Positions 1-64,000 of a stretch of 64,000 nt of DNA are shown here, piece by piece. Within the stretch, counting starts at the first letter, position 1. Each line of letters opens with the position of its first letter. The stretch spans positions 21,039-85,038 of the forward strand of contig CAYUDC010000001.1 of NCBI GenBank assembly GCA_964443415.1, given 5' to 3'. The DNA comes from an uncultured Chitinophaga sp. (GTDB lineage Bacteria; Bacteroidota; Bacteroidia; UKL13-3). The translations under genes and the position numbers were made by a program. The notes under the pieces are model-generated. The model worked only from the letters and a program-made list of their open reading frames with translations, made no database searches and had not been told where the DNA came from.

Positions 1-503
1 AAATCATCTGAGTTTGCGCCTTTTAGCAGAAATAATGCCATTTCTCTTGGTAGTCTAACCGTATTTGAACCAGCTTTAAACGCTGTTGTTAGCCCAAACG
101 AATGATTGTTAAAGTTGATTAAGAAAGAAGGGCCATAGATGGCCGCATCGGCAAAGATGTAATTACTGGTTTTTAGGTCTCTTCTGATGTTATAAATTCT
201 ATCAAACTTTTCGTTGATAGATTCGCCATTAGTTGATTTACCAGTGATAGAGCTAACAATATTTGGATTTACATAGCTTGTGATGGGTTTTGGGTCTAGA
301 TAAAATCCATTATTTAGGATATTCATAGAAAAAGAGAACACCAATAGATCGGTGCCACCACTAAGGTGATTGGTAAACGCAGGATTTACTGTTGTGCCTA
401 TTACGCCTGCATGTTTACCAGTAGGAATTCCTCCAATAAATTGAGCTTTAAGCTGAAATGAAACAACAAAAAGAATGGTCAAAAATATAAGTAGCTTTTT
501 CAT
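1..503 (-). CDS. Hypothetical secreted or outer-membrane protein, partial (3' end lies beyond the window edge)
   Basis: I translated the minus strand by hand from the ATG at 503..501 down to position 1 and found no stop. The N-terminus MKKLLIFLTILFVVSFQLKAQ is a typical signal peptide. The rest is Gly/Asn/Ser/Thr-rich with no recognisable catalytic motif. The 6-frame track omits it because it is truncated. Confidence 0.45.
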   Translation of the reverse strand, partial: MKKLLIFLTILFVVSFQLKAQFIGGIPTGKHAGVIGTTVNPAFTNHLSGGTDLLVFSFSMNILNNGFYLDPKPITSYVNPNIVSSITGKSTNGESINEKFDRIYNIRRDLKTSNYIFADAAIYGPSFLINFNNHSFGLTTAFKAGSNTVRLPREMALFLLKGANSDD

Positions 504-535
504 CAATTTTCTATGGGTATATTTTTGTTTCATTT

Positions 536-1252
536 TTATGCTGCATGCGCAATACTTGCAATACTAAGTTTACAATTCGATTTTTCAATTACTTCTCTCA
601 CACAGCTTTCAATGGTGGCGCCTGTGGTAATTACATCGTCTACCAATAAAAGGTGCTTATTATTTAAATAGTTAGGGTTTTTCACGCCAAAAATTTCTTT
701 CACATTATCCCAACGTTCGGAACGCGACTTTTGTGTTTGAGTTTGTGTATTTTTTCTTCTAAAAAGTTGAGCGCTTAAATCTTCAATTTGCAAAGATTGG
801 CATAGTCCAGTGGCAAAAGCTTGACTTTGATTGTATCCCCGTTTCTTTAGTTTGATAGGGTGAAGCGGTATGGCAATAACTCCTTCTATGCCATTTATGG
901 CTTGAGTGGCTTTTAAGCGTTCTCCATACAAACTTCCTAAATAAACGGCCAAATCTTCGTTTCCTTTGTATTTTAACTCATGTAAAATCTTTTGGGTGAT
1001 GCCTCGTTGATTAAAGTATAAAAATGAGAAGGCTCTTTCAAATGGCACCTTCCCCCACAGCGACTTTTCAACGCCATTGTCTTGTTGCAAATGATATTGT
1101 GTTTCTGGCAATTCTAGCTGGCAATAGATGCACAAATGCTTTTCCCCTGTTACCAAAGATTGGTTACAGTTAAGACACAAATTGGGGAAAATCAATTGTA
1201 AAATGGATTCCAACATCAACCCGCAATTTACGAAGATATAGGGATTATTCAC
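536..1252 (-). CDS. ComF family protein / phosphoribosyltransferase-domain protein
   Basis: Four Cys in two N-terminal CxxC pairs (CLNCNQS...CIYCQ) form a double zinc ribbon. The C-terminal LLLVDDVITTGATI is the PRTase PRPP-binding motif. This matches the ComFC/GntX architecture. Confidence 0.7.
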   Translation of the reverse strand: MNNPYIFVNCGLMLESILQLIFPNLCLNCNQSLVTGEKHLCIYCQLELPETQYHLQQDNGVEKSLWGKVPFERAFSFLYFNQRGITQKILHELKYKGNEDLAVYLGSLYGERLKATQAINGIEGVIAIPLHPIKLKKRGYNQSQAFATGLCQSLQIEDLSAQLFRRKNTQTQTQKSRSERWDNVKEIFGVKNPNYLNNKHLLLVDDVITTGATIESCVREVIEKSNCKLSIASIAHAA

Positions 1253-1386
1253 TTAAATTTTACTTAATAACTCCTATAAGTAGTAATTTAGCATGAAAGG
1301 TTTGACAGGCCTAACACACTTAAAATTAGTGATTATATGTTGTTCCTTTCGTATATTCGATTCATCCAATCAATAAAAATTTCCCT

Positions 1387-2106
1387 ATGAAGCAGCAATT
1401 TTTTGACACCAAAATAGTAAATATTATCGAGGAAACGGCTAATACCAAGCGCTATTATTTTGAGGTAATTTCTGCCGAAAAATTTGAATTTAAAGCAGGT
1501 CAGTTCGTAATGCTTCAATTAGAAATAGATTCCAAAGTGCCTTATCGCTCGTATAGTATAGCTTCGAGCCCAAGCCAAAGCAATCAGTTTGAGCTTATTA
1601 TTGTGTTAAATCCTCCTGGGGCTGGAACACCCTTTATTTGGGATAATTTTGAGGTTGGCAGTATTGTAAAGTGCGCAGGTCCTCTAGGAAAATTTGTTTT
1701 GCCCGACCAGATAGACCATGATCTTTGTTTTATCAGCACAGGTACTGGTATTGCTCCGTTGCGCAGCATGTTAGGGTACATCCTAGAACATCAAATACCG
1801 CATCATAGGATATATTTTATCTTTGGTGCTAGAACAAAAAACGATCTTCTATATTACGATGAGTTAATTGAAATAGAAAAAAACCAAAAGTCGTTTCATT
1901 TTATCCCGGTTTTATCTAGAGAAACTCCAGAAACTTGGTCTGGGCGAATAGGATATGTGCATCAGGTGTATGAAGAAGTTTTTGCAAATAAACGTGCAGC
2001 GCATTTTTTTATTTGTGGATGGAGTGCCATGCTTAAAGAAGCTAGAGAAAAACTTGCTTTAATGGGTTATCAGAAAGAACATATACATTTTGAGCGGTAC
2101 GATTAA
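1387..2106 (+). CDS. Ferredoxin-NADP reductase family FAD/NAD(P)-binding oxidoreductase
   Basis: RSYSIAS is the FNR-type FAD-binding RxYS motif. GTGIAPLRSM is the NAD(P)-binding GTGxAP motif. Size is 239 aa. Confidence 0.7.
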   Translation: MKQQFFDTKIVNIIEETANTKRYYFEVISAEKFEFKAGQFVMLQLEIDSKVPYRSYSIASSPSQSNQFELIIVLNPPGAGTPFIWDNFEVGSIVKCAGPLGKFVLPDQIDHDLCFISTGTGIAPLRSMLGYILEHQIPHHRIYFIFGARTKNDLLYYDELIEIEKNQKSFHFIPVLSRETPETWSGRIGYVHQVYEEVFANKRAAHFFICGWSAMLKEAREKLALMGYQKEHIHFERYD

Positions 2107-2133
2107 GTATTTTTCTTAATTTCGCATCAGTAC

Positions 2134-3609
2134 ATGTTAAAACAAGGCTTACAGCAAACCCAAACCCAGAAGCTCTCTCCTCAGCAAATTCAGTTTATTA
2201 AACTGTTGCAGTTAAATTCTGTTGACATTCTTCAACGGATAGATCAGGAATTGATAGAAAATCCTGCACTATTAAAAGCAGATGATACCGATGCTGCGCC
2301 AGGTGAAACCGACCCCATTAGCGAATCGGAACTTGCCACTACTGACGAAGGGGCTGATCTTAATGTCAATGATTATCTGGCAGAAGAGAGCTTTGATGTG
2401 AAAGAGTATGTAAATGATGAGTACGATCCAGAAGGCTTTCACTTGAGTGACGAAGGAGATGAAGAACGCAAAGAGAGGCCTATCGTTGAATCTCATTCTT
2501 TTCATGAGGAATTGATGGAGCAGTTTAGTGCTATTGCCGAGAATGAAAAGGAGCTTACCATTGGTAACCAAATCATTGGATCTATAGACGATGATGGCTA
2601 TTTGCGCAGGCCTTTAACTGCCATTGCCAATGATTTAGCTTTTTCTATGAATGTAGATACTACTTTAGATGAATTAGCAAAAGTCTTGGTTAAGATTCAA
2701 AACCTTGATCCTGCCGGAATTGGCGCAACTTCTCTCCAAGAGTGTTTATTACTTCAGCTCAAAAGAAAGGATCAAAAAAATCAAAATGTTAAGCTGGCAA
2801 CCATCATTTTATCTGATTACTTTGATGATTTCACCAAGAAACATTACGAAAAACTTTCTCGACAACTTAAAATTTCGGATGAGGAGCTTAAGTTGTGCAT
2901 TCAGGTGATCACTAAGCTAAACCCAAAACCAGGTGAGTCAATTGATACATCTGCCACTCAATATATCACTCCCGACTTTGTGCTTATTGAGGAAGCAGAC
3001 AAATTGGTGGTTCACCTCAACTCAAGAAATGCGCCCGACTTAAGAATTAGCAGAAGCTATTTAGAAACCCTAAAAGGCTTCGATGAGGCGAAAGCACCTA
3101 CTAGAGAGCAAAAGGAAACTGCTCAATTTATTAAGCAAAAACTGGATGGTGCCAGATGGTTTATTGATAGTATTAGGCAAAGACATCAAACTTTGTTGGG
3201 TACCATGAATGCCATTCTTAAATTTCAATATAAGTTTTTTGAAGAGGGCGATGAAACTTTTTTACGCCCTATGATTTTAAAAGACATTGCCGAAATAACT
3301 GGTTTAGATATTTCAACCATTAGTAGGGTGGCAAATAGCAAATATGTTCAAACTTCTTATGGTACATTTCCTCTGAAATTTTTCTTTAGTGAAGGTATTC
3401 AAACCGATGATGGGGAAGAAGTAAGTAGCCGAGAAGTAAAGAAAATATTAAAGGATGCAATTGAGGCTGAAGACAAATCAAAACCTTTACCAGATGAAAG
3501 GTTGATGGATATCTTAAAAGAAAAGGGATACAATATTGCAAGAAGAACAGTGGCAAAATATAGGGAGCAAATGAACATTCCTGTGGCCCGTTTAAGAAAA
3601 GAGATCTAA
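2134..3609 (+). CDS. rpoN: RNA polymerase sigma-54 factor
   Basis: Gln-rich N-terminus (LQQTQTQKLSPQQIQFIKLLQL), acidic linker, and the C-terminal RpoN box ARRTVAKYREQMNIPVA. Confidence 0.92.
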   Translation: MLKQGLQQTQTQKLSPQQIQFIKLLQLNSVDILQRIDQELIENPALLKADDTDAAPGETDPISESELATTDEGADLNVNDYLAEESFDVKEYVNDEYDPEGFHLSDEGDEERKERPIVESHSFHEELMEQFSAIAENEKELTIGNQIIGSIDDDGYLRRPLTAIANDLAFSMNVDTTLDELAKVLVKIQNLDPAGIGATSLQECLLLQLKRKDQKNQNVKLATIILSDYFDDFTKKHYEKLSRQLKISDEELKLCIQVITKLNPKPGESIDTSATQYITPDFVLIEEADKLVVHLNSRNAPDLRISRSYLETLKGFDEAKAPTREQKETAQFIKQKLDGARWFIDSIRQRHQTLLGTMNAILKFQYKFFEEGDETFLRPMILKDIAEITGLDISTISRVANSKYVQTSYGTFPLKFFFSEGIQTDDGEEVSSREVKKILKDAIEAEDKSKPLPDERLMDILKEKGYNIARRTVAKYREQMNIPVARLRKEI

Positions 3610-3684
3610 CCTTTGTGGGGTTAGACCTCCTTCACCTAAATATTAGCCTATTTTCCTGCCAAAATAGACTAATAGATAAGCACT

Positions 3685-4809
3685 TTATTTGATGTATTCG
3701 TAAGATTTTTTTGGGTCGTAGTTTGACCCAATCATTTTTTTGAATTTAACACGGTATAGTCTAGTTTTGATTATATTTAATAGGCTTTCACCATATTTAG
3801 TAAGCAGGATGCCAACTGCTAATCCAAAAGTTGAGATGATGTAAAACGCATCAAATGATACCTGAGAAATTTGGTTCAACCCGAATAAAAGTACAGAAGC
3901 CAACATTACTAAGTATAAGGGAGGTCGCAGATAGTTAAGCCCAAATACAATCTTATCTAAATTTGGCTTTTTAAGGCCTGCAAACAAAAGATTGATACCT
4001 AAGCCAAGGTTATACAAATACATTTTTAATTCGAACTTTTTCTTTGCATTTAGGGCTTTAGTATCTAGTGTTTTGGCAAAAACTCTAGCCTCAGAGTCGT
4101 AATCTATTTTCACAGAGTTTAATATGATTTGGGCTTGTAATAACTTGTCATTTACCCCAACCATATTAAAATCAATTTCGTCATAGATGCTTTTATCAAG
4201 CATAAATCCTTGACCCCAAATGCTAGCCGAAATTCCTACAGAACTTGGAACTTCTCTATCAAGTGAGTCTAAAAATATTCTGGCAATTTTTTGATAATTT
4301 ATTAAGCTTTCATTGTTGCCATTTACTATCACTTGCGATTGAACCGCCAATTTTCCTTTAAGTAAATTCAGGTTCATTTTAGCAAGATAATCTCTACTTA
4401 AACTGGTTTGAGCATGTAAAGCTATGATTGCTTTTGGCTCAGAAATAAAATGTGATTTAGCAGTTTCTAGCAGATTAAGACCTGTTTCGTCGTTTGACTG
4501 TAAGCTGATTATCTTAATTTGTGGCAAATGATTTGATAATACGATGGCTTGTTTAACAAAAAAGTACGCACTGTAATTTTTGTATTGTTGCAGCTGGAGC
4601 TCTTGCACCCTTGCCAATATGTCGTTTTCATTAGCAGTATCAAAAAACACGATGGCTAATGGGTTTTCAAAAATTTCATTTAGCGAACTTTGCTTAGCAA
4701 CATCTTCTGCAGCAACATTCTTAAACAGATAGGCAGCTATCAAAAACAACATCGAAATGATATAGGCTGCTAAAATAAGCTCGGCAAATAAAATACATAC
4801 AAAGGCCAT
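3685..4809 (-). CDS. Hypothetical integral membrane protein (possibly glycosyltransferase-like)
   Basis: N-terminal TM helix, a soluble central domain of about 230 aa, and two or three C-terminal TM helices. I could not find a convincing catalytic motif. Confidence 0.3.
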   Translation of the reverse strand: MAFVCILFAELILAAYIISMLFLIAAYLFKNVAAEDVAKQSSLNEIFENPLAIVFFDTANENDILARVQELQLQQYKNYSAYFFVKQAIVLSNHLPQIKIISLQSNDETGLNLLETAKSHFISEPKAIIALHAQTSLSRDYLAKMNLNLLKGKLAVQSQVIVNGNNESLINYQKIARIFLDSLDREVPSSVGISASIWGQGFMLDKSIYDEIDFNMVGVNDKLLQAQIILNSVKIDYDSEARVFAKTLDTKALNAKKKFELKMYLYNLGLGINLLFAGLKKPNLDKIVFGLNYLRPPLYLVMLASVLLFGLNQISQVSFDAFYIISTFGLAVGILLTKYGESLLNIIKTRLYRVKFKKMIGSNYDPKKSYEYIK

Positions 4810-5029
4810 CCGCAGTTAATTTAGGTGTTTTCAAATCACACAAATCCCTTTCCGATGACAAATATATGCTGATAAATGGTTATAAATCTTATTTAGATGG
4901 CAAGACATAATCCTCTTTCCATCTAACTAACACATTTTCAGGCTAAAAATTATTTTTTTAGCGGCGAATTAAATTGTAAAAAGACTATTTAAACAGTAAA
5001 TATTTTATTTAAGTGGATGTAAAAAGAGT

Positions 5030-5341
5030 TTAAATCACATCCTCAAGGAGTGTTCTAAAAGCTACAAATTTACCCTCAAATAATTTCTTGGTTTCTGCTT
5101 GAAGTGCTGGTGCGTATTTGCTTTGATATTCTTCGTACATGTCCATGTTTTCGCATACATATTGTATGGCATATGTCTTGCCAGTCTCATCTTCTTGCCG
5201 GCTAATTAAGCGAAGCATTTTATATTCACGGAACATTTGGGTTGCCATCACTTGAGGTAAATGTTCCTTCTTCATCCAATTCAACCATTGGTCGTGTACC
5301 TCGTCTTCTACATTAATTGTTACGTTATAAATTATCATCAT
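5030..5341 (-). CDS. DUF4286-like small protein
   Basis: A 103-aa ORF whose start shares one base with the upstream TPR gene stop (TAATG). Composition and size fit the Bacteroidota DUF4286 family. This is family-level recall only. Confidence 0.45.
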   Translation of the reverse strand: MMIIYNVTINVEDEVHDQWLNWMKKEHLPQVMATQMFREYKMLRLISRQEDETGKTYAIQYVCENMDMYEEYQSKYAPALQAETKKLFEGKFVAFRTLLEDVI

Positions 5342-7149
5342 TAATTAATTTGATCACCTCGTAGTTGTCTAAATTGCTTCACACAATCATTCAAGAAAAA
5401 GCTACCAGGGTATTGTTCAATAAATTTTTCGTAGTTCTTTAGTGCCTCTTGTTTTAGGTTTAATTTATTTTGTTGAACCCAAGCCAAATTATACAGTGCA
5501 TTGTCTCCTAATATATCATCGCCATAGTTTTCAAATACCTTTTGAAACATTCGCACAGCCTCATCATGGTCTTTTTGTTTGAGTGCAATTTCTGCTTTTT
5601 TATAATAAATGTCATCCATCAATTTAGATTTAGGATGCAGGGTAATCAAACTATCTAGAATTTGCAGGGCCACTATAAAATTATTTTGAGCAAAATTTAA
5701 ATCGGCTTTAGCGAACATTAAAAGGGGGTCTATTTCTAGGCTATCGATGGTGTTGTCTTGAATGAGTAAACTTAACTCAATTGCGTTATTAGAAATGAGT
5801 TGGGTGGTGGCAGTTTTTAACACATCTAATTGGGCTTTTGCCCAATCAAATTCGCCTAAATAATAACTCAATTTGGCATTCCTAAATTTTGCCTCTTGCC
5901 CGATAGGCTCTTCCAGAAATTCTTTATCAACTTGGCCGTAAAGTAACATTGATTCCCAAACCTCATTTTTAAGAATATAAAGGTCGCCCAACTCTAATTT
6001 AACTTGAGCTTGCAAGTATTTATCCAATCGTGGCATTTTTAATAAGGTCTCATAATTTATTATGGCGTCTTCATATTTATTTAAATAGAATGCTTGCAAG
6101 TTTGCCAATTGTTTGATTACAGGTGCATTAATCGGATTTATGCCATATTCTAATAAGTTTTGTTTAAACTCATTTTCTAAAATAATAAGATCTTCTTTGG
6201 TATAATTTCCCTGAATAAGCTTTCTTGTTCTTGATTCTAATTCGTTAGTTCTAGCAAAATTGTAATAGGGTTTATCTTTTCCTTGGGCTTGAATTTGCTT
6301 ATAAATATTAATAGCAGCATCATATTTTTGATTATTGCTGGCCATCAACCCTAACTCTAACAAACGTCTGCCTTCTTCTTTGTTTTTTTTGTCTAAGGCT
6401 TTGGCATAAATTGAGGCAAGTTCATATTCATTTTTCTGAACATGCATCCAAATGAGTAGTTCTTGAAAGCAGTATTTATCTGGAAATTGCTTGGTTTTTT
6501 TGGTTAGTGCAGTTTTCAGCATTTCAAATTCTTCATTTGATTCGAGGGTATTCTGAAACATACCTTCTATCTCTTCCAGCAATTGTTCGTTTGGCACTAA
6601 AGATTGCAGAGCCTCTTCAATAAAATTACGCTTATCGCCTAATTCTAGGTAGAGCCCTGATAGCTCAGAAGCGTACAATGAATTATTATCTAAGGCTTTT
6701 CTGCTGTTTAGATAAGCTTCAACAGCATAAGAAATTAGACCCCGCTTTTCAAAAGCTTTTGCCAATTCAAAGACTTTTGATTCTAATGGTGGCATGCCTT
6801 GAATGAGTTTATTAAAGACTGTATTTGCCTTATCAGCTTGATTTTGAATTTTTAATAAATAGCCTTCATCTACTAAGTAGAAGTAATTTCCTTCAAATTT
6901 TTTTGCTTGTTTTTTTGCCAATTTCTGAGCCGAATTCAGGTCATTTAAACCTATGTAAGATTTGAGCAAGTTGTCATAAAGATACATCGACCTTGGGTTG
7001 TTGGCTAGCAACTTCTCATACTTGTCTGCTGCCTTTTCATATTCTTTAGCGGCTAAAAATTGAGCAGCTAATTCTTCGTCTGCTTTTTGGGCATGGCTTA
7101 GAGAGGCGCTGCAGAAAATGAAAAGTATTAAAAGTAGTTTTTGGCACAT
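5341..7149 (-). CDS. Tetratricopeptide-repeat protein with signal peptide
   Basis: Signal peptide MCQKLLLILFIFCSASLSHAQ, then about 570 aa of TPR-like helical repeats with recurring A/Y/L/N spacing. Confidence 0.7.
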   Translation of the reverse strand: MCQKLLLILFIFCSASLSHAQKADEELAAQFLAAKEYEKAADKYEKLLANNPRSMYLYDNLLKSYIGLNDLNSAQKLAKKQAKKFEGNYFYLVDEGYLLKIQNQADKANTVFNKLIQGMPPLESKVFELAKAFEKRGLISYAVEAYLNSRKALDNNSLYASELSGLYLELGDKRNFIEEALQSLVPNEQLLEEIEGMFQNTLESNEEFEMLKTALTKKTKQFPDKYCFQELLIWMHVQKNEYELASIYAKALDKKNKEEGRRLLELGLMASNNQKYDAAINIYKQIQAQGKDKPYYNFARTNELESRTRKLIQGNYTKEDLIILENEFKQNLLEYGINPINAPVIKQLANLQAFYLNKYEDAIINYETLLKMPRLDKYLQAQVKLELGDLYILKNEVWESMLLYGQVDKEFLEEPIGQEAKFRNAKLSYYLGEFDWAKAQLDVLKTATTQLISNNAIELSLLIQDNTIDSLEIDPLLMFAKADLNFAQNNFIVALQILDSLITLHPKSKLMDDIYYKKAEIALKQKDHDEAVRMFQKVFENYGDDILGDNALYNLAWVQQNKLNLKQEALKNYEKFIEQYPGSFFLNDCVKQFRQLRGDQIN

Positions 7150-7208
7150 ATCAGATTGAACAAATTTAGCTATAATTTAGATTAGATTATCTTAGGATAC
7201 TTTTTTAG

Positions 7209-8723
7209 GTGATTTTACGCTTCTTTGTAATAAATATTATAATTTCTGTGAGTACAATTAAAAAACTGGTAAGTGATACTGCGGTGTATGGTCTTAGCAG
7301 CATTGTGGGTAGACTGATTAATTATTTGTTGGTACCATTACTTACTAGAGTTTTTACTCAGGCCGAATATGGCGCCAATGCAGAGTTTTATGGTTATATT
7401 TCTTTTTTAAATATATTATTAGCTCATGGCATGGAGACCGCATTTTTTAGGTTTTCACAAGAGCAAAAACCCCAACAGGTTTTTGCCAATGCCTTTATCT
7501 CTGTGTTAAGCGTTTCTACTTTATTTGGTTTATTCATTTTGTTCTTTAGTGGCCAAATTTCTAAATGGATTGGATATGAAAATCATCCAGAATTTATTTG
7601 GTATTCTGCAGGCATATTAATTTTTGATGCCTTATCAGCTATTCCATTTGCCTTGCTAAGGCATCAAAATAAGGCTTTAAAGTTTGCCATTATTAAAAAT
7701 GTGAACATACTTCTAAATATTTTGGCCACACTCTATTTATTAATGGCTGGCCCTTACTTCATGGAACATTCTCAAATTAGTTTGCCATTTTGGAGAGAAA
7801 ATTTGGGCATTAATGCAGTATTTATAGCCAATTTGGTGGCAAGTATTGTTACCTTTTTGCTTTTACTTAAAGAGGTGCGTTGGGTTAGTATAGGGTTTGA
7901 TCCAACACTTTGGCGAAGGATGATTTCTTATGCAAATCCAATGATTTGGGTTGGCCTTGCAGGCATGGTAAACGAAACGTTAGATAGGGTAATTTTAAAA
8001 TATGTTTGGCCTAATTTAAATGAAGCCGTAGAAATGAATGGCGTTTATGCTGCAAATTATAAGTTATCCATCATCATCACCTTGTTTATTCAAGCCTATA
8101 AATATGCTGCAGAACCCTTCTTTTTTGCTCATGCCAAACAAACAACTAAAACCGATCTTTATGCACAGGTGATGAATTATTTTGCCTGGTTATGCATGTT
8201 TATTTTCTTGGTGGTGATGTTGTTTATAGACTACTTTAAAGTTTTTATTGGGCCCGAGTTTCATGAAGGATTGGGCGTTGTGCCTATTTTGCTTTGGGCT
8301 AACATTTTTCTTGGCATGTATTATAATGTATCTATTTGGTATAAACTTACAGATCAAACCCAGAAGGGGGCACAGATATCTATTTATGGGGCCATAATTA
8401 CCATTACCCTCAATTTAATTCTTATTCCTTTTTATGGATTTATGGGTTGTGCCATCACTACGTTGGTATGTTATTTTTTTATGTTAGTGTTAGGCTATTG
8501 GTGGGGTCAGAAATATTATCCCATTCCATATCAGCTGAATAGAATTCTAACTTATACACTTGTTTCTTTGTCGCTTTATTTTTTGGTTCAAACCGAAAGC
8601 TTGCAATTTGATACCCAACCATTGTATTATTTTTCTATTAGATTTTTGTTTCTTAGTATATTTATATTCTTGGGATTTTGGTTAGAGCGTGGCTCAATAA
8701 AAACTTTATTAGTAAAAAAGTAA
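7209..8723 (+). CDS. Polysaccharide biosynthesis protein / oligosaccharide flippase (MOP/Wzx family)
   Basis: About 12 predicted TM helices over 504 aa. The N-terminal region [32 protein letters not shown] is typical of Wzx-like polysaccharide-biosynthesis proteins. Confidence 0.7.
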
Positions 8724-8725
8724 AC

Positions 8726-9157
8726 ATGAACGTAAAAGTTATAAATTTATCTGATAATTCTTTGCCTGAGTACCAAACGCCCTCTGCTGCTGGCTTAGAT
8801 GTATGTGCCTTTTTAGCAGAGTCTGTTTTAATTAAACCAATGGAAAGGTTGCTTATTCCAACAGGTTTGTATTTAGAAATTCCAGATGGATATGAAGTTC
8901 AAATTAGGCCGCGTAGCGGATTAGCACTAAAACATGGAATTACTGTCTTAAACAGCCCTGGAACCATTGATGCTGATTATAGAGGCGAAGTGAAGGTATT
9001 GTTAATTAATTTAGGTTCTGAAACCTTTGAGATAAAGTCGGGGGAGCGGATAGCTCAAATGATTTTGGCTAAGCACGAGACACTTCAATGGCAGGCTGTT
9101 ACAGAACTAGCTAGCTCTAAAAGGGGTGCTGGAGGATATGGCAGTACGGGCAAATAA
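8726..9157 (+). CDS. dut: dUTP diphosphatase
   Basis: Trimeric dUTPase motifs: [35 protein letters not shown], and C-terminal GYGSTG. I chose the ATG at 8726 (MNVKV...) over the track start at 8678, which would overlap the flippase. Only 2 nt separate the flippase stop from this ATG. Confidence 0.92.
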
Positions 9158-9222
9158 TTAATCCCTATGAGGTTTTGAAATTTTAGTGCTTTATATTAGG
9201 TTGCGAAAAATCTAGATTTAAG

Positions 9223-10233
9223 ATGAAAATTATAGTACCTATGGCAGGTATGGGAAAGCGTATGAGACCCCATACTTTAACTGTACCAAAACCCTTAATT
9301 CCGGTTGCCGGAAAACCAATTGTACAAAAGATCATCGAAGACCTTGAAAAGGTCTGCGGAACAGGCATCGAAGAGGTGGCCTATATTATCGGACCCACTT
9401 TTGGAGAAGCAGTAGAGAAGCAATTGGTTTCGGTTGCAGAAAAATTAGGGGCTAAGGGTAGTATTTATTACCAACATGAGCCTCTAGGAACTGCCCATGC
9501 CATTATGTGTGCCAAAGAGAGTTTAGATGGAAATGTGCTAGTAGTTTTTGCAGACACATTGTTTAAGGCAGATTTTACCTTAGACCGCTCAAAGGACGGG
9601 ATTATTTGGGTACAAAAGGTAGAAGATCCAAGGCCTTTTGGAGTAGTTAAAGTTAACCAAGAAAACGTAATAACTGATTTTGTTGAGAAGCCAGAAAATT
9701 TTGTTTCTGATTTAGCCATTATAGGAATTTATTATTTTAAAGATGGAGTTAATCTTAGGGCAGAATTACAGTACCTATTAGACAACGATATCAGAGAAAA
9801 GGGAGAATATCAACTTACCAATGCTTTGGAAAATATGAAAGCTAAGGGCTTAAAATTTGAGCCTGGTAAAGTTACTGAGTGGTTAGATTGCGGTAATAAA
9901 AACTCTACGGTTTACACTAATTCTCGCATTTTACATTTTATGCATGAGGCTGGTAACAAGATGGTAGATGAGAGCGTTCAACTTATTGATTCACATGTTA
10001 TTCAGCCAAGCCTTATTGGTAAGAATGTAAAGATTACTCGAAGTATCATTGGGCCAAATGCTACCATTGCAGATAACTGTGTCATTGAAAATTCAGTAGT
10101 TGGAAATTGTATTATTCAATCAAACACCAAAATTTCAAATGCCAATATTGACAATGCGATGATTGGTAGTAGTGTTGTTTACCATGGTGAGGCAAAGGAT
10201 TTAAGCATTGGCGACTTTACCACCGTTCAGTAA
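9223..10233 (+). CDS. Sugar-phosphate nucleotidyltransferase with C-terminal left-handed beta-helix
   Basis: N-terminal NTP-transferase signature IVPMAGMGKRMRP...PKPLIPVAGKPI. The C-terminus carries hexapeptide repeats (IGKNVKITRSIIGPNATIADNCVIENSVVGNCII). Confidence 0.75.
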   Translation: MKIIVPMAGMGKRMRPHTLTVPKPLIPVAGKPIVQKIIEDLEKVCGTGIEEVAYIIGPTFGEAVEKQLVSVAEKLGAKGSIYYQHEPLGTAHAIMCAKESLDGNVLVVFADTLFKADFTLDRSKDGIIWVQKVEDPRPFGVVKVNQENVITDFVEKPENFVSDLAIIGIYYFKDGVNLRAELQYLLDNDIREKGEYQLTNALENMKAKGLKFEPGKVTEWLDCGNKNSTVYTNSRILHFMHEAGNKMVDESVQLIDSHVIQPSLIGKNVKITRSIIGPNATIADNCVIENSVVGNCIIQSNTKISNANIDNAMIGSSVVYHGEAKDLSIGDFTTVQ

Positions 10234-10275
10234 TTTACCCAAGCTTATTGCGTTGTTACTGCATATCTAATAGCT

Positions 10276-11958
10276 ATGCTTAAACTTATTTCACTTTTCT
10301 TTTTCTTTTTAGCTGTACCACCTTTAATGGCGCAGAAACCGCTACCTGAGAAGGAGCGATTAGAATTTGACAAATTCTTTTTTGCTGGTCATAAAGAAAA
10401 GATGATTAAAAATTATGAGGATGCAGAAAGAGAATTTAGGCAAGCGCTAAGTATCAATGCTCAATCTGCAGATGCAAATTTTCAATTAAGTGTAGTTTTA
10501 TGGGCGAGCAAAAAGTACGATGAGGCCATTGTTTATGCAGAAAAGGCGGTTAAATACAGCCCTAGTAATGAATGGTATGCTAAGTTTCTAATTAATGGTT
10601 ATAAAGAGTCGAATAGAATGGCCGATGCCATTGGCCTTTGTGATAAAACATACAAGGCTACTGGGTTAACAAGTTTTTTAAAGCTTAGAGCCGAGTACCA
10701 AATAAAATCGGGTGACTATGCAGGTGCAGTTAAAACCTATGATGCACTAGAAAAGGCTAAAGGAAAGCAGTTAGAGTTTACGAGGCAAAAAGAACAGCTA
10801 TACCTGGCATTAAAGAAAACTTCAAAGGCTATTGGCGAACTAGAATCTTTCCTTAAGGTTTATCCTGATAATATAGAAATAACGGGGAGGCTGGCAGATT
10901 TGTATTTAAACACTGGTAAAGAATCAGAAGCCATTAAAATGTATGAATATATTCTTCAGGTTGAACCAAAGAATGGATACGCATCATTTTCATTAGCCGA
11001 TTACTATAAGTTTAAAGGGAACTCCGAAAAATACTTTAGCTATGCTAAGTTGGGCATGGCATCTAGTATCGAGCCTAGGGCAAAATTAAAAATGTTATCT
11101 ATTTTAATTCCTTCAATGGAGTTTGGGTCGAACCACCTAGAAAAGTGTGATACGCTGGTGAATGTCTTTCTTGAGGCAAATGCTAGTAGCTCTGAGCCCT
11201 ATTTGTTTAAAGGTGATTTAAGTTTACAAAAGAGAAACTTTGAGGAAGCGCGTAGCTGGTATTTAAAAGCCACAGAAATTAACCCAGCAGAGCTAGTGGC
11301 TTGGGAGCAAGTGATAGTATGCGACCAACAACTCTTGAGATACGATTGGATGCAACAAGATTGTGCTAGAATGATTGAAATATTCCCACAATACCCAAGC
11401 TCTTACATTTATCATGGCGTAGCCAGTAAAGCCCTTGGCCGAGTAAATGAAACCTTACCAATTGCAAGGTCGGGTGTGGCATTTGCCTCCGATGAAGAAT
11501 CTATGATTGCTTTGCTCATGAATTTAGGAGACATTGCCTACCATGCTAAAGATTTTGAGTTGTGCGATTCTTCATTCGAAGCCGTGTTGGCTATGAGTCC
11601 AGATAATGCTTTAGCACTTAACAATTATGCGTACTTTCTGAGCCTAAGAGGAAAGGATCTTGAAAAAGCTGAAAACTTAAGTAAACGTTCGCTCATTTTT
11701 GATCCTAAAAATGCTGCAAGTTTAGACACCTATGGATGGATACTCTATATGAAAGGTGATTATACTAATGCTAAAATTCAAATAGAGAAGTCGTTGGAAG
11801 GTAATAGCGAAAGTGCAGAAGTAGTAGAACATTACGGCGATGTGCTTTTTAAGTTAGGAGATAAGCAGAATGCCGTTCTTCAATGGAAAAAGGCTCAGAC
11901 CTTGGGTGGAAATTCTGATGCATTAAAGAAAAAAATACAATCAAACACTTTAGATTAA
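10276..11958 (+). CDS. Tetratricopeptide-repeat protein with signal peptide
   Basis: Signal peptide MLKLISLFFFFLAVPPLMAQ followed by multiple TPR units. Confidence 0.7.
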   Translation: MLKLISLFFFFLAVPPLMAQKPLPEKERLEFDKFFFAGHKEKMIKNYEDAEREFRQALSINAQSADANFQLSVVLWASKKYDEAIVYAEKAVKYSPSNEWYAKFLINGYKESNRMADAIGLCDKTYKATGLTSFLKLRAEYQIKSGDYAGAVKTYDALEKAKGKQLEFTRQKEQLYLALKKTSKAIGELESFLKVYPDNIEITGRLADLYLNTGKESEAIKMYEYILQVEPKNGYASFSLADYYKFKGNSEKYFSYAKLGMASSIEPRAKLKMLSILIPSMEFGSNHLEKCDTLVNVFLEANASSSEPYLFKGDLSLQKRNFEEARSWYLKATEINPAELVAWEQVIVCDQQLLRYDWMQQDCARMIEIFPQYPSSYIYHGVASKALGRVNETLPIARSGVAFASDEESMIALLMNLGDIAYHAKDFELCDSSFEAVLAMSPDNALALNNYAYFLSLRGKDLEKAENLSKRSLIFDPKNAASLDTYGWILYMKGDYTNAKIQIEKSLEGNSESAEVVEHYGDVLFKLGDKQNAVLQWKKAQTLGGNSDALKKKIQSNTLD

Positions 11959-11961
11959 TCT

Positions 11962-12759
11962 ATGAAGAAGAGTATCTTAATTAATGCAATACTTGGTGTT
12001 TTATTGTTTCAGATTTGGTCATGCAAAACTAAACAGAATAATGCTGTAAAACCATCGGTTGTAGAGCCTGTTAAGCCTACTGTTAACAAAGGCTTACAAG
12101 ACCTTCTTACAAAGGTAAGCGATGCAAAATTTTCTATTGATGCTATTAAATATTCGGCACTTGCAGATTATAAAGACAGTAAGAATGGTGTAACCCTAAA
12201 CATGGAGCTAGTAGCAAAAAAAGATCAGTATATCTGGTTAAATGCTAAAGCCTTTGGATTGGTTAATGTGGCGCGTGTGCTACTTAAGCCCGATTCGGTT
12301 AGAATTATTGACTTGGTAAATAAGAAATATATTTCAGCCTCTTATAAATATTTAAATAGGTTTATTAAAGCTCCTATCACCTTTGTGGAGGTTCAAAATT
12401 TGGTTTTTGGCAACGCTTTGTTCGACCCAAAATTAGAACAAACAATTCTTGATACTATTCAAAATAGGCTACAATTAACCAGTAAATTAGGCGCACTTAC
12501 ACAAAAGGTGGCTTTAAATGCTAATTTAAAACCTAGCAGTGTATGGTTAAATGAACAAGGAGTGTCGCGCGAGATGTCTATTAAATATGGTGCCTTCGAG
12601 GTTCTCAATGGAAAATCGTTCCCAAGTGATATACTAATTAACATTGAGGGAGAAAAAAAAGTAGAATGCCACTTTACATTGAGCAACTTTGTAACAGATG
12701 TTAAGCAAGATCCATCATTTGTTGTCCCAAAATCCTATAAGGTTGAAGTTTTGGAGTAA
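11962..12759 (+). CDS. DUF4292-like lipoprotein
   Basis: Signal peptide with a lipobox-like Cys (LLFQIWSCKTK). The gene sits between a TPR gene and an M23 peptidase gene, which is the usual DUF4292 context in Bacteroidota. Confidence 0.5.
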   Translation: MKKSILINAILGVLLFQIWSCKTKQNNAVKPSVVEPVKPTVNKGLQDLLTKVSDAKFSIDAIKYSALADYKDSKNGVTLNMELVAKKDQYIWLNAKAFGLVNVARVLLKPDSVRIIDLVNKKYISASYKYLNRFIKAPITFVEVQNLVFGNALFDPKLEQTILDTIQNRLQLTSKLGALTQKVALNANLKPSSVWLNEQGVSREMSIKYGAFEVLNGKSFPSDILINIEGEKKVECHFTLSNFVTDVKQDPSFVVPKSYKVEVLE

Positions 12760-14008
12760 AGCAACCCTCTTAGTAGGCTTTACGCTTATTTTTTTTATTG
12801 CAGATGCAGCGCAAACTCCGGCACAAAAGAGAAAGGAGCTAGAAGCACAGCGAAAGCAACTACAAGAAAGTATCAAGAGAAATAAAAATGAGTTGCTTAG
12901 AATAAAAGCCGAGGCCTATAACAAAGAAAAGGAGCTCAAACTATTGGCAGAGCAAATAGGTAATCGTGAGCAAATAATTAACGTAGTAGGGCAACAGGCC
13001 TTCGAAATTACCTTACAAATTAATACTCAGCGAGAAATGGTTGAGAAGCTTAAAGCAGATGTTATAAGCTTAAAGCAAGATTATGCTGAATATATAGTAG
13101 CAGCTTACAAGCGTAGGCTTAATGCCACAGATTTACTCTTTTTTATCTTTGAATCTAAAGATTTGCAGCAAGCCATTCGTAGGCTTAGATACCTGAGCGC
13201 ATATGGAGAATACCGCAGAAAGCAAGCTCAACTTATTTTAAATACGCAAACGCAAATGCTGGCCTTGATTAACGAAATGGTTGCAGACAAGAAGCAAAAG
13301 GCCACCCTTATTAAAGAAAAAGAGTTCGAGAAGCATGAACTTGTAAAAGACAAACAAGAAGAACAGAAATTACTTTCTCAGCTTCAGGATAAAGAGAAGG
13401 ATTTAAAAAGCAAGATACAAAAGCAAACCCTTGCAGCTAAGAAATTAAGTAAGGAAATAGAGTTGCAAATTGTCAAAGAGATTGAAGCTGCACGTAAATT
13501 GGAAGAAAAGAAAAGAGCAGCTGCTCAGAAAGCAAACAGACCAGCTGGTCCAAAGACGAGCACAAGTTATTTAAGTGATGCAGATATAAAACTGGGCTTG
13601 GATTTTGCAAGTAGCAAAGGCAAGCTCCCATGGCCAGTAGCCGGAAAAGTTGTTGAGACTTTTGGAGATCATGCCCACCCCACTTTAAAAGGAGTAGTTA
13701 CCACCAATAATGGTATTGATATTTTGGCAAAACCTGGAGATGAAATAAAAGCGGTTTATAAAGGTGTTGTAAAGGCAATTTTTCCTATCCCAGGGCTAGA
13801 TAAGGTTGTATTGGTAAGCCATGGTGAGTATTATACGGTTTATGCAAGATTATCTTCGGTAAAAGTACAAATTGGAGATCCCGTTGAAACAGGAAAAGTG
13901 CTTGGAGTTTTAGGTGCCCATCCAGATACAGGGGAGGGAAGATTGCATTTTGAAGTATGGAAGCAAAGATTGTTTCAAAATCCATTACCTTGGTTAAGAG
14001 CAAGATAG
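12698..14008 (+). CDS. Peptidoglycan DD-metalloendopeptidase family (M23/LytM) protein with coiled-coil
   Basis: A long Lys/Glu/Gln-rich coiled-coil region precedes the C-terminal LytM domain (VLVSHGEYYTVYARLSSVKVQIGDPVETGKVLGVLG...RLHFEVW). The ATG at 12698 overlaps the upstream gene by 62 nt. An in-frame TTG near 12739 would give a cleaner signal peptide (LKFWSKATLLVGFTLIFFIADAAQ). Confidence 0.75.
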   Translation: MLSKIHHLLSQNPIRLKFWSKATLLVGFTLIFFIADAAQTPAQKRKELEAQRKQLQESIKRNKNELLRIKAEAYNKEKELKLLAEQIGNREQIINVVGQQAFEITLQINTQREMVEKLKADVISLKQDYAEYIVAAYKRRLNATDLLFFIFESKDLQQAIRRLRYLSAYGEYRRKQAQLILNTQTQMLALINEMVADKKQKATLIKEKEFEKHELVKDKQEEQKLLSQLQDKEKDLKSKIQKQTLAAKKLSKEIELQIVKEIEAARKLEEKKRAAAQKANRPAGPKTSTSYLSDADIKLGLDFASSKGKLPWPVAGKVVETFGDHAHPTLKGVVTTNNGIDILAKPGDEIKAVYKGVVKAIFPIPGLDKVVLVSHGEYYTVYARLSSVKVQIGDPVETGKVLGVLGAHPDTGEGRLHFEVWKQRLFQNPLPWLRAR

Positions 14009-14076
14009 ATAGATTTTTTTCTTTTTCTTGCAACTTAATTACAAACTCCTTGTCTAATAAGTATCATTTAACCAAC

Positions 14077-14877
14077 ATGAAAAGAAAAACTTTACTTGCA
14101 CTTAGTTTGCTAACTTTATTAGGGGTTTCTATTCCTACCTTAAAATCTTATCCAGATGGTGCGCCATCAGATGGTAGAACTGGTTCTCCTGGCGATGGTG
14201 GCAAAACATGTGCCACAGCTGGATGCCATAACGGAACTGCCCAAGATGTTACAGGCATTATTAGCAGCAATATACCTGCAGAAGGATATACTCCTGGAAG
14301 TACTTATACCATTACTGTAACAGTTGATCAAGGTGGAAGAAAGGGTTTTGTAGTGAGCCCGCAAAAAGAAGATGGAACTTTAGTGGGTAGCCTCACAGCC
14401 GGTACGGGTAATCAAAGAGTAGGTGGAAAGTATATTACGCACACTGCTGCGGTTTCTTCAGCTACTGCGGTGTGGAATTTTAGTTGGACAGCCCCTGCAG
14501 CTGGTTCTGGAGCAGTAGATTTTTATGGTGCCTTTGCTAACAACAGAACGCTTGTAAGAAAGTCTAAGTTTAGTGTTGCAGAGAAATTGGCAAGTGGAAT
14601 AAATGCCAACGAATCTATCAGTGGCTTAAAGTTGTATCCTAACCCAAATATTGGTAAGGAATTAAATCTAAGCTTTGAACTTAAGCACACTTCACAACTT
14701 TCTATTGAGCTTATAGATATCACCGGTAAAATGGTTACAGAGCTCTACAGTGCTAAAGAAAATGCTGGAACTTTCAGTAAAAAATTCGAAGTGCCCAGCC
14801 TAAACGATGGATTATATTTTATTAGAATTCAATCTGGTAATCACTCATTAACCAGAAAAGTTTTGGTTCAACAATAA
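14077..14877 (+). CDS. Secreted protein with T9SS type-A C-terminal sorting domain
   Basis: I chose the ATG at 14077 (MKRKTLLALSLLTLLGVS, a signal peptide) over the track start. The C-terminal 85 aa (LKLYPNPNIGKELNLSFELK...GLYFIRIQSGNHSLTRKVLVQQ) have the Por_Secre_tail pattern. The N-terminal region carries a Cys/His cluster, GGKTCATAGCHNG. Confidence 0.7.
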   Translation: MKRKTLLALSLLTLLGVSIPTLKSYPDGAPSDGRTGSPGDGGKTCATAGCHNGTAQDVTGIISSNIPAEGYTPGSTYTITVTVDQGGRKGFVVSPQKEDGTLVGSLTAGTGNQRVGGKYITHTAAVSSATAVWNFSWTAPAAGSGAVDFYGAFANNRTLVRKSKFSVAEKLASGINANESISGLKLYPNPNIGKELNLSFELKHTSQLSIELIDITGKMVTELYSAKENAGTFSKKFEVPSLNDGLYFIRIQSGNHSLTRKVLVQQ

Positions 14878-14888
14878 ACTTATCAGTA

Positions 14889-15932
14889 TTGCCTTTTCAA
14901 TTAAATTTTATAGGCGAAAGTGTTTACCTAGAACGTATCAATGAGCTGTTGTTTTTATGGGAAAACAACGGCTCATTTGTTTTTAAAACCTCGGGTACTA
15001 CCGGAACGCCCAAAGAGTTTAGCTTTTCTAGGCAACAAATAGAAACTGCCATACAAAGTACCATAGCCTATTTAAAATTAAGGCCTGGACAAGAGCATAT
15101 TTTGCTATGTCTCGACCCCAACTTTATTGCTGGTGCCATGATGTTGCTAAGGGCAAAATATTTAGATTGTGCTATTACAGTGTGCAAAGCCAGCAATAAC
15201 CTGTGGCAATCTATTGCTATCAACCATCCATATACTTTTGCATCCTTTGTTCCTCCTCAATTAGTTGATGCTAGTTTTGATGACCAGAAATTTGCCAGAA
15301 TCCATCAGGTATTAATTGGTGGAATGTCTTTAGATGAACGCCTTAGAAGTAAGGTTGTGGGCAAAGGAAATCAAGTATTTCTTTCTTATGGTATGACAGA
15401 GACATTGTCTCATATCGCGCTAAAAAACTTAAATAAGCCTGAGCATTATCAGCTAATAGGGGGAAATAAAATAGCTGTCACGCCCCAAAATACCCTGGAA
15501 ATTACCACACCATTTTTATCTCATAGTGTCATCACCAATGATGTGGCGGAGGTTTTTAATGATGGTAGTTTTAATGTCTTGGGTCGATCCGATTTTGTGA
15601 TTAACTCAGGCGCCTATAAAGTTAATCCAGAAAGCATCGAGGCAACCATAAAAGAGCGTGCAGGAGATTTTATAGAGGCTGCAGGAAATGTTATAATCAT
15701 TGGAATACCAGATAAAATATTAGGTGAAAAAGTTTGGCTATTAAGTGAAAGAAAAATTACCAACGAATCATTTGATCAATTGCTTGAAATATTATCCAAG
15801 TACCTTCATAAATACCAATTGCCAAAAGGATTTGACTTTTATGGGCCATTTGAGCAAACGGTAAATGGAAAAGTTTCCCGAAAACAGATAATCAATAACT
15901 TTATAATCAGTACTTTTGGCTTAAATGAATAA
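14889..15932 (+). CDS. AMP-binding (adenylate-forming) enzyme, short o-succinylbenzoate-CoA ligase-like
   Basis: Carries the AMP-binding P-loop FKTSGTTGTPKEF. The 347-aa length matches the short MenE-like ligases of Bacteroidota. Confidence 0.6.
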   Translation: MPFQLNFIGESVYLERINELLFLWENNGSFVFKTSGTTGTPKEFSFSRQQIETAIQSTIAYLKLRPGQEHILLCLDPNFIAGAMMLLRAKYLDCAITVCKASNNLWQSIAINHPYTFASFVPPQLVDASFDDQKFARIHQVLIGGMSLDERLRSKVVGKGNQVFLSYGMTETLSHIALKNLNKPEHYQLIGGNKIAVTPQNTLEITTPFLSHSVITNDVAEVFNDGSFNVLGRSDFVINSGAYKVNPESIEATIKERAGDFIEAAGNVIIIGIPDKILGEKVWLLSERKITNESFDQLLEILSKYLHKYQLPKGFDFYGPFEQTVNGKVSRKQIINNFIISTFGLNE

Positions 15933-16001
15933 GTTTCATAAAAACTTGATGCACAAGTGAAGTCTTTTTATAAATTCGCGTAAATATTAAATTAGAGAAG
16001 T

Positions 16002-16223
16002 ATGTATTGGACATTAGAATTAGCATCTTACCTAGATGATGCTCCATGGCCGGCAACAAAGGATGAGTTGATAGATTATGCCATTAGATCTGGTGCGCCT
16101 TTGGAGGTGATTGAAAACCTTCAAGAGTTGGAGGATGATGGCGAGCCTTTTGAAACCATCGAAGAAATTTGGCCTGATTATCCTACTAATGAGGACTATT
16201 TTTATAACGAAGATGAGCTATAA
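16002..16223 (+). CDS. DUF2795-like small acidic protein
   Basis: LASYLDDAPWPATKDELIDYAIRSGAPLEVIENLQEL matches the DUF2795 core, followed by an acidic tail. Confidence 0.55.
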   Translation: MYWTLELASYLDDAPWPATKDELIDYAIRSGAPLEVIENLQELEDDGEPFETIEEIWPDYPTNEDYFYNEDEL

Positions 16224-17390
16224 CTCTTCTTCTATTTGAGAAACGTCCGAATGTAAGGTCTTAATGAAATCCGCTTGGTACTTTTCCAATTGCGGATTTC
16301 TGTTTTCTTGGAGGTTGATACAATACCTCAAACCAGCACCAGCACCGATAGATTTTACCAGATTTAAATCCATGAGAAGCTGAAAGTCTCTTTGTATGGT
16401 TTTTCTATTGCAGTCGAATTCGTTTACAAGTTCTTTTGTTGAGATAAACCCTCTATGTTGTACAATATACATGATGAGTTTTTGTCTCTTATTTAAGATA
16501 GCATCGTCAATTTCCTTAAGCCTATAGCCGCGTTCAAAAACATAGTTCATGATGTTTTTTTGACGCGCATTCAGTTTGTCAAAATCCACTTGCTTTCTAA
16601 AGTAGGATTTAAACAAATCTTTAAGACGTTCTAATTGGCTTTGGTGTAATTGCAATCCAAACTCAATTTGTGCATTTAGGCTACCTTGGTTGCCCTCTTT
16701 CGATAAATGAATGATCTGTTCGTAATCTATTTTTTGAAGATATAACTCATGTTCTAAGCTTAGTAAACCAAATAAATCCATTTGATTTTTACTGAGCCAA
16801 AATTGTTGTAGCAAAGATGCTAGTTTGTTATTTCCTTCACTAAATATAGAAATGGTTCTTATTCTAAAATGTAGAATCCAACTCTGAACTATGGGGTGAA
16901 ACTCATTGTCGTCATTTAGAAATTCGAATAGGCTTTCGAGTTCCAATTCGCTTTCTATGCTTATTTTTTCAGCTTCTATATGGCTTGAATGTGAGAACAA
17001 ATCATTTTCTAAGGCAGCTTCTTTTTTCTTCCCACTTAATATCCTTTGCGTTTCGTATAGTAGTTCTAAGCTTAAAGGTTGATGAGTTTGCTGAGAAAGA
17101 AATAATTCTGCCTGACTGAAGTGTTCTATCGCTTGTTCGGAAAGACTAGAGGCCCTTAGATTTTTATTTAAGAGATACTTAACAGTTTTAATATCCACTA
17201 AATTATTGTCGAGCGCGTTGGCATAATAAGCGCGCAGGATAGCGCTATTTTGCTTTTCTATTTGTTGGATATTAAGAGGTAAATCTATAAAGTCGAATAT
17301 CTTGCAGAGTTCGCTATAAGCTCTTTCACATTGCTTGAAAGATTCTTCAATTGAAATGAGTGGCTCGTATTTGTTGATTAGAATCATCAC
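16218..17390 (-). CDS. Fic-like protein with degenerate active-site motif and C-terminal winged-HTH
   Basis: The central HFRIRTISIFSEGNNKLASLL aligns to the Fic HxFx(D/E)GNGRxxR motif, but the key residues are substituted. The C-terminal KLIMYIVQHRGFISTKELVNEFDCNRKTIQRDFQLLMDLNLVKSIGAGAG is a DeoR/wHTH-type DNA-binding domain. Confidence 0.5.
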   Translation of the reverse strand: MMILINKYEPLISIEESFKQCERAYSELCKIFDFIDLPLNIQQIEKQNSAILRAYYANALDNNLVDIKTVKYLLNKNLRASSLSEQAIEHFSQAELFLSQQTHQPLSLELLYETQRILSGKKKEAALENDLFSHSSHIEAEKISIESELELESLFEFLNDDNEFHPIVQSWILHFRIRTISIFSEGNNKLASLLQQFWLSKNQMDLFGLLSLEHELYLQKIDYEQIIHLSKEGNQGSLNAQIEFGLQLHQSQLERLKDLFKSYFRKQVDFDKLNARQKNIMNYVFERGYRLKEIDDAILNKRQKLIMYIVQHRGFISTKELVNEFDCNRKTIQRDFQLLMDLNLVKSIGAGAGLRYCINLQENRNPQLEKYQADFIKTLHSDVSQIEEEL

Positions 17391-17483
17391 TTACGAATCT
17401 AAAGCCTTTTTACATTGGCTTAACATTCACTTTATCCTACAAGAACGTGGATTACGTGATTTTTTTGAAAATAATCAATCTAA

Positions 17484-17524
17484 AATCCTTTAAGCCCCTT
17501 GTTTTACTGGCCTCTTAAAGGATT
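17484..17524 (-). terminator. Perfect 11-bp inverted repeat hairpin downstream of the GT-C/TPR gene (candidate terminator or attenuator)
   Basis: AATCCTTTAAG, a 19-nt loop, then CTTAAAGGATT. It lies 42 nt past the stop at 17566 on the transcribed minus strand. The U-tract after the stem is imperfect (UUAUUUUC), and my coordinates may be off by one. Confidence 0.4.
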
Positions 17525-17565
17525 AAGAAAAATAGACAAGTAATTAAAACGCTGTGAATAAGAGC

Positions 17566-20478
17566 TTAATTACCGCCCAAAGCCCTGTACCTTTTGATGC
17601 ACTCTTCAGCAGCTGAGTTGTTACCTTGCTTTTGAAATACTTGTGCTAATTCTGCCCACGCTTGTAGGAAATTAGGATTCATGCCCAACGCATATTGATA
17701 GTTTTCGGATGCTAGGTTTAAGTTATTTGTTGCAGCATAAGCTTTACCCAAGTAATAAAATACTTCTGGTATAGAGGTATTATGTTTCTTGGCCATTTCT
17801 AAGCATTTAATGCCATTGGTATAGTCATTTAAATTGAGGTAAGCTAAAGCAGCATAATACCAGCTTTCAACCACGTTTTCTTTTAGATCTGTACTTTTCT
17901 TAAAGGTTTCGGCAGCTTTTTGAAACTCCTTTCTGTTAAAATATACTAGTCCTAAATTACTGTAAGCGGTAAAGTTTTCAGGATAAATTTCGATGGCCTT
18001 CTTTAGGGTTAATTCGGCACTATCCATTTGTGCTGTATTAATTAAGGAGAAGCCTAACATACGCCATGCTTCTTCATCATATGGAGCATACTTTACAGCT
18101 TGGTTAAAATAGAAAATAGCTGAATCGAATTTAGAGTTGTCTAAGGCTTTATAGCCTAATGGCATGTGCCAGTTCTCTCTTTTGATAACTGCGGCTAAAG
18201 GTATGCCATCAGCCATTACCTGATAAACGGTTCCAGCAGGAGGGAATGATCCATTTAACAATTCGTTTTGAGAGAAGGTTCTAGTAGTTAAAATCAAATA
18301 ATCCCAACCAAGCTTTTGTTCTTCCATTTCTCGTGTCCAAACAAAGTTTAAGCGTGGATTTATCTGGTGTGCCCAATAGGCTGCTGTGGTAGTCTCATTA
18401 TTGATACCAATTACTAAGCTGTCTTTAGGATGTTGTTTGGCTATCCATTCTGCAGCTTCTCTGCATGAGTTAGAATAATAATCGGTTTCATAAGTACCAT
18501 ATGCGCCTCTTAAGCCACCCACCAACTCGTTAAAGTAAACATATTGATTAGGATGATTTTGTATGATCCAAACTGCTGGTTTAGCATATAAAACTAATAA
18601 CACCAAGGATGAAGTTAATGCAATGGCTTTCTTCTGACTTAATAAATAGTCCCAAAATATAGCGGCTAAACTGATGGCAAACGGTAATACAAAAAGGTAA
18701 TGTCTCCATCCATTGTAGTAGTTTAAGTTGCTATATTCTGCGTAAAGAATAGGGAAAAACAACATAAAAACTAACATTAGGATCGACCCTAAACCTATTT
18801 GTTTTTTAAGTGGGATAAACAATAGCAAACTGGCTACTACTCCAATAATTAAGTATAATGGATTACCCATACCTAAAAACTTAAATACATAGTACCATGG
18901 TGCACTGGTAATCATATACATCCTTTTGCCTTCAAAAAGCTCTACATTGTTGGTGTAAAATGCATTTTCTGAAGCCTTTTTAAAGGCCAACAATGGGTGT
19001 TCTAGTGGGTTATCTAAAGCATAAGGCCAAATCAAAATTCCTACTATATAACCAATCACACCCACTATAAAGAACATTTTAGCGTATGGGATTATGAACT
19101 TTAATGGATTGGTAACTTGTTTGTAAATAGAAAACCAATGTATGGCTAAGAACAAGCCAAAATAGGCCAAAAGCAATAGCGCACCCACCCTAGAGGCAAT
19201 GCCAATACCAATGCCTACAGCTAACCAAAGTAAATTTCTGTATAAAGGTTGAGGTAGACTTCTCATTACTTTAATCATAAAGTACCCAGCAAAAGCAAAA
19301 CCAGTGGCAAATGGTATGTCTGTTGGATTATTCATACTGTTTCCCATCCAACCAGGATTTAAGAACATAAACAACAAGGAAATCAAGGCTGCTCTCCAAC
19401 CTGCCAGTTCAAAGGCAATAAGCGAGGTAAATACCAGTCCAATTAATCCATAGATGCTATTAATTAAATGCCTTGTTTCGTAAACGCCTGTGCCAAATGT
19501 ATTGTAGGCAAAGGCCGCAACTGTATTTAATTGCTCTCCATAAAATCTATAAGCTTGCCTGATGTATTCACCACCATTAGCAGGCTCTGCTAGAGCTGCT
19601 GTATCTTCACCAAAAGTAGTCAGGTAGCGATAGGCTAGTTGAGAATAATCATTATGTGCCTTCTCGTCCCAGGTGCTGCCAAAATCTTGCGATAAATATG
19701 GCATGGCAAATGAAATGATTAAAAAGGCAATAAAGTATAAAAGGCGGTAAAGTGGATGGTTTCCGGAACTAAGTTGATGTTGCTTAGACTTTATCTGTAA
19801 AAGCGAATCGGTAATAAAATAATTCCATCTTAAAGAGAAAAAGCTAGGAACAAGGCCTAACCAATTGTTATTGCTTTTACCTTCAGAAGCGCCTAAAGAA
19901 AATTCTTGTGACTCAATTTTATAGGAGGCTGTTAAATTCAGAAGTTGGCTGTAATGATTAGCTGCCATTAAGGTTGTAGAAAGTTGCTGTTTGAGCCAAA
20001 GTGTATTGGCTGCAAAGACACCTGAACTTGCATCTGAACCTTTTATGGAGGTGAAAATCCTGGTTAGGCTTTGGTAAACCCTGTTTAAGATAGGTGTTTT
20101 TACCTTACTTCCTTTTGCCTGAATTTGGTTCGACCCTAATGATAGAACTTTTTGGTTAAGTAGTTTTTTATTGGTGGCAATCAACTGACTTAAGTTGCCT
20201 AAGGAGTGGGGCGCCTTCCATAAGCAAACACTTAATGTCCCCGTTGCATTCTCCAATGCATTCGCAAAATTTAATGCACTGGTTTTGGTTTGATCCCAAG
20301 GTAGCACGATTAATTTAGCATGGATAGATGTTCTCTCCTGATTGCTCAGGCATATAACTTCTATTTCTTGTTTGGTTTTAGAAATAAAACCTTCGAGCAT
20401 TTCCCACCAGCTGTTTTCTACAAATCTTGCGTCTACACAAATGGTGATTTTATTTTCGGAGAGTTGCTTGTTTTCCAT
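17566..20478 (-). CDS. GT-C family membrane glycosyltransferase (PMT/ArnT/TMTC-like) fused to C-terminal TPR repeats
   Basis: A cytoplasmic N-terminal domain of about 250 aa is followed by roughly 11-13 TM helices. The first periplasmic loop carries a DE motif (GSTWDEKAHNDY), as in GT-C enzymes. The last ~200 aa are TPR units (AWRMLGFSLI..., YSNLGLVYFNRKEFQKA...). Confidence 0.6.
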   Translation of the reverse strand: MENKQLSENKITICVDARFVENSWWEMLEGFISKTKQEIEVICLSNQERTSIHAKLIVLPWDQTKTSALNFANALENATGTLSVCLWKAPHSLGNLSQLIATNKKLLNQKVLSLGSNQIQAKGSKVKTPILNRVYQSLTRIFTSIKGSDASSGVFAANTLWLKQQLSTTLMAANHYSQLLNLTASYKIESQEFSLGASEGKSNNNWLGLVPSFFSLRWNYFITDSLLQIKSKQHQLSSGNHPLYRLLYFIAFLIISFAMPYLSQDFGSTWDEKAHNDYSQLAYRYLTTFGEDTAALAEPANGGEYIRQAYRFYGEQLNTVAAFAYNTFGTGVYETRHLINSIYGLIGLVFTSLIAFELAGWRAALISLLFMFLNPGWMGNSMNNPTDIPFATGFAFAGYFMIKVMRSLPQPLYRNLLWLAVGIGIGIASRVGALLLLAYFGLFLAIHWFSIYKQVTNPLKFIIPYAKMFFIVGVIGYIVGILIWPYALDNPLEHPLLAFKKASENAFYTNNVELFEGKRMYMITSAPWYYVFKFLGMGNPLYLIIGVVASLLLFIPLKKQIGLGSILMLVFMLFFPILYAEYSNLNYYNGWRHYLFVLPFAISLAAIFWDYLLSQKKAIALTSSLVLLVLYAKPAVWIIQNHPNQYVYFNELVGGLRGAYGTYETDYYSNSCREAAEWIAKQHPKDSLVIGINNETTTAAYWAHQINPRLNFVWTREMEEQKLGWDYLILTTRTFSQNELLNGSFPPAGTVYQVMADGIPLAAVIKRENWHMPLGYKALDNSKFDSAIFYFNQAVKYAPYDEEAWRMLGFSLINTAQMDSAELTLKKAIEIYPENFTAYSNLGLVYFNRKEFQKAAETFKKSTDLKENVVESWYYAALAYLNLNDYTNGIKCLEMAKKHNTSIPEVFYYLGKAYAATNNLNLASENYQYALGMNPNFLQAWAELAQVFQKQGNNSAAEECIKRYRALGGN

Positions 20479-20480
20479 GA

Positions 20481-21032
20481 TTAGCCAATTTTTTCGAATA
20501 CAAATAGGTTATTAAGACCCAATTGAAAATGGGATTGATGAATAAGTTTAAACCTAGGTTCACAAAATATCTGTGGGGTGTGTTTGGGTTCAAATCCGTA
20601 GTGCTCTTCTAAGCTCATACCGTCGATAAGCCTGAGTTTAGTAAGTATGCTTAAAATTAAATCAACCTGCGGAGAAGGCACTGTAATTATGAGACGTCCT
20701 TTTGGCTTTAAAAAGTCGTGGCAATTCTTAGCCAAATTTTCTTGTTCGGAGATAGGAATATGTTCTAAAACGGCAAGCAAGGTAATGGCATCAAAAGTTT
20801 CGCCCTTGGGGCAGGCTTCAGGAAAATAGCCAGGATAAAGGACGTAATTTTGTTTTATGATTTGCTCTGTGAGCGTTGGGTCAACCCCAATACCTTTGCT
20901 AATATAACCTTGCCAAGCTTCAAACATTACTCCGTCAACCGAGCCGATGTCTAGCACGGTGTCGTTCTTATTAACAAACTTTTTAGCCTTACTTATTCTT
21001 ACTTTTTGAAGATACCTATCTATTGCCTTCAT
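20481..21032 (-). CDS. Class I SAM-dependent methyltransferase
   Basis: Motif I VLDIGSVDG, followed by ...LKPKGRLIITVP. Its start codon overlaps the stop of the upstream GT2 gene at 21032. Confidence 0.75.
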   Translation of the reverse strand: MKAIDRYLQKVRISKAKKFVNKNDTVLDIGSVDGVMFEAWQGYISKGIGVDPTLTEQIIKQNYVLYPGYFPEACPKGETFDAITLLAVLEHIPISEQENLAKNCHDFLKPKGRLIITVPSPQVDLILSILTKLRLIDGMSLEEHYGFEPKHTPQIFCEPRFKLIHQSHFQLGLNNLFVFEKIG

Positions 21033-22201
21033 TACTTTTTATTCACGGTTAATACACCCAGAAAGAAACTCGAAAATACTGTTTGCAAGCCCACAATAAT
21101 GGCTACCACACTGGGGATAACAATACGCAGGATTTTGGAATATTCTAATTGGCCAAAATGTGATTCTTCCCAAATGTATAATGAAAAAAAAGTTCCAATT
21201 AAACCAACAAGGAAAATGATTAATCCAAGAATGAGGCCGCTTTCTAACGAAACCAGCTCAAAAGCCCTGGATAGCGAATCTTTTTTGGGTAAAAATCCAG
21301 ATTCTACTGCGTATGCCCTTGTGAAAATTCCAAAACTTAATGCCTGATATCCAACAATGATAAAAGCACCTGCATAAAGCAGGGTATTGGTGTCGAAGTA
21401 AATTTGTTTAAACAATCCCATAGGTCCTGGAATGATAAGCAACATTAGAATAAGCCCTAATAGCATCAAGGTTATACCTGGGTATAAAAACAGCCATCTT
21501 GGGCTGTAAATCAGTAAAAACCTTAAATGTCTCCATCCATCTCGCCATGTTCTAAGATGAGGTGGTCTGCTACGGCCATCTTTACTTAGAATGGTAGGAA
21601 CTTCTGTAATATTTAATTTATTTATAGTAGACTTTACAACCATTTCGGAGGCAAACTCCATCCCTGTGGTTTTTAAGTCTAATACACTAACGATATCTTG
21701 TCTAAATCCGCGTAGGCCGCAGTGAAAATCGTTCACAGGGCAGTTAAAAAATAATTTTCCAACAAATGACAAAACAGGATTTCCTAAATATCGATGTAGA
21801 AATGGCATGGCACCAGGCTTAATCCCGCCTTTAAAACGGTTGCCCATCACCAAATCATAACCATTTCTTAACTCATTGATAAAAAGATTCAGGTTCGAAA
21901 AATCATAGGAATCGTCGCTATCTCCCATGATTACATACTTGCCTTTTGCGGCTTCGATGGCACCCATTAAAGCTGCGCCATAGCCTTTACGAGGAACATT
22001 TATAACTCTTGCTCCTAAGCCAATAGCAATTTGCTGCGATCCATCGGTGCTGCCATTGTCGCCAATGACTACTTCACCAGCTACTTGGTTGGCTTTTAAC
22101 CATGCATTTGCTTTTTCTATGCAGGTTGCAAGGGTCTCTGCCTCGTTTAAACAAGGCATTACAATGCTTAACTCAATATTATTACTTGATTCGTAGTTCA
22201 T
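21032..22201 (-). CDS. GT2 polyprenyl-phosphate sugar transferase (Ppm1/ArnC/GtrB-like) with C-terminal TM anchor
   Basis: ELSIVMPCLNEAETL, IGDNGSTDGS and the DxD-region VIMGDSDDSYD are GT2 catalytic-domain signatures. Four predicted C-terminal TM helices follow, as in dolichyl/undecaprenyl-phosphate glycosyltransferases. Confidence 0.75.
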   Translation of the reverse strand: MNYESSNNIELSIVMPCLNEAETLATCIEKANAWLKANQVAGEVVIGDNGSTDGSQQIAIGLGARVINVPRKGYGAALMGAIEAAKGKYVIMGDSDDSYDFSNLNLFINELRNGYDLVMGNRFKGGIKPGAMPFLHRYLGNPVLSFVGKLFFNCPVNDFHCGLRGFRQDIVSVLDLKTTGMEFASEMVVKSTINKLNITEVPTILSKDGRSRPPHLRTWRDGWRHLRFLLIYSPRWLFLYPGITLMLLGLILMLLIIPGPMGLFKQIYFDTNTLLYAGAFIIVGYQALSFGIFTRAYAVESGFLPKKDSLSRAFELVSLESGLILGLIIFLVGLIGTFFSLYIWEESHFGQLEYSKILRIVIPSVVAIIVGLQTVFSSFFLGVLTVNKK

Positions 22202-22236
22202 GCGATATTGCGAAAATAAGAAATCAATTGATATCT

Positions 22237-23418
22237 CTATTGCACCACCTTACTGTTTTTCTCAAAATCTTCTATTAAGTTGGCAAGGGTAATCCTTAGG
22301 GCGTCTAAATTGGTTTTGTTTGCAGCGCTAATAAATAAGGTGGTATGATTTGATTTTGCCATCCAAGATTTTCTCAAAAATGCTAAATATTCTTCTGTAT
22401 TAGAAAATTCTTCCTCTTCGGGTTGGGCTGGCATTTTTAGGCTGTCAATTTTATTAAAAACGAGGATAACTTCTTTATCTGCCGCGCCAATTTCTTTGAG
22501 CGTTTCGTTTACCACTCTTATTTGATCTTCGAAATTGGGGTGACTAATATCTACCACGTGTAACAAGATATCTGCTTCTCTAATTTCATCCAAAGTTGAT
22601 TTAAAGCACTCAACTAGCTGGTGTGGAAGTTTGCGAATAAAACCAACGGTATCGCTTAATAAGAAAGTTTTGCCAGGCCAATCAACCTTTCGGACTGTAG
22701 AATCTAAGGTTGCAAATAATTTATCCTCGGCAAATACATTAGATTTAGAAATCACATTCATTAAAGTTGATTTACCCACATTGGTATAACCTACTAGGGA
22801 TACTCTTACTTTAGCGTCCCTGTTTTTTCTTTGTGTTTCTGCCTGCTTGTCGATGATAGAAAGTCGTTCTTTTAGTTTAGTGATTTTACCTCTTAATGCG
22901 CGCCTGTCTGTTTCAATTTCTGTTTCACCTGGGCCTTTCATTCCAATTCCGCCTTTTTGTTTGCTAAGGTGGGTCCACATGCGGGTAAGTCTTGGTAGAA
23001 GGTATTGAGCTTGAGCAAGTTCAACCTGAAAGCGGGCTTGAGCTGTTTTAGCCCGAGAGGCAAAAATATCAAGGATGAGGTTGCTTCTATCTAAAATTTT
23101 GCATTTAAGTACCTGCTCTAAATTTCTCAATTGAGAGGGGCTTAGCTCGTCGTCGAAAATAACAATATCTATTTCGTTTGTGGTAATAAATTCCAATACC
23201 TCATTTAGCTTTCCTTCGCCAATAAATGTTCTTGGGTTGGGATATTGCAGCTTTTGAAGAAACCGTTTTTTTACTATTGCGCCAGCCGTTAACGCCAAAA
23301 ACTCTAGCTCGTCGAGGTATTCCTCGGCTTGTTCTAACCTAGTGTTTTGACGAATGACCCCAACCACTACAGCGGTTTCTTCTTTTTTTCTGGTTTCAAA
23401 TAATTGTTTTTTTGTCAT
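22237..23418 (-). CDS. hflX: GTPase HflX
   Basis: The HflX N-terminal domain is followed by the G1 motif GYTNVGKSTLMN, G3 DTVGF, and G4 NKID. Confidence 0.88.
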   Translation of the reverse strand: MTKKQLFETRKKEETAVVVGVIRQNTRLEQAEEYLDELEFLALTAGAIVKKRFLQKLQYPNPRTFIGEGKLNEVLEFITTNEIDIVIFDDELSPSQLRNLEQVLKCKILDRSNLILDIFASRAKTAQARFQVELAQAQYLLPRLTRMWTHLSKQKGGIGMKGPGETEIETDRRALRGKITKLKERLSIIDKQAETQRKNRDAKVRVSLVGYTNVGKSTLMNVISKSNVFAEDKLFATLDSTVRKVDWPGKTFLLSDTVGFIRKLPHQLVECFKSTLDEIREADILLHVVDISHPNFEDQIRVVNETLKEIGAADKEVILVFNKIDSLKMPAQPEEEEFSNTEEYLAFLRKSWMAKSNHTTLFISAANKTNLDALRITLANLIEDFEKNSKVVQ

Positions 23419-23468
23419 AAGAAATTCAAGCGAAAATAGTTCATATAAGGTATCTTCGCCTACTATTT

Positions 23469-24962
23469 ATGCTAAAACCATTTCAAATAAAATTGATAGG
23501 CACCTCAATGTGGGTTCTTTTAACAATTTTTGTAGGGCCAATGGCGGCTTTTGGGCAAACCATAGAATGGGGTAATCCCCAAAAAATTAAGACTAAAAAT
23601 CTTTTTACTCAAATTATTGGTGAAACACCAAATGGTTTATTTGCGTTACGCTGTAAAAACAGTGAGTTTAGTTCAGACCTCATCATAGAAAAGTATAAAG
23701 GTAATCTCAATCAAGAGCTTAGTTTATCATTGCCTCTTTCGGTGAATGGTTTGGTAGAGCGAGTGCTTTTAATAAACAATGAACTCTTTGTTTTTATGAG
23801 CGCCAAAAATATTTCTACCAACTCTATTGATATTTTGTCTCAGAAGCTAGATGATAATTTAAAACTGGTTGGTAATCCGGTTGTAATTTGTAGTTTTCCG
23901 GTAGCTGTTTATCTCGAGAAAAGGAAGATCCAAATTAAAACTAATGCTGCAAAAACAATGTTGGGCATTATGTTTTTGAGTAAATCCACCGATGGCAACG
24001 GATGTAAACTCAACGTATATGCCTACCAAGGTGCCTCACAACAGATTTTTGGCAGACAGTTTAATATTGAAAGTGCCCATAAAGATGTTTTTTTAACTGC
24101 TTTCGATTTAGATAATGAAGGTAACGCCTTTGTGCTGCTAGATTTTCCAAAGAAAACAGAAGGAGAAAGTATAGATACTCGAGCCTTTTATTTATATGCC
24201 TATTATCATGATCAAGATAAAATGTACGCGTATGATTTGGCTAGTAAAGATATGTTCATTGAAGAGCTAGGGATTACGGTTAATAATTTTAATAAGAGTA
24301 TTTCTGTTTTTGGCTTTTATTCCTCAGCAGAAGGCAAAGATGTAAATGGTTACTTTTACCAGAGGTATAGCACAATCTCTAAAGAAACAATAGTACGCTT
24401 TCAAACGTTGGTTCAACCCGAAATACTTGAAAAATTAATACCTGGGAAAGGAGAAAAGTTTGCGTTAGGATTAAATAATTTTTACATAAGAAAGCTCATT
24501 CCTCGTTCGGATGGTGGCATATTTATGGCAGCCGAAAAATATACCAGGGTAGAGCAACGATACAATTATTACCTTAACAACATGCCCATGGAAGGTGTAA
24601 GGGTTATTTATAATTATGATGATGTTGCCTTATGGTCTATTAATGCAGATGGAACCATTCATTTTACGGATGTAGTTCGTAAAAAGCAAAGTGCTGTAGG
24701 GGATATTGGTAATGCCGGAATTTGTATAGTGCCTACTCAAGACTTTATACATATCTTATACAATAGTGAATTGGATAAGGATGGTAATGTGATGTTACAT
24801 TCTGTTAATTATCAAGGAAGAGTAGAAGAGAAAATATTAATTAAAAATACCAACTTTAATATCTCTTTGGTGCCTTCCGAATTTAGGCAAGTTTCGGCAA
24901 GTAGTTTAGTAGCTGCAACTATCAAAGACAAATTATTTACATTGGTTAGAATAAAATTTTAA
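23469..24962 (+). CDS. Hypothetical secreted protein
   Basis: Signal peptide WVLLTIFVGPMAAFGQ. No recognisable motif. First gene of a tightly packed three-gene run with 1-nt gaps. Confidence 0.5.
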   Translation: MLKPFQIKLIGTSMWVLLTIFVGPMAAFGQTIEWGNPQKIKTKNLFTQIIGETPNGLFALRCKNSEFSSDLIIEKYKGNLNQELSLSLPLSVNGLVERVLLINNELFVFMSAKNISTNSIDILSQKLDDNLKLVGNPVVICSFPVAVYLEKRKIQIKTNAAKTMLGIMFLSKSTDGNGCKLNVYAYQGASQQIFGRQFNIESAHKDVFLTAFDLDNEGNAFVLLDFPKKTEGESIDTRAFYLYAYYHDQDKMYAYDLASKDMFIEELGITVNNFNKSISVFGFYSSAEGKDVNGYFYQRYSTISKETIVRFQTLVQPEILEKLIPGKGEKFALGLNNFYIRKLIPRSDGGIFMAAEKYTRVEQRYNYYLNNMPMEGVRVIYNYDDVALWSINADGTIHFTDVVRKKQSAVGDIGNAGICIVPTQDFIHILYNSELDKDGNVMLHSVNYQGRVEEKILIKNTNFNISLVPSEFRQVSASSLVAATIKDKLFTLVRIKF

Positions 24963-24963
24963 G

Positions 24964-25953
24964 GTGCTTAACATTTTTAGAAATAACGCTCTATCTGCCA
25001 TCATTGCTTTCTCTATCTTTTCAATTTTGTTAAGAGTAGGTGGTTTTGTAAACGATACACCACTTCATATGCAATCTCCTACCCCAGTGGCCCAATTTGT
25101 ATTAAATTGGATGCATCATTATGCACCATTGGCTTGGCAAAGCGCTCTATTAGCAACAGTTTTGGTGATTTTGCAAGCCTACTTTATAAACTTTATTTCT
25201 AACTCCCAACAAATAATCTTTAAAGACAGTGTTTTGCCTGGGCTATTCTTTGTTTTATTAAATAGCATTTATGCCCCACAGCAATTACTAACACCGCAAC
25301 TAATTGCCAATACTTTTTTAATCATTTTAGTTTACAGGCTTTGTTTTTTATATGAATCCTCAAACCCAATTTTTCCGGTATTGGATGCTGGTATGATGCT
25401 TGGCTTGGGAATTTTATTCGACCCTGACTTGATTTTATACTTGCCCTTTATTCTACTTAGTATCATTTATATGACTAAGTTTAATATTAGGTATCTATTG
25501 GTGGCACTTTTTGCTATTTGTATACCCATTTATTTGCTGGCAGCCATTTTATACTTAAATGATAACCATACCGATTTATTAGATACCTTATACTACACAA
25601 TCGATAAAACTTATTTTAAACCACTAGGAATTACATGGGAAAAAGGGATTATATGGATGATTATACTTCCTATACTGTTTTATTCTGCTATACTCTTTCA
25701 AACTAATTTTTTTAGAAATAAGGTAAAAACACGTCGATTGCAATTGATGATTTTTATTATGGTTCCTTTTGCACTTTTTTCTTTATTGGCGGGGGATTAC
25801 GGCTTCGAACTAGCTTTACCTTATTTATCTATTCCTTTTAGTTTTTTATTGGCTAATTATTTTGTTAGAACATCGTGGAAGTGGGTGAAAGAAATTGCTT
25901 TTCTGCTCATCTTATTAGCCGTTGTATATTATCAATATTTTGTAGTTTATTAA
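24964..25953 (+). CDS. Hypothetical polytopic inner-membrane protein
   Basis: About 9 hydrophobic helices over 329 aa. It starts 1 nt after the upstream stop. Confidence 0.5.
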   Translation: MLNIFRNNALSAIIAFSIFSILLRVGGFVNDTPLHMQSPTPVAQFVLNWMHHYAPLAWQSALLATVLVILQAYFINFISNSQQIIFKDSVLPGLFFVLLNSIYAPQQLLTPQLIANTFLIILVYRLCFLYESSNPIFPVLDAGMMLGLGILFDPDLILYLPFILLSIIYMTKFNIRYLLVALFAICIPIYLLAAILYLNDNHTDLLDTLYYTIDKTYFKPLGITWEKGIIWMIILPILFYSAILFQTNFFRNKVKTRRLQLMIFIMVPFALFSLLAGDYGFELALPYLSIPFSFLLANYFVRTSWKWVKEIAFLLILLAVVYYQYFVVY

Positions 25954-25954
25954 T

Positions 25955-26719
25955 ATGTTTTACTTTCTTTCAAAGGTTTTATACGCCCTCATTGCTCCCT
26001 TGTCTATTGTATTGATATTTTTTGCCTTGTTCTTAATTACCAAAGTAAAGAAGAACTTGTATATCGCATTGGCATTGTTGTTGTTTTTTACTAATCCTTG
26101 GTTGGCTCAAACCATCATAAAACTCTACGAAGTACCGCCGGTTAATTTAAAATCGGATGGAAAGTTTGAAGCTATCATTGTTCCCAGTGGCTTTGCTTCT
26201 AATTTTATCTTAGATGGCGTAGTTAGGGCCAATTTTAATGATGGAAATGATAGAATGCTTCAAGCCATTGATTTATTTCATCGAGGGGTTGCCAAGAAAA
26301 TTATATATACAGGTGGCGCCGATACGGTATTTGGTGGCTATATTCCCGAAGCTCAATTGGGCCGAGAATTTATGATGAAATGTGGCATTCCAGATTCCTG
26401 TATTATCATCGAAACATTTTCAATGAATACGCATCAAAATGCTGCTTACACAGCCAAAATTCTTGATACACTAGACGTAAATTGGAAGGAAAAACAATAT
26501 GTCTTAGTAACCGCAGGCTTTCACATGAGACGCGCACAAATGTGTTTTGAAAAGCAAGGTTTTAAAGTGGTTCCATATAGTGCAGATTTAAAAAGTTTAA
26601 GAAGTAGAAATACCATTCTAAATACCATTATTCCTAGCTATGGCGGGTTTCAACTATGGACCTATATGATAAAAGAGTGGATTGGTTTAGTAGTATATAA
26701 AGTAAAAGGTTATATTTAG
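25955..26719 (+). CDS. YdcF/ElyC/SanA (DUF218) family envelope protein
   Basis: N-terminal TM helix followed by the DUF218 core: AIIVPSG..., KIIYTGG, LVTAGFHMRRAQMCFEKQG. Confidence 0.7.
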   Translation: MFYFLSKVLYALIAPLSIVLIFFALFLITKVKKNLYIALALLLFFTNPWLAQTIIKLYEVPPVNLKSDGKFEAIIVPSGFASNFILDGVVRANFNDGNDRMLQAIDLFHRGVAKKIIYTGGADTVFGGYIPEAQLGREFMMKCGIPDSCIIIETFSMNTHQNAAYTAKILDTLDVNWKEKQYVLVTAGFHMRRAQMCFEKQGFKVVPYSADLKSLRSRNTILNTIIPSYGGFQLWTYMIKEWIGLVVYKVKGYI

Positions 26720-26759
26720 GTTGACCCAACTTTAGTGAAAGTAAAGTGTTAAGAAGATA

Positions 26760-29639
26760 ATGAGCAAAAAAGCGCAAGCCAAAATAAACCCATCGGCGTC
26801 GGAGGTTTATAACGAGAATATAGAGATATTAGGTGCAAGAGAGCATAACCTAAAGAACATTGATGTGGTAATCCCAAGGAATAAGTTGGTTACCATTACA
26901 GGATTAAGCGGAAGTGGTAAATCGTCCTTGGCATTTGATACCATTTTTGCCGAAGGTCAGCGCCGCTACATGGAGAGCTTTTCTGCCTATGCCCGACAAT
27001 TTATTGGCAATATGGAGCGTCCGGATGTAGATAAGATAAACGGACTTTCGCCAGTGATTGCCATTGAGCAAAAAACAGTGAATAAAAACCCACGTTCTAC
27101 TGTGGGCACTATTACTGAAATTTATGATTTTTTGAGATTATTATTTGCTAGAGCAGCCGATGCCTACAGCTATGAAACAGGGGAGAAAATGGTGAAGTTT
27201 TCTGAGGAGCAAATCATTGGTTCTATCATAGAAAAGTTTGAGCAGAAAAAAATTTCCATTCTAGCCCCTTTGGTTAAAGGAAGAAAGGGACATTACAGAG
27301 AATTATTTGAGCAAGTTAGAAAGCAAGGATATACTAAGATTAGATTAGACGGAGCCATTGTAGATCTTACGCCTAAAATGCAGGCTGATAGGTATAAAAT
27401 TCATGATATTGAGTTACTCATTGATAGAATAGAAACTACCAAAGGCGCAAGATTTAGAATTTCTGAAAGTGTAAAAAGTGCCCTAAAAATGGGTAAAGGA
27501 ACCCTATTGGTTTTAGATAATTTATCCAACGAGGTATTTCATTACAGCAAGTTTTTGATGGATCCTAAGAGCGGAATATCTTACGATGAACCTCAACCGA
27601 ACAGTTTTTCTTTTAACTCGCCTTATGGTGCATGTACCGTTTGCGATGGACTTGGTGTAAAAAGTATCATTGATGAAAAATCTATCATACCAGACCCCAA
27701 ATTAAGTATCAATAAAGGGGCACTTTCACCACTGGGTGAAGCTAGAGACAACTGGACCTTCTTGCAATTAAGAGAATTGGCAAAAAGACATAAATTTTCT
27801 TTTGCAGACCCTATCGAAAAAATCAGCAGACAAGCTTTAGATGTTATCCTTTATGGCTCAGACGAACCCATTGTCATACCCTACCAATACAGTAGCGGAT
27901 ATACTCAAAATTACAATGCCACATGGGAAGGCTTGGTGCCATTAATCACTAGACATTTTCACGAAAAAAGCTATGATGCCATCTATCGTTGGGCAGAAGA
28001 ATTTATGGAGCTTCAACCATGCCCTGCCTGCCAAGGAGCGCGTTTAAAGAAAGAGTCCCTACATTATAAAATTGCTGATAAAAATATTGCAGAACTTGCC
28101 CAAATGGAAATTCATGCCTTGGGAGATTGGTTTGAAAACATTGAGGCAAAGTTAGACGAGAGGCAACTGGTAATTTCTACCGAAATTTTAAAGGAAATAA
28201 GAAGCAGAATTTCCTTTTTACGCAATGTAGGGATTGATTATCTTTCGCTTAATTCTCCGTCAAAAACTTTGAGTGGCGGAGAAGCTCAACGCATTAGGTT
28301 GGCTACCCAAATTGGTTCACAGCTTACAGGTGTTTTATATATTTTAGATGAACCAAGTATTGGATTACATCAAAGAGATAATGTTAGGTTAATTGATTCT
28401 CTTAAATCTTTGCGTGATATTGGGAACAGTGTAATTGTGGTTGAACACGACAAAGACATGATGGAGGAAAGTGATTTTATCCTAGATATTGGCTATGGAG
28501 CAGGGGTTCATGGTGGTCATATTGCAGCCAAAGGCACCATGCAAGATATCTTAAACTCTGATTCAATTACTGCGCAATACCTCAATGGTAAGAAATCAAT
28601 TGAGGTGCCTTTAAAACGAAGAGAAGGTAATGGAAAATCCCTCGTGTTATCTGGTGCTACAGGGAATAACTTAAAGAATGTTACAGTAAGTTTTCCTTTG
28701 GGCAAATTAATTGGAGTAACGGGAGTGAGTGGAAGTGGAAAATCATCCTTGATAAACGAAACTTTGTATCCAATTTTGCGCCAGCATTTTTATAATTCTC
28801 ACCAAAAACCCCTTCCTTTTAAAAGCATCAAGGGTTTAGAACATATTGATAAAGTAATTGAGATAGATCAAAGTCCAATTGGCCGAACACCACGCAGCAA
28901 TCCTGCTACTTATGTGGAGGTTTTTAGTGATATTAGAAATTTGTATGCATCACTACCAGAAGCCAAAATACGTGGATATAAACCAGGTAGATTTTCATTT
29001 AATGTCAAAGGCGGTAGGTGCGAAACTTGTCAAGGTGCAGGTATGCGAACCATTGAAATGAATTTTTTACCTGACGTATATGTAAAGTGTGAAACCTGTA
29101 ATGGTAAAAGGTATAACAGAGAGACTTTAGAGGTTAGATATAAAGGAAAAAGTATCAATGATGTTTTGGATATGCCCATTGAAGAGGCAGTGCATTTTTT
29201 TGAAAATACACCACATATCCTTCGTAAGATTGACGCTTTAAACGATGTTGGATTAGGATACATTACTTTGGGTCAACAAAGCACTACATTGAGTGGAGGT
29301 GAAGCCCAACGGGTAAAATTAGCCACCGAATTAAGCAAGAAAGATACGGGCAACACTTTTTATATTTTAGATGAGCCTACCACAGGATTGCATTTTGAGG
29401 ATGTAAGGGTTTTATTGGGCGTATTACAAAAGCTTACCGATAAAGGAAATACAGTTTTAGTGATAGAGCATAACTTAGATATTATCAAAGTAGTAGACCA
29501 TATCATTGATATTGGTCCAGAAGGCGGGAAACACGGTGGAGAAGTAATCGCTTTTGGTACCCCCGAAGAAGTGATTAAATCTAAGAAAAGCCATACTGCT
29601 AAATTCTTAGCAAAAGAGCTTAATTTAGGTCGCAATTAA
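26760..29639 (+). CDS. uvrA: Excinuclease ABC subunit A
   Basis: Two ABC ATPase modules (Walker A GLSGSGKSSL and GVSGSGKSSL, signature LSGGEAQR twice) with zinc-finger cysteines (CPACQG, CETCQG...CETCNG). Length is 959 aa. Confidence 0.95.
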   Translation: MSKKAQAKINPSASEVYNENIEILGAREHNLKNIDVVIPRNKLVTITGLSGSGKSSLAFDTIFAEGQRRYMESFSAYARQFIGNMERPDVDKINGLSPVIAIEQKTVNKNPRSTVGTITEIYDFLRLLFARAADAYSYETGEKMVKFSEEQIIGSIIEKFEQKKISILAPLVKGRKGHYRELFEQVRKQGYTKIRLDGAIVDLTPKMQADRYKIHDIELLIDRIETTKGARFRISESVKSALKMGKGTLLVLDNLSNEVFHYSKFLMDPKSGISYDEPQPNSFSFNSPYGACTVCDGLGVKSIIDEKSIIPDPKLSINKGALSPLGEARDNWTFLQLRELAKRHKFSFADPIEKISRQALDVILYGSDEPIVIPYQYSSGYTQNYNATWEGLVPLITRHFHEKSYDAIYRWAEEFMELQPCPACQGARLKKESLHYKIADKNIAELAQMEIHALGDWFENIEAKLDERQLVISTEILKEIRSRISFLRNVGIDYLSLNSPSKTLSGGEAQRIRLATQIGSQLTGVLYILDEPSIGLHQRDNVRLIDSLKSLRDIGNSVIVVEHDKDMMEESDFILDIGYGAGVHGGHIAAKGTMQDILNSDSITAQYLNGKKSIEVPLKRREGNGKSLVLSGATGNNLKNVTVSFPLGKLIGVTGVSGSGKSSLINETLYPILRQHFYNSHQKPLPFKSIKGLEHIDKVIEIDQSPIGRTPRSNPATYVEVFSDIRNLYASLPEAKIRGYKPGRFSFNVKGGRCETCQGAGMRTIEMNFLPDVYVKCETCNGKRYNRETLEVRYKGKSINDVLDMPIEEAVHFFENTPHILRKIDALNDVGLGYITLGQQSTTLSGGEAQRVKLATELSKKDTGNTFYILDEPTTGLHFEDVRVLLGVLQKLTDKGNTVLVIEHNLDIIKVVDHIIDIGPEGGKHGGEVIAFGTPEEVIKSKKSHTAKFLAKELNLGRN

Positions 29640-30036
29640 ACTGCCATCTGATGCCAAACTTATCGGTGAGCATGCCAAATCGGGCGCCCCAAAAAGTGTC
29701 TTGTAATGGCATTTCAATCTTACCACCCTCTGCTAGGTTTTTAAAAACATCATCCATAATAAAAACTTCAACAAAGCTCAAAGACATAGAGCTATTATGG
29801 GAAATGTTTGTTCCGGGTTGATCCGAACCGTGTATGCGGTTATTTTCGAAAACCAACTCGGCATGCATGAGTTTGTTTTCGTAACCTTTTGGAAACTCCA
29901 TAGGAGCACCTTCGTATTTGTTTTTTGAAATTACTTCGCCATTGAAAACCTTGGCATAGAAGTCAAAAGCAGCCTCGCATTGGCCATCAAAATTTAAGTA
30001 GGGAGCAAGTATCATAATTGTTTTGATTTGCTCCAA
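29620..30036 (-). CDS. VOC/glyoxalase-like PhnB family protein
   Basis: LAPYLNFDGQCEAAFDFYAKVFNGEV matches the PhnB-like N-terminus. The likely start is the second Met at 30015. The 3' end overlaps uvrA convergently by 20 nt. Confidence 0.6.
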   Translation of the reverse strand: MEQIKTIMILAPYLNFDGQCEAAFDFYAKVFNGEVISKNKYEGAPMEFPKGYENKLMHAELVFENNRIHGSDQPGTNISHNSSMSLSFVEVFIMDDVFKNLAEGGKIEMPLQDTFWGARFGMLTDKFGIRWQFNCDLN

Positions 30037-30086
30037 AACTGCAAATTAGAAAAGAATCTAACTATGAGATTAATCAGGATTAGCTT

Positions 30087-30821
30087 TTAGGAAGCATTGG
30101 CATGCATTTGTTCCTTTTCGTCGCTGTGGTCAAACCTATAACCGATTCCTCTGGCACTTTGAATAAACTCTGGTTGTTTAGGATCTTTCTCGAAGTATTT
30201 TCTGAGGGCTAAAATAAAGTTATCTATGGTTCGTGTATTAGGGATAACAGTATAGTCCCATACAACTTTTAGGATGTGTTCGCGACTTACCACCTGGTTT
30301 TTATTTTCGATGAGTAAACGCATCAACAACAATTCCTTTTTGGTTAGCTCAAAATTTCCGTTGGTGCCAAAAGCTTCGTGGCTTTCGAAGTTTATCCAAT
30401 TATTGCCAAAATAGAAAATCTTCGGAATTCTATTTTCTATGCTCACTTTTATTTGTTTGCTGCGTTCTAATAATTTATTGACACGCAGCATAAGTTCTTC
30501 TAATTCAAAAGGTTTGGTTAGATAATCGTCTGCACCTTTCTTTAGTCCAGCAATTCTATCTGCTGGGGTGTTTTTTGCTGATAAAAATAGCACAGGGATA
30601 TTTTGGTCGTACATGCGAATGTTCTCGCAAACCATTAATCCATCCATTTCTGGCAACATAATGTCGAGAATTACCAAGTCGAATTTCTGTTCTCTGAAGC
30701 TTTTTACAGCATCAGTGCCTGTTCCCGAAATATGCACTACATAACCTTCTAACTCAAGATTTAACTTGATGGCATGTTGTAGATGAACCTCATCCTCCAC
30801 TAACAAAATTCTATTTTGCAT
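30087..30821 (-). CDS. OmpR-family response regulator transcription factor
   Basis: REC domain (ILLVEDE...LVILDIMLPEMDG...K) plus a C-terminal winged-helix output (LTKKELLLMRLL...GIGYRF). I chose the ATG at 30821..30819 (MQNRILLVEDE) over the longer track ORF. Confidence 0.85.
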   Translation of the reverse strand: MQNRILLVEDEVHLQHAIKLNLELEGYVVHISGTGTDAVKSFREQKFDLVILDIMLPEMDGLMVCENIRMYDQNIPVLFLSAKNTPADRIAGLKKGADDYLTKPFELEELMLRVNKLLERSKQIKVSIENRIPKIFYFGNNWINFESHEAFGTNGNFELTKKELLLMRLLIENKNQVVSREHILKVVWDYTVIPNTRTIDNFILALRKYFEKDPKQPEFIQSARGIGYRFDHSDEKEQMHANAS

Positions 30822-31920
30822 CCGACTTAAATTTAATTTCAAACTTTGTACCTCTTGGCTCTGTAACCCCAATAGTAATCCTAGATTTATGCAGTTCAAC
30901 CAAGTGTTTCACAATGAATAACCCTAAACCCGTGCCTTTTGTTTTTCTGGTGTTTTCATCTCCACTTCTAAAAAACTTATTGAACAATAATTTCTTATCA
31001 TTTTCAGAAATTCCTGGTCCATTATCTGCAATAGACAGTGTAATTTCTTGATTTTTTGAATGAAGATTTACCCAAATTTCCACCTCTGGTCCGCCATATT
31101 TAACGGCGTTCGTTAACAAGTTACCCAAAATCATTTCCATGGCATTGGGGTCTGTTTTTAATAATATTTGCTCCTCAATGTCTAAATGAATTCTGCTTTC
31201 CATGTTTCTTGGACGTGCAAAATTTAAGACGTATTCTGTGCATAGTTCACTCAGATTTACATTCTGATATTGCAGTTGATAGGCCTTACTATCTAGTTGT
31301 GCAGATAGCAGAAGATTCTCTACTTGTGCTTGCAGTCTAGCTACCTCATCGAGTGAGTTATTAATAATTTCGGCAGTTTGTAGTTCATTAAGTTTACGCT
31401 TGCGCATGGTTTCTAGGTATAGCCTAACTGCAGTTAAAGGGGTCTTTAACTCATGCGTAATGGACAGTAAAAAATTTGATTGCCTTTTTTTAAACCCAAT
31501 TTCTTTTTTGAGACTCCTGTAAATGGTTAGAATCCCCCAGAATAGGAGCAGCATCATTACCGTACCTTCTAGGATGTACATCATCACCTTGCGCTGGTAT
31601 TTTTTTTCGATTTGTTCGTAACCTTCCCAGCTAGGTTTTATCATGAAATTTCGAAGTGGGTCAAACTTATCAATGATGATTAACTCTAATTGAGGGTAGT
31701 GCATCTGAAAATACTTTTTCATTTCAACCGAGTCGTAAAATAACTCTTGGTCTACAGCACCCTGAATGTCGAAAGTTGCCTTATAACTCTCGTTGTTGAG
31801 AATTTCAAAGTCTTTTTCAAAAATAATTTTAGAGCTGCGGTAATGCGCGAATGTCCACCAGCCAAATGCAGCTAAGATGTAAATACTTAATACAATAAAA
31901 ATTACTCCCGCCCTATTCAA
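30811..31920 (-). CDS. Sensor histidine kinase (two TM helices, HisKA + HATPase_c)
   Basis: H-box ITHELKTPLTAV, N-box LLTNAVKYG, G-box GTGLGLFIV. The apparent start codon is TTG. Its stop overlaps the response-regulator start by 11 nt. Confidence 0.85.
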   Translation of the reverse strand: MNRAGVIFIVLSIYILAAFGWWTFAHYRSSKIIFEKDFEILNNESYKATFDIQGAVDQELFYDSVEMKKYFQMHYPQLELIIIDKFDPLRNFMIKPSWEGYEQIEKKYQRKVMMYILEGTVMMLLLFWGILTIYRSLKKEIGFKKRQSNFLLSITHELKTPLTAVRLYLETMRKRKLNELQTAEIINNSLDEVARLQAQVENLLLSAQLDSKAYQLQYQNVNLSELCTEYVLNFARPRNMESRIHLDIEEQILLKTDPNAMEMILGNLLTNAVKYGGPEVEIWVNLHSKNQEITLSIADNGPGISENDKKLLFNKFFRSGDENTRKTKGTGLGLFIVKHLVELHKSRITIGVTEPRGTKFEIKFKSDAK

Positions 31921-31932
31921 CGTTCATACTTT

Positions 31933-32172
31933 TTAAAGTTCCCAAATGGTTTTTCTTCCCGGTCTTAGATAGTGTTTTAGGTTCAGCCAAAAAGCCATGA
32001 CCAGGTAAATAATAATTGGCGAGCCCATGGTAATAAATGAGGTATAGATAAAATACAGTCTAATAGTAGAGGATGAAATACCAAAGCGTTCACCTAGGTA
32101 ATTACATACTCCAAATGCATGTTTCTCTACAAAAAATTTAAGTTTATCCATTGACAATAATACTCGCACCAA
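31933..32172 (-). CDS. PspC-domain membrane protein
   Basis: FGVCNYLGERFGISSSTIRLYFIYTSFITMGSPIIIYLVMAFWL matches the PspC domain, a TM helix preceded by the conserved GVCxGLaexfgi stretch. Confidence 0.7.
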   Translation of the reverse strand: MVRVLLSMDKLKFFVEKHAFGVCNYLGERFGISSSTIRLYFIYTSFITMGSPIIIYLVMAFWLNLKHYLRPGRKTIWEL

Positions 32173-32174
32173 TA

Positions 32175-32708
32175 TTAATTATTTTTTTTCACAGTTTCAA
32201 TGTGCCAACCATCCTTTATTTTGTATTTTGGTTTGTCAGAGAAAAGAAGGTTCATTCCAATGTTAATACCAAGTCCAACGCCTAAAGAAATAGCTAGGTT
32301 TTTTCCATCACTGTAGGCATTTCTTTCGTTTAAGTCTTTAAGTAAAAACACCGCACTTAAGCCGGCGCTAATTCCTATTAGGCTTTTTAACATATTTGCA
32401 GAAGCAGACCGCCTTTTAAACGACTCAATATCTTTAAATTTAATTTCTTTCCAAGGGTTGTTACCTCCAGCAAATACAGTTGACATAGGGGAGTATGGAT
32501 GAACAATACCCACATACAACGAGCTATCGGTGACTCCTTGTAAAGTGTGTTTAAAAAATTCGGTTTGACCCAAATAACCTTTATAGCGAATAATTAAAAA
32601 ATCACCTGGTTTTGCTAAGATAGTTTTTTGTTGAACAGTATCTATGAATCTAACTGCCTCCTGAGAACGAGCGCTTAGGCCCAGTAGCATCAGCGAAAAC
32701 ACAATCAT
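32175..32708 (-). CDS. Hypothetical secreted protein with C-terminal glycine-zipper TM segment
   Basis: Signal peptide MIVFSLMLLGLSARSQ, using an internal Met start that avoids overlap with the upstream gene. The C-terminal GISAGLSAVF...SLGVGLGINIGMNLLF is glycine-zipper-like. Confidence 0.5.
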   Translation of the reverse strand: MIVFSLMLLGLSARSQEAVRFIDTVQQKTILAKPGDFLIIRYKGYLGQTEFFKHTLQGVTDSSLYVGIVHPYSPMSTVFAGGNNPWKEIKFKDIESFKRRSASANMLKSLIGISAGLSAVFLLKDLNERNAYSDGKNLAISLGVGLGINIGMNLLFSDKPKYKIKDGWHIETVKKNN

Positions 32709-32719
32709 TAATCCTTTGA

Positions 32720-33967
32720 TTAAAGATTTTCCTTTTTGAATAGTGGTTCGGTAAATGTGCATTGTAAACATTTTTTAGACTCGCAATAGTATTTCTTCAA
32801 ATGTAATAAAGCTTGAGAATCTTTGGCATTTTCTATAAATATTCCCATTTCTTTAAAAATTTTGATCACAGAAATATTTTCTGCTTCCATAGATTCTAAT
32901 AAACGAATGGCAATTTCTTCTTGTCCATATTTACCTTCAATTTTTCCGTAAGCAAATTTTATAGGGATGATTACATTGATGATTAAGCCGTCGTAGAAGG
33001 CAGATTTTACCCCACCTAAAAGGGCTCGTAAGGAAGTAATATCTTTAACCTCTATCGATTTTTTGAGGAGTTGTTTTTCATTACAAATAAGTTCGATTAC
33101 TTGTGCCATGCGTTTTTCGGGGAAGGAGGCTGGCCTATTCCCTTTATGCTTCCAAGCTGATTTATCCATAATAGGTAACTTCAGCAAGTTATTTAACTCT
33201 TTAAATTTTGATTCGCTGGCCTCTTCAAATTGGTTAAAATCTAAGCCAGAAACCCCTGCAAATAAACTAAGTAGCGTTGGTGGTTCTTCTCGGTATTTTT
33301 GGATCAAACCCCATGGTACGGACTTTATTAGTTGCTCCATAGGTAAATTGTTTAGGCCCATTCCTGCATATTGAAAAAGTAATTGAATGAGTAATTCTTC
33401 CCAATGGAATTTATTGGCTACTAATCTTTCTTCAATTAAAGCAAGTTTAAATTTGAGTCGCTCAATGATGAGTCTTTCAATAAAAATGCTAACTAATTCG
33501 GGTGCTGGTAGTACAAAAATGTTTTGGCAAGGTATTTTAGCCTTGCTCTTCATCAAAACATCAAAGTTTTCAAGCAATTTCTCGGGGATGAATGGCTTTA
33601 ATTCTAGGCTTGGAATAGGATTGCCAAATATATCATATACCTCTTCATCGTGCAGGTAAACAACATGCAAGATGATGTTTTGGTAGGCAGCATCTTGTTG
33701 GTGTTTGTGCTTGCGCCAATCACTACTTTTTACATGTACTTCTAGGTTACCTGCCCATGTAGTTCCATCTATTACAAGGCGAGCATCGTAAAAATCGGGT
33801 CCTTGGTGTGAATTTAAGAGACCTGTTTTAATTACCTTAATTTCTTTGCCACATTTGGTGGTAAGCGAATGGTTAAGCAGATATTTTCCTAGCCATATAT
33901 ATTGAAGTAGGTTTTCTGGTGGCAACTTTTGCATGATGCTTGGTTTATAGACCACATAAATAATCAA
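32720..33967 (-). CDS. DUF2851-like protein
   Basis: 415-aa cytoplasmic protein. The N-terminal ENLLQYIWLGKYL resembles the start of DUF2851 family members. An alternative start is the ATG at 33934. Confidence 0.4.
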   Translation of the reverse strand: MIIYVVYKPSIMQKLPPENLLQYIWLGKYLLNHSLTTKCGKEIKVIKTGLLNSHQGPDFYDARLVIDGTTWAGNLEVHVKSSDWRKHKHQQDAAYQNIILHVVYLHDEEVYDIFGNPIPSLELKPFIPEKLLENFDVLMKSKAKIPCQNIFVLPAPELVSIFIERLIIERLKFKLALIEERLVANKFHWEELLIQLLFQYAGMGLNNLPMEQLIKSVPWGLIQKYREEPPTLLSLFAGVSGLDFNQFEEASESKFKELNNLLKLPIMDKSAWKHKGNRPASFPEKRMAQVIELICNEKQLLKKSIEVKDITSLRALLGGVKSAFYDGLIINVIIPIKFAYGKIEGKYGQEEIAIRLLESMEAENISVIKIFKEMGIFIENAKDSQALLHLKKYYCESKKCLQCTFTEPLFKKENL

Positions 33968-34014
33968 ATAACAAAAAATAAGTTATTTTGCAACCCCACT
34001 TAAATCCAGTTTAT

Positions 34015-36549
34015 ATGAAAAAATTTTTACTTGCTTTTGTTTCTTTTGTACTTTTAAGTTTAGCAAGCTTTGGCCAAGCGGTATTGCCTACGGTTTGGAA
34101 TTTTAGTTCACCTGGCATCAGCACACCACCTGCTGGATGGACACTGGGTTTAGGTACCAATGGTAACCTTACTTACGCCTTTGGAATAGGAGATGCCATC
34201 TCTGCTAGATTAGATGCCACAGGTGAATTTATAACCATTCAGATAGCAGATAAACCAGGTGAATTAAGTTATTGGCTAAGCCCTCAAAATGCTGGAAATG
34301 CATGGGGTGGTCAGTTTGATATTCAAGAAAGCCCTAATGGTACCACATGGTCTACCATTCGTTCTATTACTACAAAAGCAACAACCTCTACCAATTTTAC
34401 TGGTGGCAGATACCTAGAGAATTTACAAACTACTACTAGGTTTGTTAGGTTTTATTATACCACCAAACTTCCTGGAGGCTCTGCTGGAGGTGGGAACATG
34501 GCGGTAGATAGCGTAATGATTAAACCAGCCCCAGCGCCACCAACACCAGGTATACAATTAAAGTTGGGATCAAATGTTCTGGTGAATGGAAATACAGTGA
34601 TCATTGGTAACAATGCCAATACGCAATTTAATTTAACAAACACAGGAACTCAACAATCACTCATTATTGATAGCGCGTCTTTATCTGGACTGAATGCATC
34701 CGATTTTAGCCTTCAAAATTTACCAGATACCATTGTTGCAACAAGCAGTAAAAACTTCTTACTAAATTTTACTGCTGGCGCACCAGGTACTCGCAGAGCT
34801 ACATTAACCTTATTTTCTAACGATCCAGATAAACCAACATTTAGAATATCGCTTTATGCCATAGGCGGAAGTTTGGCCTCTGAGCCTACTGCCCAAGCCT
34901 CGGCAATTAACTTTACCTCCATTAAATCTTATGCATTTAATGTTCAACTAGATGCAACTAGCAAACCTGCTGAGAAGTTTTTGGTGCTCAAAAAGCTTGG
35001 GTCAGACATTACCGAAACTCCAGCAGATGGCATTACCTATACAAAAGGAGACTACATTGGCAGTGCTCAGGTTGAGTTTATTTTAGATTCAAGTTTTAAC
35101 TGGACACCTAATTATATCCATGCCCAGAAGAATTATCATTATGCAGTGTTTAGCTTTAATGGTCCTGCTGGATTTGAAAATTATCTTACTTCCAATCCAT
35201 TAAAAGGAAGCGTAACTACAAGTGGTAGAACACCCGGAAATTATTATGCTGGGATTAACCCAGCAGCTACAAGTTTTGTGAGTGATTTAAGTGCTAGGAT
35301 CAACCCTCATGATACAATTTTTTATAGTAACTACATCTCTAGATTAGTAAATCCATGGTTGGCTAGAGACACTAGCGGTGGCAAAAAGGTAGTTACCTGT
35401 GTTTATACTGGGCATCAGTTTGTGTATTCGGAGCCATTTTTATGGGCCAGTGGAAACAATGGTGCTGTGTTAACGCGTGAGCATACTTGGCCACAAAGTT
35501 GGATGCCAAGCAACCAGGGTAATCCCGATTGGCCAAATGCACCGGGCACCAATAGAGAGTTACCAGAATACAATGATTTACATAATTTGTTTCCGGCCCA
35601 TCAAATAAATGCCAATGCCAGACGCAGCAATAATCCATTTCATGAAGTAGTAACGCCTAGTTATACTTCTCCAACTGGTTTTGGCATGTTGGGTGTAGAT
35701 AGTTTTGGCATTACCTCTTATGAGCCAAGGCCAGAACAAAAAGGTGATGTAGCACGAGCCTTGTTTTACATGGCAGTGGCCTACAATGGGGTTGGGTCAA
35801 AATCATGGTCTATTCCAAATCAGCAATCTTTAAATTTATTAAAACAATGGCATCAAATGGATCCACCAGATGATTTTGAAATTGCCAGAAATGAATTTAT
35901 AGCCGTAACGCAAAAGAATCGTAATCCATTTGTTGATTTTCCAGAGTGGGTAGAAAGAATTAATTTCAGAACCATGGCATATGTGCCAGGGGATAGTATA
36001 CCACCTATACCAAAATCAATTAACATTACCTCTCCTAAGGCAACAGATACCTGGAGAAAAGGAATGGCAGCTAGCATATCTTATACCTTTCAGAACATCG
36101 ATTCGGTAAATATATTTTTTAGTTCAGATTCAATGAAAACATGGACCAATATTGCTGGCAATGGCATAGCCCTGTCTGTTGCAAATAATCCTTTTGTATT
36201 TACACCCCTTAGCTATTTTGACCATCCAACAGGCATTGTGATAGTGAAAGACAAGTCTAGTAATACGGCAGATACCTCAAGCTATTTCTTATTAGAAACA
36301 AGTAATGGATTATTAAATACTATTGGTTCGACCCAAATATTAGCTTATCCAAATCCTTTTGAAAGCCTATTGAATGTAAGGATTAATCAAGCCGGTTTAG
36401 TTAATATTTTCTTAATTGATTTACAAGGAAAAGTACTTGTTCAAACCCATGAGCCTAGAGTTGATACGAGAGAAATTCCAAATGGAGTTTACATCTTAAG
36501 GGTTGAAACTGCTCAAGGCCTTTATTTACAGAAAGTTGTAAAAAACTGA
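34015..36549 (+). CDS. Extracellular endonuclease I (EndA/NucM/Vvn family) domain protein with T9SS type-A C-terminal sorting domain
   Basis: Signal peptide MKKFLLAFVSFVLLSLASFGQA. Three Endonuclease-I motifs appear in the conserved order: REHTWPQSW (EndA EWEHVVPAWQ), DLHNLFPAHQINANARRSNNPF (EndA DMHNLQPSVGEVNGDRGNF), and KGDVARALFYMAVAYN (EndA RGAIARTYFYMRDQY). The C-terminal LAYPNPFESLLNVRIN...GVYILRVETAQGLYLQKVVKN is a T9SS CTD. Confidence 0.75.
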   Translation: MKKFLLAFVSFVLLSLASFGQAVLPTVWNFSSPGISTPPAGWTLGLGTNGNLTYAFGIGDAISARLDATGEFITIQIADKPGELSYWLSPQNAGNAWGGQFDIQESPNGTTWSTIRSITTKATTSTNFTGGRYLENLQTTTRFVRFYYTTKLPGGSAGGGNMAVDSVMIKPAPAPPTPGIQLKLGSNVLVNGNTVIIGNNANTQFNLTNTGTQQSLIIDSASLSGLNASDFSLQNLPDTIVATSSKNFLLNFTAGAPGTRRATLTLFSNDPDKPTFRISLYAIGGSLASEPTAQASAINFTSIKSYAFNVQLDATSKPAEKFLVLKKLGSDITETPADGITYTKGDYIGSAQVEFILDSSFNWTPNYIHAQKNYHYAVFSFNGPAGFENYLTSNPLKGSVTTSGRTPGNYYAGINPAATSFVSDLSARINPHDTIFYSNYISRLVNPWLARDTSGGKKVVTCVYTGHQFVYSEPFLWASGNNGAVLTREHTWPQSWMPSNQGNPDWPNAPGTNRELPEYNDLHNLFPAHQINANARRSNNPFHEVVTPSYTSPTGFGMLGVDSFGITSYEPRPEQKGDVARALFYMAVAYNGVGSKSWSIPNQQSLNLLKQWHQMDPPDDFEIARNEFIAVTQKNRNPFVDFPEWVERINFRTMAYVPGDSIPPIPKSINITSPKATDTWRKGMAASISYTFQNIDSVNIFFSSDSMKTWTNIAGNGIALSVANNPFVFTPLSYFDHPTGIVIVKDKSSNTADTSSYFLLETSNGLLNTIGSTQILAYPNPFESLLNVRINQAGLVNIFLIDLQGKVLVQTHEPRVDTREIPNGVYILRVETAQGLYLQKVVKN

Positions 36550-36801
36550 GTCAATAGATTGTGATTTTTTTACAGTTTCAGTTGAATTGAATCAATGTCA
36601 AAACATTAATTTTTTCTTATAAATAGTATTTATTCCGATAAAATTTTCTAAATTTGATTATATGAACTTTGTTTATTCAAAAAAATTATTTTACCAAACT
36701 CTGATAAAACTTGATTATTGGAGGACCATGATTTGGAATGAATAGAAGCTATTTTTAGCCCTATTTCATTTGGTTTTTACATTTAAACAAATCTTTATTT
36801 T

Positions 36802-39800
36802 ATGAAAAAATATATACTTAATCTACGAAGCATGTTAGCTTTGGTCATTCTCCTAGTAGGTCTAGGTAATGACTTGCGCGCGCAGGTTTACCTGCTCGAA
36901 AATTTCGACAGCGCATTTGTGGGTACACCAGGAGCGCCTCCTGGATGGACTCAAACCCGTTTTGATTATTGGGGTGATGGCACTCCAACTGCAATTAATG
37001 TGGCTGGTCCAAAAGACTGGCAGAGAAACCGTTTAATTTCTTCTGGCTTTTGGTCTTCGCAGAGTTTTGGTACTATACCAAGCGCTGCTGTAACAGATTC
37101 AGGAGCTCTTTGGCTCGAAGATTACTATTTTGGAACACAAACCAATATGTTAAGCAGAAGGATTGAGTCGCCAGCTATTAATCTTTCAACAGCTACTTCG
37201 CCTTATTTGCGATTTAACATGTTTTTTGCTCAAACTGCCAATTACACGTATCCAATTATTGTAATGGCATCTAATGATAATGGTGCTACATGGAAATCTA
37301 TCATGCATGTTCAACCTAATGCAGATGTGGTTACTACTTCTACAACTGGCGCAGGTACAATGAATGCTGCTACACCTTGGCAAAAAATAACCATCCGTAT
37401 TCCGGATGCATATAAGGTACCTAATGCTAAGTTTGCCTTTTACAGAAACAATCCATATAGCTTTAACTCAAACCCTTTCATTGATAGTTTAACTATCGAA
37501 GAATTTACACCAACCACTATTACTTCTGCACAAAGTGGTAACTGGTCTGATCCATTAACTTGGGTTGGTGGAATTGTACCTAATGCTAATAATCACGTAG
37601 TAATTGATGCAAATCATACAGTTACTTCAAATGTGAATATTTCTCGTATGCAAAATTTAACCATCAGTGGTGGTGCATCGTTTTTATATTTTTCTTCTTC
37701 TTTAAATACAGTTTCTCAAATTTTTGGAAATTTAACCATCAACTCTACTGGAACATTTAGCCTTGGAACTACTGCTTCATCTACCATTAATAGATGGGTG
37801 TATATTGGTGGAAGTTTAACCAATAATGGCACCTTGAATACCGGTACTGGAACGGGAAGTGTTGTATACATGACAGGTGGGCAATTGAGCACCTTTACTA
37901 ATAATGGTACTATCTCAAACGGCTATATCTCTGGTATGTATTTTGCAAATTCAGGGGGTGTGGAGTTTAACGGTAGTATGACCAGTAACGTGGTAATTAG
38001 AAATTTAACTTTCCTTGTAGACGGTCCTGTAATTCCAAATGGTAAACTAACTTTAGGTATCACCGGAAACGTACATACAATTACACGCGGTAATAATACT
38101 GCGTTCTTTACCCAAAGACCTATTTATCCTCCTTTAGGTACCTCACTTCGTTCGGTAACTTATGGAGGTGGAACGAATGGTAACCCTACAATGGGTATTT
38201 TCTATAAGGACACTATTTTTACTGGATTTGAAACTGATACACTAGCTACTGGAGTTCAATTTATCAGAGGTACATTAACTGTTTTCACTCAGAATCATGT
38301 TAAATTAAGTGCTCCACTTCAAATTGGTGATACTGTTGGAAGAACAACGACACTTTCTGCTACCAATGCTGGTGGATTAACTACATTTAGTCGTGGTATC
38401 TTATTCACCGATGATGTAAATATCTTAACCGTTGGTCCAATTGGAAATGGTTCTTTAGGGGTTGACCCAAGTTTAAATAATTTAAATCCACCCACTACAC
38501 ACGGATCCTATATTGTTGGGCCAGTTAGATTTGTTAGACCATTATCAGGTACTTTAACCTCTACTTTAAGTGTTCCGTTAGGATACGGAAGTCAATACTT
38601 AGCGTTAAGTACACCAAATAATGCTAGACGTTATTTACAACTTACCGCAGGTGGAGGTTGGGCCGGACAGATTATCACTTTCCGCGCTCTAACAAACCCA
38701 TCTGGCGCGGTGAGTGCACCACAAACTTCTTTACTAACCAATCGTTTATACAGAATTGAGTTAGCGCCAGGTCAAAATTTGCCAGCAACCTCATTATTAA
38801 CCGCCATCACTAGAATAGAAGGTGGTAATAGCAATGCAGATGCTTTATTGGGAAACCAAGATCAATTATTCTTAATGCAAAGTACCAGTCCAACTGGACC
38901 TTGGGTGCCAAGAAATGTAGCGGCTGGTGCCGGTGCATTTGTTATTAATACATTATATACACGTCAAACAAGTGCATTATCACCTGGACCAATTAGTGGT
39001 AATGGTGAATATTTTGCATGGGCCTCTTCTGCACCATTAATGAACTTTCAGAATGGAGATGTAACCAGAGAGGTTGCCCCAGTTTCTATTGGTGCCCAAG
39101 ATATGCCAATGTTAAGAGTTAGGGTTAATGTTAACGGTACCATCCCAACTAGGGTAACTAACCTTGATTTTACGCCTGCTGGAACTTCTAACCTTGCAGC
39201 AATTTCATCAGCAAAGGTGTATTATACAGGTACCTCACCGGTATTCAATAATTCTACTCAGTTTGGCTCTACAGTTACCTCTGTAACTGGTGTTACTTCT
39301 GTTACAGGAAACCAAGTATTACAATCTGGCGATAACTATTTCTGGATTGCTTACAATGTTTCAGCTAGTGCAGTCTTGGGTGATAGTTTAAGTGCTAACC
39401 TAAACAGCATTACAGCAGTTGACACAGCAAGAACTTTAGTTACTACACCTGCTACAGGCTTTAGAATTGTAAGTGCTCCAATGACTTTTGTTTCTGCAAC
39501 AGCAGTTCAATTGAATGCAGCAAGAGTAGAGCGTGGCGAACAGGGAGCTGATATCATGCGCATTAATGTAAATATGTCGGCAACTGGTGCTCCGATTCCA
39601 TTGAATAGTTTGCGTTTAAACACCAATGGGTCAGGTGCCACTACCAACATCACACAAGCTCAAGTTTATTATACAGGTAACTCTACCACATTTAACAAAA
39701 ATCAATTAGTAGGAACATTTAATAGCCCAAGTGGAGCATTCATCATAAATGGAACCCAAAATCTATCTAATGGCGATAACTATTTTTGGGTAGCGTATTC

Positions 39801-42800
39801 TGTATCTGCTACAGCAATCTTAGATGATTCTGTTGATGTTGAGTGTGATTCGATTTCTATAAGTGGAGTAAACAGACCTGTAAGTCCAATAGCTCCAGCT
39901 GGAAATAGGCTCATCCGTGCGCCATATTGTAATAGCGCTGCAACTACTACTGGTGATGAGGAGATTTGGAATGTTACTTTTGGTTCAATTAACAATACCT
40001 CAAACTGTACAACCTTAGCCCCAGGGCCTGGTTCGGTGAATAGCATGTATTCAAATTATACCACTTCTATTGCACCTCCTAGTATTCCTGCTGGTTTGCC
40101 TATACCAATTAGTGTTAATGCTGCAAGTTGTGGTGGTAATTATCCTTCAACCTTAAGGGTATATATCGATTATAACCAAAACGGTGTTTTTGATTTACCT
40201 GGTGAATTAGCTTATTCTAATAATTCATTTACTTCTAGCACTGCAGGTACAACCATTTTAACAGGAAACATTACTGTTCCATGTAGTGCTTTACCTGGAA
40301 ACACAAGAATGAGGGTTGTATTAGATGAAACTTCTGGTGCTCCGGCTTGTGGTACTTATACTTGGGGAGAAACAGAAGATTACACCATTAATATTGTTGC
40401 AGGAGCTTCAACTTATACAGCTTCAAATGCTATTCAATTTACAGGTACAACTTCTGCCGGATCATCAGATGTTAGGGTATTGAGAGTGCCAATTAAGGTA
40501 TCTTCTTCACCTTGTAATCCTGGTGTTATCACACAATTAAGATTTAATACTGCTGGTTCTACCAGTGCTGCAGATATCGTTTCTGCTAAATTATATAAAA
40601 CTGGAAGCTCTAACATATTTAGTATTGCTAATCTAGTTGGTACTGTAGCCGCTCCAAGTGGTCAGTTTTCATTCACCGTAGCAGATACCGCTGTAAATGA
40701 TACCAACAATTATTGGTTAGCCTATGATGTAAGTGCTACTGCTACCGCATCAAATGTTTTAGATGCTAGATTTGATAGCGCCGAAGTATTTGGTGCTTGG
40801 TACACCCCAATTAATGGAAATCCTACAGGAAATTTAGTAATTACTGTTCCTATGGCTTATATAGGTTCAAGTGTTATTCATACAGACTTAGGAATGGTAG
40901 AAAGACCTTCTGTTAATAATAGAATGTTGCGTGCGATGGTAATCATGGGTTCTACTGGTGCACCAGTATCAGTTACTCAGTTTAGCTTAGATGCCAATGG
41001 CGGTGGTGATGACACCTCAAATATTGCTAACGTAAAAGTATTCTACACCGGAAGCAGCGCAAATTTTGCTTCAACCAACCAGTTTGGTTCAACTTTCGTT
41101 CAAACTACACCTACTGGTAATAAATATGGTGCCTTTAATATTAATGGTATCCTTAACCTGGCCAATGACACCAACTACTTCTGGGTAACTTATGATATTA
41201 AGTCTACCGCAATATTAGGTGACTCAGTTGACTTAGAAATGTCAGGCATTACCATTGCGGGTGTTAATAGAACTCCATCCACCACGGCTCCGGCGGGCAA
41301 TAGAAAAATTCGTGCTCAATATTGCGCCAGTGGTGCTACCTCAACTTTTGATGAGGAAATTTGGAATGTTACAGTTGGTTCGTTAAATAACACTTCTACT
41401 TGCGCTACCACAGCTCCAGGCCCTGGTTCTGTAAACAGCCAATACTCAAATTATTCTGGATTTGTTGCTGCTCCAAATTTGGCTGCAGGATTGCCAATTC
41501 CATTTAGCGTAAATGCAGCAAGTTGTAATGGTAATTACACTTCAATGTTGGGTATTTACATAGACTATAACCAAAATGGAATATTTGACTTGCCAGGTGA
41601 ACTTGCTTATGCTAGTGGTACATTTACCTCAAGTACAGCCGGAACACAAATAATTACTGGTAATATTACTGTACCATGTACTGCAATGCCTGGTATAACC
41701 AGAATGCGTGTGGTATTAAATGAAACTACCGGTGGTGTTGCACCATGTGGTACATTTGCTTGGGGTGAAACCGAAGATTATGATGTAAACATTGTATCTG
41801 GCGCTCCATCGTTCCGCAGTGTTAGTGTGAACCAAAATACAGGAACTACTGCTGCCTCAGCTACCGATGTTAGGATTTTAAGAATTCCTGTGGTTATGAC
41901 ATCATCGCCTTGTAACCCAGCTATTATAGATGGATTCTCTTTCAATACTGCTGGTTCTACTGCTGCTGCTGATATTGCAAATGCAAAATTATATGTAACA
42001 AGAAATTCTGGTGTATTTAACAATACCAACTTGCTTGGAACAGCAACTAGCCCTTCAGGCCAATTCACATTTACTGTGGCTGATACCTTAAATAATGATA
42101 CCAATTTCTATTGGTTAACCTATGACGTAAGTGCAACTGCTACCAATAGCAATGTGTTAGATGCTAGATTAGATAGTATCAACTTGTTAGGAAGCTGGCG
42201 TGTGCCTGCAAATGGAAACCCTGCTGGAAACGTAGTGATTGCCACTCCTATGACTTATTTAGGAAGTGCTGCTATACATCCAGAACAAGGTATCGTAGAA
42301 ACAGGAGCAGTTAATCAAAGAATGTTACGTGTAATGGTTAGAATGAGTTCTATTGGCGCTCCTGTTGCATTGACCCAATTTAACTTAAATGCAAATGGAG
42401 GTGGAGATGATACTTCAAACATTGCCAATGTAAAAGTATTTGCAACAGGCAATAGCCCAGTATTCTCAGCCGCTAACCAGTTTGGTACCACTTTCGTTCA
42501 AACTACACCTACCGGTAATAAGTGGGGTGCATTTAACATCAATGGTACCATTAACTTAAATAATGATACCAACTACTTCTGGGTAACTTATAATATTAAA
42601 TCTACTGCCATCATTGGCGACTCTGTAGATGCAGAAATTACAGGTTTAACCATTGCAGGTGTTTCTCAAACTCCTACCAATACTGCTCCAGCGGGCAGCA
42701 GAAGAATTAGAGGTCCTTATTGCGCTAGTGCCGCTCAGTTTGCTGGAGATGGAGAAATTTGGAATGTAACAGTTGGTTCGTTAAATAACACTTCTAACTG

Positions 42801-45800
42801 TACTGTGGCTGCAACAGGCCCTGGTTCTACTTTAAGTTTATATTCTAACTATACTCAATCTATCAATGCACCAAATTTAGTGGCTGGTGTTTCGATACCG
42901 TTCTCTGTCCATACTTCAACTTGTGGTGGTAATTACAATGGTGTATTGGGTATTTGGATAGATTTGAACCAAGACGGTGACTTTACTGATGCGGGTGAAA
43001 CCGTTCATATGACTCCAACTTTCTTATACGGGACAACCGTATTCCGCACAGGTAATTTTGTGATTCCTTGTACTGCCACTCCTGGTACTACAGTGATGCG
43101 TGTGATTTTAAATGAGACTACTGCTTCTCCAATTTCGCCTTGTGGTTCTTATTTCTATGGAGAAACAGAGGATTATATCGTAAACATTGTTAACGCTGCT
43201 CCTGTATTTAATGCAGTTTCAGTAATACAACAAACTGGTACAACAAGCGCTGGTGCTACAGATGTTCCTGTATTACGTGTTCCTATCAGAGTAACTTCTT
43301 CTGCTTGTACTCCTGGAACAGTAAATGAATTTAGATTTAACACGGCTGGTACAACTACTGCTGCTAACATTGTTACGGCTAAACTTTACAAAACAGGTAA
43401 TACAGGTGTATTCTCAAACACTAACCTGGTAGCTAGTGTTACTTCACCAAGTGGCGCATTTAGCTTTACTGTAACAGATACCTTAATTAATGATACCAAT
43501 AACTATTGGTTAGCCTACGATGTTGCTACAACGTCTGCAAACAACAATACGTTAGATGCAACTTTTGACAGTGCCAATGTTTATGGTAATTGGGTAGTTC
43601 CTGCTGTGAGCAATCCTACTGGTAATGTGGTTATCTCTACTCCAATGACCTTTGTAGGAAGCGATGTAAGCCACCCAGATGCGGGTATGGTTGAAACTGG
43701 TTCTGTAAATAACAGAATGTTAAGAATTAGGGTTCGCATGAGTTCTACTGGTGCACCTGTTTCATTAACTCAGTTAAACTTAAACACAAATGGTGGAGGT
43801 AATGATACTTCTAACATTAATAACTTGAAAGTATTCTATACTGGAACGAGTGCAAATTTTGCCACTACCAACCAGTATGGATCAACTTTTGTGCAAACTA
43901 CACCAACAGGTGCAAGTTGGGGAGCCTTTAACATTAATGGCTTGGTTTCACTTGCCAACGATACCAATTATTTCTGGGTTACTTACGACATCAAAGGAAC
44001 TGCCATCGTAGGCGATTCGGTTGATGCAGAATGTACAGGAATGACTATTGGCGGTGTTTCTCAAACACCTTCGAATACAGCGCCTGCTGGATCAAGAAAA
44101 ATTAGAGTGCCTTATTGTACAAGTGCAGCCCAATTTGCGGGTGATGGCGAAATCCTAAATGTAACTGTTGGTACTTTAAATAACACCTCTAATTGTACTA
44201 CTGTTGCTCCTGGTGCAGGTTCAGCTTTGAGTTTATATTCTAACTTTACTTCTTCGGTTACCGCACCAATTATGAATGCAGGTGATTTAGTTACATACGA
44301 TATTCATACAGCAACTTGTAATGGAAACTACAATGGTGTTATGGGTATTTGGATAGACTTTAACCAAGATGGTGACTTTACGGATGCTGGTGAAACTGTT
44401 GTGATGACTCAATCATTCCTTTATGGTAATGGTGTGTATCAAACAGGTGCCTTCTATATTCCATTGAATGCTACTACTGGTAGAACTAGAATGCGTGTCA
44501 TCTTAAATGAAACTACAGCTTCTCCAATTTCTCCTTGCGGTACCTACTTCTATGGAGAGACAGAAGACTATACCATTGAGATTTTACCTGCACCAAATAC
44601 AACCTACCTATGGAACCAAACAAGTGGTGGTAGCTTAATTTTACCTACCAACTGGACTCCATCAAGGTTAAAAGCCAACCTTTCAGATAAGTTAATTATC
44701 AATACTGGTAATACAGGTGCATTTACAGGTGCTGGTAGCCAAATTGTTCGTGCCATTGAATTAGGTGCAAATACGGTTGCTAACGTTGCTGGCAATGCTG
44801 CCATTGTTGTAGTTACCGATTCATTGGTATTTGGTAACAACGCTAGAATTGTTACTAACTCAAATACATTGGTATTGGGTAGAGATACTTCAAGTGTAGG
44901 TGCATTGCAAGTAGGAACTGCTGCTGGTATAGCTGGTAATTTCACTCGTTGGTTTAATAGTACTTTGAATCCAATTAGTTTCCCATTAATTACAAGTGCT
45001 GGATTAAGTAGAGTAATGGAAGTTAACTATACCACTGCTCCTACCACAATCGGTTCGTTGACAGCTTCATTTGTGCCAACAGCGCCAGGTAATAATGGCT
45101 TACCACTTTATGATAGTACTGCCTTCTTTACTATTAATAGAGCCGGTATCGATGGATACTGGTCATTGTTGCCAAGCAATGGTACTGCAGCTGGTACTTA
45201 TAATGTAAGTTTAAATGCGACAGGTTTTACAGGTGTATCTAACTACTTACAATTGGTTGCTATTAGAAGAAATACTGGTACTTCACCTTGGACATCTAAT
45301 GGTGTTCATGTAACTGCAACTGGTTCTAATGCGGCTCCTATTGTAAATCGTAACAATGTTAATCAATATGGTGATTTTGGTATCGGTGGAGATACTGCTG
45401 TTAATCCGTTACCAGTTGAAATGTTATCATTTACTGCAAAAGCGATCAATGGAGATGCATACTTAAATTGGTCAACTAGCATGGAGATCAATAATAAGGG
45501 CTTCTTCGTAGAAAAATCTATCGATGGTGTTAACTTTAAAGATATCAACTTTATAGCAGGACATGGAAATTCTAAAGCTGTTAGAAGCTATCATTTAGAA
45601 GATCAAAATGCCTTTGCATTAACTTCAACTGTTTATTACAGATTAAGACAAGTTGATTTTGATGGCACAACTAGCTATTCAAAAGTTGTGAGTCTTTCAG
45701 AAAATGACCTAGTATCGGATGCGGTTACCATGTTCCCTAATCCGTTCTCTGAATCAATTGGAATTAGCTTTGTTTCATCGGTGAGCGGTGAGGCGGTTGT

Positions 45801-45969
45801 TGAGGTAATTGATATCCAAGGTAGATTAATTGCTAATAGCACATTAACCATTCAACAAGGTGCTCAGTACATTCCTTTAAACAATGCAGATAAATTAAAC
45901 TCTGGAGTTTATATGGTTCGTGTGAACTTTAATGGTATCACACAAACATTCAAAATTCAAAAGATGTAA
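36802..45969 (+). CDS. Giant (3055 aa) T9SS-secreted cell-surface repeat protein with four GEVED-like Cys-rich modules
   Basis: Signal peptide ALVILLVGLGNDLRAQ. Choice-of-anchor-J-like N-terminus (ENFDSAFVGTPGAPPGWT). A 4x ~1.4 kb tandem super-repeat, each unit ending in W/YGETEDY. A pre-CTD module shared with the downstream gene. T9SS CTD (MFPNPFSESIGISF...GVYMVRVNFNGITQTFKIQKM). Confidence 0.85.
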   Translation: MKKYILNLRSMLALVILLVGLGNDLRAQVYLLENFDSAFVGTPGAPPGWTQTRFDYWGDGTPTAINVAGPKDWQRNRLISSGFWSSQSFGTIPSAAVTDSGALWLEDYYFGTQTNMLSRRIESPAINLSTATSPYLRFNMFFAQTANYTYPIIVMASNDNGATWKSIMHVQPNADVVTTSTTGAGTMNAATPWQKITIRIPDAYKVPNAKFAFYRNNPYSFNSNPFIDSLTIEEFTPTTITSAQSGNWSDPLTWVGGIVPNANNHVVIDANHTVTSNVNISRMQNLTISGGASFLYFSSSLNTVSQIFGNLTINSTGTFSLGTTASSTINRWVYIGGSLTNNGTLNTGTGTGSVVYMTGGQLSTFTNNGTISNGYISGMYFANSGGVEFNGSMTSNVVIRNLTFLVDGPVIPNGKLTLGITGNVHTITRGNNTAFFTQRPIYPPLGTSLRSVTYGGGTNGNPTMGIFYKDTIFTGFETDTLATGVQFIRGTLTVFTQNHVKLSAPLQIGDTVGRTTTLSATNAGGLTTFSRGILFTDDVNILTVGPIGNGSLGVDPSLNNLNPPTTHGSYIVGPVRFVRPLSGTLTSTLSVPLGYGSQYLALSTPNNARRYLQLTAGGGWAGQIITFRALTNPSGAVSAPQTSLLTNRLYRIELAPGQNLPATSLLTAITRIEGGNSNADALLGNQDQLFLMQSTSPTGPWVPRNVAAGAGAFVINTLYTRQTSALSPGPISGNGEYFAWASSAPLMNFQNGDVTREVAPVSIGAQDMPMLRVRVNVNGTIPTRVTNLDFTPAGTSNLAAISSAKVYYTGTSPVFNNSTQFGSTVTSVTGVTSVTGNQVLQSGDNYFWIAYNVSASAVLGDSLSANLNSITAVDTARTLVTTPATGFRIVSAPMTFVSATAVQLNAARVERGEQGADIMRINVNMSATGAPIPLNSLRLNTNGSGATTNITQAQVYYTGNSTTFNKNQLVGTFNSPSGAFIINGTQNLSNGDNYFWVAYSVSATAILDDSVDVECDSISISGVNRPVSPIAPAGNRLIRAPYCNSAATTTGDEEIWNVTFGSINNTSNCTTLAPGPGSVNSMYSNYTTSIAPPSIPAGLPIPISVNAASCGGNYPSTLRVYIDYNQNGVFDLPGELAYSNNSFTSSTAGTTILTGNITVPCSALPGNTRMRVVLDETSGAPACGTYTWGETEDYTINIVAGASTYTASNAIQFTGTTSAGSSDVRVLRVPIKVSSSPCNPGVITQLRFNTAGSTSAADIVSAKLYKTGSSNIFSIANLVGTVAAPSGQFSFTVADTAVNDTNNYWLAYDVSATATASNVLDARFDSAEVFGAWYTPINGNPTGNLVITVPMAYIGSSVIHTDLGMVERPSVNNRMLRAMVIMGSTGAPVSVTQFSLDANGGGDDTSNIANVKVFYTGSSANFASTNQFGSTFVQTTPTGNKYGAFNINGILNLANDTNYFWVTYDIKSTAILGDSVDLEMSGITIAGVNRTPSTTAPAGNRKIRAQYCASGATSTFDEEIWNVTVGSLNNTSTCATTAPGPGSVNSQYSNYSGFVAAPNLAAGLPIPFSVNAASCNGNYTSMLGIYIDYNQNGIFDLPGELAYASGTFTSSTAGTQIITGNITVPCTAMPGITRMRVVLNETTGGVAPCGTFAWGETEDYDVNIVSGAPSFRSVSVNQNTGTTAASATDVRILRIPVVMTSSPCNPAIIDGFSFNTAGSTAAADIANAKLYVTRNSGVFNNTNLLGTATSPSGQFTFTVADTLNNDTNFYWLTYDVSATATNSNVLDARLDSINLLGSWRVPANGNPAGNVVIATPMTYLGSAAIHPEQGIVETGAVNQRMLRVMVRMSSIGAPVALTQFNLNANGGGDDTSNIANVKVFATGNSPVFSAANQFGTTFVQTTPTGNKWGAFNINGTINLNNDTNYFWVTYNIKSTAIIGDSVDAEITGLTIAGVSQTPTNTAPAGSRRIRGPYCASAAQFAGDGEIWNVTVGSLNNTSNCTVAATGPGSTLSLYSNYTQSINAPNLVAGVSIPFSVHTSTCGGNYNGVLGIWIDLNQDGDFTDAGETVHMTPTFLYGTTVFRTGNFVIPCTATPGTTVMRVILNETTASPISPCGSYFYGETEDYIVNIVNAAPVFNAVSVIQQTGTTSAGATDVPVLRVPIRVTSSACTPGTVNEFRFNTAGTTTAANIVTAKLYKTGNTGVFSNTNLVASVTSPSGAFSFTVTDTLINDTNNYWLAYDVATTSANNNTLDATFDSANVYGNWVVPAVSNPTGNVVISTPMTFVGSDVSHPDAGMVETGSVNNRMLRIRVRMSSTGAPVSLTQLNLNTNGGGNDTSNINNLKVFYTGTSANFATTNQYGSTFVQTTPTGASWGAFNINGLVSLANDTNYFWVTYDIKGTAIVGDSVDAECTGMTIGGVSQTPSNTAPAGSRKIRVPYCTSAAQFAGDGEILNVTVGTLNNTSNCTTVAPGAGSALSLYSNFTSSVTAPIMNAGDLVTYDIHTATCNGNYNGVMGIWIDFNQDGDFTDAGETVVMTQSFLYGNGVYQTGAFYIPLNATTGRTRMRVILNETTASPISPCGTYFYGETEDYTIEILPAPNTTYLWNQTSGGSLILPTNWTPSRLKANLSDKLIINTGNTGAFTGAGSQIVRAIELGANTVANVAGNAAIVVVTDSLVFGNNARIVTNSNTLVLGRDTSSVGALQVGTAAGIAGNFTRWFNSTLNPISFPLITSAGLSRVMEVNYTTAPTTIGSLTASFVPTAPGNNGLPLYDSTAFFTINRAGIDGYWSLLPSNGTAAGTYNVSLNATGFTGVSNYLQLVAIRRNTGTSPWTSNGVHVTATGSNAAPIVNRNNVNQYGDFGIGGDTAVNPLPVEMLSFTAKAINGDAYLNWSTSMEINNKGFFVEKSIDGVNFKDINFIAGHGNSKAVRSYHLEDQNAFALTSTVYYRLRQVDFDGTTSYSKVVSLSENDLVSDAVTMFPNPFSESIGISFVSSVSGEAVVEVIDIQGRLIANSTLTIQQGAQYIPLNNADKLNSGVYMVRVNFNGITQTFKIQKM
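38990..44590 (+). repeat. Four tandem ~1.40 kb (about 466 aa) in-frame super-repeats inside the 3055-aa gene
   Basis: The GETEDY codons recur at 40366, 41764, 43159 and 44554 (spacings 1398, 1395, 1395 nt). Each unit holds two ~150-aa subrepeats (...NRMLRxMVxMxSTGAPV...YYTG...NYFWV.Y) plus one ~150-aa six-Cys module (CxSAA...EIWNVTVGSLNNTSNC...SCxGNY...PC...PCGT(Y/F)xxGETEDY). The copies have diverged, roughly 75-95% identical over conserved stretches. Confidence 0.8.
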
Positions 45970-45996
45970 TTTTTCAAGCTTTTATTTAGATAGAAA

Positions 45997-46026
45997 GGCG
46001 GCTGATGATTCAGCCGCCTTTTTTTT
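45997..46026 (+). terminator. Rho-independent terminator downstream of the 3055-aa gene
   Basis: Stem GGCGGCTGA, loop TGAT, stem TCAGCCGCC. A run of 8 T follows, about 28 nt after the stop codon. Confidence 0.7.
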
Positions 46027-46166
46027 GTTTTTTGCAAATTTTTAATCCACACATTATCAACTATTAATCATTACATTAATTTCCTCTTAAAAAAATTGAC
46101 AATAGATTATTGCGTGAATGTTTACAAATATTTTAAATTACGCATCAAACCAAATCCTAATAATAT

Positions 46167-49100
46167 ATGTTATACATCTCCTCTAAACGATTTCGAGAAT
46201 TTTGGGTCAAACCAATATTTTCGATTGTTGCCATTTTACTAATGGCATCTGGGCTTTATGCTCAAACAAACATAGCCCCTTTGGCTACTGCTTCCGCGTC
46301 TTCCTGTATGACCGGACCGTGTAGTGCATTTAATGATTTAAACTATGGTACTTGTGGGACGCAATTGGTGTGGATTTCTACATCTGGCCCTCCTGCCGGT
46401 ACAGAATGGTTAGAGTTTACCTGGCCAACTACGCAAGTGTTTGACAAAATTACCATTCACCATGCCCAAACCACTGGCCGCTTTTTGGCGGGTGGAACTA
46501 TTCAAGTTTGGAATGGTACTTCCTACGTTAATCACCACACTTTTTCTGGATTGAACCAAGCGAATTGTGTGAATGATGTAAGTTTCTTACCGGTAGCCTC
46601 AACAAGACTACGTATTACTGCTTTTGTAATGGGTACAGGACAGAACTCTAACCCAAACTTTCGTGAAATTGAAGTTTGGAGAGGTTCTCTTTCAGGCAAT
46701 GATGTTGGTATAGCAAGTATTGATTCAGTTGGAACCGTTTGTTCAACAACTGCAATTCCTGTCTATGCCACTATTCAAAATTTTGGTACCAACCAAGTTA
46801 CCTCTGCTAATGTTTTATGGAGTGTAAATGGTGCGTTGCAATCAGTTATCCCTTTTACTGGCACTTTGGATACTGCTGGTGGAGCAGGTTCCAACAAAGC
46901 TACAGTTCTACTTGGCACTTATGGTTTCTCGCCTACCAATTCTGTTATTAAAGCTTGGACTAGTCAACCTAATAGTACAGCTGATACCATAAGAGTTAAT
47001 GATACTGCTTCAGTAACTAAATCAATTGCACTTGCTTCTGGTACTTATACTATTGGTGGAACTGCTCCAGACTTTGTATCGTTTACTGCTGCTAGAAATG
47101 CTTTATATGCTCGCGGTATTTGTGGCCCTGTTACTTTTATAGTAGCCAATGGTACCTACAATGAGCAAGTAGATTTTACTGGTCATATTTCTGGCGCTTC
47201 TGATGTTAATACCATTACTTTTAGAGGTACTAGCAGAGCAGGTACTATTCTTAATTTTGCTTCTACAAATACGGCTCAAAGGCATACGCTTCTGTTTGCC
47301 TCTAATGCGCGTTTTATCACCTTTAGAGACATGACCATTCGTGGTAATGGTAATTTTGCTGGTGATTTTGCCTTTACTTTAATTATTAACAGTGGTGCCA
47401 GAAGCATTAGAGTGGCCAATTGTGATATCTTAGTTGCAGGTGCTAACTCATTATCTGGTACAACAAATTATATCCCTGTGTTACTTGGTGGTACTTCTTC
47501 TTCTTATTCTTCTGGTAGCAGAGTGGATAGCGTAGAAATTGATACTTGTTTAATTAGCCGTGGGTATTTTGGTGTAGTGAATTATGGTGTTTCTGGTAAC
47601 CTAGGTTTGAACGTAAAGTTTAGAGGATGTTTATTTAAAGAAAACTATTACTATGGATATTACGGTGTTCAAAATGGTAACTTAACTTTAGAGAATAACG
47701 ATTTCCAATTACAAACTGCTACCACTGGTATTACTCCAATTTATGTTTCTACTGCTACTGCACCTACCAATTTTCATCACAGAATTGTAGGTAATAAAAT
47801 GAGAGAAATAGGGTCTTATGCTATGGCACTCTTTACAGTTACAAATCCATCAACTGGTAAAGGTTTAATTGCAAACAATGCCATTGGTGGTGCGCAAATT
47901 TCTACAACTGGTTATGGAATTTATATGAGTGGCTGTAGCAACTTTATGATGTTGCATAACTCTGTAAATTTAAATATTGCAGGATCTACCAATGCAATTT
48001 ATGCAGGTATATATATTACCAGTGGTTCTGGAAATAGTATCATTAATAATAACCTTGCTAGAACTGCTTCTGGTGCTGGTATGCCTATGTATTTAGTGAC
48101 AAGCGCTGTAAGTGATACTTGCGATTACAATAACTATTTTAAGGTAGATACTGTGAGCGGTTTAATTTATAAAGGAGCTACCTATATGCCTGCTACCTTT
48201 AGGGGCACAATGGCTAAGGATAGCTTCTCTTTAAATAACCCTCCTGGATTCTTAAGTGCTACCAATTTAAATATCAATGTGCCTTGTAATAAAGGTATGG
48301 CTTTACCTGTGGTACCAACTGATATCAATGGTTTAGCTCGTTCTATTACTGCTCCAAATATGGGTGCTTACGAAATGTTAGCGCTTAATAATAACATTGG
48401 TATTGAAAGAATTCTTGCACCAACGCCAACTACTTTCACCATTGGAAGTAATGATGTTTGGGCTTTAATTAGAAATACTGGTATTAATACAGTAAGTAGT
48501 TTTGATGTTTCATACACCAATAATGGCGGTACTCCAGTGACACAATCGGTTACTGCTACATTGGCCGCTTGTGATACCATTAGTGTATTGTTTACAGGTA
48601 CCAATCAAGTAACTTTAGGTTCAAGCAATAAATTAAAAGTTTATACCAGCGGACCTAATGCAAGTTTAGATTCATTCCCTGCTAATGACACCTTGGTGGC
48701 TGATTTATATGCTCCGTTAAGTGGTAACTATACTATCGGTGGCAGCACTGCAAATTTTGCCAACTTTACTGCCGCTGTTAATGCCCTTAAAGGTGCTGGT
48801 ATTGCTGGGCATGTTACTTTTACCGTTAATCCTGGTACTTATAATGAATTTGTGAACTTAGATGGAACAATTTTAGGTTTACATGATACTGCAAGGGTAT
48901 TGTTCAGTGGTGTGGATAAAAACACTGTGATAATAGAAGCTAACAGAGGTTCTGCACCAGTGGTGGGTATTTTTGGACATCGTTATATCACCTTTAGGGA
49001 TATGACCATTAGAAATACTTCTCCTTCAGGTACAGGTTTTGCCATTGTAGGAAATACTACCAACAATGCTGGTACTGGTTGTGGAATCATTAATTGTATT

Positions 49101-52100
49101 GTTGATATGCCAAATGTAACCACAGCTACAGCTTATGGAATATTGGCAACAGGTACTGCCTCTGGTTATGGAATTGGAGCTATGCGCGCTGATTCAATTA
49201 CCATTGATTCAAATGTGGTAAACAAATCTTTCTATGCTATAACTGTTTATGGTGCTACCAATGCATTGTATAACCGTTTTATTAGAATTAGAAATAATAC
49301 CTGTAACAATATTTACTATATGGGTGCATATGTTGCTTATAACTACAATGCCATTGATTTTATAGGTAACAAGTTTACCATGGATCCTACCTATGGTTAT
49401 TATGGGGTTTATTATTATGCTAACCAAAATGCGAGTGCAACTGTGCCACATAGATTCCACGGTAATACTGTTATTAATCACGGTGGTTATGGCGCCTTCT
49501 TGTATTTCCCAACCACTAACAGTGCAAACTCGGCTATCACAGAAGTGTATAATAACATGATTGTATCTGGCCCAACCTATAACTTTGTGTATGGTATCTA
49601 TGTGCAAGATCAATCTTCTTCTAGATCAAGAATTATTCATAATACCTCTGTAAATAGATATCCTACAGGTACGGTGAGTTATGCTGCTATCGGAACAACT
49701 GGTTCTACTCAGGTGGTGGTTAAAAATAATATTTGTGTAAATTTAGCTGGTTCGGCTGCTCCTGCCTACTTTGCTACCAACCCTGCTGCTGGTAATGTTA
49801 ACCATAATATTTATTGGAATACTGCTGGTACTGCATTGGTTTTTAGAAACGGAACGTATTGGAACGCCTCTAACTTTAAAACTGCTACAAATGGTGGTGA
49901 CTCTTCTCACAACATTAACCCAGATTTAGTGAGTGCCACAGACTTACATACTACTAGTGCTTGTTTGCCTAAAGGTGCTGATTTCTCAGCATTTTTAACC
50001 ACAGACATTGATGGCGATGTAAGAACCATTCCAAGTATGATTGGTGCTGATGAGGTGGTGGGTATGAGCAACGACCTTGAAGTTGTTTCTATTCTTGCTC
50101 CTTCTATTCCTGTAAGTTTAGGTGCACAAGACCTAAAAGTGTTGGTTAAAAATAGAGGTACTAATACCGTTACTAGCTTTAACGTTGCTTATAGTTTAAA
50201 TAATGGTACTCCAGTGGTATTAGCCTACAGTGGGTCTGGTTTGTCTTCTTGTCAATCTGATACCATTACCTTTACGGGTACTAACCAAATTACCATTGGA
50301 ACTGGTGTGAACAATGTAAAAGTTTATACTTATGCTCCAAATGCCAGTGCAGATAGCAATCCTATTAATGATACTTTAGGAGCCTCATTGGCAGCGCCGC
50401 TTTCTGGTAACTATATTGTGGGTGCGGCTCCTTCTGACTTCCCTTCTTTAACAGCTGCATTGTTGGCTGCCAAAACAAGAGGAATCGCAGGTAGAACTAC
50501 CTTCTTAATGAAATCAGGTGTATATACTGGTAACTATGCTGTTGAGCCAATGCCTGGAACTTCTGCTACCAACACAGTAAATATTGAATCATTAACTGGT
50601 AACCGTGACGATGTAAGATTTGAATTCTCAAATGATGCTTCAAATCTTCAGGTATTTAACATCTCTGCAAGTTTTGTAAACTTTAGAAATGTAACCATTC
50701 GTCAAACCAATGGTAACCTAACCTCTACCAATACTATTGTGAGATTTAATGGCGCACCTACCAACGACTCTTTAGTAAATTGTGTGGTTTGGGGACCTAT
50801 TTTTGGAGTAGATGGAAATAGCACAGCTAGTTATTCTCTGTATGCTACAGGTATCAATACCAATAGATTGATTTTTGAAAACAACTATTTCAAAGGTTCT
50901 TTCTATGGAGCTTATTTCTTTGGAAATAATGCAAACTACTCTGTTAAAAATACTGAATTTATTGGTAATACTTTTGACAGTGTGACCTATGGTGCTTTAT
51001 ATTACTTATACTATACTACTGGTACAAAAGTTATCAATAATATCTTTAATCATAGGGTAATTGGTGGTACTTACACCACTGGCTACCAGTATTGGTATTA
51101 TAATGACTCAGGTTATGTATGTACTAATAACAAAGTTCAAACCTTTGGTGGTAAGAGTTTATATTGGTACAACTATTATAGTAGAAATGCTGCTTCAAAC
51201 CCTTCTATCATTGCCAACAATGATGTAAATGGTGCTTCAGCCTTTATTTATTGGGCATTGTTTGGTAGTGTTACCAATAACCAAAACTTCTACCATAATA
51301 CAGTGCATTCTGGTTCAAATTATACTTACTTTAATGCAACTGGAAATAGCAACGTAAAAGTGTTTAACAACATTTTTGCTGCTTCGGGTACTTATTCATT
51401 GTATTGGTCAGGTGCACCTGCAGGTATTGCTCAAATTAATACCGATTACAACTTGTATTTTACAACAGGTTCAACTACTCCAATTTATGCAACAGCTGCA
51501 AGAACTCTGGCAGCCTTTAAAGGAGCCTACCCTACGTATGATAGAAACTCGGTGCAAAATAGAGCTCCGTTCATGAGCAACGCTAACCTTATGCCAAATG
51601 CAAATGATACAAATGTATGGTTAATCAATGGCAGAGGTGTTCATAACACTATATCTCCTATAGATTTTGTTGGTGTAACCAGACCAGCTTCTGTATTAAA
51701 TGGTGCGCCAGATTTAGGTGCCTACGAAGTAACACCTTCTATTAGCACTTTGGCTCCTTTAGCAACTGTTGTTCCTGCCATTCCAGTAGCGGGTGGTACT
51801 CAACATTTCTTAGTAGGTCAAGACTCTGTAGCTAAAATCACTTGGGATCCATTTACTTCTTTACCAACTAATGTTTCATTGAGATATTATACTGGCGAAC
51901 AGCCAAATACTCAAGGTGCTACTGGTAAAGCCATCAATGCTTATTATGATGTGAAGTTAACAGGCTCTGGCTTGTTGTATAATTTAGACTTGCATTATAA
52001 AAATACCCTACGTGGAAATATTGCTGCTCAAGGCGATTTAAGAATGGCTAACTATCCTGTGGGTTCTTGGAATTACTTAGGTGCAAGTGTAGTGGATAGT

Positions 52101-54476
52101 ACCAGATTAATGGTAAGTACCACGGGTATTTCTGATACAAGTGCCGTTTGGACTTTAACAGATGCTACCGATCCACTAACTACTTTCTTAAATATTACTG
52201 CTCAGCCTCAAAGCACTACTAAATGTACTGGAGATTCTGCTGTATTCACAGTAGCTGCAATTGGTACTGGTTTATCTTACCAATGGCAAGTGAATACTGG
52301 TACTGGATTTACCAATATTACAGGTGCTACTTCAACTACTTTGGTAGTGAATAGTCTTACTACTGCATTTAACAACTACAAATACCGTTGTGCTATTTCT
52401 AACTTAACAGGTACTGCTCAGTCTAACGAAGCTACCTTAACTATTGGCTCTAGCACTAACATTACCACCCAACCAATCAATGCTGCTGGTTGTCAAGGAG
52501 ACAATGCAGTGTTTACTTTAGGTGCTACAGGTAGTAACTTGGCTTTTGAATGGCAAGAAAACACTGGTTCTGGTTTTGCTACCATTACTGGTGCTACAGG
52601 TTCAACCCTTATCAGAGCAAATATCCAAGCTGCTATGACTGGTTATACTTATAGATCTATTGTTACTGGTGCTTGCGGTGTGAGAACTTCAGATACAGTA
52701 TCTTTAACAGTAAGTGGTCCAATCTCTATTACCACTCAACCAGCTCCAACTACTGTAAACACTTGTGCAGGTTCAACTGTCAATATTACCATGGTTTCTA
52801 CTGGTGCCACTACTTATCAATGGCAAATTGATGTGGGTAGTGGTTATGCAAACATTCCTAATGGTAATGGTGCAAACCTTAGCATTGCCAATGTTCCGGC
52901 TAGTTACAATAATGGTACTATCCGTTGTGTGCTAACCAATGCATGTAATACTACTTTTAGTAATACCGTTTCTATTACCGTTCAAACTCCTGGTTTATGG
53001 AGTGGTGTAACAAGCACTGCTTGGACAACTGCTAGTAACTGGGGATGTAGCGCAGTACCAACTGCTACTACTGATGTGGTAATTCCTGGTTCTGCTGTAA
53101 ATATGCCTGCTGCAAGTACTGCAGTTAACATGCGTTCATTAACAGTTGATCCTTCTGCTACCATTACTTTAAGTGGTGCTGGTGCGCTTAACATTTACGG
53201 AAACCTTACCAATAATGGTACAATTTCTGGTGCAAATGCATGGGTTAACTTTATGGGAACTGCTGCACAAACCATTAATGGTGGTACTTATAATAGAGTT
53301 TCTTTAGACAATGCTGCTGGTTTAACTACTACTGCTGCTTTAACCATTAATGATACCTTACAATTAGTAAGTGGTAAAGTAACTTTAGGTTCAAACAATC
53401 TTACCATTGGATCTTCAGCTAGATTGCTAGGTAACTCTGCTGCTAACTATATTGTAACCAATGGAACTGGAAGTTTAGTGATGAATAACATCGGTACTTC
53501 TGGTAGAACTGGTGCTATTGTATTCCCAGTGGGTACAGCAAGCAATTACAATCCAGCTACTTTAAACAATACAGGTGTTGCAGATAACTTTGCAGCTAGA
53601 GTAATAACAGGTTCATATCCTGCCTTCACTGGAAGCACACCTTCGGGTGCTGCCTACACCAGCAACGTAGTAGATGCTAACTGGATTATCGATGAAGCTA
53701 TTCAAGGTGGTTCAAACTTGGTGGTGAGCTTACAATGGAATGCTTCGCAAGAGCTTCCAAGCTTTACTAGAGCTTCTTCATACATTGCTCGTTACTTAGC
53801 AAATGGTTGGAACAATGCTGCTGCTTCTGCTGCAACAGGTGCCAATCCTTATGCGAGCACTGTAAGTGGTATCACTGTTTTAGCTCCAATGGGTGTAGGT
53901 TCAAACGGAACCCTTCCTGTAAGCTGGCTATCATTTACTGCTAATGCCAATGGTATGGATGCGGTATTAAATTGGGCAACTGCAACAGAGATAAATAACA
54001 AAGGATTTGAAGTAGAGCGTTCATTAGATGGCTCAATCTTTAAAACCATTGGTTTTGTTGAAGGTAACATTAACAGTGGTTCTGTTAAGAACTACAGATT
54101 TACTGATAACAGAGCGCTTGAAATGTTTGCTGGTGCTAGCGTTTACTATCGCTTAAAACAAGTTGATTTAGATGGAAACTATTCTTATAGCAACATCGCC
54201 CTATTAAATACTGAAGAAGGTTCTGATATTAGCTTATATCCTAATCCATTTAACAGTACTACGGGTGTGTATGTAAATGCTACCGAGGATGCCAATGTTA
54301 CCATCGAAGTGAAAGATTTAATGGGTAGAAGCATCGCTTTAACTACTGCTTCAGTTGTTAAAGGTGGTCAATACCTAACTATCGAAGCACTTTCAACTGT
54401 GGCTGATGGTATGTATTTAGTTCAAGTTGAATTAAATGGTGAACTTAAATCTTTCAGAGTTCAAAAGACTAAGTAA
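46167..54476 (+). CDS. Giant (2769 aa) T9SS-secreted protein: discoidin-like domain, 3x (CARDB-like + right-handed beta-helix), 3x Ig-like, T9SS CTD
   Basis: Signal peptide. The N-terminal F5/8-type-C-like domain begins NIAPLATASASS, continues ...EWLEF...FDKITIHHAQ..., and ends REIEVWRG. Three ~1.69 kb super-repeats start at 46698, 48400 and 50070. Their beta-helix rungs show N-N-x-(F/I/V) ladders (NNNLART, NNMIVSG, NNICVN, NNIFA). Three Ig-like repeats follow (ITxQPxxxxxCxGxxAVFTVxAxGxxLxYQWQ). The pre-CTD module is shared with the upstream gene. The CTD ends LYPNPFNSTTGVYVN...GMYLVQVELNGELKSFRVQKTK. Confidence 0.85.
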   Translation: MLYISSKRFREFWVKPIFSIVAILLMASGLYAQTNIAPLATASASSCMTGPCSAFNDLNYGTCGTQLVWISTSGPPAGTEWLEFTWPTTQVFDKITIHHAQTTGRFLAGGTIQVWNGTSYVNHHTFSGLNQANCVNDVSFLPVASTRLRITAFVMGTGQNSNPNFREIEVWRGSLSGNDVGIASIDSVGTVCSTTAIPVYATIQNFGTNQVTSANVLWSVNGALQSVIPFTGTLDTAGGAGSNKATVLLGTYGFSPTNSVIKAWTSQPNSTADTIRVNDTASVTKSIALASGTYTIGGTAPDFVSFTAARNALYARGICGPVTFIVANGTYNEQVDFTGHISGASDVNTITFRGTSRAGTILNFASTNTAQRHTLLFASNARFITFRDMTIRGNGNFAGDFAFTLIINSGARSIRVANCDILVAGANSLSGTTNYIPVLLGGTSSSYSSGSRVDSVEIDTCLISRGYFGVVNYGVSGNLGLNVKFRGCLFKENYYYGYYGVQNGNLTLENNDFQLQTATTGITPIYVSTATAPTNFHHRIVGNKMREIGSYAMALFTVTNPSTGKGLIANNAIGGAQISTTGYGIYMSGCSNFMMLHNSVNLNIAGSTNAIYAGIYITSGSGNSIINNNLARTASGAGMPMYLVTSAVSDTCDYNNYFKVDTVSGLIYKGATYMPATFRGTMAKDSFSLNNPPGFLSATNLNINVPCNKGMALPVVPTDINGLARSITAPNMGAYEMLALNNNIGIERILAPTPTTFTIGSNDVWALIRNTGINTVSSFDVSYTNNGGTPVTQSVTATLAACDTISVLFTGTNQVTLGSSNKLKVYTSGPNASLDSFPANDTLVADLYAPLSGNYTIGGSTANFANFTAAVNALKGAGIAGHVTFTVNPGTYNEFVNLDGTILGLHDTARVLFSGVDKNTVIIEANRGSAPVVGIFGHRYITFRDMTIRNTSPSGTGFAIVGNTTNNAGTGCGIINCIVDMPNVTTATAYGILATGTASGYGIGAMRADSITIDSNVVNKSFYAITVYGATNALYNRFIRIRNNTCNNIYYMGAYVAYNYNAIDFIGNKFTMDPTYGYYGVYYYANQNASATVPHRFHGNTVINHGGYGAFLYFPTTNSANSAITEVYNNMIVSGPTYNFVYGIYVQDQSSSRSRIIHNTSVNRYPTGTVSYAAIGTTGSTQVVVKNNICVNLAGSAAPAYFATNPAAGNVNHNIYWNTAGTALVFRNGTYWNASNFKTATNGGDSSHNINPDLVSATDLHTTSACLPKGADFSAFLTTDIDGDVRTIPSMIGADEVVGMSNDLEVVSILAPSIPVSLGAQDLKVLVKNRGTNTVTSFNVAYSLNNGTPVVLAYSGSGLSSCQSDTITFTGTNQITIGTGVNNVKVYTYAPNASADSNPINDTLGASLAAPLSGNYIVGAAPSDFPSLTAALLAAKTRGIAGRTTFLMKSGVYTGNYAVEPMPGTSATNTVNIESLTGNRDDVRFEFSNDASNLQVFNISASFVNFRNVTIRQTNGNLTSTNTIVRFNGAPTNDSLVNCVVWGPIFGVDGNSTASYSLYATGINTNRLIFENNYFKGSFYGAYFFGNNANYSVKNTEFIGNTFDSVTYGALYYLYYTTGTKVINNIFNHRVIGGTYTTGYQYWYYNDSGYVCTNNKVQTFGGKSLYWYNYYSRNAASNPSIIANNDVNGASAFIYWALFGSVTNNQNFYHNTVHSGSNYTYFNATGNSNVKVFNNIFAASGTYSLYWSGAPAGIAQINTDYNLYFTTGSTTPIYATAARTLAAFKGAYPTYDRNSVQNRAPFMSNANLMPNANDTNVWLINGRGVHNTISPIDFVGVTRPASVLNGAPDLGAYEVTPSISTLAPLATVVPAIPVAGGTQHFLVGQDSVAKITWDPFTSLPTNVSLRYYTGEQPNTQGATGKAINAYYDVKLTGSGLLYNLDLHYKNTLRGNIAAQGDLRMANYPVGSWNYLGASVVDSTRLMVSTTGISDTSAVWTLTDATDPLTTFLNITAQPQSTTKCTGDSAVFTVAAIGTGLSYQWQVNTGTGFTNITGATSTTLVVNSLTTAFNNYKYRCAISNLTGTAQSNEATLTIGSSTNITTQPINAAGCQGDNAVFTLGATGSNLAFEWQENTGSGFATITGATGSTLIRANIQAAMTGYTYRSIVTGACGVRTSDTVSLTVSGPISITTQPAPTTVNTCAGSTVNITMVSTGATTYQWQIDVGSGYANIPNGNGANLSIANVPASYNNGTIRCVLTNACNTTFSNTVSITVQTPGLWSGVTSTAWTTASNWGCSAVPTATTDVVIPGSAVNMPAASTAVNMRSLTVDPSATITLSGAGALNIYGNLTNNGTISGANAWVNFMGTAAQTINGGTYNRVSLDNAAGLTTTAALTINDTLQLVSGKVTLGSNNLTIGSSARLLGNSAANYIVTNGTGSLVMNNIGTSGRTGAIVFPVGTASNYNPATLNNTGVADNFAARVITGSYPAFTGSTPSGAAYTSNVVDANWIIDEAIQGGSNLVVSLQWNASQELPSFTRASSYIARYLANGWNNAAASAATGANPYASTVSGITVLAPMGVGSNGTLPVSWLSFTANANGMDAVLNWATATEINNKGFEVERSLDGSIFKTIGFVEGNINSGSVKNYRFTDNRALEMFAGASVYYRLKQVDLDGNYSYSNIALLNTEEGSDISLYPNPFNSTTGVYVNATEDANVTIEVKDLMGRSIALTTASVVKGGQYLTIEALSTVADGMYLVQVELNGELKSFRVQKTK
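46698..51740 (+). repeat. Three tandem ~1.69 kb super-repeats (CARDB-like Ig domain + parallel beta-helix) inside the 2769-aa gene
   Basis: Unit starts are NDVGIASIDSVG (46698), NNIGIERILAPT (48400) and NDLEVVSILAPS (50070). Each is followed by ...PLSGNY(T/I)(I/V)GG...FxxxTAAxxAL...GIAG.VTF..., then beta-helix rungs. Confidence 0.7.
52190..52990 (+). repeat. Three tandem Ig-like repeats (~85 aa each)
   Basis: The repeats begin ITAQPQSTTKCTGDSAVFTVAAIGTGLSYQWQ, ITTQPINAAGCQGDNAVFTLGATGSNLAFEWQ and ITTQPAPTTVNTCAGSTVNITMVSTGATTYQWQ. Each ends in a (Y/I)RC...N motif. Confidence 0.7.
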
Positions 54477-54504
54477 GATTTGGTAACTATATCAAACTAA
54501 AAAA

Positions 54505-54527
54505 GCCCCGATTTTCGGGGCTTTTTT
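54505..54527. terminator. Bidirectional rho-independent terminator between convergent genes
   Basis: A run of 6 A precedes the stem GCCCCGA, loop TTT, and stem TCGGGGC. A run of 6 T follows. It sits between the giant gene (plus strand, ends 54476) and the convergent methyltransferase gene (minus strand, 3' end at 54568). Confidence 0.7.
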
Positions 54528-54567
54528 AGTTTATAAGGAGGATAAATTTTTTTAAGTATTTGCCTGT

Positions 54568-55350
54568 TTATTTTCTTGCGATTAATACAATATCCCAAGT
54601 AAAATCTAAACGATCTTGCGTTAAAAAGAAATCGCTTGTTTGGATGGCCAGTGTTTCTTTGTTTACTTCTTTTAACTCTTTGCGCATGATGCTGGTAAGG
54701 AAGTTATAAGGCGCCACCAACCAAGAAGAGGGAATTAATTTGTGTAGCCCCAAAGGATCTAACCTCAGAATTTTCTTCGCCCATTTGGCATTGTCTTCAT
54801 AATATTTATTTACCCTTTCGCTACCTTGCACTCCCCATAGTTCTATAGAGGTAAATATTGCTCCAGCCTCTTTTTCCATTTCGGCAAAGGTATATTCATG
54901 CACATGAAAGGGGTTTCTGGCAATGCTCATTTTATTATTAGGAGTAGTGCATAAGAATATGCCACCTGGTTTTAACACGCGCATCACATCCTTCATAAAA
55001 CCTGCTCTGTCTTCAATATGCTCGATAAATTGAAAGGCTGTGATAACGTCTAAGCTATTGCTCTCTAGTGGCAATGGAGGAACTTTGCCACTGATAAAGG
55101 AAAGATTGTTTAGGTGTTTATATTTTTCTCTGGCCACTTTAAGGGTTGGCTCACTGTAATCTACCCCAATAACACTATCCACGTGGCTAGCATAAGATTG
55201 GGTGCCATATCCATCTGCACAGCCAATATCTGCAATCCTTTTTCCTTTAACATATTGTAATGCCCATTCGTAGGCAAAAAAGCATCTTTTTACTGTAACA
55301 TTGTTGCTATCTTCAAAGCTGGGTCTTTCTCTATCAAACGATTCTGCCAT
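54568..55350 (-). CDS. Class I SAM-dependent methyltransferase
   Basis: Motif I IADIGCADGYG, then ...VLKPGGIFLCTTP. Confidence 0.75.
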   Translation of the reverse strand: MAESFDRERPSFEDSNNVTVKRCFFAYEWALQYVKGKRIADIGCADGYGTQSYASHVDSVIGVDYSEPTLKVAREKYKHLNNLSFISGKVPPLPLESNSLDVITAFQFIEHIEDRAGFMKDVMRVLKPGGIFLCTTPNNKMSIARNPFHVHEYTFAEMEKEAGAIFTSIELWGVQGSERVNKYYEDNAKWAKKILRLDPLGLHKLIPSSWLVAPYNFLTSIMRKELKEVNKETLAIQTSDFFLTQDRLDFTWDIVLIARK

Positions 55351-55415
55351 GTGTTATTTATTAAGGGCTTATTTTGCGAAAATAGGCAATTCGCTACCTT
55401 TGATAAAAAAATAGT

Positions 55416-56069
55416 ATGGATTTTATTGAACTACATCGTTTTCTTTCAGAATTACGAGATAATAATCATAAAGAATGGTTCGATAACCACCGTAAACGAT
55501 ATGAATCTTTACGAGCAGATTGGATAAAGTTTGTAGATCAGCTAATTCAAGAGATTGCCATTTTTGATCCAGATATTGCTGGCTTGGTGGCAAAAGACTG
55601 CATTTTTAGGATCAATAAGGATATTCGTTTTTCCAAAGATAAATCGCCGTATAAAACCAATTTTGGTGCTAGTATCAATATCGGAGGCAAAAAGGAGTTT
55701 GTGGGGGGCTATTATTTGCACTTTGCACCAGACGAAATGTTTGCAGCAGGAGGTATTTACATGCCTAGCCCGCAAAAGTTGGCTGCCATGCGTCAAGAGA
55801 TTGATTATAATTTTGAGGCTTTTCAAAAAATTGTTCAATCAAAAGCGTCACTCAAGCGATTCTCTAAGTTAGATGGCGAGAAGCTTGCCAGACCCCCAAA
55901 GGGCTATGAAGCAGATAACCAGGCTATTGAGTATCTAAAAATGAAAAGCTTTATCTGGACAGAGCATTTTACTTTGGATCAATTTGCTAAAAAAACCTTG
56001 TTGAAGGATTTATCCAAGAGTTATTTAGAAATGAAACCGTTAAATGACTTTATTAGGAATTGCGAGTGA
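55416..56069 (+). CDS. DUF2461 (TIGR02453) family protein
   Basis: LRDNNHKEWFDNHRKRYE...CIFRINKDIRFSKDKSPYKTNF matches the conserved DUF2461 N-terminal signature. Confidence 0.75.
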   Translation: MDFIELHRFLSELRDNNHKEWFDNHRKRYESLRADWIKFVDQLIQEIAIFDPDIAGLVAKDCIFRINKDIRFSKDKSPYKTNFGASINIGGKKEFVGGYYLHFAPDEMFAAGGIYMPSPQKLAAMRQEIDYNFEAFQKIVQSKASLKRFSKLDGEKLARPPKGYEADNQAIEYLKMKSFIWTEHFTLDQFAKKTLLKDLSKSYLEMKPLNDFIRNCE

Positions 56070-57060
56070 GCAACGACTCAATGATTTCCATTTTATGTTG
56101 GGTTTCAAACCATTCTTTTTCAGCATCAGAATCTTTGGTAATGCCCGCTCCGGCATATAGTAAATAGCCATTTTGTGCCACCCTTGCGCATCTTAGGTTC
56201 ACATGCATTATTTTTTTGTCGGGTTGAACCAAACCTATGATGCCACTGTAATAATTTCGATCTATGGATTCGTTTGTTTGTATAAATTGATACGCTTTAT
56301 CTCTAGGAATGCCATTGATGGCTGGTGTTGGTTGTAAAGCCTTTGCAATGTCGAAAATGGTCTTGTTGGTGGAAGTGATATTGATTTCTGTTTTTAAATG
56401 TTTTAGTGGGCCAACCGACACTTCTTTTGCTGGATGGGCATTTGCCAAAATTTGCTCATTTGCTAACGTGTTTGTAATGTAATCTGTTACCATTTGCTGT
56501 TCTTCAAATTCCTTGGCGGTCCATTTATCTTGGTGTTTTCCTAAAGTGCCAGCCAAAGAAACAGTTTTATATTGGCCCTCTTCTATTTGTTCCACGAGCA
56601 ATTCTGGGCTTGCCCCAAGCCAAATATGATCTGCGTCCATTTGAGTGAGATAAACAAATCCTTCAGGGTATTTTTGAGTTAATGCTAAAAAAACTTCGAT
56701 GGGAGACGTAGAAGAAGGAACAAATCTTGAATTTGCCAAAACCACCTTTTTAAAGTTGGTTTTTGGATGGTTCATTTGTTGAATGGCCATTACTACTGCA
56801 TCAACATATTGGTTTTTTATGGCTTTATTTTCAGTTGGTTCAAACTTACAGACGATAGGAGTTAGGGCAAGTACCTTTTCAATCGAGATTTCTTGCGGTG
56901 AGCCTTCCAGTATTTTTAAGTTTTGGTTCAAACCGAACTCACATGCTACAAACCCAAATTTTGGTTCTTTTATTTCTAAAGGGTTTATCTCTTGAAAACT
57001 GCCTTCTATGAAATAAATTATTTTGCTTTTTGGGAGTCTAAATAGGGCAAATGTTTTCAT
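56053..57060 (-). CDS. menF: Isochorismate synthase (menaquinone pathway, MenF-like)
   Basis: C-terminal chorismate-binding signature YSGIIGLV...LYAGAGITKDSDAEKEWFETQHKM. Its 3' end overlaps the convergent DUF2461 gene by 17 nt. Confidence 0.7.
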   Translation of the reverse strand: MKTFALFRLPKSKIIYFIEGSFQEINPLEIKEPKFGFVACEFGLNQNLKILEGSPQEISIEKVLALTPIVCKFEPTENKAIKNQYVDAVVMAIQQMNHPKTNFKKVVLANSRFVPSSTSPIEVFLALTQKYPEGFVYLTQMDADHIWLGASPELLVEQIEEGQYKTVSLAGTLGKHQDKWTAKEFEEQQMVTDYITNTLANEQILANAHPAKEVSVGPLKHLKTEINITSTNKTIFDIAKALQPTPAINGIPRDKAYQFIQTNESIDRNYYSGIIGLVQPDKKIMHVNLRCARVAQNGYLLYAGAGITKDSDAEKEWFETQHKMEIIESLLTRNS

Positions 57061-57494
57061 GTTTGGGGGATAGCCATCACAGATAAAGTAAGCCTGCTAA
57101 TACAGCATAGTTTTCCTTCATCATTTTTTATCTGTATTTCCCAAACTTGCGTGGTTTTTCCAATATGAAAGGGTTTGGCGGTACCATATACATACCCTTT
57201 GCCCGCACTTTTAAGGTGATTGGCATTAATATCTAAGCCTAAAGCCACAAACCTTGTGCGGTCTATGCATAGGTTTCCTGCCATGCTGCCAACTGTTTCT
57301 GCCAAGGCACAAAATGCGCCTCCATTTACCACCCCTAGAGGTTGAACCGTTCTGTGATCAACTGGCATTTTGGCTACTAGGTAATCCTCGCCAATTTCAC
57401 AGAAACTAATGCCCAACCATTCGCTCATGGTATTGGCGCATCTTTCATTTAATTTATCTAAACCAATTTCATCTTTATTTTTGAAGATGCTCAT
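57057..57494 (-). CDS. PaaI-family hotdog-fold thioesterase (candidate 1,4-dihydroxy-2-naphthoyl-CoA hydrolase)
   Basis: Hotdog thioesterase motif GVVNGGAFCALAETVGSMAG. There is a 4-nt ATGA-type overlap with menF downstream, which suggests co-translation with a menaquinone gene. Confidence 0.65.
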   Translation of the reverse strand: MSIFKNKDEIGLDKLNERCANTMSEWLGISFCEIGEDYLVAKMPVDHRTVQPLGVVNGGAFCALAETVGSMAGNLCIDRTRFVALGLDINANHLKSAGKGYVYGTAKPFHIGKTTQVWEIQIKNDEGKLCCISRLTLSVMAIPQT

Positions 57495-57496
57495 GC

Positions 57497-59485
57497 TTAT
57501 ATGATACTTTTTTCTTTATAGGTGTATTTAACTATTTTACTATAAAGCTCTTCGGGGTTAAAAGGTTTTGTAACATAGTCGTTCATTCCGGCCTCAATTA
57601 CTTTTCTGCGTGTTTCTAAGAAGGCATCTGCAGAAAGTGCGATGATTGGGATGTTTGGATTTTTAACGGCAGAATTATTTCCTCTGATGATTTCAGCTGC
57701 TTGAAAACCGCTCATTTCGGGCATTTGGAGGTCCATTAATACCATGTCAAAATCGTCTCGTTCTATCAACATTGAAATGGCCTCGGCACCATGATTGGCA
57801 ATGAACAGTTCGTTTTTCCATTTCTTAAAGAATTGTTTGGCTACAAACTGGTTCATGAGGTTATCTTCTACTAACAGTATCTTTAAGCTAGATAAATCGG
57901 TTGGCTCGTCGGCCTTTTTCTTTTTCTCTTCTAGGTTAATGGCATTTCCAACCAAATAGTTGATGGTAGCAAAAAATGTGGTGCCTTCGCCCACTGCGCT
58001 GGTAAGCGATAATTCGCCTCCTTGTAATTGAACCAAGTTTTTAGTGATGGCCAATCCAAGACCGGTGCCCCCATATTTTCTGGTAGTATCTGTATTTGCT
58101 TGAGTAAAGCTTTCGAATATTTTGGCTTGTGCACTTTGTGGAATGCCAATACCAGTATCTTTTACTGCAAATTGAAGGGTGATTTTGTTGTCTTCTTTTG
58201 AAAGTAATTTTGCTGAAACTTTTATAAATCCTTCGGAGGTAAACTTGATGGCATTTCCTACAAGGTTAAACAATACTTGATTTAATCTGTAAGGATCGCC
58301 TTTGATCACACTAGGAATTTGGCTGTCTATATCTATTTCAAATCCAACACCTTTCTCTTTGGTGCGGTGCTCGAAGGTTTTTCTAAGTTCGGCCATGCGA
58401 TGTCTTAGGTCGAAATCAATGTTTTCGAAAGTAACTTTGCCAGCCTCAATTTTAGAGAAATCAAGGATGTCATTGATAATTACCAAAAGATTATCGGCAG
58501 AGTATTTAATAGATTTAATGTTTTCTAAAATTGTGCCTTCAAAAGATTCTTCTAACAGTAATTCAGTTAATCCAATGATGGCATTCATAGGTGTTCTGAT
58601 TTCATGACTCATGTTGGAGAGGAATTCAGATTTTGCTTGAGCGGCGGCAATGGCATCATTTTTAGCTTGAAGGAGGTCCTGCTCAATTTTTTTATTTTTA
58701 GTTACATCTTGCGAATAAATGGCCACCCCTGTAACAGATGAGCTTCCATCAATAATGGGGTTAAAGGTGGTTTCATACCAAGGTGTTTCTTTAGTAGCAT
58801 CATTGCTAAAGCTAACTTGTTCTAGTACGGTAAACTGTTCTCCCAAAAAGCAGCGTTCGATGTTGGCAATTAGCGTGTTTTTGCGTTCTTCAGATAAGGG
58901 TAGGTCTTTTAGGTTGATATCAGCTTTAACCACATCGTGCATTCTCAGGAGATGTTCTAGGTTTTCTTTAAAGGAAGAGTTAAACGAAATGAGGTTTAAA
59001 TTTCTGTCAAATGCATAGATTAAGTTTTTGGTGCTTTCGAGAATCGCATTTAAACGGCTATTGTTTTCAATGATTTTCTTTTCAGCAATAAACCTTTGCT
59101 TTTCGGAGTCGGATAAACGAACTGCAGAAAAAACTACTTTCGAAATTTTATCAGGGTTTATTTCACTTTTGGTAAAATAGTCGAAAGCCCCGTTTTTAAT
59201 CATTTCAACGGCAATTTTTTCATCCCCTTGAGAAGTCATTACAGCAACTGGGGTATTCACCGCCATGTCGCGCATTTTCATGAGAAGTTGTAAACCGTCG
59301 ATACCAGGTAAAAGGTAGTCTAGGAAAATGCAATCAAAAGCATTTTGCTCTATGGCAGAAAGAGCTTCATCTGCGTTATAGCAAATGGTTAGATGGTGGG
59401 GTAATTCAGATTTTCGCAAAGACCTTTGAAAGGTCATTACGTCTACCTCGTCATCATCAATAAGTAAGAGTTTGTAATCAGGCAT
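57497..59485 (-). CDS. Hybrid sensor histidine kinase: REC-PAS-HisKA-HATPase_c-REC
   Basis: N-terminal receiver (LLLIDDDEVDV...IFLDYLLPGIDG). H-box SHEIRTPMNAIIG. G-box GGTGLGLAITKNLV. C-terminal receiver (ILLVEDNLMNQ...VLMDLQMPEMSG...K). Confidence 0.85.
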   Translation of the reverse strand: MPDYKLLLIDDDEVDVMTFQRSLRKSELPHHLTICYNADEALSAIEQNAFDCIFLDYLLPGIDGLQLLMKMRDMAVNTPVAVMTSQGDEKIAVEMIKNGAFDYFTKSEINPDKISKVVFSAVRLSDSEKQRFIAEKKIIENNSRLNAILESTKNLIYAFDRNLNLISFNSSFKENLEHLLRMHDVVKADINLKDLPLSEERKNTLIANIERCFLGEQFTVLEQVSFSNDATKETPWYETTFNPIIDGSSSVTGVAIYSQDVTKNKKIEQDLLQAKNDAIAAAQAKSEFLSNMSHEIRTPMNAIIGLTELLLEESFEGTILENIKSIKYSADNLLVIINDILDFSKIEAGKVTFENIDFDLRHRMAELRKTFEHRTKEKGVGFEIDIDSQIPSVIKGDPYRLNQVLFNLVGNAIKFTSEGFIKVSAKLLSKEDNKITLQFAVKDTGIGIPQSAQAKIFESFTQANTDTTRKYGGTGLGLAITKNLVQLQGGELSLTSAVGEGTTFFATINYLVGNAINLEEKKKKADEPTDLSSLKILLVEDNLMNQFVAKQFFKKWKNELFIANHGAEAISMLIERDDFDMVLMDLQMPEMSGFQAAEIIRGNNSAVKNPNIPIIALSADAFLETRRKVIEAGMNDYVTKPFNPEELYSKIVKYTYKEKSII

Positions 59486-59509
59486 GAGCTTGTAATTCCA
59501 ACACTAGGA

Positions 59510-59959
59510 TTAGTGTTCTGGATATTCACAAAGTTTCCAATAATTATTTAAGGTAGAAACTGCCTCTACAAAGCGTTCCATGCTTAATGGCTTAAGGATA
59601 TATCCTGCCACGTTTAAGTTATAAGCATCTACTTTGTCTTTGTCTTCATTTGAGGTAGTCATTACAAAAACGCTTATGTTTTTAAGCTTTTCGTCCTTTC
59701 TTATTTCTCTGAGAAATTCAATTCCACCCATTTTAGGCATATTCAAATCCAGCAAAACTATTTTTGGTAGTTCGCTAATGGGTTCTTTGTTGCCCCTCAA
59801 AAATTCAAGAGCTTCAAGTCCATTATTGCATATAAATAATGGATTGGTGACATTATTTTTTTTGAATGCTCTTTTTACATTCATTACATCCACCTCATCG
59901 TCTTCTACTAATAAAATATTCACTAATTTGTCTCCCATGTTAAAATTGTTGTTGTTCAT
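59510..59959 (-). CDS. Stand-alone receiver-domain response regulator (CheY/Rcp1-like)
   Basis: ILLVEDDEVDVMNVKRAF...VLLDLNMPKMGGIEFL...ILKPL. No output domain. An alternative start is the ATG at 59938 (MGDKL). Confidence 0.8.
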   Translation of the reverse strand: MNNNNFNMGDKLVNILLVEDDEVDVMNVKRAFKKNNVTNPLFICNNGLEALEFLRGNKEPISELPKIVLLDLNMPKMGGIEFLREIRKDEKLKNISVFVMTTSNEDKDKVDAYNLNVAGYILKPLSMERFVEAVSTLNNYWKLCEYPEH

Positions 59960-60029
59960 TTAGCCTCTTCAATTTTACGAAATTACTATGTAGCTACAAA
60001 GCGTTAATTAATCATTTAATAATAGAAAA

Positions 60030-61697
60030 TTAGGTAGGCCAAGTAAAGAAGAATTTTGCTCCTCTACCTTTTTCAGATTCTAGCCATGTTTTACCTCCAT
60101 AATCTTCAATTATTTTCTTTCCAATAGCCAATCCTGCTCCAATATTTTCAATCTCGTCCCTTCTTTCAAGAGTTTGAAAAATGGTAAATATTTTTTGATG
60201 AAATTCTGCTGGGATTCCAGGGCCATTATCTGCCACACAAAATTCAGCAAATCCGCCTCTAAATCTTCCTGTAATGTTCACCACTGGATGGTCTTTGAGG
60301 TTATGATTAATGGCATTTGAAATAAATACATTAAAAACCTCATATAGGTCTTTTCTATTTGCAGTAACCTTTGGCAATTGGTCATCAATGAGGATGCTAC
60401 AATCCTCGGGAATTTCGCAATTGTTTAGCACAGACTCTACCAACTCGTTGGTATCCACACTTATTTGAGCATCTAAAGACTTTCCTGCTCTAGAATAAGA
60501 GAGAATTGAATTTATTAAACTTTCCATTCTATGCACTCTGCCTTTTAACAGATGGAAATACTTTTTAGAGTCATCAGGCATGATGTCTTCTAAGTCCTCC
60601 TCAATCCATTCCGCCAAATTGTTTATTCCTCTTAAAGGGCTTTTTAAATCGTGAGAGGTGATATAAGCAAATTGGTCAAGTTCTTTGTTTTTCTTTTCTA
60701 GTCTGATATTGGTATTCTCGAGCGATGAAATAGTGTCTTCCACTCTTTTTTTAGAAAGCTTAAGGTTGTCCCTCATTTCTGTTAAGGCTTTTCCTAATCT
60801 ATCTTTTCTGCTAAGCATTGGAACCTTTATCTCGTAATCGCCTTTACCAATGGCATTGGCAACTTGTTCCTTTGTTTTAAAGCCTTGCACAACTTTTTGG
60901 GCAGAGTTGATCATTTCACCAATTTCGTCCTCTCTAGCAATATGGGATTGAAAGTTTATAATTTTTCCTTCGCCCACTTCATCTAGTATTCCACTCAATT
61001 CTTTAATAGGTTGAATGATGGTAACGTTAGTGATATAAACCGAGAGAATACTTAGGAGCATGATGGCAAAAATCATGATCAAGAGCAAGTATGAAAGTGT
61101 TCTATAGGAAGCAAATTTTTGTGTTGTCATCCTATTAAATACGGCAATAGCCATAAGGCTAGTTTCATTCAGTTCTAGTTTTATGTGATTAATATCGTAC
61201 TCCATGGTGTCTCGCTTAATCAGCATATTTTCCATGAGAGATTTTTCTTTAGTAAGCTCAAAAGAATCTGACAGGATAATGATTTCTTTTTGGGCCATTG
61301 CTACTTTTTCGAATTTCTTATCGGCAGCAATTATTCTCTTTTTAATTTCGGCTAGGCCAGGCTCTTGACAGATATTTATTAGGTCTAGTTTGTGACTATT
61401 GTATACTCTCTTGAGGATGTGTTTCAGTCTATTTTTTTTAACGTCGTCTTTTTCTTGGGGTATATCATAAGCCAGGTTTCCTGATTCTTCGATAATGTCT
61501 TGGTAGTTTTTAATGGAGCTAATTACTGGACTAAAGCTATCTGCAATTTTGATATCGATATTTTTTCCGTACTGCAAAAGCAGCAATGCCGCAACGGTGA
61601 AGGCTAGTACAATCATTATCACAGCAAAAAAGCTGATGGCAGTTCTAGTGCCAATCCGCATTTTATATAGCCGTTTAATTAATCCTTCTAGAAACAT
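60030..61697 (-). CDS. Membrane sensor histidine kinase with HAMP and coiled-coil (Cph1-type H-box)
   Basis: Two TM helices flank a periplasmic domain of about 180 aa. H-box ITSHDLKSPLRGI, N-box FISNAINHN, and G-box GAGLAIGKKII follow. In-frame starts at 61763, 61697 and 61661 are all possible. I chose 61697. Confidence 0.75.
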   Translation of the reverse strand: MFLEGLIKRLYKMRIGTRTAISFFAVIMIVLAFTVAALLLLQYGKNIDIKIADSFSPVISSIKNYQDIIEESGNLAYDIPQEKDDVKKNRLKHILKRVYNSHKLDLINICQEPGLAEIKKRIIAADKKFEKVAMAQKEIIILSDSFELTKEKSLMENMLIKRDTMEYDINHIKLELNETSLMAIAVFNRMTTQKFASYRTLSYLLLIMIFAIMLLSILSVYITNVTIIQPIKELSGILDEVGEGKIINFQSHIAREDEIGEMINSAQKVVQGFKTKEQVANAIGKGDYEIKVPMLSRKDRLGKALTEMRDNLKLSKKRVEDTISSLENTNIRLEKKNKELDQFAYITSHDLKSPLRGINNLAEWIEEDLEDIMPDDSKKYFHLLKGRVHRMESLINSILSYSRAGKSLDAQISVDTNELVESVLNNCEIPEDCSILIDDQLPKVTANRKDLYEVFNVFISNAINHNLKDHPVVNITGRFRGGFAEFCVADNGPGIPAEFHQKIFTIFQTLERRDEIENIGAGLAIGKKIIEDYGGKTWLESEKGRGAKFFFTWPT

Positions 61698-61924
61698 CAA
61701 ATAAATTCTAAGCAAACAAATGTCCACATAAAAAAGGCATATTAACAAGGCACAGAACCTCAATTAATTGTGGAAAAGACAATGTATTCGACAGTTTTAA
61801 ACAGGCGCTTTTTTTAAATTTTTTGGGTAGAAATCTGTTATTTTATCGTTTTTTTCGGGTCGAACCAAAACCAAAAACATAACACCTTTTTTAGTAGTTA
61901 CATTAGATGTAATTTTGCTACCGT

Positions 61925-62236
61925 ATGAATAATTATTCCTTATCTAATTTTAGGCAATTGCCCGTGTCGGAGGTTTCTCAATTAAAATCATTAAGATTTT
62001 CTGAAATGGATGTGCTTACACATTCAGAAGATGTAAGGGTTAGAAGAACCAATTTAGACAAAGCGCTATCTTTAAATTCAAGTGAGCTGCTTATAACTGC
62101 CATCATTTTAAAATCGGCAGAAGGCAATTTATATAAATTAGAGGCAAAGGTTACCGCATTTGACGGTCAAAAAATAAATACAAGCAAAGGATTGGCAATT
62201 CCTTTAACTTGTATTTATAGTATAGATTTTTATTAA
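61925..62236 (+). CDS. Hypothetical small protein
   Basis: A 103-aa ORF in a 160-bp gap-flanked slot with no overlapping alternative. No recognisable motif. Confidence 0.35.
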   Translation: MNNYSLSNFRQLPVSEVSQLKSLRFSEMDVLTHSEDVRVRRTNLDKALSLNSSELLITAIILKSAEGNLYKLEAKVTAFDGQKINTSKGLAIPLTCIYSIDFY

Positions 62237-62238
62237 GG

Positions 62239-64000
62239 TTATTCTACTGTAACAGACTTGGCCAAGTTTCTTGGCTGGTCTACATTACAACCTCTAAGTA
62301 CTGCAATATGGTAAGAAAGTAATTGCAAAGGGATGGTTGCAATTAATGGGAGCAGGGCCTCTTCACAGCTTGGGATGTAAATTACATGGTCTGCCATTGT
62401 TTTAACATGGTTGTCACCTTCTGTTACAATAGCAATTACCTTACCTTTTCTGGCTTTTACTTCCTGAATATTGCTTACCACTTTTTCATAATTGCTATGT
62501 TGGGTAGCAATTACAATTACTGGCATTTCTTCGTCAATTAAGGCAATAGGTCCATGTTTCATCTCTGCAGCAGGGTATCCTTCTGCATGTATATAAGAAA
62601 TTTCTTTAAGCTTAAGAGCGCCTTCTAAGGCTACCGGAAATCCGTAACCTCTTCCTAAATAAAGGGCATTTCTAGAGTCTTTTAGCTCTACAGCTAATTC
62701 TTTTATTTGGTTGTCTAAGAGTAATACCTTTTCAATTTTAGCAGGAATACTTTCAATTTCGTTTAATAGTTCGCGCATTCTGCTAGAAGGTAACGTGCCT
62801 CTCTTTTGTCCCATAGAAAGTGCCATTAATAAAAGGGCAGTTACTTGCGCAGTAAATGCTTTGGTAGAGGCAACCCCAATTTCTGGTCCAGCATGAGTAT
62901 ATGCCCCCGCATCGGTTGCTCTTGGAATACTAGCGCCAACCACATTACAAATTCCGAAAATCGTGGCTCCTTTTCTTTTTGCCAATTCTATGGCTGCTAA
63001 AGTATCTGCTGTTTCACCCGATTGCGAAATAGCAATTACAAAATCTTGTTCTCTGATAACCGGATTACGGTATCTAAATTCAGAGGCATACTCAACTTCA
63101 GTTGGGATTCTTGCAAAGTCTTCAAATAAATACTCTCCAACCAATCCAGCATGCCAAGAAGTGCCACAACCTAGGATTACAATTCTATCAAGGTTTTTAA
63201 TTTTGTCCTCAAATTTATCGATGCCAGCCATGGTAATCAATGGATCTGGCAAATGAATTCTTCCTCTAAATGAATCTAAAATACTTCTTGGTTGTTCAAA
63301 AATTTCTTTGAGCATGAAATGCTCATAACCACCTTTTTCTATGTTTTCAAGATTAAATTCAATCTCTTGAATATAAAGTGTTTTAGTAGTATTGTCAATG
63401 GTTTTGATGGTTAGGTCATTTCCATCAATGATGGCAATTTCGCCATCTTGCAGATAAACTACATTTCTGGTGTATTCTACAATGGGTGTGGCATCACTGG
63501 CAATAAAGTATTCGTTTTCTCCAATACCAATTACCATGGGGCTGCCTTTTTTGGCACCAATGAGGTAGTTAGGATCTTTTTTAGAAGTTATTACAATAGC
63601 ATAAGCTCCAACCACCTGTGTGAGCGCCATTCTAACTGCTTCCTCAAATTTTACCTCATTATTCTTATAAACCTCTTCTATCAGGTGAATGAGTACTTCT
63701 GTGTCTGTTTCACTCTTAAATACATGTCCTCTAGAAATAAGCATTTCTTTAAGGGCAGCATAATTTTCAATGATGCCATTATGAATCATGGCAAACTCTC
63801 CATCTCCAGAAAGATGAGGATGTGCGTTGGCATCATTTGGTTCTCCATGGGTTGCCCATCTGGTATGCCCCATGCCCGTTCTTGCACTTGTATCCTGAGT
63901 GCCTATTTCTTTTTCTAGATCACTAACTTTACCTGTTTTTTTGTACACCTTCATGTTGTTTGAAGTGTCAATTAAGGCAACACCAGCGCTATCATAACCG
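62239..64000 (-). CDS. glmS: Glutamine--fructose-6-phosphate aminotransferase, N-terminus beyond window edge
   Basis: Two SIS domains and the C-terminal GlmS signature (...DQPRNLAKSVTVE). The reading frame stays open upstream of the track Met through 64000 (...GYDSAGVALIDTSNNMKVYKK), matching the GlmS glutaminase N-domain. About 20 N-terminal codons are missing. Confidence 0.9.
   Translation of the reverse strand, partial: GYDSAGVALIDTSNNMKVYKKTGKVSDLEKEIGTQDTSARTGMGHTRWATHGEPNDANAHPHLSGDGEFAMIHNGIIENYAALKEMLISRGHVFKSETDTEVLIHLIEEVYKNNEVKFEEAVRMALTQVVGAYAIVITSKKDPNYLIGAKKGSPMVIGIGENEYFIASDATPIVEYTRNVVYLQDGEIAIIDGNDLTIKTIDNTTKTLYIQEIEFNLENIEKGGYEHFMLKEIFEQPRSILDSFRGRIHLPDPLITMAGIDKFEDKIKNLDRIVILGCGTSWHAGLVGEYLFEDFARIPTEVEYASEFRYRNPVIREQDFVIAISQSGETADTLAAIELAKRKGATIFGICNVVGASIPRATDAGAYTHAGPEIGVASTKAFTAQVTALLLMALSMGQKRGTLPSSRMRELLNEIESIPAKIEKVLLLDNQIKELAVELKDSRNALYLGRGYGFPVALEGALKLKEISYIHAEGYPAAEMKHGPIALIDEEMPVIVIATQHSNYEKVVSNIQEVKARKGKVIAIVTEGDNHVKTMADHVIYIPSCEEALLPLIATIPLQLLSYHIAVLRGCNVDQPRNLAKSVTVE

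Follow-up and report, generated by a model that had tools for sequence, protein, structure and literature searches.

What do three genes packed end to end on the minus strand of an uncultured Bacteroidota bacterium accomplish together? The window analyzed here (a single stretch of 64,000 nt) carries all three ORFs at the coordinates and in the order given by a preliminary description: a stand-alone GT2 polyprenyl-phosphate glycosyltransferase of 389 aa (21032..22201, minus strand), a soluble class-I SAM methyltransferase of 183 aa (20481..21032, minus), and a 970-aa fusion protein (17566..20478, minus) in which a degenerate GT2 domain (pseudo-GT2), an interface helix, an 11-TM GT-C core, a periplasmic alpha/beta domain and six TPRs follow one another. 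The junction sequences agree with that description as well, with the GT2 stop codon and the methyltransferase start codon sharing the A at 21032 (TAATG, a 1-nt overlap) and only 2 nt separating the methyltransferase stop from the start of the 970-aa ORF (TAA-tc-ATG). The evidence presented below indicates that the operon probably places a sugar, itself probably methylated, on a membrane lipid and then hands it over to an extracytoplasmic target.

The stand-alone GT2 is predicted to synthesize the lipid-linked sugar donor. It matches PF00535 (E 2e-25), and PF26629 (GT2_TM_C) is recorded for a protein identical to it. The motifs of its GT-A catalytic domain are intact (PCLNE, GDNGSTDGS, GDSDD, and NDFHCG), and in the translation DSDD (D94-D97; 21911..21922, minus), the metal/nucleotide-sugar binding motif, occupies the DxD position and aligns with LDADM of canonical relatives. 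Four hydrophobic stretches between residues 234 and 387 form the C-terminal membrane anchor which, like the DxD motif, had been recognized at the outset. The best NCBIfam matches are AglJ (4.9e-35), a Dol-P-hexose transferase and PpgS, all under their cut-offs (for AglJ, 121 bits against an equivalog cut-off of 325 bits), while the closest PDB entries are P. furiosus DPMS (5mlz, 1.8e-10), then ArnC and GtrB. These neighbors bear out the initial assignment to the polyprenyl-phosphate sugar synthase type. The layout of a catalytic domain followed by four C-terminal TM helices is shared with the archaeal Dol-P-hexose synthases P. furiosus DPMS and Haloferax AglJ and AglD, although the window GT2 scores far under the equivalog cut-offs of these enzymes. 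The GT2 is 66-90% identical across loci where the GT-C protein is only 39-81% identical.

The nature of the 970-aa protein is less apparent at the sequence level. Pfam finds only TPRs in it, between residues ~770 and 965 (TPR_1, TPR_2, TPR_8 and others, E 1e-16 to 1e-21), with no GT-C match even at E<=10, and a search of PDB sequences with the family profile found no GT-C. Its relatives are more informative, with PMT_2 (PF13231) matching 21 of 28 family members and PMT (PF02366) matching 5 of the 28. The GT-C assignment thus rests on predicted structure and on matches in homologues. The AF2 model is of good quality both for the full-length protein (pLDDT 86.7) and for residues 1-770 (pLDDT 88.4, pTM 0.89), and Foldseek places ArnT (5f15/5ezm) first (E 1.7e-8, ~605 columns), followed by STT3/OST, AglB, Pmt4, AftA and ALG9, which agrees with the GT-C fold originally proposed. 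Model helices and hydropathy give 11 TM helices, rather than the about 12 first counted, with the N-terminus inside, the C-terminus outside and KK-rich loops facing the cytoplasm; this topology is in line with the earlier view that DE motif and TPRs are periplasmic. The TM core spans residues 242-641 (18556..19755, minus). At the start of its first periplasmic loop lies Asp271 of the W-D-E motif (19666..19668, minus, within TWDEK at 19660..19674), which is invariant in alignments A1, A2, A3 and A4 and is predicted to be the catalytic or metal-binding acid. A second near-invariant segment, SMNNPTDIP (residues 381-389; 19312..19338, minus), stands out in the alignment columns and places Asp387 in the short turn that connects TM3 with TM4 on the periplasmic side. 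The TM core is followed by the alpha/beta domain (residues 642-766; 18181..18555, minus), delimited by the secondary structure of the model, which is the best-conserved part of the protein (NHPNxYVYFNE, ETDYYSNSCR, and WDY) and falls within the ~605-column ArnT alignment. ArnT itself has a periplasmic C-terminal domain. The six TPRs complete the chain (residues 767-970; 17569..18180, minus), with 12 helices modeled between residues 771 and 966 and Foldseek matches to consensus TPR, OGT, MamA and APC/C subunits.

A cytoplasmic N-terminal domain had been noted from the start, and it is indeed present (residues 1-205; 19864..20478, minus), but its nature as a degenerate donor-synthase copy had been missed. 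Foldseek matches it to DPMS (5mlz), GtrB and ArnC, and profile searches match it weakly to SpsA and GtrB. It has the GT-A fold found in polyprenyl-phosphate GTs, and in the alignment VPCYNE, VDDGSxD and LDADM have all been lost and only D149 of DTQCGF is kept. With a mean identity of 25%, it is the least conserved domain of the protein, and by its motifs it reads as a catalytically dead synthase. In distant relatives, the fused domain keeps canonical GT2 motifs and a separate GT2 gene is absent; the stand-alone GT2 is 22% identical to the fused type. It is likely that in the lineage of the window a separately recruited GT2 took over donor synthesis from the fused domain. More speculatively, this inactive domain has probably been retained so that the stand-alone GT2 has a docking or hand-off module.

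The operon family is widespread and conserved. A protein identical to the 970-aa one of the window is found on a 106-kb ENA contig, a scan for family motifs with SMNNPTDIP as the pattern recovered relatives in 241 of about 185,000 GTDB species genomes, and the family comprises about 970 clusters at E<=1e-30. In 54 of 63 related informative loci (86%), the GT-C gene has both the GT2 and the methyltransferase next to it, bearing out the expectation that the three genes travel together; the methyltransferase adjoins the GT-C gene in 56 of the 63, and in seven neither partner occurs within 6 kb. Intergenic gaps in the conserved loci range from -1 to 42 nt, and the methyltransferase is kept across three different gene orders. 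Even among six very distant loci it is adjacent in five, the exception being P0327. The identical protein, the 241 genomes and the co-location in 54 of 63 loci exclude chance by far.

These features invite comparison with known systems. In three-component systems (GtrA/GtrB/Gtr*, ArnC/ArnEF/ArnT, CsbB/GtcA/YfhO and the pentofuranose systems; PMC11127046), a cytoplasmic GT2 makes a polyprenyl-phosphate monosaccharide that is used on the outside by a GT-C, from clustered genes that may include donor-modifying enzymes. The window operon shares this logic and differs in four respects: it lacks a flippase gene, its auxiliary enzyme is a SAM methyltransferase, its GT-C bears a dead donor-synthase copy at the N-terminus and a TPR array at the C-terminus, and it does not lie within a glycan biosynthesis locus. 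Among individual GT-Cs, ArnT (GT83, which transfers 4-amino-arabinose to lipid A) is the top structural match, including its periplasmic C-terminal domain; its PMT_2 profile is the one matched by homologues of the 970-aa protein, and an acidic residue opens the first periplasmic loop in both. However, sequence identity is ~14%, ArnT has 13 TM helices (PMC7801869) instead of 11, the 970-aa protein adds the GT-A domain and TPRs, and its partner GT2 is nearer to DPMS/AglJ than to ArnC. Eukaryotic TMTC1-4 and TMEM260 likewise combine a GT-C of 11 TM helices, its N-terminus in the cytoplasm, with an extracytoplasmic TPR array, and use a lipid-phosphate monosaccharide donor as proposed for the 970-aa protein (PMC7801869, PMC10214176), whereas no DUF1736 or DUF2723 signature is present here, the alpha/beta domain between TM core and TPRs and the N-terminal GT-A domain are additional, and the operon also encodes a donor synthase and a methyltransferase. 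Actinobacterial Ppm1/Pmt and Dpm1/PMT (GT39), both systems of protein O-mannosylation, likewise pair a polyprenyl-phosphate sugar synthase with a GT-C whose loop 1 carries a DE-type motif, and PF02366 and Pmt4 recur among the matches of the family or its model, but the 970-aa protein has no MIR domain or PMT_4TMC match and carries TPRs in place of MIR. Membership in TMTC or PMT proper was therefore rejected, since DUF1736 and MIR are lacking; the TMTC/PMT-like label of the preliminary description stands for architecture and fold and not for family. The pairing of donor synthase and GT-C, which it had likened to ArnC/ArnT and Ppm1/Pmt, holds up on the GT2 relatives, the GT-C fold and the co-location. 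Periplasmic glycosylation of the three-component kind, with a methyltransferase and a TPR-fused GT-C, is accordingly the reading that we consider likely.

A mechanism can be proposed on this basis. By homology with DPMS, GtrB and ArnC, the stand-alone GT2 would work at the cytoplasmic face, taking a sugar (probably a hexose) from its nucleotide-activated form and placing it on polyprenyl (undecaprenyl) phosphate. The methyltransferase, whose conserved gene linkage suggests a part in the pathway, would methylate this sugar ahead of its export, the lipid-linked intermediate being the simplest substrate. In that role it would resemble the epimerases of the pentofuranose systems as an accessory enzyme of donor modification, in keeping with the auxiliary enzymes acting on lipid-linked donors described for three-component systems (PMC11127046). 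The donor would next be flipped, with no flippase gene encoded in or near the operon, and the GT-C core may pass the sugar to the acceptor via Asp271 and the NNPTD turn, while the highly conserved alpha/beta domain, together with the six TPRs, would keep that acceptor in place. The presence of TPRs favors a protein, be it as acceptor or as partner.

The acceptor is where an alternative deserves most weight. It is possible, if somewhat doubtful, that the sugar goes to lipid A/LPS core, another glycolipid or a periplasmic polysaccharide as with ArnT, Gtr or Emb, the donor chemistry being unchanged and the TPRs docking the enzyme to envelope-biogenesis proteins or guiding a glycan chain. The best structural match, covering both TM core and periplasmic domain, is after all a lipid A modifier, and the GT2 neighbors ArnC and PpgS serve lipid or glycan acceptors. 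The TPRs also show weak matches to models of BcsC and PgaA, and periplasmic TPR domains are found in polysaccharide export proteins as well. The characterized bacterial three-component systems likewise act on glycans (PMC11127046), yet the known GT-Cs with a C-terminal TPR array, TMTC1-4 and TMEM260, are protein O-mannosyltransferases (PMC7801869, PMC10214176). Moreover, in the loci examined the module never lies inside an LPS or polysaccharide gene cluster, and it is bordered by unrelated housekeeping genes, which vary from one lineage to another.

A second alternative concerns the methyltransferase. The enzyme belongs to Methyltransf_23 (E 1e-11; 45 bits, cut-off 27) and has no hydrophobic stretch; being soluble, its action is confined to the cytoplasm. 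The sugar is probably methylated, a reading drawn from gene linkage. Of the methylated sugar in the preliminary description, the partner methyltransferase stands, being conserved even in relatives at ~28-33% identity, while methylation itself goes beyond this linkage. That the enzyme instead acts on a lipid, small molecule or protein, or regulates or stabilizes the complex, with linkage reflecting co-expression and not a common pathway, seems unlikely. Its matches are indeed generic (Methyltransf_23/11, with weak similarities to UbiG, MetW and DVU_1556) and name no specific substrate family, the window clade has an unusual motif I (GSVDG, missing the middle glycine), and orthology between sub-lineages is uncertain at pairwise identities of 25-27% (E 0.05 to 1e-5). 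Nevertheless, the same Pfam type adjoins the GT-C gene in the 56 of 63 close and five of six distant loci despite changed gene order and flanks, at translational-coupling distance, and this persistence is hard to account for without a common pathway.

It is very unlikely that the phylum-wide O-glycosylation of Bacteroidota at D-(S/T)-(A/I/L/V/M/T) is initiated by the GT-C/TPR protein, with the first hexose coming from a lipid-phosphate donor. The role is vacant, since the OTase, core flippase and ligase of this system 'remain undiscovered' according to a 2025 review (PMC12871550), and the architecture would suit a protein O-glycosyltransferase. The giant secreted proteins of the window, T9SS cargo once suggested as substrates, are about 2-fold enriched in D-(S/T)-x (z 2.7-3.5). 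However, this motif belongs to the phylum-wide system, which would be expected to enrich it whatever the role of the operon, and the giants lie 15 kb away, outside the conserved three-gene module, leaving the suggestion unsupported. In addition, the named matches listed are all from uncultured or poorly characterized Bacteroidia, Cytophagales, Chitinophagales and Saprospiraceae and include no model species with a proven O-glycoproteome, a mere 241 species genomes match the family motifs, and a module that brings along a donor synthase and a methyltransferase is more in keeping with add-on decoration than with a universal core step. Least probable of all is a non-catalytic TPR scaffold on a decayed GT-C membrane anchor, for although the window protein has no Pfam GT-C match and one of its domains is demonstrably degenerate, the TM core (56% mean identity) and alpha/beta domain (71%) far exceed the 25% of the dead domain, and relatives at 27-81% identity all retain Asp271, SMNNPTDIP, YYNGWRHY and further loop motifs, as expected of an active site that selection maintains.

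Ultimately, the three genes probably form a self-contained extracytoplasmic glycosylation unit that uses a lipid-phosphate-linked monosaccharide donor. This operon family is conserved and widespread, yet the names that sources give its members go no further than 'TPR protein', 'glycosyltransferase' or 'hypothetical protein'.

Three consecutive open reading frames on the minus strand encode a 389-aa putative polyprenyl-phosphate glycosyltransferase (GT2; 21032..22201), a 183-aa SAM methyltransferase (MT; 20481..21032) and a 970-aa protein in which a predicted GT-C glycosyltransferase is fused to tetratricopeptide repeats (TPRs; 17566..20478), at exactly the coordinates given in the preliminary description. 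On the best-supported reading, they form a three-component module for glycosylation in the periplasm. The genes are tightly coupled: the GT2/MT junction is TAATG, with one base common to stop and start at 21032, and the MT and 970-aa frames are separated by a gap of 2 nt (TAA-tc-ATG). A scan for promoter and terminator consensus sequences gave counts at chance level. Upstream, 35 nt separate the module from the end of a gene for an hflX-type GTPase, and downstream lies a Fic/DeoR-HTH gene; a 106-kb metagenome contig in ENA encodes an identical 970-aa protein with the same neighbours. The downstream gene (16218..17390, minus strand) encodes a 390-aa protein with a weak, sub-threshold Fic match and a DeoR-type HTH, directly 3' of the module. 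Its position is kept in relatives down to ~52% identity of the GT-C protein, which probably reflects synteny rather than function. Divergent from hflX, three tightly packed genes occupy 23469..26719 on the plus strand: a 497-aa ORF that matches neither Pfam nor NCBIfam, a gene for a 329-aa multi-TM DUF6427 protein that starts immediately after the stop of the first, and a gene for a DUF218 protein that starts 2 nt after the second.

The stand-alone GT2 matches PF00535 (Pfam, E 2e-25), and an identical GT2 on record carries PF26629 (GT2_TM_C). Its closest solved proteins are the Dol-P-Man synthase of Pyrococcus (1.8e-10), followed by ArnC and GtrB, and the nearest NCBIfam models are AglJ, the haloarchaeal Dol-P-hexose transferase and PpgS. 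It belongs to none of the named equivalogs tested (AglJ, ArnC, PpgS and Dol-P-hexose transferase), with all scores below the curated cut-offs (e.g., 121 vs. 325 bits for AglJ). The motifs PCLNE, GDNGSTDGS, GDSDD and NDFHCG are intact, and four hydrophobic helices follow the catalytic domain (residues 234-387). The GT-A domain, the DxD and catalytic Asp, the nearest relatives and the C-terminal membrane anchor are thus all those of polyprenyl-phosphate GT2 enzymes of the DPMS/GtrB/ArnC type. Judged by these features, GT2 is by type a polyprenyl-phosphate sugar synthase, with a sugar specificity that is not readable from sequence. Two related loci (L035:4723-5972 and L038 at the same positions) have, in place of the 389-aa GT2, a 225-aa GT2 that lacks the C-terminal TM region, together with an MT only ~34% identical to that of the window; here the module slot is retained while its occupants change.

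The MT scores above the Pfam cut-offs of Methyltransf_23 (PF13489; 45 bits, cut-off 27) and Methyltransf_11 (PF08241; 27.8 bits, cut-off 21.2), and this Rossmann-type methyltransferase domain places it among class I SAM-dependent enzymes. No specific family match was found. The MT has no hydrophobic segment and is therefore cytoplasmic. Its SAM-binding motif I (residues 28-34) reads D-I-G-S-V-D-G in the window clade, with the middle glycine of GxGxG replaced, and GCGDG or GSGSG in other sub-lineages. Even with this atypical motif, the MT is still 57-86% conserved among orthologues.

In the 970-aa protein, Pfam and NCBIfam recognize only the TPRs (residues ~770-965), and a Pfam search with the N-terminal and membrane parts of the first 770 residues gave nothing useful and no GT-C match at E<=10. 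A family profile run against PDB sequences likewise found no GT-C protein, and only weak SpsA and GtrB matches for the N-terminal domain. Homology searches retrieve family members of ~970-1000 aa, many of which carry precomputed PMT_2 matches and some GT2 matches; when 28 relatives were searched one by one against Pfam, PF13231 was found in 21 (best E 7.8e-10) and PF02366 in five. The full-length AlphaFold (AF2) model, built from 32 sequences, has a pLDDT of 86.7, and TPR proteins dominated the Foldseek search with it, ArnT coming only at rank 31. Residues 1-770 were therefore modelled separately (pLDDT 88.4, pTM 0.89). With this model, ArnT was the top match (E 1.7e-8, ~605 aligned columns), followed among GT-C proteins by yeast and human STT3, AglB, Pmt4, AftA and ALG9, and a second group of matches, to the N-terminal domain, comprised the polyprenyl-phosphate GT-A enzymes DPMS, GtrB and ArnC. 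The multi-spanning fold common to solved GT-C enzymes thus places the 970-aa protein, as modelled, in the GT-C superfamily.

From these matches, the protein can be divided into five parts: a predicted GT-A domain (residues 1-205), an interface helix (~209-231), a GT-C core (242-641), an alpha/beta domain (642-766) and six TPRs (767-970). The multi-TM core had been foreseen in the preliminary description, with about 12 helices where the model has 11. Given a cytoplasmic N-terminal domain, the loop charges fit an N-in, C-out orientation, with KKQ at 553-562 and SQKK at 614-616 inside. In the predicted topology, Asp271 of the W-D-E motif, the NNPTD turn (383-387), the alpha/beta domain and the TPRs would all be periplasmic. 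W270-D271-E272 directly follows TM1 (242-265) and is invariant or near-invariant in four alignments, so that the conserved acidic residue typical of the first extracytoplasmic loop of GT-C enzymes is present; Asp271 itself and SMNNPTDIP (residues 381-389) are invariant across the four, which span 27-81% identity. Mean identity is 71% in the periplasmic alpha/beta domain, 56% in the TM core, 51% in the TPRs and 25% in the N-terminal domain, which is the least conserved part of the protein.

This N-terminal domain, originally described simply as a cytoplasmic domain, can now be specified further as a pseudo-GT2. In three distant relatives (P0080, P0081 and P0286), it carries the textbook motifs VPCYNE, VDDGSSDD, LDADM and RDTQCGFK, and the same positions in the window clade read TICVDAR, CLSNQER, CLWK-APH and GSDASSGV. 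The Asp of the last motif is the sole survivor. The nucleotide-sugar and metal-binding motifs DDGSxD and DxD are not present in the window domain, the fold of which is still GT-A of the polyprenyl-phosphate type. Such degeneration indicates, as far as motifs can tell, that the N-terminal domain of the 970-aa protein is a dead synthase. All five distant loci examined in which the fused GT2 remains recognizable by Pfam lack a separate GT2 gene beside the GT-C gene. That the stand-alone GT2 is a split-off copy of the fused domain is ruled out, since it is only 22% identical to an intact fused domain and was therefore separately recruited. Two GT-C/TPR paralogues occur together on one 7.9-kb contig of Bacteroidales bacterium AH-315-N07 (P0129 and P0147), one of 983 aa with an N-terminal GT2 domain and the other of 734 aa without it.

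The operon is widely conserved. When one genome of each GTDB species was scanned, 241 stretches encoding a relative were recovered; the best 80 of these (76 distinct loci) are all from MAGs, in records nearly all titled Bacteroidota. In 54 of the 63 loci for which 2.5 kb or more of upstream sequence was available, GT2 and MT both lie beside the GT-C gene, and intergenic gaps within the module range from -1 to 42 nt (32 loci). This conservation and the ArnT-like fold bear out the core of the preliminary description, in which a donor synthase, an MT and a GT-C/TPR transferase were joined in one operon. The MT is kept through three gene orders (GT2-MT-GTC, MT-GT2-GTC and GT2-MT-FAD-GTC) and adjoins the GT-C gene in five of six very distant loci, being absent in one. 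The FAD gene encodes a PRK07208-type oxidoreductase (NF005548 above cut-off, with weak similarity to UDP-galactopyranose mutase) that is found beside the GT-C gene in nine of the 63 loci (L056, L062, L066, L067 and L070-L074; e.g., L067:3893-5323 and L056:4209-5666), in two of them between MT and GT-C. It is absent from the window module, and may be a second donor-modifying accessory enzyme. The flanking genes vary by lineage and are of a housekeeping nature (hflX, the Fic/HTH gene, HerA, RmlC, a histidine kinase and acetyl-CoA carboxylase), and no clue to the acceptor emerged from the flanks of diverse loci. In one sub-lineage, a 652-aa processive-synthase-type GT2 (Glyco_tranf_2_3) is encoded directly downstream of the GT-C gene (L043:8952-10910; L048, ~9010-10965), which may hint at a polysaccharide acceptor there. 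At the level of single proteins, when 1.84 billion representatives were searched with the 536-aa core (phmmer), 5015 matched at E<=1e-3, and 967 of these at E<=1e-30. Their source names are limited to "tetratricopeptide repeat protein," "glycosyltransferase," "phospholipid carrier-dependent glycosyltransferase," "YfhO family protein" and "hypothetical protein," and the named members come from Bacteroidia, Cytophagales, Chitinophagales and Saprospiraceae, mostly as MAGs. A literature search for a characterised bacterial GT-C/TPR enzyme found none.

For O-antigen, lipid A, teichoic acids and the mycobacterial wall, glycosylation outside the cytoplasm from polyprenyl-phosphate sugars is well understood. 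For the window module, we infer a series of chemical steps in which GT2 would charge polyprenyl phosphate with a sugar, the MT, being confined to the cytoplasm, would modify that sugar before export, and the GT-C enzyme would move the presumably methylated sugar on the outside to an acceptor that the periplasmic domain and the TPRs would hold in place. There is precedent in three-component systems for auxiliary enzymes that act on lipid-linked donors (PMC11127046). The clustering of a polyprenyl-phosphate GT2 with a GT-C protein is shared with these systems; a dedicated flippase, in contrast, is not encoded with the window module, and no GtrA/GtcA, SMR or MATE-type gene was found in the operon, within 10 kb on the source contig or in the flanks of related loci. 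TMTC proteins (GT105) are defined by 11 TM helices, N-in, with a C-terminal extracytoplasmic TPR array (PMC7801869), and the 970-aa protein resembles them in each of these respects as predicted. However, DUF1736 (PF08409), the TM7-TM8 loop of TMTC, has no match in the window protein at E<=10 or in 28 relatives at E<=0.01. Likewise, neither the protein nor its relatives have the MIR or PMT_4TMC matches of PMT (GT39), with PF02366 confined to the five relatives, and the DUF2723 membrane domain of TMEM260 is not among their Pfam matches. The module would thus appear to work like ArnC/ArnT, Ppm1/Pmt and TMTC while falling outside the TMTC, PMT and TMEM260 families.

A more specific proposal, to which we give a low probability, is that the module is the bacterial equivalent of TMTC/TMEM260-type protein O-glycosyltransferases. 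The sugar added to periplasmic or surface proteins would be one O-methylated hexose, and GT2, the dead synthase domain and the transferase would form one complex through which the lipid-linked sugar crosses the membrane with no need of a dedicated flippase. A related reading would have the family provide, in these lineages, the protein-linking step still missing from Bacteroidota O-glycosylation. The phylum-wide system modifies the motif D[ST][AILVMT], and its transferase is not yet identified (PMC12871550). It is unlikely that the GT-C/TPR family is that phylum-wide transferase, since no model species is among the matches listed for the family, a distribution that misfits such an enzyme.

Giant T9SS cargo proteins had also been suggested as substrates. 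Three large proteins with similar C-terminal endings are encoded on the plus strand (33988..36549, 853 aa; 36802..45969, 3055 aa; 46167..54476, 2769 aa), and each carries ~2- to 3-fold more O-glycosylation motifs than expected (z 2.7-3.5), the two giants about twice the shuffled expectation (z 2.7 and 3.5, respectively). The giants lie 15 kb from the module and outside its conserved neighbourhood. The enrichment is modest and generic and there is no synteny with the module; the idea is therefore unsupported. The GT-C/TPR protein has five D-(S/T)-(A/I/L/V/M/T) sites of its own (residues 224, 292, 686, 785 and 819; z 4.0 vs. shuffles), four of them in predicted periplasmic parts, including D292-T-A, whose Asp, in the first periplasmic loop, is invariant. 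TPR proteins are frequent among the O-glycoproteins of Prevotella (PMC10897501), and the general O-glycosylation system of Bacteroidota may act on the GT-C/TPR protein as well.

Read as a three-component periplasmic glycosylation module, this operon packages a GT-C/TPR enzyme with its own donor synthase and MT, and its conservation extends to hundreds of uncultured species of Bacteroidota, in which the key enzyme is publicly known only as a "tetratricopeptide repeat protein." It bears weakly on the identity of the enzymes that attach glycans to Bacteroidota proteins. The family is large, unannotated and experimentally untouched, and a defined three-gene unit could be used to re-annotate ~1000 protein clusters. 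It would also represent a case in which a fused synthase domain, its role assumed by a separate gene, decays to a pseudo-enzyme. Ultimately, the module offers a clear, testable unit with which to ask whether TMTC-like, protein-specific O-glycosylation occurs in bacteria.

Follow-up and report, generated by a model that had tools for sequence, protein, structure and literature searches.

Gene content of the locus

Three genes lie one after another on the forward strand of the 64-kb stretch of DNA that we analysed (the window), at positions 34015-36549, 36802-45969 and 46167-54476, and a convergent methyltransferase gene follows them. The list of open reading frames gives the three, all on the + strand, as 33988-36549 (TTG start, 853 aa), 36802-45969 (3055 aa) and 46167-54476 (2769 aa). 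For gene 1 the ATG at 34015 (MKKFLLAF..., 844 aa) is the most likely start, since the ENA record calls it and the orthologues begin there. We have therefore corrected the start at 33988 that was given in an earlier interpretation of this DNA (hereafter the sequence-only reading). The features are:

34015..36549, + strand: gene 1, predicted T9SS-secreted multidomain Endonuclease I, 844 aa (Pfam, NCBIfam, ENA call)
Gene 1, aa 1-22: signal peptide
Gene 1, about aa 23-172: discoidin-like N-terminal domain
Gene 1, aa 193-272: choice-of-anchor-D-like sandwich
Gene 1, aa 479-644 (window 35449-35946): Endonuclease_1
Gene 1, aa 778-844 (window 36346-36546): type A C-terminal sorting domain (CTD)
36649..36656, + strand: putative gene 2 promoter TAAATTTG, match to the Bacteroidota -7 element TAnnTTTG, 146 nt before the start of gene 2
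36734..36745, + strand: invariant motif of 12 nt, TGGAATGAATAG, in the putative leader of gene 2
36802..45969, + strand: gene 2, predicted giant T9SS cargo, 3055 aa (Pfam, repeats, AF2 module model)
Gene 2, aa 1-27: signal peptide
Gene 2, aa 28-235: Reelin-B/discoidin-like head
Gene 2, aa about 253-735: G8-like region
Gene 2, 39007-40401, 40402-41799, 41800-43194 and 43195-44589: four 465-aa modules
Gene 2, 45397-45705: pre-CTD domain
Gene 2, 45730-45966: type A CTD
45992..46033, + strand: intrinsic terminator of gene 2, 14-bp stem then T-run (dG -23.9 kcal/mol, z -7.05)
46167..54476, + strand: gene 3, predicted giant T9SS cargo, 2769 aa (Pfam, repeats, AF2 module model)
Gene 3, aa 1-33: signal peptide
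Gene 3, aa 34-174: DUF7402/discoidin-like head
Gene 3, 46689-48380, 48381-50060 and 50061-51764: three 560-aa modules, modelled as CARDB and right-handed beta-helix
Gene 3, 52191-52991: three Ig-like repeats
Gene 3, 53901-54206: pre-CTD domain
Gene 3, 54234-54473: type A CTD
54498..54531, both strands: bidirectional intrinsic terminator of gene 3 and the methyltransferase gene, perfect 17-bp palindrome
54568-55350, - strand: methyltransferase gene, convergent with gene 3

There is no integrase or transposase flanking the three-gene region, no tRNA within the 64-kb window and no compositional shift at the region (GC of 0.38-0.40 against 0.35-0.37 in the flanks). The repeats found in the region are all internal to the giants, and none of them forms flanking direct repeats. 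Having no integrase, transposase, tRNA target, flanking direct repeats or deviating composition, the region was rejected as a classical mobile genomic island.

Sorting signals and predicted export

All three proteins exceed the curated cut-offs of both models for the type A T9SS sorting domain, with 36.8, 38.5 and 29.6 bits for genes 1, 2 and 3 against PF18962 (cut-off 27) and 42.7, 38.8 and 29.3 bits against TIGR04183 (cut-off 23). The CTD matches end 2-11 residues from the C-terminus. The signal peptides, assigned by eye from the translations, are MKKFLLAFVSFVLLSLASFGQA for gene 1, MKKYILNLRSMLALVILLVGLGNDLRAQ for gene 2 and ...PIFSIVAILLMASGLYAQ for gene 3, each with a basic n-region, a hydrophobic core and an A-x-A/AQ-type cleavage motif. 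Both kinds of signal had been proposed for all three proteins by the sequence-only reading, and both hold. By these signals the three proteins are predicted T9SS type A substrates.

T9SS cargo is taken across the inner membrane by Sec through its N-terminal signal peptide. The CTD is recognised by the T9SS, the outer membrane is passed via the SprA/Sov translocon, and the cargo is handed to PorV and then released or anchored at the surface. The products of genes 1-3 would follow the same route, from Sec to the T9SS via the CTD, through SprA/Sov and PorV to release or surface anchoring. Type A CTDs are described as dependent on PorV, and fusion to such a CTD as allowing the export of any periplasmic protein (review PMC10202324). 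The window holds a fourth CTD protein, and four such proteins suggest that the organism uses a T9SS repertoire. None of the T9SS component genes is found among the ~40 ORFs of the 64-kb window, so we read the T9SS competence of the genome from its cargo only.

Gene 1 encodes a multidomain Endonuclease I

The nuclease suspected by the sequence-only reading is an Endonuclease I: aa 479-644 of gene 1 match PF04231 with 110.8 bits (cut-off 25) and an E-value of 1.2e-31. The domain aligns with the solved structure of Vvn (1OUO/1OUP). The alignment takes in the Asn region of Mg binding and the metal-binding stretch DLHNL...N..RSN, and the Asn stretch NDLHNLFPAHQINANARRSN pairs residue by residue with ADLHNLTPAIGEVNGDRSN of Vvn. 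Inside the Pfam match R488-E489-H490 is invariant across three orthologues, N532/N534 is likewise invariant in the orthologues, and the EH motif (E489-H490) may correspond to the catalytic His of Vvn. Against NF011716, the model of the E. coli-type deoxyribonuclease I, the whole protein reaches 32.4 bits (cut-off 372), so it was rejected as an equivalog of that enzyme and belongs to the domain family only. Homologues of gene 1 form at least 370 clusters; among those listed most have 830-960 aa, and nearly all pair Endonuclease_1 with Por_Secre_tail.

Gene 1 would encode a nonspecific Mg-dependent His-Me-finger nuclease to which beta-sandwich and discoidin-like domains have been added. Its most likely role would be the degradation of extracellular DNA or RNA to scavenge nucleotides and phosphate.

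Two giant proteins with different bodies

The module of gene 2 consists of two sialidase-CBM-like sandwiches and one GEVED domain. GEVED (PF20009), which the sequence-only reading had expected, is present four times (247 bits, E 1.7e-74, four stretches), and BNR_assoc_N (PF14873) matches with 223 bits (E 2.1e-66, five stretches); both scores greatly exceed the cut-offs. The repeats are seen at the protein level and in the DNA, with a period of 1395-1398 nt and 60-81% identity. The AF2 model of module 2 (pLDDT 85.5) has three beta-sandwiches and resembles the N-terminal CBMs of Bacteroidales sialidases (4bbw, 8t24, 7qxo) as well as multi-sandwich stalks. This likeness of fold suggests that the gene 2 modules may bind carbohydrate. 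About 22 full-length orthologues of gene 2 were found, with 3 or 4 modules.

The modules of gene 3 are modelled as a CARDB-like sandwich followed by a right-handed beta-helix (AF2 model of module 2, pLDDT 86.7). The PF13229 Beta_helix match of gene 3 itself stays below the cut-off (21.2 vs 25.9 bits), and its homologues carry PF13229, PF07705 (CARDB) and PF05048 (NosD). Foldseek places the module near beta-helix carbohydrate-active enzymes and the CARDB domains 3idu and 2kl6; the likeness is at fold level only, with a TM of 0.23-0.53 and 9-15% identity to the beta-helix enzymes. Most conserved positions belong to a stacked Asn ladder and a C-terminal D..R..G..E motif. Gene 3 has more than 417 homologues, and the 118 of them that show at least two long module matches carry 2-7 modules.

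The sequence-only reading raised the possibility that the two giants are paralogues, which did not hold. BLASTP finds similarity limited to the last 187 aa (41% identity), and the bodies differ (BNR_assoc_N and GEVED in gene 2, CARDB and beta-helix in gene 3). The part that they share, the last ~190 aa, consists of the CTD and the pre-CTD domain before it. More than 95,000 representative relatives of this pre-CTD domain exist, and neither Pfam nor NCBIfam has a model for it. Both products would have a discoidin-like head, then a row of sandwiches of the carbohydrate-binding type or of beta-helices, and after it the pre-CTD domain as a spacer and the CTD. They are most likely extended glycan-binding adhesins, as modular surface proteins unrelated to each other. 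An enzymatic role is possible for gene 3, because its beta-helix modules are as similar to carbohydrate-active enzymes as to adhesins.

Terminators, putative promoter and leader

A strong terminator had been noted after gene 2 and a bidirectional one at 54505-54527, and both are where they were said to be. After gene 2 there is a G+C-rich 14-bp hairpin at 45992-46023 followed by a T-run, and analogous terminators lie 3' of the gene 2 orthologues in the loci L003 and L007. The palindrome at 54498-54531, which a simple terminator scan passes over, lies between an A-run and a T-run, with its G+C core and T-run at 54505-54527; it folds equally on both strands (dG about -25 kcal/mol, z of -7.3 and -9.0). 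In the window, neither the scan nor folding finds a terminator in the gap that separates gene 1 from gene 2. In L003/L024 the nuclease gene is followed by a terminator of its own.

The gaps upstream of both giants are A+T-rich (77.8% and 74.1%), as the sequence-only reading had noted, and its suggestion of a separate promoter is probably right for gene 2. The perfect TAnnTTTG match at 36649-36656 is the single one in the three upstream gaps, and in the alignment L002 (TAAATTTG) and L007 (TACTTTTG) have a -7-type box in this same place, so that the box is kept in three orthologous loci. As judged from this conservation, gene 2 would have its own promoter. Further downstream, the window, L002/L033 and L007 all carry TGGAATGAATAG without a difference, and it has no further copies in the window or the 39 loci. 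No supported RNA structure and no Rfam match were found for the putative leader containing it.

A variable slot next to a conserved gene

We compared the window with loci from about 35 related metagenome-assembled genomes (MAGs), which are different species-level lineages (55-77% protein identity). The conserved backbone runs from UvrA, a response regulator (RR), a histidine kinase (HK) and DUF2851 to the nuclease, and after the variable content continues with the methyltransferase, DUF2461, chorismate-binding, 4HBT and hybrid kinase genes. The distance from the nuclease to the methyltransferase varies from 6-9 bp to 18 kb, and the interval has five contents:

None: L010-L013, where the nuclease stop abuts the convergent methyltransferase
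Gene 2 only: L003/L004 and L018
A chimeric giant: L016
Gene 2 and gene 3: the window and L007
Gene 2 and a different giant of 4283 aa: L002

Four further loci (L019, L021, L024, L033) have a gene 2 orthologue 3' of the nuclease and end before the next content. Orthologues of gene 3 stand alone in unrelated contexts in L008 and L009, and L005 has a gene 2 orthologue without the nuclease. The pair of nuclease and gene 2 is kept in several sub-clades (window, L002, L003, L007, L014, L018-L021, L024). In both genes the window has its nearer relative in L002 and not in L007 (73% against 67% for the nuclease, 77% against 69% for gene 2), although it is L007 that shares gene 3 with the window (77%). 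Modules have been shuffled across the two families of giants (L016, P0065). Judged by the nuclease tree, gene 2 appears to be ancestral and to have been lost once, and the giants have diverged about as much as the neighbouring non-housekeeping genes.

The three-gene set thus recurs in one other genome, L007, and there is no fixed trio across the about 35 MAGs. This does not support the dedicated surface, biofilm or predation module suggested by the sequence-only reading, as the nuclease always sits in the same backbone and is followed by five different contents, and gene 3 occurs alone.

Interpretation of the locus

We put the probability at about 70% that the locus is ordinary T9SS cargo, a core nuclease adjoining a variable slot for giant adhesins. 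The three proteins are ordinary members of a well-known kind. Gene 1 would belong to the conserved backbone of the lineage, and genes 2 and 3 would be accessory genes filling the slot between the nuclease and the convergent methyltransferase. The varied slot contents, gene 3 on its own and gene 2 without the nuclease argue that co-location reflects a variable slot beside a core gene and not an obligate functional unit, and the nuclease and the giants are presumably uncoupled in function. A functional or transcriptional coupling of the nuclease with gene 2 is possible, because the pair is kept across sub-clades and no terminator separates the two in the window's clade.

If the locus were a replacement-type flexible island, homologous recombination in the conserved flanks would exchange the giants, with phages or grazers as the selecting force, and the value of the giants would lie in being different more than in any one ligand. 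The same conserved flanks do hold alternative contents in related genomes, the sharing of gene 3 does not follow the nearness of L002, modules move between giant families and vary in number (3 or 4), and the 'giant gene region' islands described in freshwater Polynucleobacter are a precedent (PMC5644125). However, the compared genomes are species-level lineages and not strains of one population, so slow lineage-specific gain and loss explains the pattern equally well. With the apparently ancestral gene 2 and the ordinary divergence of the giants also against it, we regard such swapping as somewhat unlikely. A clearly smaller chance goes to gene 3, and possibly gene 2, being mainly a multi-catalytic polysaccharide lyase, hydrolase or epimerase of repeated beta-helix units. 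All of the closest structural matches to the gene 3 module are carbohydrate-active beta-helix enzymes (GH87, GH28, CE8, PL6, AlgE4, RbmB), and PF13229 and NosD occur in its homologues, but the match is one of fold, the Beta_helix score is below its cut-off and no CAZy-type family model matched. Moreover, the invariant positions over 17-20 modules are mainly the Asn ladder and Gly, which is typical of structural stacking, and the helix body of these modules has no conserved acidic/basic cluster.

Least probable, and in our view distinctly unlikely, is that the three genes form one attack or biofilm module in which the giants tether the cell to prey, algae or particles and the nuclease then digests DNA that is released or belongs to the matrix. 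The genes are adjacent and in the same orientation, the trio occurs again in L007 and the nuclease-gene 2 pair in several sub-clades, genes 1 and 2 have no terminator between them in the window, and in other phyla adhesion to prey has been connected with giant surface proteins (bioRxiv 10.1101/2023.11.21.568195). Against this, the nuclease occurs without giants in L010-L013, each giant is found apart from it (gene 3 in L008 and L009, gene 2 in L005), and L002 has a different giant in the third position. Genes 2 and 3 also have strong terminators of their own, and the trio comes with no regulator or machinery gene specific to it. We thus prefer the core nuclease beside a variable adhesin slot.

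Comparison with known systems

The adhesin RemA of F. johnsoniae and the gingipains of P. gingivalis combine a Sec signal with a type A CTD as genes 1-3 do, and such type A substrates have large modular passengers with lectin-like domains, as here. Secretion is predicted here for an uncultured organism, and the passengers differ from characterised cargos in being built of four BNR_assoc_N-BNR_assoc_N-GEVED or three CARDB and beta-helix modules. Gene 1 has the PF04231 domain in common with Vvn of Vibrio vulnificus, EndA and Dns of V. cholerae, and its putative metal-binding Asn stretch aligns with that of Vvn. Gene 1 is 844 aa long with four extra beta-sandwich/discoidin-like domains, compared with ~230 aa for Vvn, and its nuclease domain has only one Cys (from the translation), whereas Vvn-type enzymes are disulfide-rich. 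The Endonuclease I of Riemerella anatipestifer is transported by the T9SS and has Mg-dependent DNase and RNase activity (PMC12398890), and T9SS export is likewise proposed for gene 1.

The CBMs of Bacteroidales GH33 sialidases (BTSA 4bbw, P. gingivalis PG_0352 8t24, T. forsythia NanH 7qxo) superpose on the predicted gene 2 sandwiches. Unlike these enzymes, gene 2 has no sialidase beta-propeller catalytic domain, and its CBM-like domains stand in tandem, in at least 8 copies alternating with Cys-containing GEVED domains.

At the slot, variation is seen between species-level relatives only, and its giants, with an inferred T9SS export route, measure 8-13 kb compared with the 42-kb Polynucleobacter gene. 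As in the Polynucleobacter islands (PMC5644125), the position is fixed, the content differs between relatives and mobility genes are lacking, and flexible surface islands of aquatic bacteria likewise vary in content at a fixed position.

Gene layout and export signals

The ORF listing of the window, a 64-kb part of the 106-kb ENA metagenome contig ERZ4209337 NODE_166, contains three long plus-strand ORFs in tandem (33988-36549, 36802-45969 and 46167-54476). The sequence-only reading had described the same three co-oriented ORFs, and this layout stands except for the first start. The true start of gene 1 is most likely the ATG at 34015 (MKKF...), 27 nt past the ORF start at 33988, because the deposited gene call (844 aa) and the orthologues begin there. 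The features of the locus are as follows, where CTD denotes the C-terminal T9SS sorting domain, pre-CTD the domain just before it, and L002 and L007 are loci of related genomes.

34015-36549, plus strand: gene 1, Endonuclease I nuclease
36649-36656: TAnnTTTG box of the Bacteroidota -7 type (TAAATTTG) upstream of gene 2, also conserved in L002 and L007
36734-36745: invariant 12-mer TGGAATGAATAG upstream of gene 2, likewise shared with L002 and L007
36802-45969, plus strand: gene 2, BNR_assoc_N/GEVED giant of 3055 aa
45397-45705: pre-CTD copy of gene 2
45992-46023 plus T-run: terminator after gene 2
46167-54476, plus strand: gene 3, CARDB/beta-helix giant of 2769 aa
53901-54206: pre-CTD copy of gene 3
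54498-54531: palindrome, bidirectional terminator after gene 3

Each of the three translations has, by inspection, a typical Sec signal peptide at its start. At its end lies a type A T9SS sorting domain that scores above the curated cut-offs of PF18962 (Por_Secre_tail) as well as TIGR04183, as had been proposed. The terminators predicted after gene 2 and gene 3 also proved real, being far more stable than shuffled sequence, and the gaps described as AT-rich contain 74-78% A+T between genes 1 and 2 as well as between genes 2 and 3. No terminator was found between genes 1 and 2 in the window; in the related loci L003 and L024 the nuclease is followed by a terminator of its own. Export of the three proteins would run from Sec through recognition of the CTD, the SprA/Sov translocon and the PorV shuttle to release or anchoring, steps which follow established knowledge of the T9SS (reviewed in PMC10202324).

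The -7 box and the 12-mer upstream of gene 2 persist although the proteins of the three genomes that share them are only 67-77% identical. The Bacteroidota -7 motif has one perfect match, upstream of gene 2 only, and no further copy of the 12-mer exists across the window and the 39 fetched loci. Scanning for sigma-70 promoters returned fewer matches than in shuffled sequences and is uninformative for a Bacteroidota genome. Putative promoters are best described as plausible from the sequence. The possibility that the leader of gene 2 forms an RNA element was rejected, as the leader has neither an Rfam match nor a supported structure (RNAalifold -5 kcal/mol, no covariation).

Antisense ORFs of 108-134 aa lie inside the giants on the minus strand (41778-42104, 44604-44945 and 49209-49613). 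They are absent from the gene calls in the record of the window itself and in the gene 2 and gene 3 orthologue loci checked, and are most likely chance ORFs. Elsewhere, the window has one more T9SS type A cargo gene, its fourth (13957-14877, plus strand, 306 aa, PF18962 E-value 7.9e-15), which adjoins an M23 peptidase gene.

Domain architecture of the three proteins

The suspicion that gene 1 encodes a nuclease was correct: it is a multidomain Endonuclease I with a PF04231 match at residues 479-644 (E-value 1.2e-31), flanked by a discoidin-like head, a choice-of-anchor-D-like sandwich and further sandwiches. The solved Vvn nuclease aligns with it over the metal-binding stretch, and orthologues show no variation in the REH and N..N.RRSN motifs. 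There are at least 370 clusters of nuclease homologues, and in almost all of those listed Endonuclease_1 is paired with Por_Secre_tail. In Riemerella anatipestifer an Endonuclease I carried by the T9SS has documented DNase and RNase activity (PMC12398890). Gene 1 is a conserved backbone gene, probably with a use in the scavenging of extracellular nucleic acid.

Gene 2 consists of a discoidin/Reelin-B-like head, a G8-like region and four modules of 465 aa. The repeats within both giants were mapped by chunked BLAST. The gene 2 modules are mutually 49-75% identical, with a DNA period of 1395-1398 nt at 60-81% identity, and each is built of two BNR_assoc_N domains and one Cys-containing GEVED domain. 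The AlphaFold model of one module (pLDDT 85.5) has three beta-sandwiches. Among solved structures, its neighbours include carbohydrate-binding modules from the N-termini of Bacteroidales sialidases, along with multi-sandwich stalks. We found about 22 orthologues of full length among Bacteroidota MAGs, each with three or four modules, and no paper describing this architecture in the literature on GEVED and giant T9SS proteins. Among the orthologues P0001-P0022, three modules correspond to about 2530-2610 aa and four to about 3000-3060 aa; a subgroup of 3390 aa has a doubled N-terminal region and three modules. One NCBI assembly has the orthologue as two ORFs of 1529 and 1481 aa (P0177 and P0178), probably split by a frameshift or assembly break.

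In gene 3, a DUF7402/discoidin-like head is followed by three 560-aa modules and three 89-aa Ig-like repeats. The modules are mutually 26-39% identical, and the module model (pLDDT 86.7) shows a CARDB-like sandwich and then a right-handed parallel beta-helix, with an Asn ladder making up most of the conserved positions. The solved neighbours are beta-helix carbohydrate-active enzymes, similar at the level of the fold only (TM 0.23-0.53, 9-15% identity), and an enzymatic role of the beta-helix modules is possible. The family is very large, with more than 417 matches from Bacteroidota and KSB1; the 118 homologues with at least two long module matches have two to seven modules per protein.

A shared domain in front of the sorting domain

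The two giants had been suggested to be paralogues. We reject this, since direct BLASTP similarity is confined to their last 187 residues (41% identity). This common stretch comprises the CTD and a domain of about 100 aa immediately before it, whose two copies are 52% identical and follow the consensus LPVxxLSFTA...EINNKGFxVExSxDG...VYYRLxQVDxDGxxSYS.

This pre-CTD domain had no match in Pfam, NCBIfam or PDB sequence searches. A profile made from the two copies matches 95,339 representative proteins at E <= 1e-3, of which 54,824 remain at E <= 1e-10. Where a single copy is matched, it typically ends about 85-91 residues from the C-terminus, and in all nine sampled small single-copy proteins Por_Secre_tail begins about 10 residues past it. 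Tandem arrays of the domain, with as many as 16 copies, exist too. The annotation of T9SS cargo in general would gain from a family model and a structure of the pre-CTD domain.

Synteny and the variable slot

We compared the contexts of the gene orthologues and of 30 further loci of species-representative genomes, picked by nuclease alignment. All compared loci come from uncultured MAGs, mostly named Bacteroidia, Bacteroidota or Bacteroidetes. On the 5' side the backbone consists of UvrA, a response regulator, a histidine kinase, a 198-aa protein and DUF2851 (minus strand), followed by the nuclease (plus strand). Beyond the variable content it continues with a methyltransferase (minus strand), DUF2461, a chorismate-binding enzyme, a 4HBT thioesterase and a hybrid kinase.

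Content of the slot between the nuclease and the methyltransferase gene

L010-L013: empty, nuclease and methyltransferase stop codons 6-9 bp apart
L003/L004, L018: gene 2 alone
L016: chimeric giant, beta-helix modules then BNR/GEVED modules
Window, L007: gene 2 and gene 3
L002: gene 2 and a different 4283-aa giant

In four further loci (L019, L021, L024 and L033) a gene 2 orthologue follows the nuclease, and these loci stop short of the methyltransferase. The giants also occur elsewhere: gene 3 orthologues stand alone in unrelated neighbourhoods in L008 and L009 (64% and 41% identity), and L005 has a gene 2 orthologue (48%) without the nuclease. In the nuclease tree, the lower clade seems to have had gene 2 ancestrally and to have lost it once, and the content of slot 3, between gene 2 and the methyltransferase, changes. 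The giant of L016 (12763-21036) and the protein P0065 combine CARDB/beta-helix modules of the gene 3 type with BNR_assoc_N/GEVED modules of the gene 2 type; therefore modules shuffle between the two giant families.

A classical mobile island was rejected, as there is no integrase, transposase, tRNA or flanking repeat and no clear GC shift, the region differing from its flanks by only about 0.02-0.04. Where the window has gene 3, L003 has about 550 bp without a long ORF (19100-19650), between the terminator of its gene 2 orthologue and the methyltransferase; a gene 3 remnant there was rejected, as tblastn found none.

In L002 and L003 a 72-aa PspC-domain gene separates the histidine kinase from the 198-aa/DUF2851 genes; at this position the window has a 254-bp gap (31921-32174), with no gene called in its record. 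The records of eight loci (L011, L014, L021, L025, L026, L027, L030 and L036) name organisms that are implausible for this Bacteroidia block (Chitinophaga pinensis, Vulcanococcus limneticus, uncultured Bifidobacterium sp. and Candidatus Methylacidiphilales) and are probably mislabelled or mis-binned MAGs.

Interpretation

The locus is an ordinary T9SS cargo cluster. The best-supported reading is that the three genes are independent T9SS type A cargo genes and that the giants are accessory, extended surface proteins of a glycan-binding type in a variable slot. The proposal that the three genes form a dedicated surface module for predation or biofilm formation is weakened, because comparative synteny shows every component without the others. 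Runs of T9SS cargo genes, even giant ones, are common in environmental Bacteroidota and need not form a functional module. Some residual coupling of the nuclease and gene 2 is possible, as this pair recurs and no terminator separates the two genes in the window's clade.

A further-reaching and rather unlikely reading makes the nuclease-methyltransferase interval a dedicated exchange site for giant T9SS adhesins, which freshwater Bacteroidia would swap there and rebuild from common parts: beta-helix units, CBM/GEVED units and an "export cassette" of the CTD and the ubiquitous, unmodelled pre-CTD domain. Very large cargos would then need the pre-CTD domain as part of their export signal, a part not described before. 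If true, this would imply population-level surface diversity against phages or grazers.

The locus offers a clear case of a variable "giant gene" slot among lake Bacteroidia that are abundant and uncultured. Comparative synteny here sets a core nuclease, predicted to be secreted, apart from accessory giants that are probably adhesins. The slot could be tracked in long-read metagenomes to learn how surface diversity arises. Its pattern of alternative content is similar to the "giant gene region" replacement islands of the freshwater genus Polynucleobacter (PMC5644125), although the comparison here is among species-level relatives.

Follow-up and report, generated by a model that had tools for sequence, protein, structure and literature searches.

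A four-unit array of paired CBM93-type and GEVED domains, apparently clasped by disulfides, in a giant T9SS cargo protein of an uncultured Bacteroidota bacterium

The repeat array at the centre of a 3055-residue protein from an uncultured freshwater (pond) Bacteroidota bacterium is fairly likely to be the disulfide-braced shaft of a giant, possibly lectin-like, surface protein that is a cargo of the type IX secretion system (T9SS). The array comprises four in-frame units, each composed of two BNR_assoc_N (CBM93-type) domains and one GEVED module, and a cysteine pair that co-occurs only at the unit junctions suggests that consecutive units are covalently linked. A single open reading frame (ORF) covers the whole repeat region in the ORF list of the window, the 64,000-nucleotide stretch of DNA that was analysed, and the features of the gene are as follows.

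36802..45969, plus strand, stop codon included: gene for a giant, putatively secreted surface protein of 3055 aa (ORF list, translation, Pfam and NCBIfam domain content)
36802..36882, plus strand: predicted Sec signal peptide, aa 1–27, MKKYILNLRSMLALVILLVGLGNDLRA followed by Q (read by eye from the translation)
36883..39003, plus strand: N-terminal non-repeat region, aa 28–734, with a weakly matching Reelin-subrepeat-B-like β-sandwich, then G8, then a β-helix-like region
39004..40398, plus strand: unit 1, aa 735–1199, with BNR_assoc_N domains a (742–892) and b (893–1036) and GEVED module (1037–1199) (unit alignment, HMM parse, Pfam)
40399..41796, plus strand: unit 2, aa 1200–1665, with a (1200–1349), b (1350–1501) and GEVED module (1502–1665) (alignment, HMM parse, AlphaFold2)
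41797..43191, plus strand: unit 3, aa 1666–2130, with a (1666–1815), b (1816–1967) and GEVED module (1968–2130) (alignment, HMM parse)
43192..44586, plus strand: unit 4, aa 2131–2595, with a (2131–2280), b (2281–2432) and GEVED module (2433–2595), Leu at the junction-Cys position (Cys positions, alignment, HMM parse)
44587..45729, plus strand: post-array region, aa 2596–2976, with a ~110-aa domain at its end that is common to the neighbouring giant gene
45730..45966, plus strand: T9SS type A C-terminal sorting domain, aa 2977–3055 (PF18962, TIGR04183)
45992..46033, plus strand: intrinsic-terminator-like hairpin and T run, 14-bp stem with 7 G-C pairs, 23 nt past the stop codon (consensus match only)

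The original prediction of four in-frame repeats of ~1.4 kb holds: the ORF is intact, the GETEDY codons start at nt 40366, 41764, 43159, and 44554, at distances of 1398, 1395, and 1395 nt, each divisible by 3, and the four units of 465/466 residues align end to end over nt 39004–44586. A repeat search recovered families with the matching 1395/1398 spacing, and the silence of Tandem Repeats Finder, whose longest period is 500, reflects a limit of the tool and is no argument against the repeats.

Each unit ends, as had been predicted, in a GEVED-like module; PF20009 matches four stretches of the protein at 247.1 bits (cut-off 24.4), the best of which (aa 1118–1197) corresponds to profile positions 2–78 of 78. 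The GETEDY motif lies at aa 1189, 1655, 2120, and 2585, each time 11 residues ahead of the unit boundary, and Gly162, Glu163, Glu165, Asp166, and Tyr167 show little or no variation across 48 modules. AlphaFold2 folds the GEVED module of unit 2 alone into a single β-sandwich (pLDDT 93.8, pTM 0.89), of whose ~160 residues the 78-position Pfam model covers only the C-terminal half, so the module is predicted to be one domain, twice as long as that model. Foldseek relates this module to domain IV of Endo-HSα (9x1i; E 1.8e-6, TMq 0.62, 21% identity), a structure that the sequence profile of the module also matches (E 6.6e-4). The GEVED family was established as a domain that accompanies the stalk in fibrillar adhesins (PMC10952558).

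The remainder of each unit is accounted for by BNR_assoc_N (PF14873), which matches eight stretches, two per unit, at 222.8 bits (cut-off 25). The model of the whole of unit 2 is all-β (pLDDT 90.1), with a pTM of 0.68 that leaves the relative domain orientation only moderately defined, and in a Foldseek search it matches the N-terminal carbohydrate-binding modules (CBMs) of sialidases (4bbw, 6mrx, 4fj6, 8gn6, 8feb, and 8t24) with a probability of 1.00, at a sequence identity to the Bacteroidales sialidase CBMs of only about 8–12%. The BNR_assoc_N domains thus have, in a model of pLDDT 90, the β-sandwich fold of the Bacteroidales sialidase N-terminal domain. Other matches of the unit are strings of β-sandwiches, namely integrin legs, complement MG domains, a mastigoneme, and pilins.

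All 24 cysteines of the protein reside inside the array, and the unit alignment bears out the expected conservation of their positions. The module contains five cysteines, however, rather than the six originally counted: PYC (C1), NTSxC (C2), SCxGNY (C3), (V/I)PC (C4), and PCG (C5), with the “sixth” of each 465-aa period situated outside the module. Unit 4 has four, its fourth Cys being replaced by Leu. The first BNR_assoc_N domain of units 2–4 carries a further Cys in an SS(P/A)C motif, and a lineage-specific “EC” Cys is present in units 1 and 4, so that unit 4 carries both. The fourth GEVED Cys and the Cys of the next unit's first domain lie on either side of three junctions, each a putative inter-unit disulfide assigned from Cys positions and junction co-occurrence.

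40282..40515, plus strand: junction of units 1 and 2, Cys1161 (40282–40284, unit-1 GEVED) and Cys1238 (40513–40515, unit-2 first domain)
41677..41913, plus strand: junction of units 2 and 3, Cys1626 (41677–41679) and Cys1704 (41911–41913)
43069..43308, plus strand: junction of units 3 and 4, Cys2090 (43069–43071) and Cys2169 (43306–43308)

Across the family, all 57 non-first units but none of the 25 first units have the Cys of the first BNR domain, and all 57 non-last units but none of the 25 last units have the fourth GEVED Cys. In 143 independent representatives, both cysteines are found at 146 junctions and neither at 39, with 2 junctions discordant (Fisher p 6e-38), and the fourth Cys is absent from 369 of 379 GEVED modules that are not followed by a BNR domain. 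Because the pair co-occurs only at unit junctions, the two cysteines appear to form an inter-unit disulfide clasp. The pairing is not universal, as the other 10 stand-alone GEVED modules have the fourth Cys with no BNR domain after them, and some BNR domains (in P0036 and P0038) have the Cys with no GEVED module before them. Within the module, C1 and C5 occur without exception (82/82 units), and C2 and C3 disappear as a pair. Disulfide stabilisation, as originally suggested, is therefore supported by cysteine covariation, but the pairing seems to differ from that implied, with two intradomain pairs and one inter-unit pair. Against the braced-shaft explanation stand two further Cys (aa 1015 and 2411) for which no partner was identified and the odd number of cysteines (23) in the closest orthologue.

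The regions flanking the array resemble those of an exported protein. The candidate signal peptide comprises a basic n-region, a hydrophobic core, and a c-region ending in LRA before Q, and such an A–Q junction is typical of Bacteroidota signal peptidase I substrates. In the N-terminal 709 residues, scanned as a separate segment, G8 (PF10162) matches aa 253–327 just above its cut-off (23.9 versus 22.9 bits), and a Reelin_subrepeat-B match falls below its own. The N-terminal non-repeat region is a putative distal “head”, for which no sequence relatives were found in the PDB; Pfam recognised no adhesive tip domain above cut-off in these 709 residues, which counts against a stalk or adhesin reading. 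At the other end, the sorting domain (aa 2977–3051/3052) is matched by PF18962 (38.5 bits, cut-off 27) and TIGR04183 (38.8 bits, cut-off 23), and both neighbouring genes, judging by their sorting domains, also encode T9SS cargo. The last ~187 residues are 41% identical to the protein encoded at 46167–54476 (BLASTP, E 2e-41), and the ~110-aa domain directly before the sorting domain recurs in this neighbouring giant protein; no Pfam family scored above cut-off in the post-array region. The closest loci are in Bacteroidota metagenome-assembled genomes (MAGs). The predicted signal peptide, G8/β-helix-like N-terminus, and T9SS sorting domain together point to a Bacteroidota surface fibril or adhesin-like protein.

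In the mechanism that we propose, the shaft would consist of four “BBG” supermodules (two CBM93-type BNR_assoc_N domains and one ~160-aa GEVED module), giving 12 β-sandwiches in a row. The protein would be carried across the inner membrane by Sec and would fold in the periplasm, where its disulfides would form: two inside each GEVED module (C1–C5 and C2–C3), and a third between the fourth GEVED Cys and its partner Cys in the opening domain of the supermodule that follows, giving a covalent clasp at every supermodule junction. The C-terminal sorting domain would then route the protein through the T9SS for anchoring on the cell surface, and the array would consequently project the N-terminal G8/β-helix region off the cell. 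Such an array is probably a mechanically and proteolytically robust spacer, and it may also provide a multivalent, low-affinity glycan-binding surface, since two thirds of its domains belong to a carbohydrate-binding-module family. With odds only slightly better than even, we regard BBG (CBM93–CBM93–GEVED) as an undescribed and evolutionarily mobile supermodule of T9SS fibrils, whose copies are chained by the GEVED Cys4–CBM93 Cys disulfide as a Gram-negative counterpart of the isopeptide and ester bonds in Gram-positive adhesin stalks, and whose shaft length is tuned in whole-supermodule quanta, from 1 to 12.

That the array works chiefly as a multivalent lectin or CBM array rather than as a spacer, through polysaccharide binding by its eight CBM93-type domains and perhaps by the four GEVED modules as well, is rather unlikely, although several observations agree with it. 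The G8/β-helix-like fold of the N-terminal region is common among polysaccharide-active enzymes. Binding, for example to exopolymer of algae or cyanobacteria or to the glycans of other cells, could serve adhesion or the targeting of an N-terminal β-helix enzyme to its substrate. PF14873 corresponds to CAZy family CBM93, whose Tannerella forsythia NanH member binds sialoglycans (PMC9472817), and the Foldseek matches to sialidase N-terminal CBMs include 8t24, which has sugar bound in the CBM. The one relative of the GEVED module with a solved structure, domain IV of Endo-HSα, has been proposed to contribute to N-glycan recognition, but this proposal is based on docking only (PMC12961652). The literature does not define the ligand-binding residues of CBM93, stating “we have no evidence at present” (PMC9472817), and the identity to the sialidase CBMs is as low as noted above. 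Pfam and segment scans across the whole protein turned up neither a glycoside hydrolase nor a lyase family, nor was any sialidase/BNR catalytic family, or a GH33 β-propeller, found in the 3055 residues at E values up to 1. A lectin function is compatible with the stalk explanation and does not exclude it.

The braced-shaft explanation fits an array that is old. Whole units are 52–68% identical in nucleotides and 44–68% in amino acids, lower than the 75–95% originally estimated over conserved stretches; the best 60-nt window reaches 88% (medians 52–70%). With dS between units ranging from 1.2 to saturated, dN/dS of 0.15–0.25, and a matching architecture in more than 20 independently assembled orthologues, the array is ancient and selectively maintained, as had been proposed, rather than the product of recent duplication or misassembly. 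In the family as a whole, first units group in a separate clade, and the GEVED module of unit 3 is of the “last-unit type” (71% identical to the unit-4 module and 58% to the unit-2 module), yet it retains the junction Cys. The reported packing with N-x-S/T triplets (48 in the array versus 38 expected from composition, z 1.8) is mostly a reflection of composition, and D[ST][AILVMT] triplets, also described as dense, are barely above expectation (13 versus 7.5, z 2.2); the latter number three to four per unit and all fall in motifs kept between units, with 3 positions common to units 2–4 and only DSV shared by unit 1.

Unit number was also suggested as a site of phase or length variation, whereby frequent recombination or slippage would vary a surface antigen within populations. 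Copy number does differ, at 3 or 4 in orthologues and 1–12 among the 150 best-scoring representative proteins, and only whole units are gained or lost, in frame. Such a contingency locus is nevertheless very improbable: long, nearly identical repeats were not found, the longest exact run common to two units being 13–28 nt, too short for efficient homologous recombination, and the saturated dS between units indicates that no recent gene conversion has occurred. With no long identical stretches, phase variation is not supported. The nearest relatives (76–77% identical) also have four units, which in the 77%-identical orthologues P0001 and P0002 are positionally orthologous, and copy number varies only between deeply diverged orthologues, with the changes mapping to deep branches. 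The differences thus appear, from the sequence comparison, to be old gains and losses of whole units. An assembly artefact, in which the periodicity stems from a mis-joined or a collapsed or expanded repeat, is effectively refuted by unit divergence sufficient for unambiguous assembly, a reading frame unbroken over 9.2 kb, the matching architecture of independent assemblies, and conserved position-specific features (a first unit without the partner Cys and a last unit without the junction Cys), even though two short MAG contigs of another assembly (L005 and L008) break inside the orthologous array, a sign of how difficult the assembly of such genes is.

Environmental Bacteroidota are rich in giant T9SS cargo proteins, hardly any of which have been characterised. 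The gene is of an ordinary kind, already annotated automatically as “GEVED domain-containing protein” or “T9SS type A sorting domain-containing protein”, and no major concept is changed by it; the junction-specific Cys pair is its distinctive twist. The GEVED module with two CBM93-type domains emerges as a conserved three-domain supermodule in 1–12 tandem copies (among the 150 best-scoring representatives), and the clasp, if confirmed, would provide a simple sequence rule for spotting rigid, disulfide-chained stalks in Gram-negative surface proteins and would suggest an extension of Pfam PF20009.

The definition of GEVED derives from the NR3 region in two fibrillar adhesins of Streptococcus gordonii, CshA and CshB (Barringer et al. 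2023, PMC10952558), which the present protein resembles in its four PF20009 matches above cut-off, in the position of G-E-x-E-D-Y a few residues ahead of the next domain, and in being a long, repetitive surface protein. In CshA/CshB, however, GEVED occurs once, below the CshA_NR2 tip domain, whereas here it is repeated inside the shaft and contains five cysteines; Pfam finds no CshA_NR2-like domain upstream, BNR_assoc_N precedes every GEVED module, and the anchor is a T9SS sorting domain rather than LPxTG. CBM93/BNR_assoc_N is the N-terminal CBM of Bacteroidota GH33 sialidases (T. forsythia NanH, B. thetaiotaomicron BTSA 4bbw, and P. gingivalis PG_0352), a likeness expressed in eight Pfam matches above cut-off and in the similar predicted fold; unlike those enzymes, the protein has no sialidase or other catalytic domain, and its eight copies follow a fixed pair-plus-GEVED pattern. 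Endo-HSα domain IV is the only solved structure that specifically matches the whole ~160-aa module, and it too resides in T9SS cargo directly ahead of the sorting domain, but there it is an accessory domain, present once in a GH85 enzyme, and has no junction Cys context; its authors describe it as novel, and the link to GEVED was not made (PMC12961652).

With fibrillar adhesins in general (Monzon et al., PMC8286594, PMC9210967), the protein shares great length, predicted secretion, a C-terminal anchor signal, and many tandem β-sandwiches (12 stalk domains ahead of the T9SS sorting domain), and it differs in that no recognised adhesive tip domain was found. Covalent stabilisation of the stalk, predicted here as well, is a recurring theme among such adhesins; in Gram-positive stalks it is provided by isopeptide, ester, and thioester bonds. 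A multi-domain super-repeat is found in staphylococcal SasG, in which E and G5 repeats alternate. What sets the present protein apart from these adhesins is a repeat that is a three-domain heteromeric unit, a predicted inter-domain disulfide, and export and anchoring through the T9SS.

The repeat array lies in one long gene, whose product (the window protein) carries four units of about 1.4 kb (U1–U4), each built of two BNR_assoc_N domains, a and b, followed by a GEVED-containing G module (together termed BBG). The unit borders were set by a cut 11 residues after each GETEDY start, and the gene and its surroundings comprise the following features:

33988-36549, plus strand: upstream gene, an Endonuclease_1-domain T9SS cargo of 853 aa with a weak F5/8-type-C match
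36650-36657: TAAATTTG, consistent with the -7 consensus of Bacteroidota, TAnnTTTG, a sequence match only
36802-45969, plus strand: window gene, a single long ORF encoding 3055 aa
aa 735-1199, plus strand: U1, by GETEDY-based cut
aa 1200-1665, plus strand: U2, by GETEDY-based cut
aa 1666-2130, plus strand: U3, by GETEDY-based cut
aa 2131-2595, plus strand: U4, by GETEDY-based cut
45992-46023, plus strand: strong terminator-like hairpin 3' of the stop codon
46167-54476, plus strand: downstream gene, a giant T9SS cargo of 2769 aa with Beta_helix and a sorting domain

The four GETEDY motifs start at aa 1189, 1655, 2120, and 2585 (nt 40366, 41764, 43159, and 44554), and the in-frame spacing of 1398, 1395, and 1395 nt given in the original prediction is matched exactly, every spacing being a multiple of three. 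A repeat search of the DNA independently yields several families that share the 1395/1398 spacing; Tandem Repeats Finder detects no array, only because the longest period it handles is 500.

Pfam assigns eight copies of BNR_assoc_N (PF14873, 222.8 bits) and four of GEVED (PF20009, 247.1 bits) to the array, and HMMs derived from the units parse every unit into BNR_assoc_N domains a and b of ~150 aa each and a Cys-bearing G module of ~163 aa. The Pfam GEVED model, with 78 positions, spans the C-terminal half of the G module only. The whole G module is predicted by AlphaFold2, from a 48-sequence alignment, to form one compact beta-sandwich (pLDDT 93.8, pTM 0.89), and the full unit to form three all-beta domains (pLDDT 90.1, pTM 0.68). 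In Foldseek comparisons with the PDB, the BNR_assoc_N parts match the carbohydrate-binding module at the N-terminus of Bacteroidales sialidases (4bbw, 4fj6, 6mrx, 8gn6, and 8feb); the other matches of the three-domain unit are dominated by generic beta-sandwich strings (integrin legs, complement), and no functional weight is given to them. A whole-unit sequence search against PDB chains returned no match; a profile of 48 GEVED modules does reach 9x1i (E 6.6e-4), and domain IV of this protein, the endo-beta-N-acetylglucosaminidase HSalpha, is the sole specific solved relative of the G module (Foldseek E 1.8e-6, TMq 0.62, 21% identity), the rest of the structural matches being Ig-like sandwiches of a generic kind (RhoGDI and CARDB, for example). 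The most conserved residues among 48 diverse copies of the G module (aa 1494-1665 of the ORF, nt 41281-41796, and equivalents) form a D-x-N-x-x-G...E loop ('WIDxNQDGxFxDAGE') and an acidic G-E-T-E-D-Y strand, which may together constitute a Ca2+ site resembling the DxDxDG/EF-hand type; calcium is not mentioned in the Endo-HSalpha paper (PMC12961652).

The window protein contains 24 cysteines, all within aa 1015-2579. A module of six cysteines had been proposed for every unit; the pattern is indeed conserved across the units, but the count is five (C1 in PYC, C2 in NTSxC, C3 in SCxGNY, C4 in (V/I)PC, and C5 in PCG), and U4 lacks C4, with Leu in its place. An extra Cys, in SS(P/A)C, lies ~39 residues into the first BNR domain of U2, U3, and U4. 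In a family alignment of 82 units, taken from the window protein and 24 homologues (25 proteins in all), C1 and C5 are present in 82/82 units, and C2 and C3 are kept or lost jointly, C3 being at times shifted by four columns. The junction Cys, C4, is found in 57/57 non-last units and 0/25 last units, and the BNR-domain Cys in 57/57 non-first units and 0/25 first units, so both occur exactly where another unit comes after a G module in these 25 proteins. Outside the family, a G|BNR junction in proteins P0034 and P0047 lacks both Cys, and stand-alone G modules are without C4.

A unit-profile search of 1.84 billion representative proteins gave 20,368 matches at E<=1e-3 and 4,113 at E<=1e-30, and 143 new proteins were parsed, namely the best 150 of the 20,368 minus those already in the comparison. 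Of their G|BNR junctions, 146 carry both cysteines, 39 carry none, and 2 carry a single one (Fisher p 6e-38); a truncated domain accounts for one of these 2 discordant cases. C4 is absent from 369/379 G modules that have no BNR domain after them. The G module of U3 shares 71% identity and its subtype with the terminal U4 module, and despite this it has the C4 that its internal position calls for. The simplest explanation of the co-occurrence would be a disulfide from G(n) to the first domain of unit n+1, in addition to intradomain C1–C5 and C2–C3 disulfides. For the additional 'EC' cysteines in the second BNR domain of U1 and U4, Cys1015 ('VEC', 39844-39846) and Cys2411 ('AEC', 44032-44034), no partner can be identified, and orthologues do not conserve them; the cysteines of the closest orthologue number 23, an odd total, and both are therefore probably free or buried thiols.

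We lean towards a fibril- or adhesin-like protein that is exported by the T9SS and attached to the cell surface; four BBG units would form its shaft, with intra- and interdomain disulfides as braces, and the G8/beta-helix N-terminal region would project off the cell. The N-terminus reads as a putative Sec signal peptide ending LRA|Q (36802-36885), and the predicted cleavage leaves an N-terminal Gln, in agreement with the reported tendency of secreted Bacteroidota proteins toward N-terminal Gln/pyroglutamate. For aa 28-734, Pfam gives a G8 match at threshold, a Reelin-subrepeat-B match below threshold, and nothing else, and the N-terminal region has no sequence relatives in the PDB. Some 380 aa separate the array from the C-terminal T9SS sorting domain (PF18962 in Pfam, TIGR04183 in NCBIfam), which would anchor the protein at the cell surface, as is established in T9SS biology (reviewed in PMC11611037). 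In the main rival reading, the CBM93-type domains, perhaps together with GEVED, would give the array multivalent glycan binding or let it target an N-terminal enzyme. PF14873 is the CAZy family CBM93 (PMC9472817), for which no ligand-site residues are defined in the literature, and a part in glycan recognition has been proposed from docking for domain IV of Endo-HSalpha (PMC12961652); we consider this alternative rather unlikely, and it is compatible with the array serving as a stalk.

O-glycosylation of the array is possible. The Bacteroidota motif for it, D[ST][AILVMT] (PMC8550257), is found 13 times in the array where composition predicts 7.5 (z 2.2), and N-x-S/T 48 times where 38 are predicted (z 1.8). 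Thr, Asn, and Ser make up 32% of array residues. Three D-S/T-x positions are common to U2–U4 (U1 keeps DSV only) and fall within motifs that the units have kept, GDSVD and LDAxxDS among them. The array had been described as packed with sequons; with a marginal excess (z about 2) located in such conserved motifs, enrichment was not retained as a defining feature.

U1–U4 jointly span nt 39004-44586 and can be aligned end to end, with pairwise identities of 44-68% in protein and 52-68% in nucleotide sequence; in 60-nt windows, the best identity between units is 88% and the medians are 52-70%, and the 75-95% first estimated is too high. With saturated synonymous sites (dS from 1.2 to undefined) and dN/dS values of 0.15-0.25, the copies are of old origin and evolve under purifying selection. 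A plain unequal-crossover origin of U3 from U2 and U4 was rejected, as the per-domain identities yield no clean chimera and only the GEVED module goes clearly with U4.

Orthologues have three or four units, and on trees of the non-repeat flanks these states are interspersed (four in the window clade, three in its sister clade, and four, three, and three in other clades), so there were several gains or losses, of whole units each time. In the unit tree, all first units fall in one clade, and the grouping of later units reflects in part their position, among close relatives, and in part their lineage; the pattern is one of birth and death. Among the 143 proteins, 23 have one tandem BBG triplet, 13 have two, 22 three, 8 four, and 4 five, and the longest arrays, eight in P0057 (4223 aa) and 12 in P0055 (6052 aa), show that shafts of as many as 36 domains can be built from this block. 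Phase or length variation had been suggested; the longest exact nucleotide run common to two units of the window gene is 13-28 nt, and the 77%-identical orthologue likewise has four units, each orthologous to the one at its position here (diagonal identities 0.72, 0.83, 0.88, and 0.82), so frequent slippage or recombination is unsupported, and a contingency locus is improbable enough to be essentially excluded. Unit number changes on long evolutionary timescales only. The earlier interpretation of the array as old, selected, and probably disulfide-stabilised stands, but not that of a phase-variable one. An origin of the periodicity in faulty assembly is, to near certainty, excluded.

Three consecutive same-strand genes encode secreted proteins (33988-36549, the window gene, and 46167-54476), and a secreted nuclease beside two surface fibrils could be linked to extracellular DNA or biofilm handling. 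The downstream product is homologous to the window protein over its last ~187 aa only (pre-sorting and sorting domain, 41% identity); its gene has its own diverged internal repeat at a spacing of 1677 nt (48469-48539 vs 50146-50216, 70% identity), and at the closest MAG locus, L001, the matching downstream open frame has at least 3482 codons. Elsewhere the window carries ordinary chromosomal genes (UvrA, histidine kinases, a methyltransferase); GC content is 33-41%. The closest genome locus belongs to a MAG from a pond, labelled 'Bacteroidetes bacterium H1_MAG_00011' (77% identity, upstream synteny kept), and other relatives are Bacteroidota/Bacteroidia MAGs. Clear orthologues lie on contigs L003 (CALRIT020000003.1) and L002 (CALRXU020000003.1), with the MAG titles 'Vulcanococcus limneticus' (a picocyanobacterium) and 'Chitinophaga pinensis'; the cyanobacterial label, at least, looks like a mis-binned or mislabelled contig.

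Three features are apparently undescribed in the full-text literature on GEVED, PF14873, and CBM93: BBG as a supermodule of three domains in fixed order, together with its spread; GEVED as half of a larger domain; and the junction-specific Cys pair. The GEVED family was built on NR3 of CshA, a fibrillar adhesin of streptococci, and is treated in that work as a stalk-associated domain of unknown role (PMC10952558), and domain IV of Endo-HSalpha, called novel in 2026, directly precedes the T9SS sorting domain (PMC12961652). All domains of the window protein are known Pfam families, and existing automatic annotation names homologues 'GEVED domain-containing protein', 'BNR-repeat neuraminidase N-terminal domain-containing protein', or 'T9SS type A sorting domain-containing protein'; the gene therefore belongs to an already known kind of protein.

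Follow-up and report, generated by a model that had tools for sequence, protein, structure and literature searches.

What kind of protein is encoded by the 2769-aa open reading frame that runs from an ATG start at position 46167 to position 54476 of the forward (+) strand, in a 64-kb window (the whole 64,000-nt stretch of DNA that was analysed) from a pond-derived Bacteroidota metagenome-assembled genome? An earlier note, which had drawn the frame at exactly these positions, left the choice between a glycan-binding adhesin and a very large surface polysaccharide-active enzyme. [quoted passage not shown] Environmental Bacteroidota devote much of their coding capacity to giant T9SS cargo, which probably determines what the cells attach to (algae, particles, or other bacteria, for instance), and to our knowledge just a few such proteins (SprB, RemA, and GhpA) have been studied; our literature search found no paper on the beta-helix-module family described here. 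Identical or nearly identical proteins were found in NCBI, JGI, and ENA assemblies. The predicted product is rich in Thr, Asn, Gly, and Ser, contains 135 acidic and 132 basic residues among its 2769, and is enriched in the Bacteroidota O-glycosylation sequon (19 vs 8.6 +/- 2.7).

The ORF check and self-BLASTP showed the frame, its three super-repeats, and its three Ig repeats to be real, the repeats being visible only when 200-aa windows were compared, since full-length self-BLASTP returned the identity match alone. The super-repeats, each of ~560 aa, span aa 178-741 (46698..48389), 742-1301 (48390..50069), and 1302-1860 (50070..51746), corresponding to 1692, 1680, and 1677 nt on the forward strand. 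They are pairwise 25-46% identical (E down to 5e-42), and the second shares 31-47% identity with the first and 30-35% with the third, depending on the stretch aligned. Three further repeats with an 89-aa period (aa 2008-2275) are 32-42% identical (E down to 3e-34), and in both sets the similarity is far beyond chance. As DNA, the super-repeats are barely detectable (best match 69% over 131 nt) and are therefore ancient; this negligible identity between units rules out both an assembly artefact and a recent tandem duplication, as does the positional orthology of the units in proteins that are only ~40% identical.

The N-terminus carries a Sec signal peptide (aa 1-32, 46263 being the first position beyond it; 46167..46262, +), read from the translation, with a basic n-region (K7, R8, R10, K15), a hydrophobic core (I17-L30), and predicted cleavage between LYA and Q. 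Bacteroidota signal peptides follow a "Q-rule", by which Gln comes after the cleavage site, and the Gln at the predicted site is in line with it. The following domain (aa 33-175; 46263..46691, +) is a galactose-binding-domain-like jelly-roll of the CBM32 / F5/8-type-C / DUF7402-like kind according to Pfam, AF2, and Foldseek. The proposal that the N-terminal ~140 aa have an F5/8-type-C-like fold was borne out: the AF2 model (pLDDT ~85) superposes on CBM32, chitosan-binding, and lectinolysin modules (2v72, 4zxe, 4zy9, 2j1a, and 3lei) at target TM 0.68-0.78 and rmsd 2.9-3.7 A, the best being 2v72 (0.78), 4zxe (0.76), and 4zy9 (0.75). With solved modules such as the CBM32 of Clostridium perfringens NanJ (2v72) and the Paenibacillus chitosan-binding module (4zxe) it shares a jelly-roll beta-sandwich of ~145 residues (rmsd ~3 A), but the identity is 17-23%. 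Pfam scores fall below the cut-offs—narrowly for PF24135 (DUF7402; 26.6 bits, cut-off 27), which orthologues P0004 and P0008 do carry, and further for PF00754 (F5_F8_type_C; 19.9 bits, cut-off 28.2, E 8.5e-4)—so that the putative lectin assignment is one made from the predicted fold. The same domain also precedes the unit arrays of other giant homologues.

Each super-repeat pairs a CARDB-like sandwich with a right-handed beta-helix (~178-285 and ~286-741 in the first, with the same architecture in the second and third). A pectin-lyase-fold helix with an Asn ladder had been suggested from the sequence, and Pfam, AF2, and Foldseek all agree: PF13229 (Beta_helix) scores 30.5 bits in unit 1 (cut-off 25.9), units 2 and 3 are homologues of unit 1 by self-BLASTP, and the modelled helix is a long series of short strands. 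Both beta-helix and jelly-roll folds appear in the AF2 models. The CARDB half of the claim held less completely, since PF07705 (CARDB) matches the three copies only weakly (14.2, 14.2, and 18.9 bits, below the cut-off of 22.7); the predicted fold is nonetheless a beta-sandwich, the hallmark PN..D....ND[TS] is conserved, and many homologues carry PF07705. Where each CARDB domain ends, D-[ST]-[AILVMT] sites are conserved. Across 424 homologous units, conservation is limited to this hallmark, Gly/Tyr positions, a C-terminal cap motif, and the Asn ladder, whose rungs (N461, N488, N511, N543, N570/571, N598, N628/629, and N655) are spaced 23-32 residues apart and 77-100% conserved. The cap motif, D..G..R…DxGAxE, closes the unit (D719..G722..R725…G733-A734-x-E736 in unit 1), in a region with pLDDT <50 when the unit is modelled alone; in the third super-repeat it resembles choice-of-anchor-Q weakly (NCBIfam NF041518, E 0.037, sub-threshold). 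NCBIfam searches of individual segments found para_beta_helix and choice_anch_Q alone, both sub-threshold.

Do these helices catalyse anything? One alternative is a multi-catalytic polysaccharide enzyme, in which each helix would be an undescribed depolymerase, lyase, esterase, or epimerase, the CBM32-like domain would provide targeting, and the three diverged units would bring three specificities. Foldseek matches of the predicted pectin-lyase fold—pectin methylesterase (CE8, 2ntb), GH87 (6k0v), the depolymerase of Klebsiella phage P560 (7vul), AlgE6 (5lw3), and phage tailspikes—lend this some weight, and the predominance of enzymes among the nearest solved folds appears to count against a non-catalytic adhesin; moreover, CBM32-like modules are typically joined to CAZymes, and positional orthology shows selection maintaining each unit separately. 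However, what is common to the helix and to CE8, GH87, the P560 depolymerase, and AlgE6 is a right-handed parallel beta-helix with an Asn ladder, at 10-14% identity and Foldseek E of only 1e-5 to 3e-4, and a family-profile search of the PDB turned up no solved structure related to the helix by sequence. Unlike pectin-lyase-fold enzymes and tailspike depolymerases, the module has neither a family-level sequence match nor conserved catalytic residues: no segment matched PL1/PL3/PL9, GH28, CE8, GH87, or alginate lyase/epimerase at E<=5 in Pfam or NCBIfam, nor any other lyase, hydrolase, or esterase family there. The helix body shows no Asp/Lys/Arg constellation conserved across the 424 units, and in none of its columns do Asp, Glu, Lys, Arg, or His make up >=70%. 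Within the three-unit subfamily, some charged residues are kept in unit 1 (D454/S455/D459, H538, H597) and unit 2 (D1009/S1010/D1014, R1037), an Asp/His conservation that speaks for the enzyme, and these residues could give individual units binding or active sites of their own. A catalytic pair of the D454/D459 type was set aside, the two residues being variable in the wider family and placed around a ladder turn; they lie five residues apart, on either side of the ladder Asn and an Ile that faces inwards, as would suit a role in turn-capping. Genomic context offers the enzyme no help either, in that the neighbours are housekeeping genes or further T9SS cargo, and SusC/D genes, glycoside hydrolases, and any other PUL/CAZyme context are absent. 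Finally, the number of units varies from 2 to 15 between homologues, a variation typical of spacer or avidity repeats and not of enzymes. Taken with the missing acid/base, catalytic family, and PUL/CAZyme neighbourhood, on which our non-catalytic reading is founded, these observations make the enzyme half of the earlier proposal unlikely.

The C-terminal third differs from its first description mainly by two parts that the original domain list, otherwise right about the folds, had omitted. The first is a 147-aa beta-sandwich (aa 1861-2007; 51747..52187, +), recognised by conservation and AF2 (strand pLDDT ~90), which has no Pfam or NCBIfam match; it recurs in 42 of the 122 homologues that were retrieved, and in each of these it follows the last unit. 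It is followed by the three tandem Ig-superfamily domains (aa 2008-2275; 52188..52991, +), each with a Cys…YQW…Cys pattern (pairs 2020/2075, 2109/2170, and 2200/2254, with YQW or EWQ between). Together with this Cys…Trp…Cys core, an Ig_3 score of 34.9 bits (cut-off 30) establishes their identity; PKD_6 also matches the region (26.7 bits, cut-off 25), and Foldseek pairs the array with contactin, Robo, titin, and the neck of GhpA (9flp). A phmmer search of the full protein against the PDB matched the Ig region alone (9c2d_S, a tail protein, E 3.7e-15). The second omitted part is a 414-aa module (aa 2276-2689; 52992..54233, +), defined by AF2 and homologues, and because it intervenes, the Ig domains do not stand directly in front of the sorting domain as had been supposed. 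It is modelled, mostly at pLDDT 85-97, as a small solenoid (~2276-2430) and two beta-sandwiches (~2437-2580 and ~2585-2680), and has no match in Pfam, NCBIfam, or, by sequence at E<=0.1, the PDB. Its homologues number 864 at E<=1e-3, many of them stand-alone proteins of 455-690 aa annotated solely as T9SS type A sorting-domain proteins.

The protein ends in a type A T9SS C-terminal sorting domain (CTD; aa 2690-2769 and stop codon, 54234..54476, +), within which aa 2690-2765 score above cut-off for both TIGR04183 (29.3 bits, cut-off 23) and PF18962 (29.6 bits, cut-off 27); family profiles searched against the PDB found solved CTDs and nothing else (8glk_D, 8glj_D, gingipain, and mirolase). We therefore predict a T9SS type A cargo, secretion being the expected consequence of this domain. 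The window contains three other CTD-bearing genes, four in all, and no T9SS component genes; the four, like the Bacteroidota origin of the genome, are indirect support for a T9SS in the host. Many type A cargos of other Bacteroidota are released enzymes, and for this reason retention at the surface is not guaranteed.

In the adhesin reading, the Sec signal peptide would direct the protein to the periplasm, where disulfides could form in the Ig and lectin domains, and the T9SS translocon would recognise the type A CTD. If the protein behaves like the type A cargo studied so far, it would then lose the CTD and become attached to the outer membrane through its new C-terminus. The 414-aa module and the three Ig domains would make a cell-proximal stalk, the three rigid CARDB + beta-helix modules a shaft, and the CBM32-like domain the distal tip of a fibre that, by a rough estimate, may extend 60-70 nm. 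Folds and context thus leave the originally suggested glycan-binding adhesin plausible, with ligand binding itself a presumption. The reading gains support from studied giant T9SS cargo with Ig repeats—GhpA of Aureispira and SprB of Flavobacterium johnsoniae—which form adhesive appendages (bioRxiv 10.1101/2024.01.29.577165). GhpA contains 52 Ig domains and is thought to be anchored via PorP/PorE homologues encoded downstream (bioRxiv 10.1101/2024.01.29.577165). Ig-like repeats predominate in both of those proteins, whereas ours combines three Ig domains with three beta-helix modules; the likeness lies in the Ig array, which matches the fold of the GhpA neck, and outside the Ig domains there is no sequence homology to either protein.

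The closest relatives show how this architecture varies. The three Ig domains and the 414-aa module occur together only in the nearest orthologues (P0002-P0010, 41-85% identity), while more distant three-unit proteins of ~2200 aa are without both. The module itself is a stereotyped unit of ~555-560 aa found in 2-15 copies in giant proteins, and unit 2 used as a query retrieved 795 cluster-representative proteins at E<=1e-30. Giant proteins of Bacteroidota and KSB1 (for example P0017 from Bacteroidetes bacterium B1(2017) and P0031 from candidate division KSB1) have the tandem ~555-aa CARDB + beta-helix module in common with ours, many also having the lectin-like N-terminal domain, the post-repeat sandwich, and the CTD; they are annotated as "right-handed parallel beta-helix repeat-containing protein" or "T9SS type A sorting domain-containing protein". 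This layout, in which a varying number of beads separates a lectin tip from a pedestal that carries the CTD, is common but unstudied. Our protein is a clean and complete example of it, with two conserved modules that lack Pfam coverage, and is of use for annotation and the choice of constructs, if by itself no source of a new mechanism.

Each unit is conserved position-specifically among orthologues. A more speculative reading, which we think rather improbable, is that the unit, with its invariant C-terminal cap, represents an undescribed, self-contained "bead" of a distinct class of T9SS fibre (2-15 beads, up to ~7800 aa), each positionally conserved bead having its own glycan specificity or a new catalysis without classical beta-helix active sites. 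If so, the protein would be a three-specificity capture or processing fibre with a lectin tip. Alternatively, it might be a structural surface-coat or matrix protein, forming a protective or self-associating layer without a specific glycan ligand. Beta-helical autotransporter passengers such as Ag43 do self-associate and promote aggregation, and the beta-helix and Ig modules, the very low charge, the enriched O-glycosylation sequon, and the paralogous giant gene that accompanies the orthologue in L001 would all suit such a role; a conserved lectin-like domain at the N-terminus, ahead of the unit arrays, points instead to a specific ligand, and we consider a coat quite unlikely. That the protein is an appendage like GhpA or SprB, serving gliding or the capture of prey or host, is very unlikely indeed, for although this is giant T9SS cargo whose Ig array structurally resembles the GhpA neck, it has three Ig domains rather than 52 and so no long Ig shaft, its CTD fits the type A model, no porP/sprF/porE-like partner gene lies downstream, and sequence similarity is confined to the Ig domains.

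Whichever of these functions applies, the 2769-aa ORF is its own transcription unit, as indicated by an intrinsic terminator of the giant gene upstream (45992..46033, +; a 14-bp stem with 7 GC pairs and a T-run), from a search that found 2 sites vs 0.3 expected in shuffles. That upstream gene, encoding 3055 aa, was rejected as a paralogue, having the CTD alone in common with our protein and neither the unit, the lectin domain, nor the pre-CTD module. Downstream lie genes for a methyltransferase, a DUF2461 protein, and a chorismate-binding enzyme. In L001, the gene adjoining the orthologue is itself a giant paralogue.

The protein is encoded by a single ATG-initiated open reading frame of 2769 codons at 46167..54476 (+) of the window. 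NCBI already lists a protein of identical sequence, JGI and ENA contribute two near-identical members of its cluster, and three pond/lake Bacteroidetes MAGs (loci L001-L003) carry orthologues at 61-85% identity. Searching 200-aa windows of the protein against its full length recovered two repeat systems—three super-repeats (aa 178-741, 742-1301, and 1302-1860; 25-46% pairwise identity, E down to 5e-42) and three 89-aa repeats (aa 2008-2275; 32-42% identity, E down to 3e-34)—confirming the 2769-aa frame with three super-repeats and three Ig-like repeats described in an earlier note. The DNA copies of the super-repeats barely align (best match 69% over 131 nt), which indicates that the repeats are old and rules out an assembly artefact as their source.

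Every super-repeat, or unit, opens with a ~105-aa beta-sandwich bearing the CARDB hallmark PN..D....ND[TS] and continues as a ~450-aa right-handed parallel beta-helix. The helix of unit 1 scores above the cut-off for Pfam Beta_helix (30.5 versus 25.9 bits), and AlphaFold2, modelling aa 30-741 (mean pLDDT 78.9), predicts its short strands to form an unbroken ladder. Foldseek matched this model to pectin methylesterase (2ntb), a phage depolymerase (7vul), GH87 (6k0v), and AlgE6 (5lw3), with E of 1e-5 to 3e-4, and BFVD fold matches to the helix included phage tailspike and pectate-lyase-superfamily proteins. The proposed pairing of CARDB with a pectin-lyase-fold helix is thus supported at the level of fold, the CARDB copies themselves scoring 14-19 bits against a Pfam cut-off of 22.7.

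With a profile of the three units, all but a few of the best 120 full-length homologues proved to contain complete units, arranged as 2-7 tandem copies. When unit 2 was searched exhaustively against 1.84 billion cluster representatives, 3164 proteins matched at E<=1e-3 (795 at E<=1e-30), with up to 15 matched stretches per protein and proteins of up to 7814 aa. Given this recurrence as complete tandem units, we consider the 555-aa CARDB and helix pair to be a stereotyped building block. Among proteins of the three-unit subfamily, each of our units is closest to the unit at the same position in homologues P0005 and P0010 (41-66% identity, versus 25-33% to their other units). Units 2 and 3 of three ~2200-aa homologues (P0012, P0017, and P0024) are likewise positionally orthologous to ours, although in these proteins unit 1 is marginally nearer to our unit 2. 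This positional orthology indicates that the triplication is older than these lineages and that each copy has been maintained.

The units are preceded by a Sec signal peptide (aa 1-32; basic n-region, hydrophobic core, and an LYA|Q site read from the translation) and a jelly-roll (aa 33-175). The latter falls just under the cut-off for Pfam DUF7402 (26.6 versus 27 bits) and matches F5_F8_type_C at E 8.5e-4; its model aligns structurally with CBM32 modules and lectin modules related to them at an rmsd of ~3 A (TMt 0.78 for 2v72, 0.76 for 4zxe, and 0.75 for 4zy9), so that the fold of the suggested discoidin-like N-terminus is upheld. Larger homologues repeat this lectin-like domain internally, mostly immediately upstream of a run of units.

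Following the last unit is a conserved beta-sandwich without family assignment (aa 1861-2007), recognised by homologue comparison and AlphaFold2 and found in this position in 42 of 122 retrieved homologues. Three Ig-superfamily domains come next (aa 2008-2275; Ig_3 34.9 bits versus a cut-off of 30), each with a Cys…(Y/E)(Q/W)W…Cys pattern; as an array, they match in fold the arrays of contactin, Robo, and titin, as well as the neck of GhpA, the grappling-hook protein of Aureispira. The Ig stalk thought to adjoin the C-terminal sorting domain (CTD) therefore stands as three Ig domains, with a 414-aa module that the earlier note did not mention (aa 2276-2689; window 52992-54233) intervening. A second AlphaFold2 model (aa 1861-2769, mean pLDDT 88.3) predicts this module with high confidence as a small solenoid and then two beta-sandwiches. 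Sequence searches of Pfam, NCBIfam, and PDB with the module gave no match; its homologues at E<=1e-3 number 864 and include many T9SS proteins of 455-690 aa comprised essentially of the module and a CTD alone, and such stand-alone forms occur in Fulvivirga, Aureispira, Hymenobacter, and many MAGs. The module is a widespread protein family of its own. The protein ends in a type A T9SS sorting domain (aa 2690-2769; TIGR04183 29.3 bits versus 23, PF18962 29.6 versus 27), profiles of which retrieve CTDs of known structure, among them those of substrates in complex with the F. johnsoniae translocon (8glk, 8glj).

Alignment of 424 full-length units, with columns called conserved at 70% or more, yielded four groups—an Asn ladder with a step every 23-32 residues (N461, N488, N511, N543, N570/571, N598, N628/629, N655), a Gly/Tyr/aliphatic core, the CARDB hallmark, and a C-terminal cap. 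Apart from the Asn positions, nothing is more strongly conserved than the cap, D..G..R…(D)xGAxE (D719, R725, and G733 at 100%, E736 at 95%, with G722, D731, and A734), which lies at aa 719-736, 1280-1296, and 1833-1854 (window 48321-48374, 50004-50054, and 51663-51728). A sub-threshold match (E 0.037) likens it to the terminal part of NCBIfam 'choice-of-anchor Q'. The cap may be an inter-module interface; the segment containing it, aa 676-741, is the sole low-confidence part of the first model (pLDDT below 50), possibly for want of the following CARDB domain, its packing partner. The Bacteroidota O-glycosylation sequon D-[ST]-[AILVMT] is enriched (19 versus 8.6 +/- 2.7 in shuffles). Three sequons sit at CARDB-like domain ends (aa 279-281, 841-843, and 1402-1404; window 47001-47009, 48687-48695, and 50370-50378) and 16 elsewhere; the domain-end site, retained in 352 of the 424 units, may mark conserved glycosylation or may simply be the CARDB hallmark itself.

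The earlier note left the function between a glycan-binding adhesin and a very large polysaccharide-active enzyme, and the evidence leans towards the adhesin. The catalytic Asp/Lys/Arg constellation it proposed to look for did not appear: across the 424 units, no helix-body column reached 70% for Asp+Glu, Lys+Arg, or His. No segment of the protein matched a catalytic beta-helix family in Pfam or NCBIfam even at E<=5, and the surrounding genes in the window, other T9SS cargo upstream and housekeeping functions downstream, include no SusC/D genes or glycoside hydrolases. A strong intrinsic terminator (45992-46033, +; 14-bp stem, 7 GC pairs, long T-run) also separates the gene from the giant gene upstream. 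Together, these observations favour beads forming a non-catalytic shaft. Against this, the helix's nearest solved folds are mostly enzymes, and a few charged residues are kept within the three-unit subfamily (D454/S455/D459, H538, H597; D1009/S1010/D1014, R1037), which could form unit-specific sites. We regard a multi-enzyme as unlikely, and a non-specific coat or aggregation role as slightly less probable still. A GhpA/SprB-like appendage is very improbable: in GhpA and SprB the Ig repeats run to dozens and are accompanied by partners of the PorP/PorE type, whereas our protein has three repeats and its locus no such partners, the likeness lying in the Ig-array fold of the GhpA neck.

For a cell-surface fibre working as a glycan- or surface-binding adhesin, we put the chances at about even. 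The giant T9SS cargo proteins with Ig repeats that have been characterised, GhpA and SprB, act as adhesive appendages (bioRxiv 10.1101/2024.01.29.577165). Such a protein would be exported by Sec, fold and form disulfides in the periplasm, and pass through the T9SS in a CTD-dependent manner. CTD removal and attachment at the new C-terminus, established for type A cargo in Porphyromonas, would by analogy follow. The pre-CTD module and Ig domains would then lie nearest the cell, with the three helix beads making up a rigid shaft and, at its distal tip, the lectin-like domain—the layout expected of an adhesin reaching a glycan-bearing surface.

Every single fold here is already known, and the protein belongs among giant modular T9SS surface proteins; its relatives already bear generic annotations, either 'right-handed parallel beta-helix repeat-containing protein' or 'T9SS type A sorting domain-containing protein', and a literature search (T9SS / beta-helix / CARDB, giant adhesins, GhpA) did not find the family described. 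Modestly noteworthy features are the strict 555-aa bead with its invariant cap, the post-repeat sandwich and pre-CTD module as conserved modules outside Pfam coverage, and the sequon enrichment.

Two further T9SS cargo genes lie upstream. The first of the three consecutive genes (33988-36549, +) encodes an 853-aa putative secreted or surface nuclease, its Endonuclease I domain accompanied by regions of the choice-of-anchor-D and (weakly) F5/8-type-C types and by a CTD. The second (36802-45969, +) encodes a 3055-aa protein with four GEVED and five BNR_assoc_N domains and weak G8 and reelin-subrepeat matches, sharing only the CTD with our protein; a 3255-aa homologue, P0011, joins these same GEVED and BNR_assoc_N domain types to a lectin-like domain and three units. 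At L001 (81% identical), the upstream neighbour is not a GEVED protein but a unit-containing giant paralogue of 4283 aa (275-13126, +), equal in length to P0078, which has four complete units; the upstream giant-gene slot is thus variable. Downstream genes there are syntenic with the window, where they are housekeeping in character (methyltransferase, DUF2461, chorismate-binding enzyme, thioesterase, two-component proteins, GlmS-like enzyme). Elsewhere in the window, a gene at 13957-14877 (+), overlapping the end of an M23 peptidase gene, encodes a 306-aa protein with a T9SS CTD (55 bits) as its one recognisable domain, and Pfam searches at E<=1e-5 found nothing in the reading frames at 23469-24962 (+; 497 aa) and 3685-4809 (-; 374 aa).
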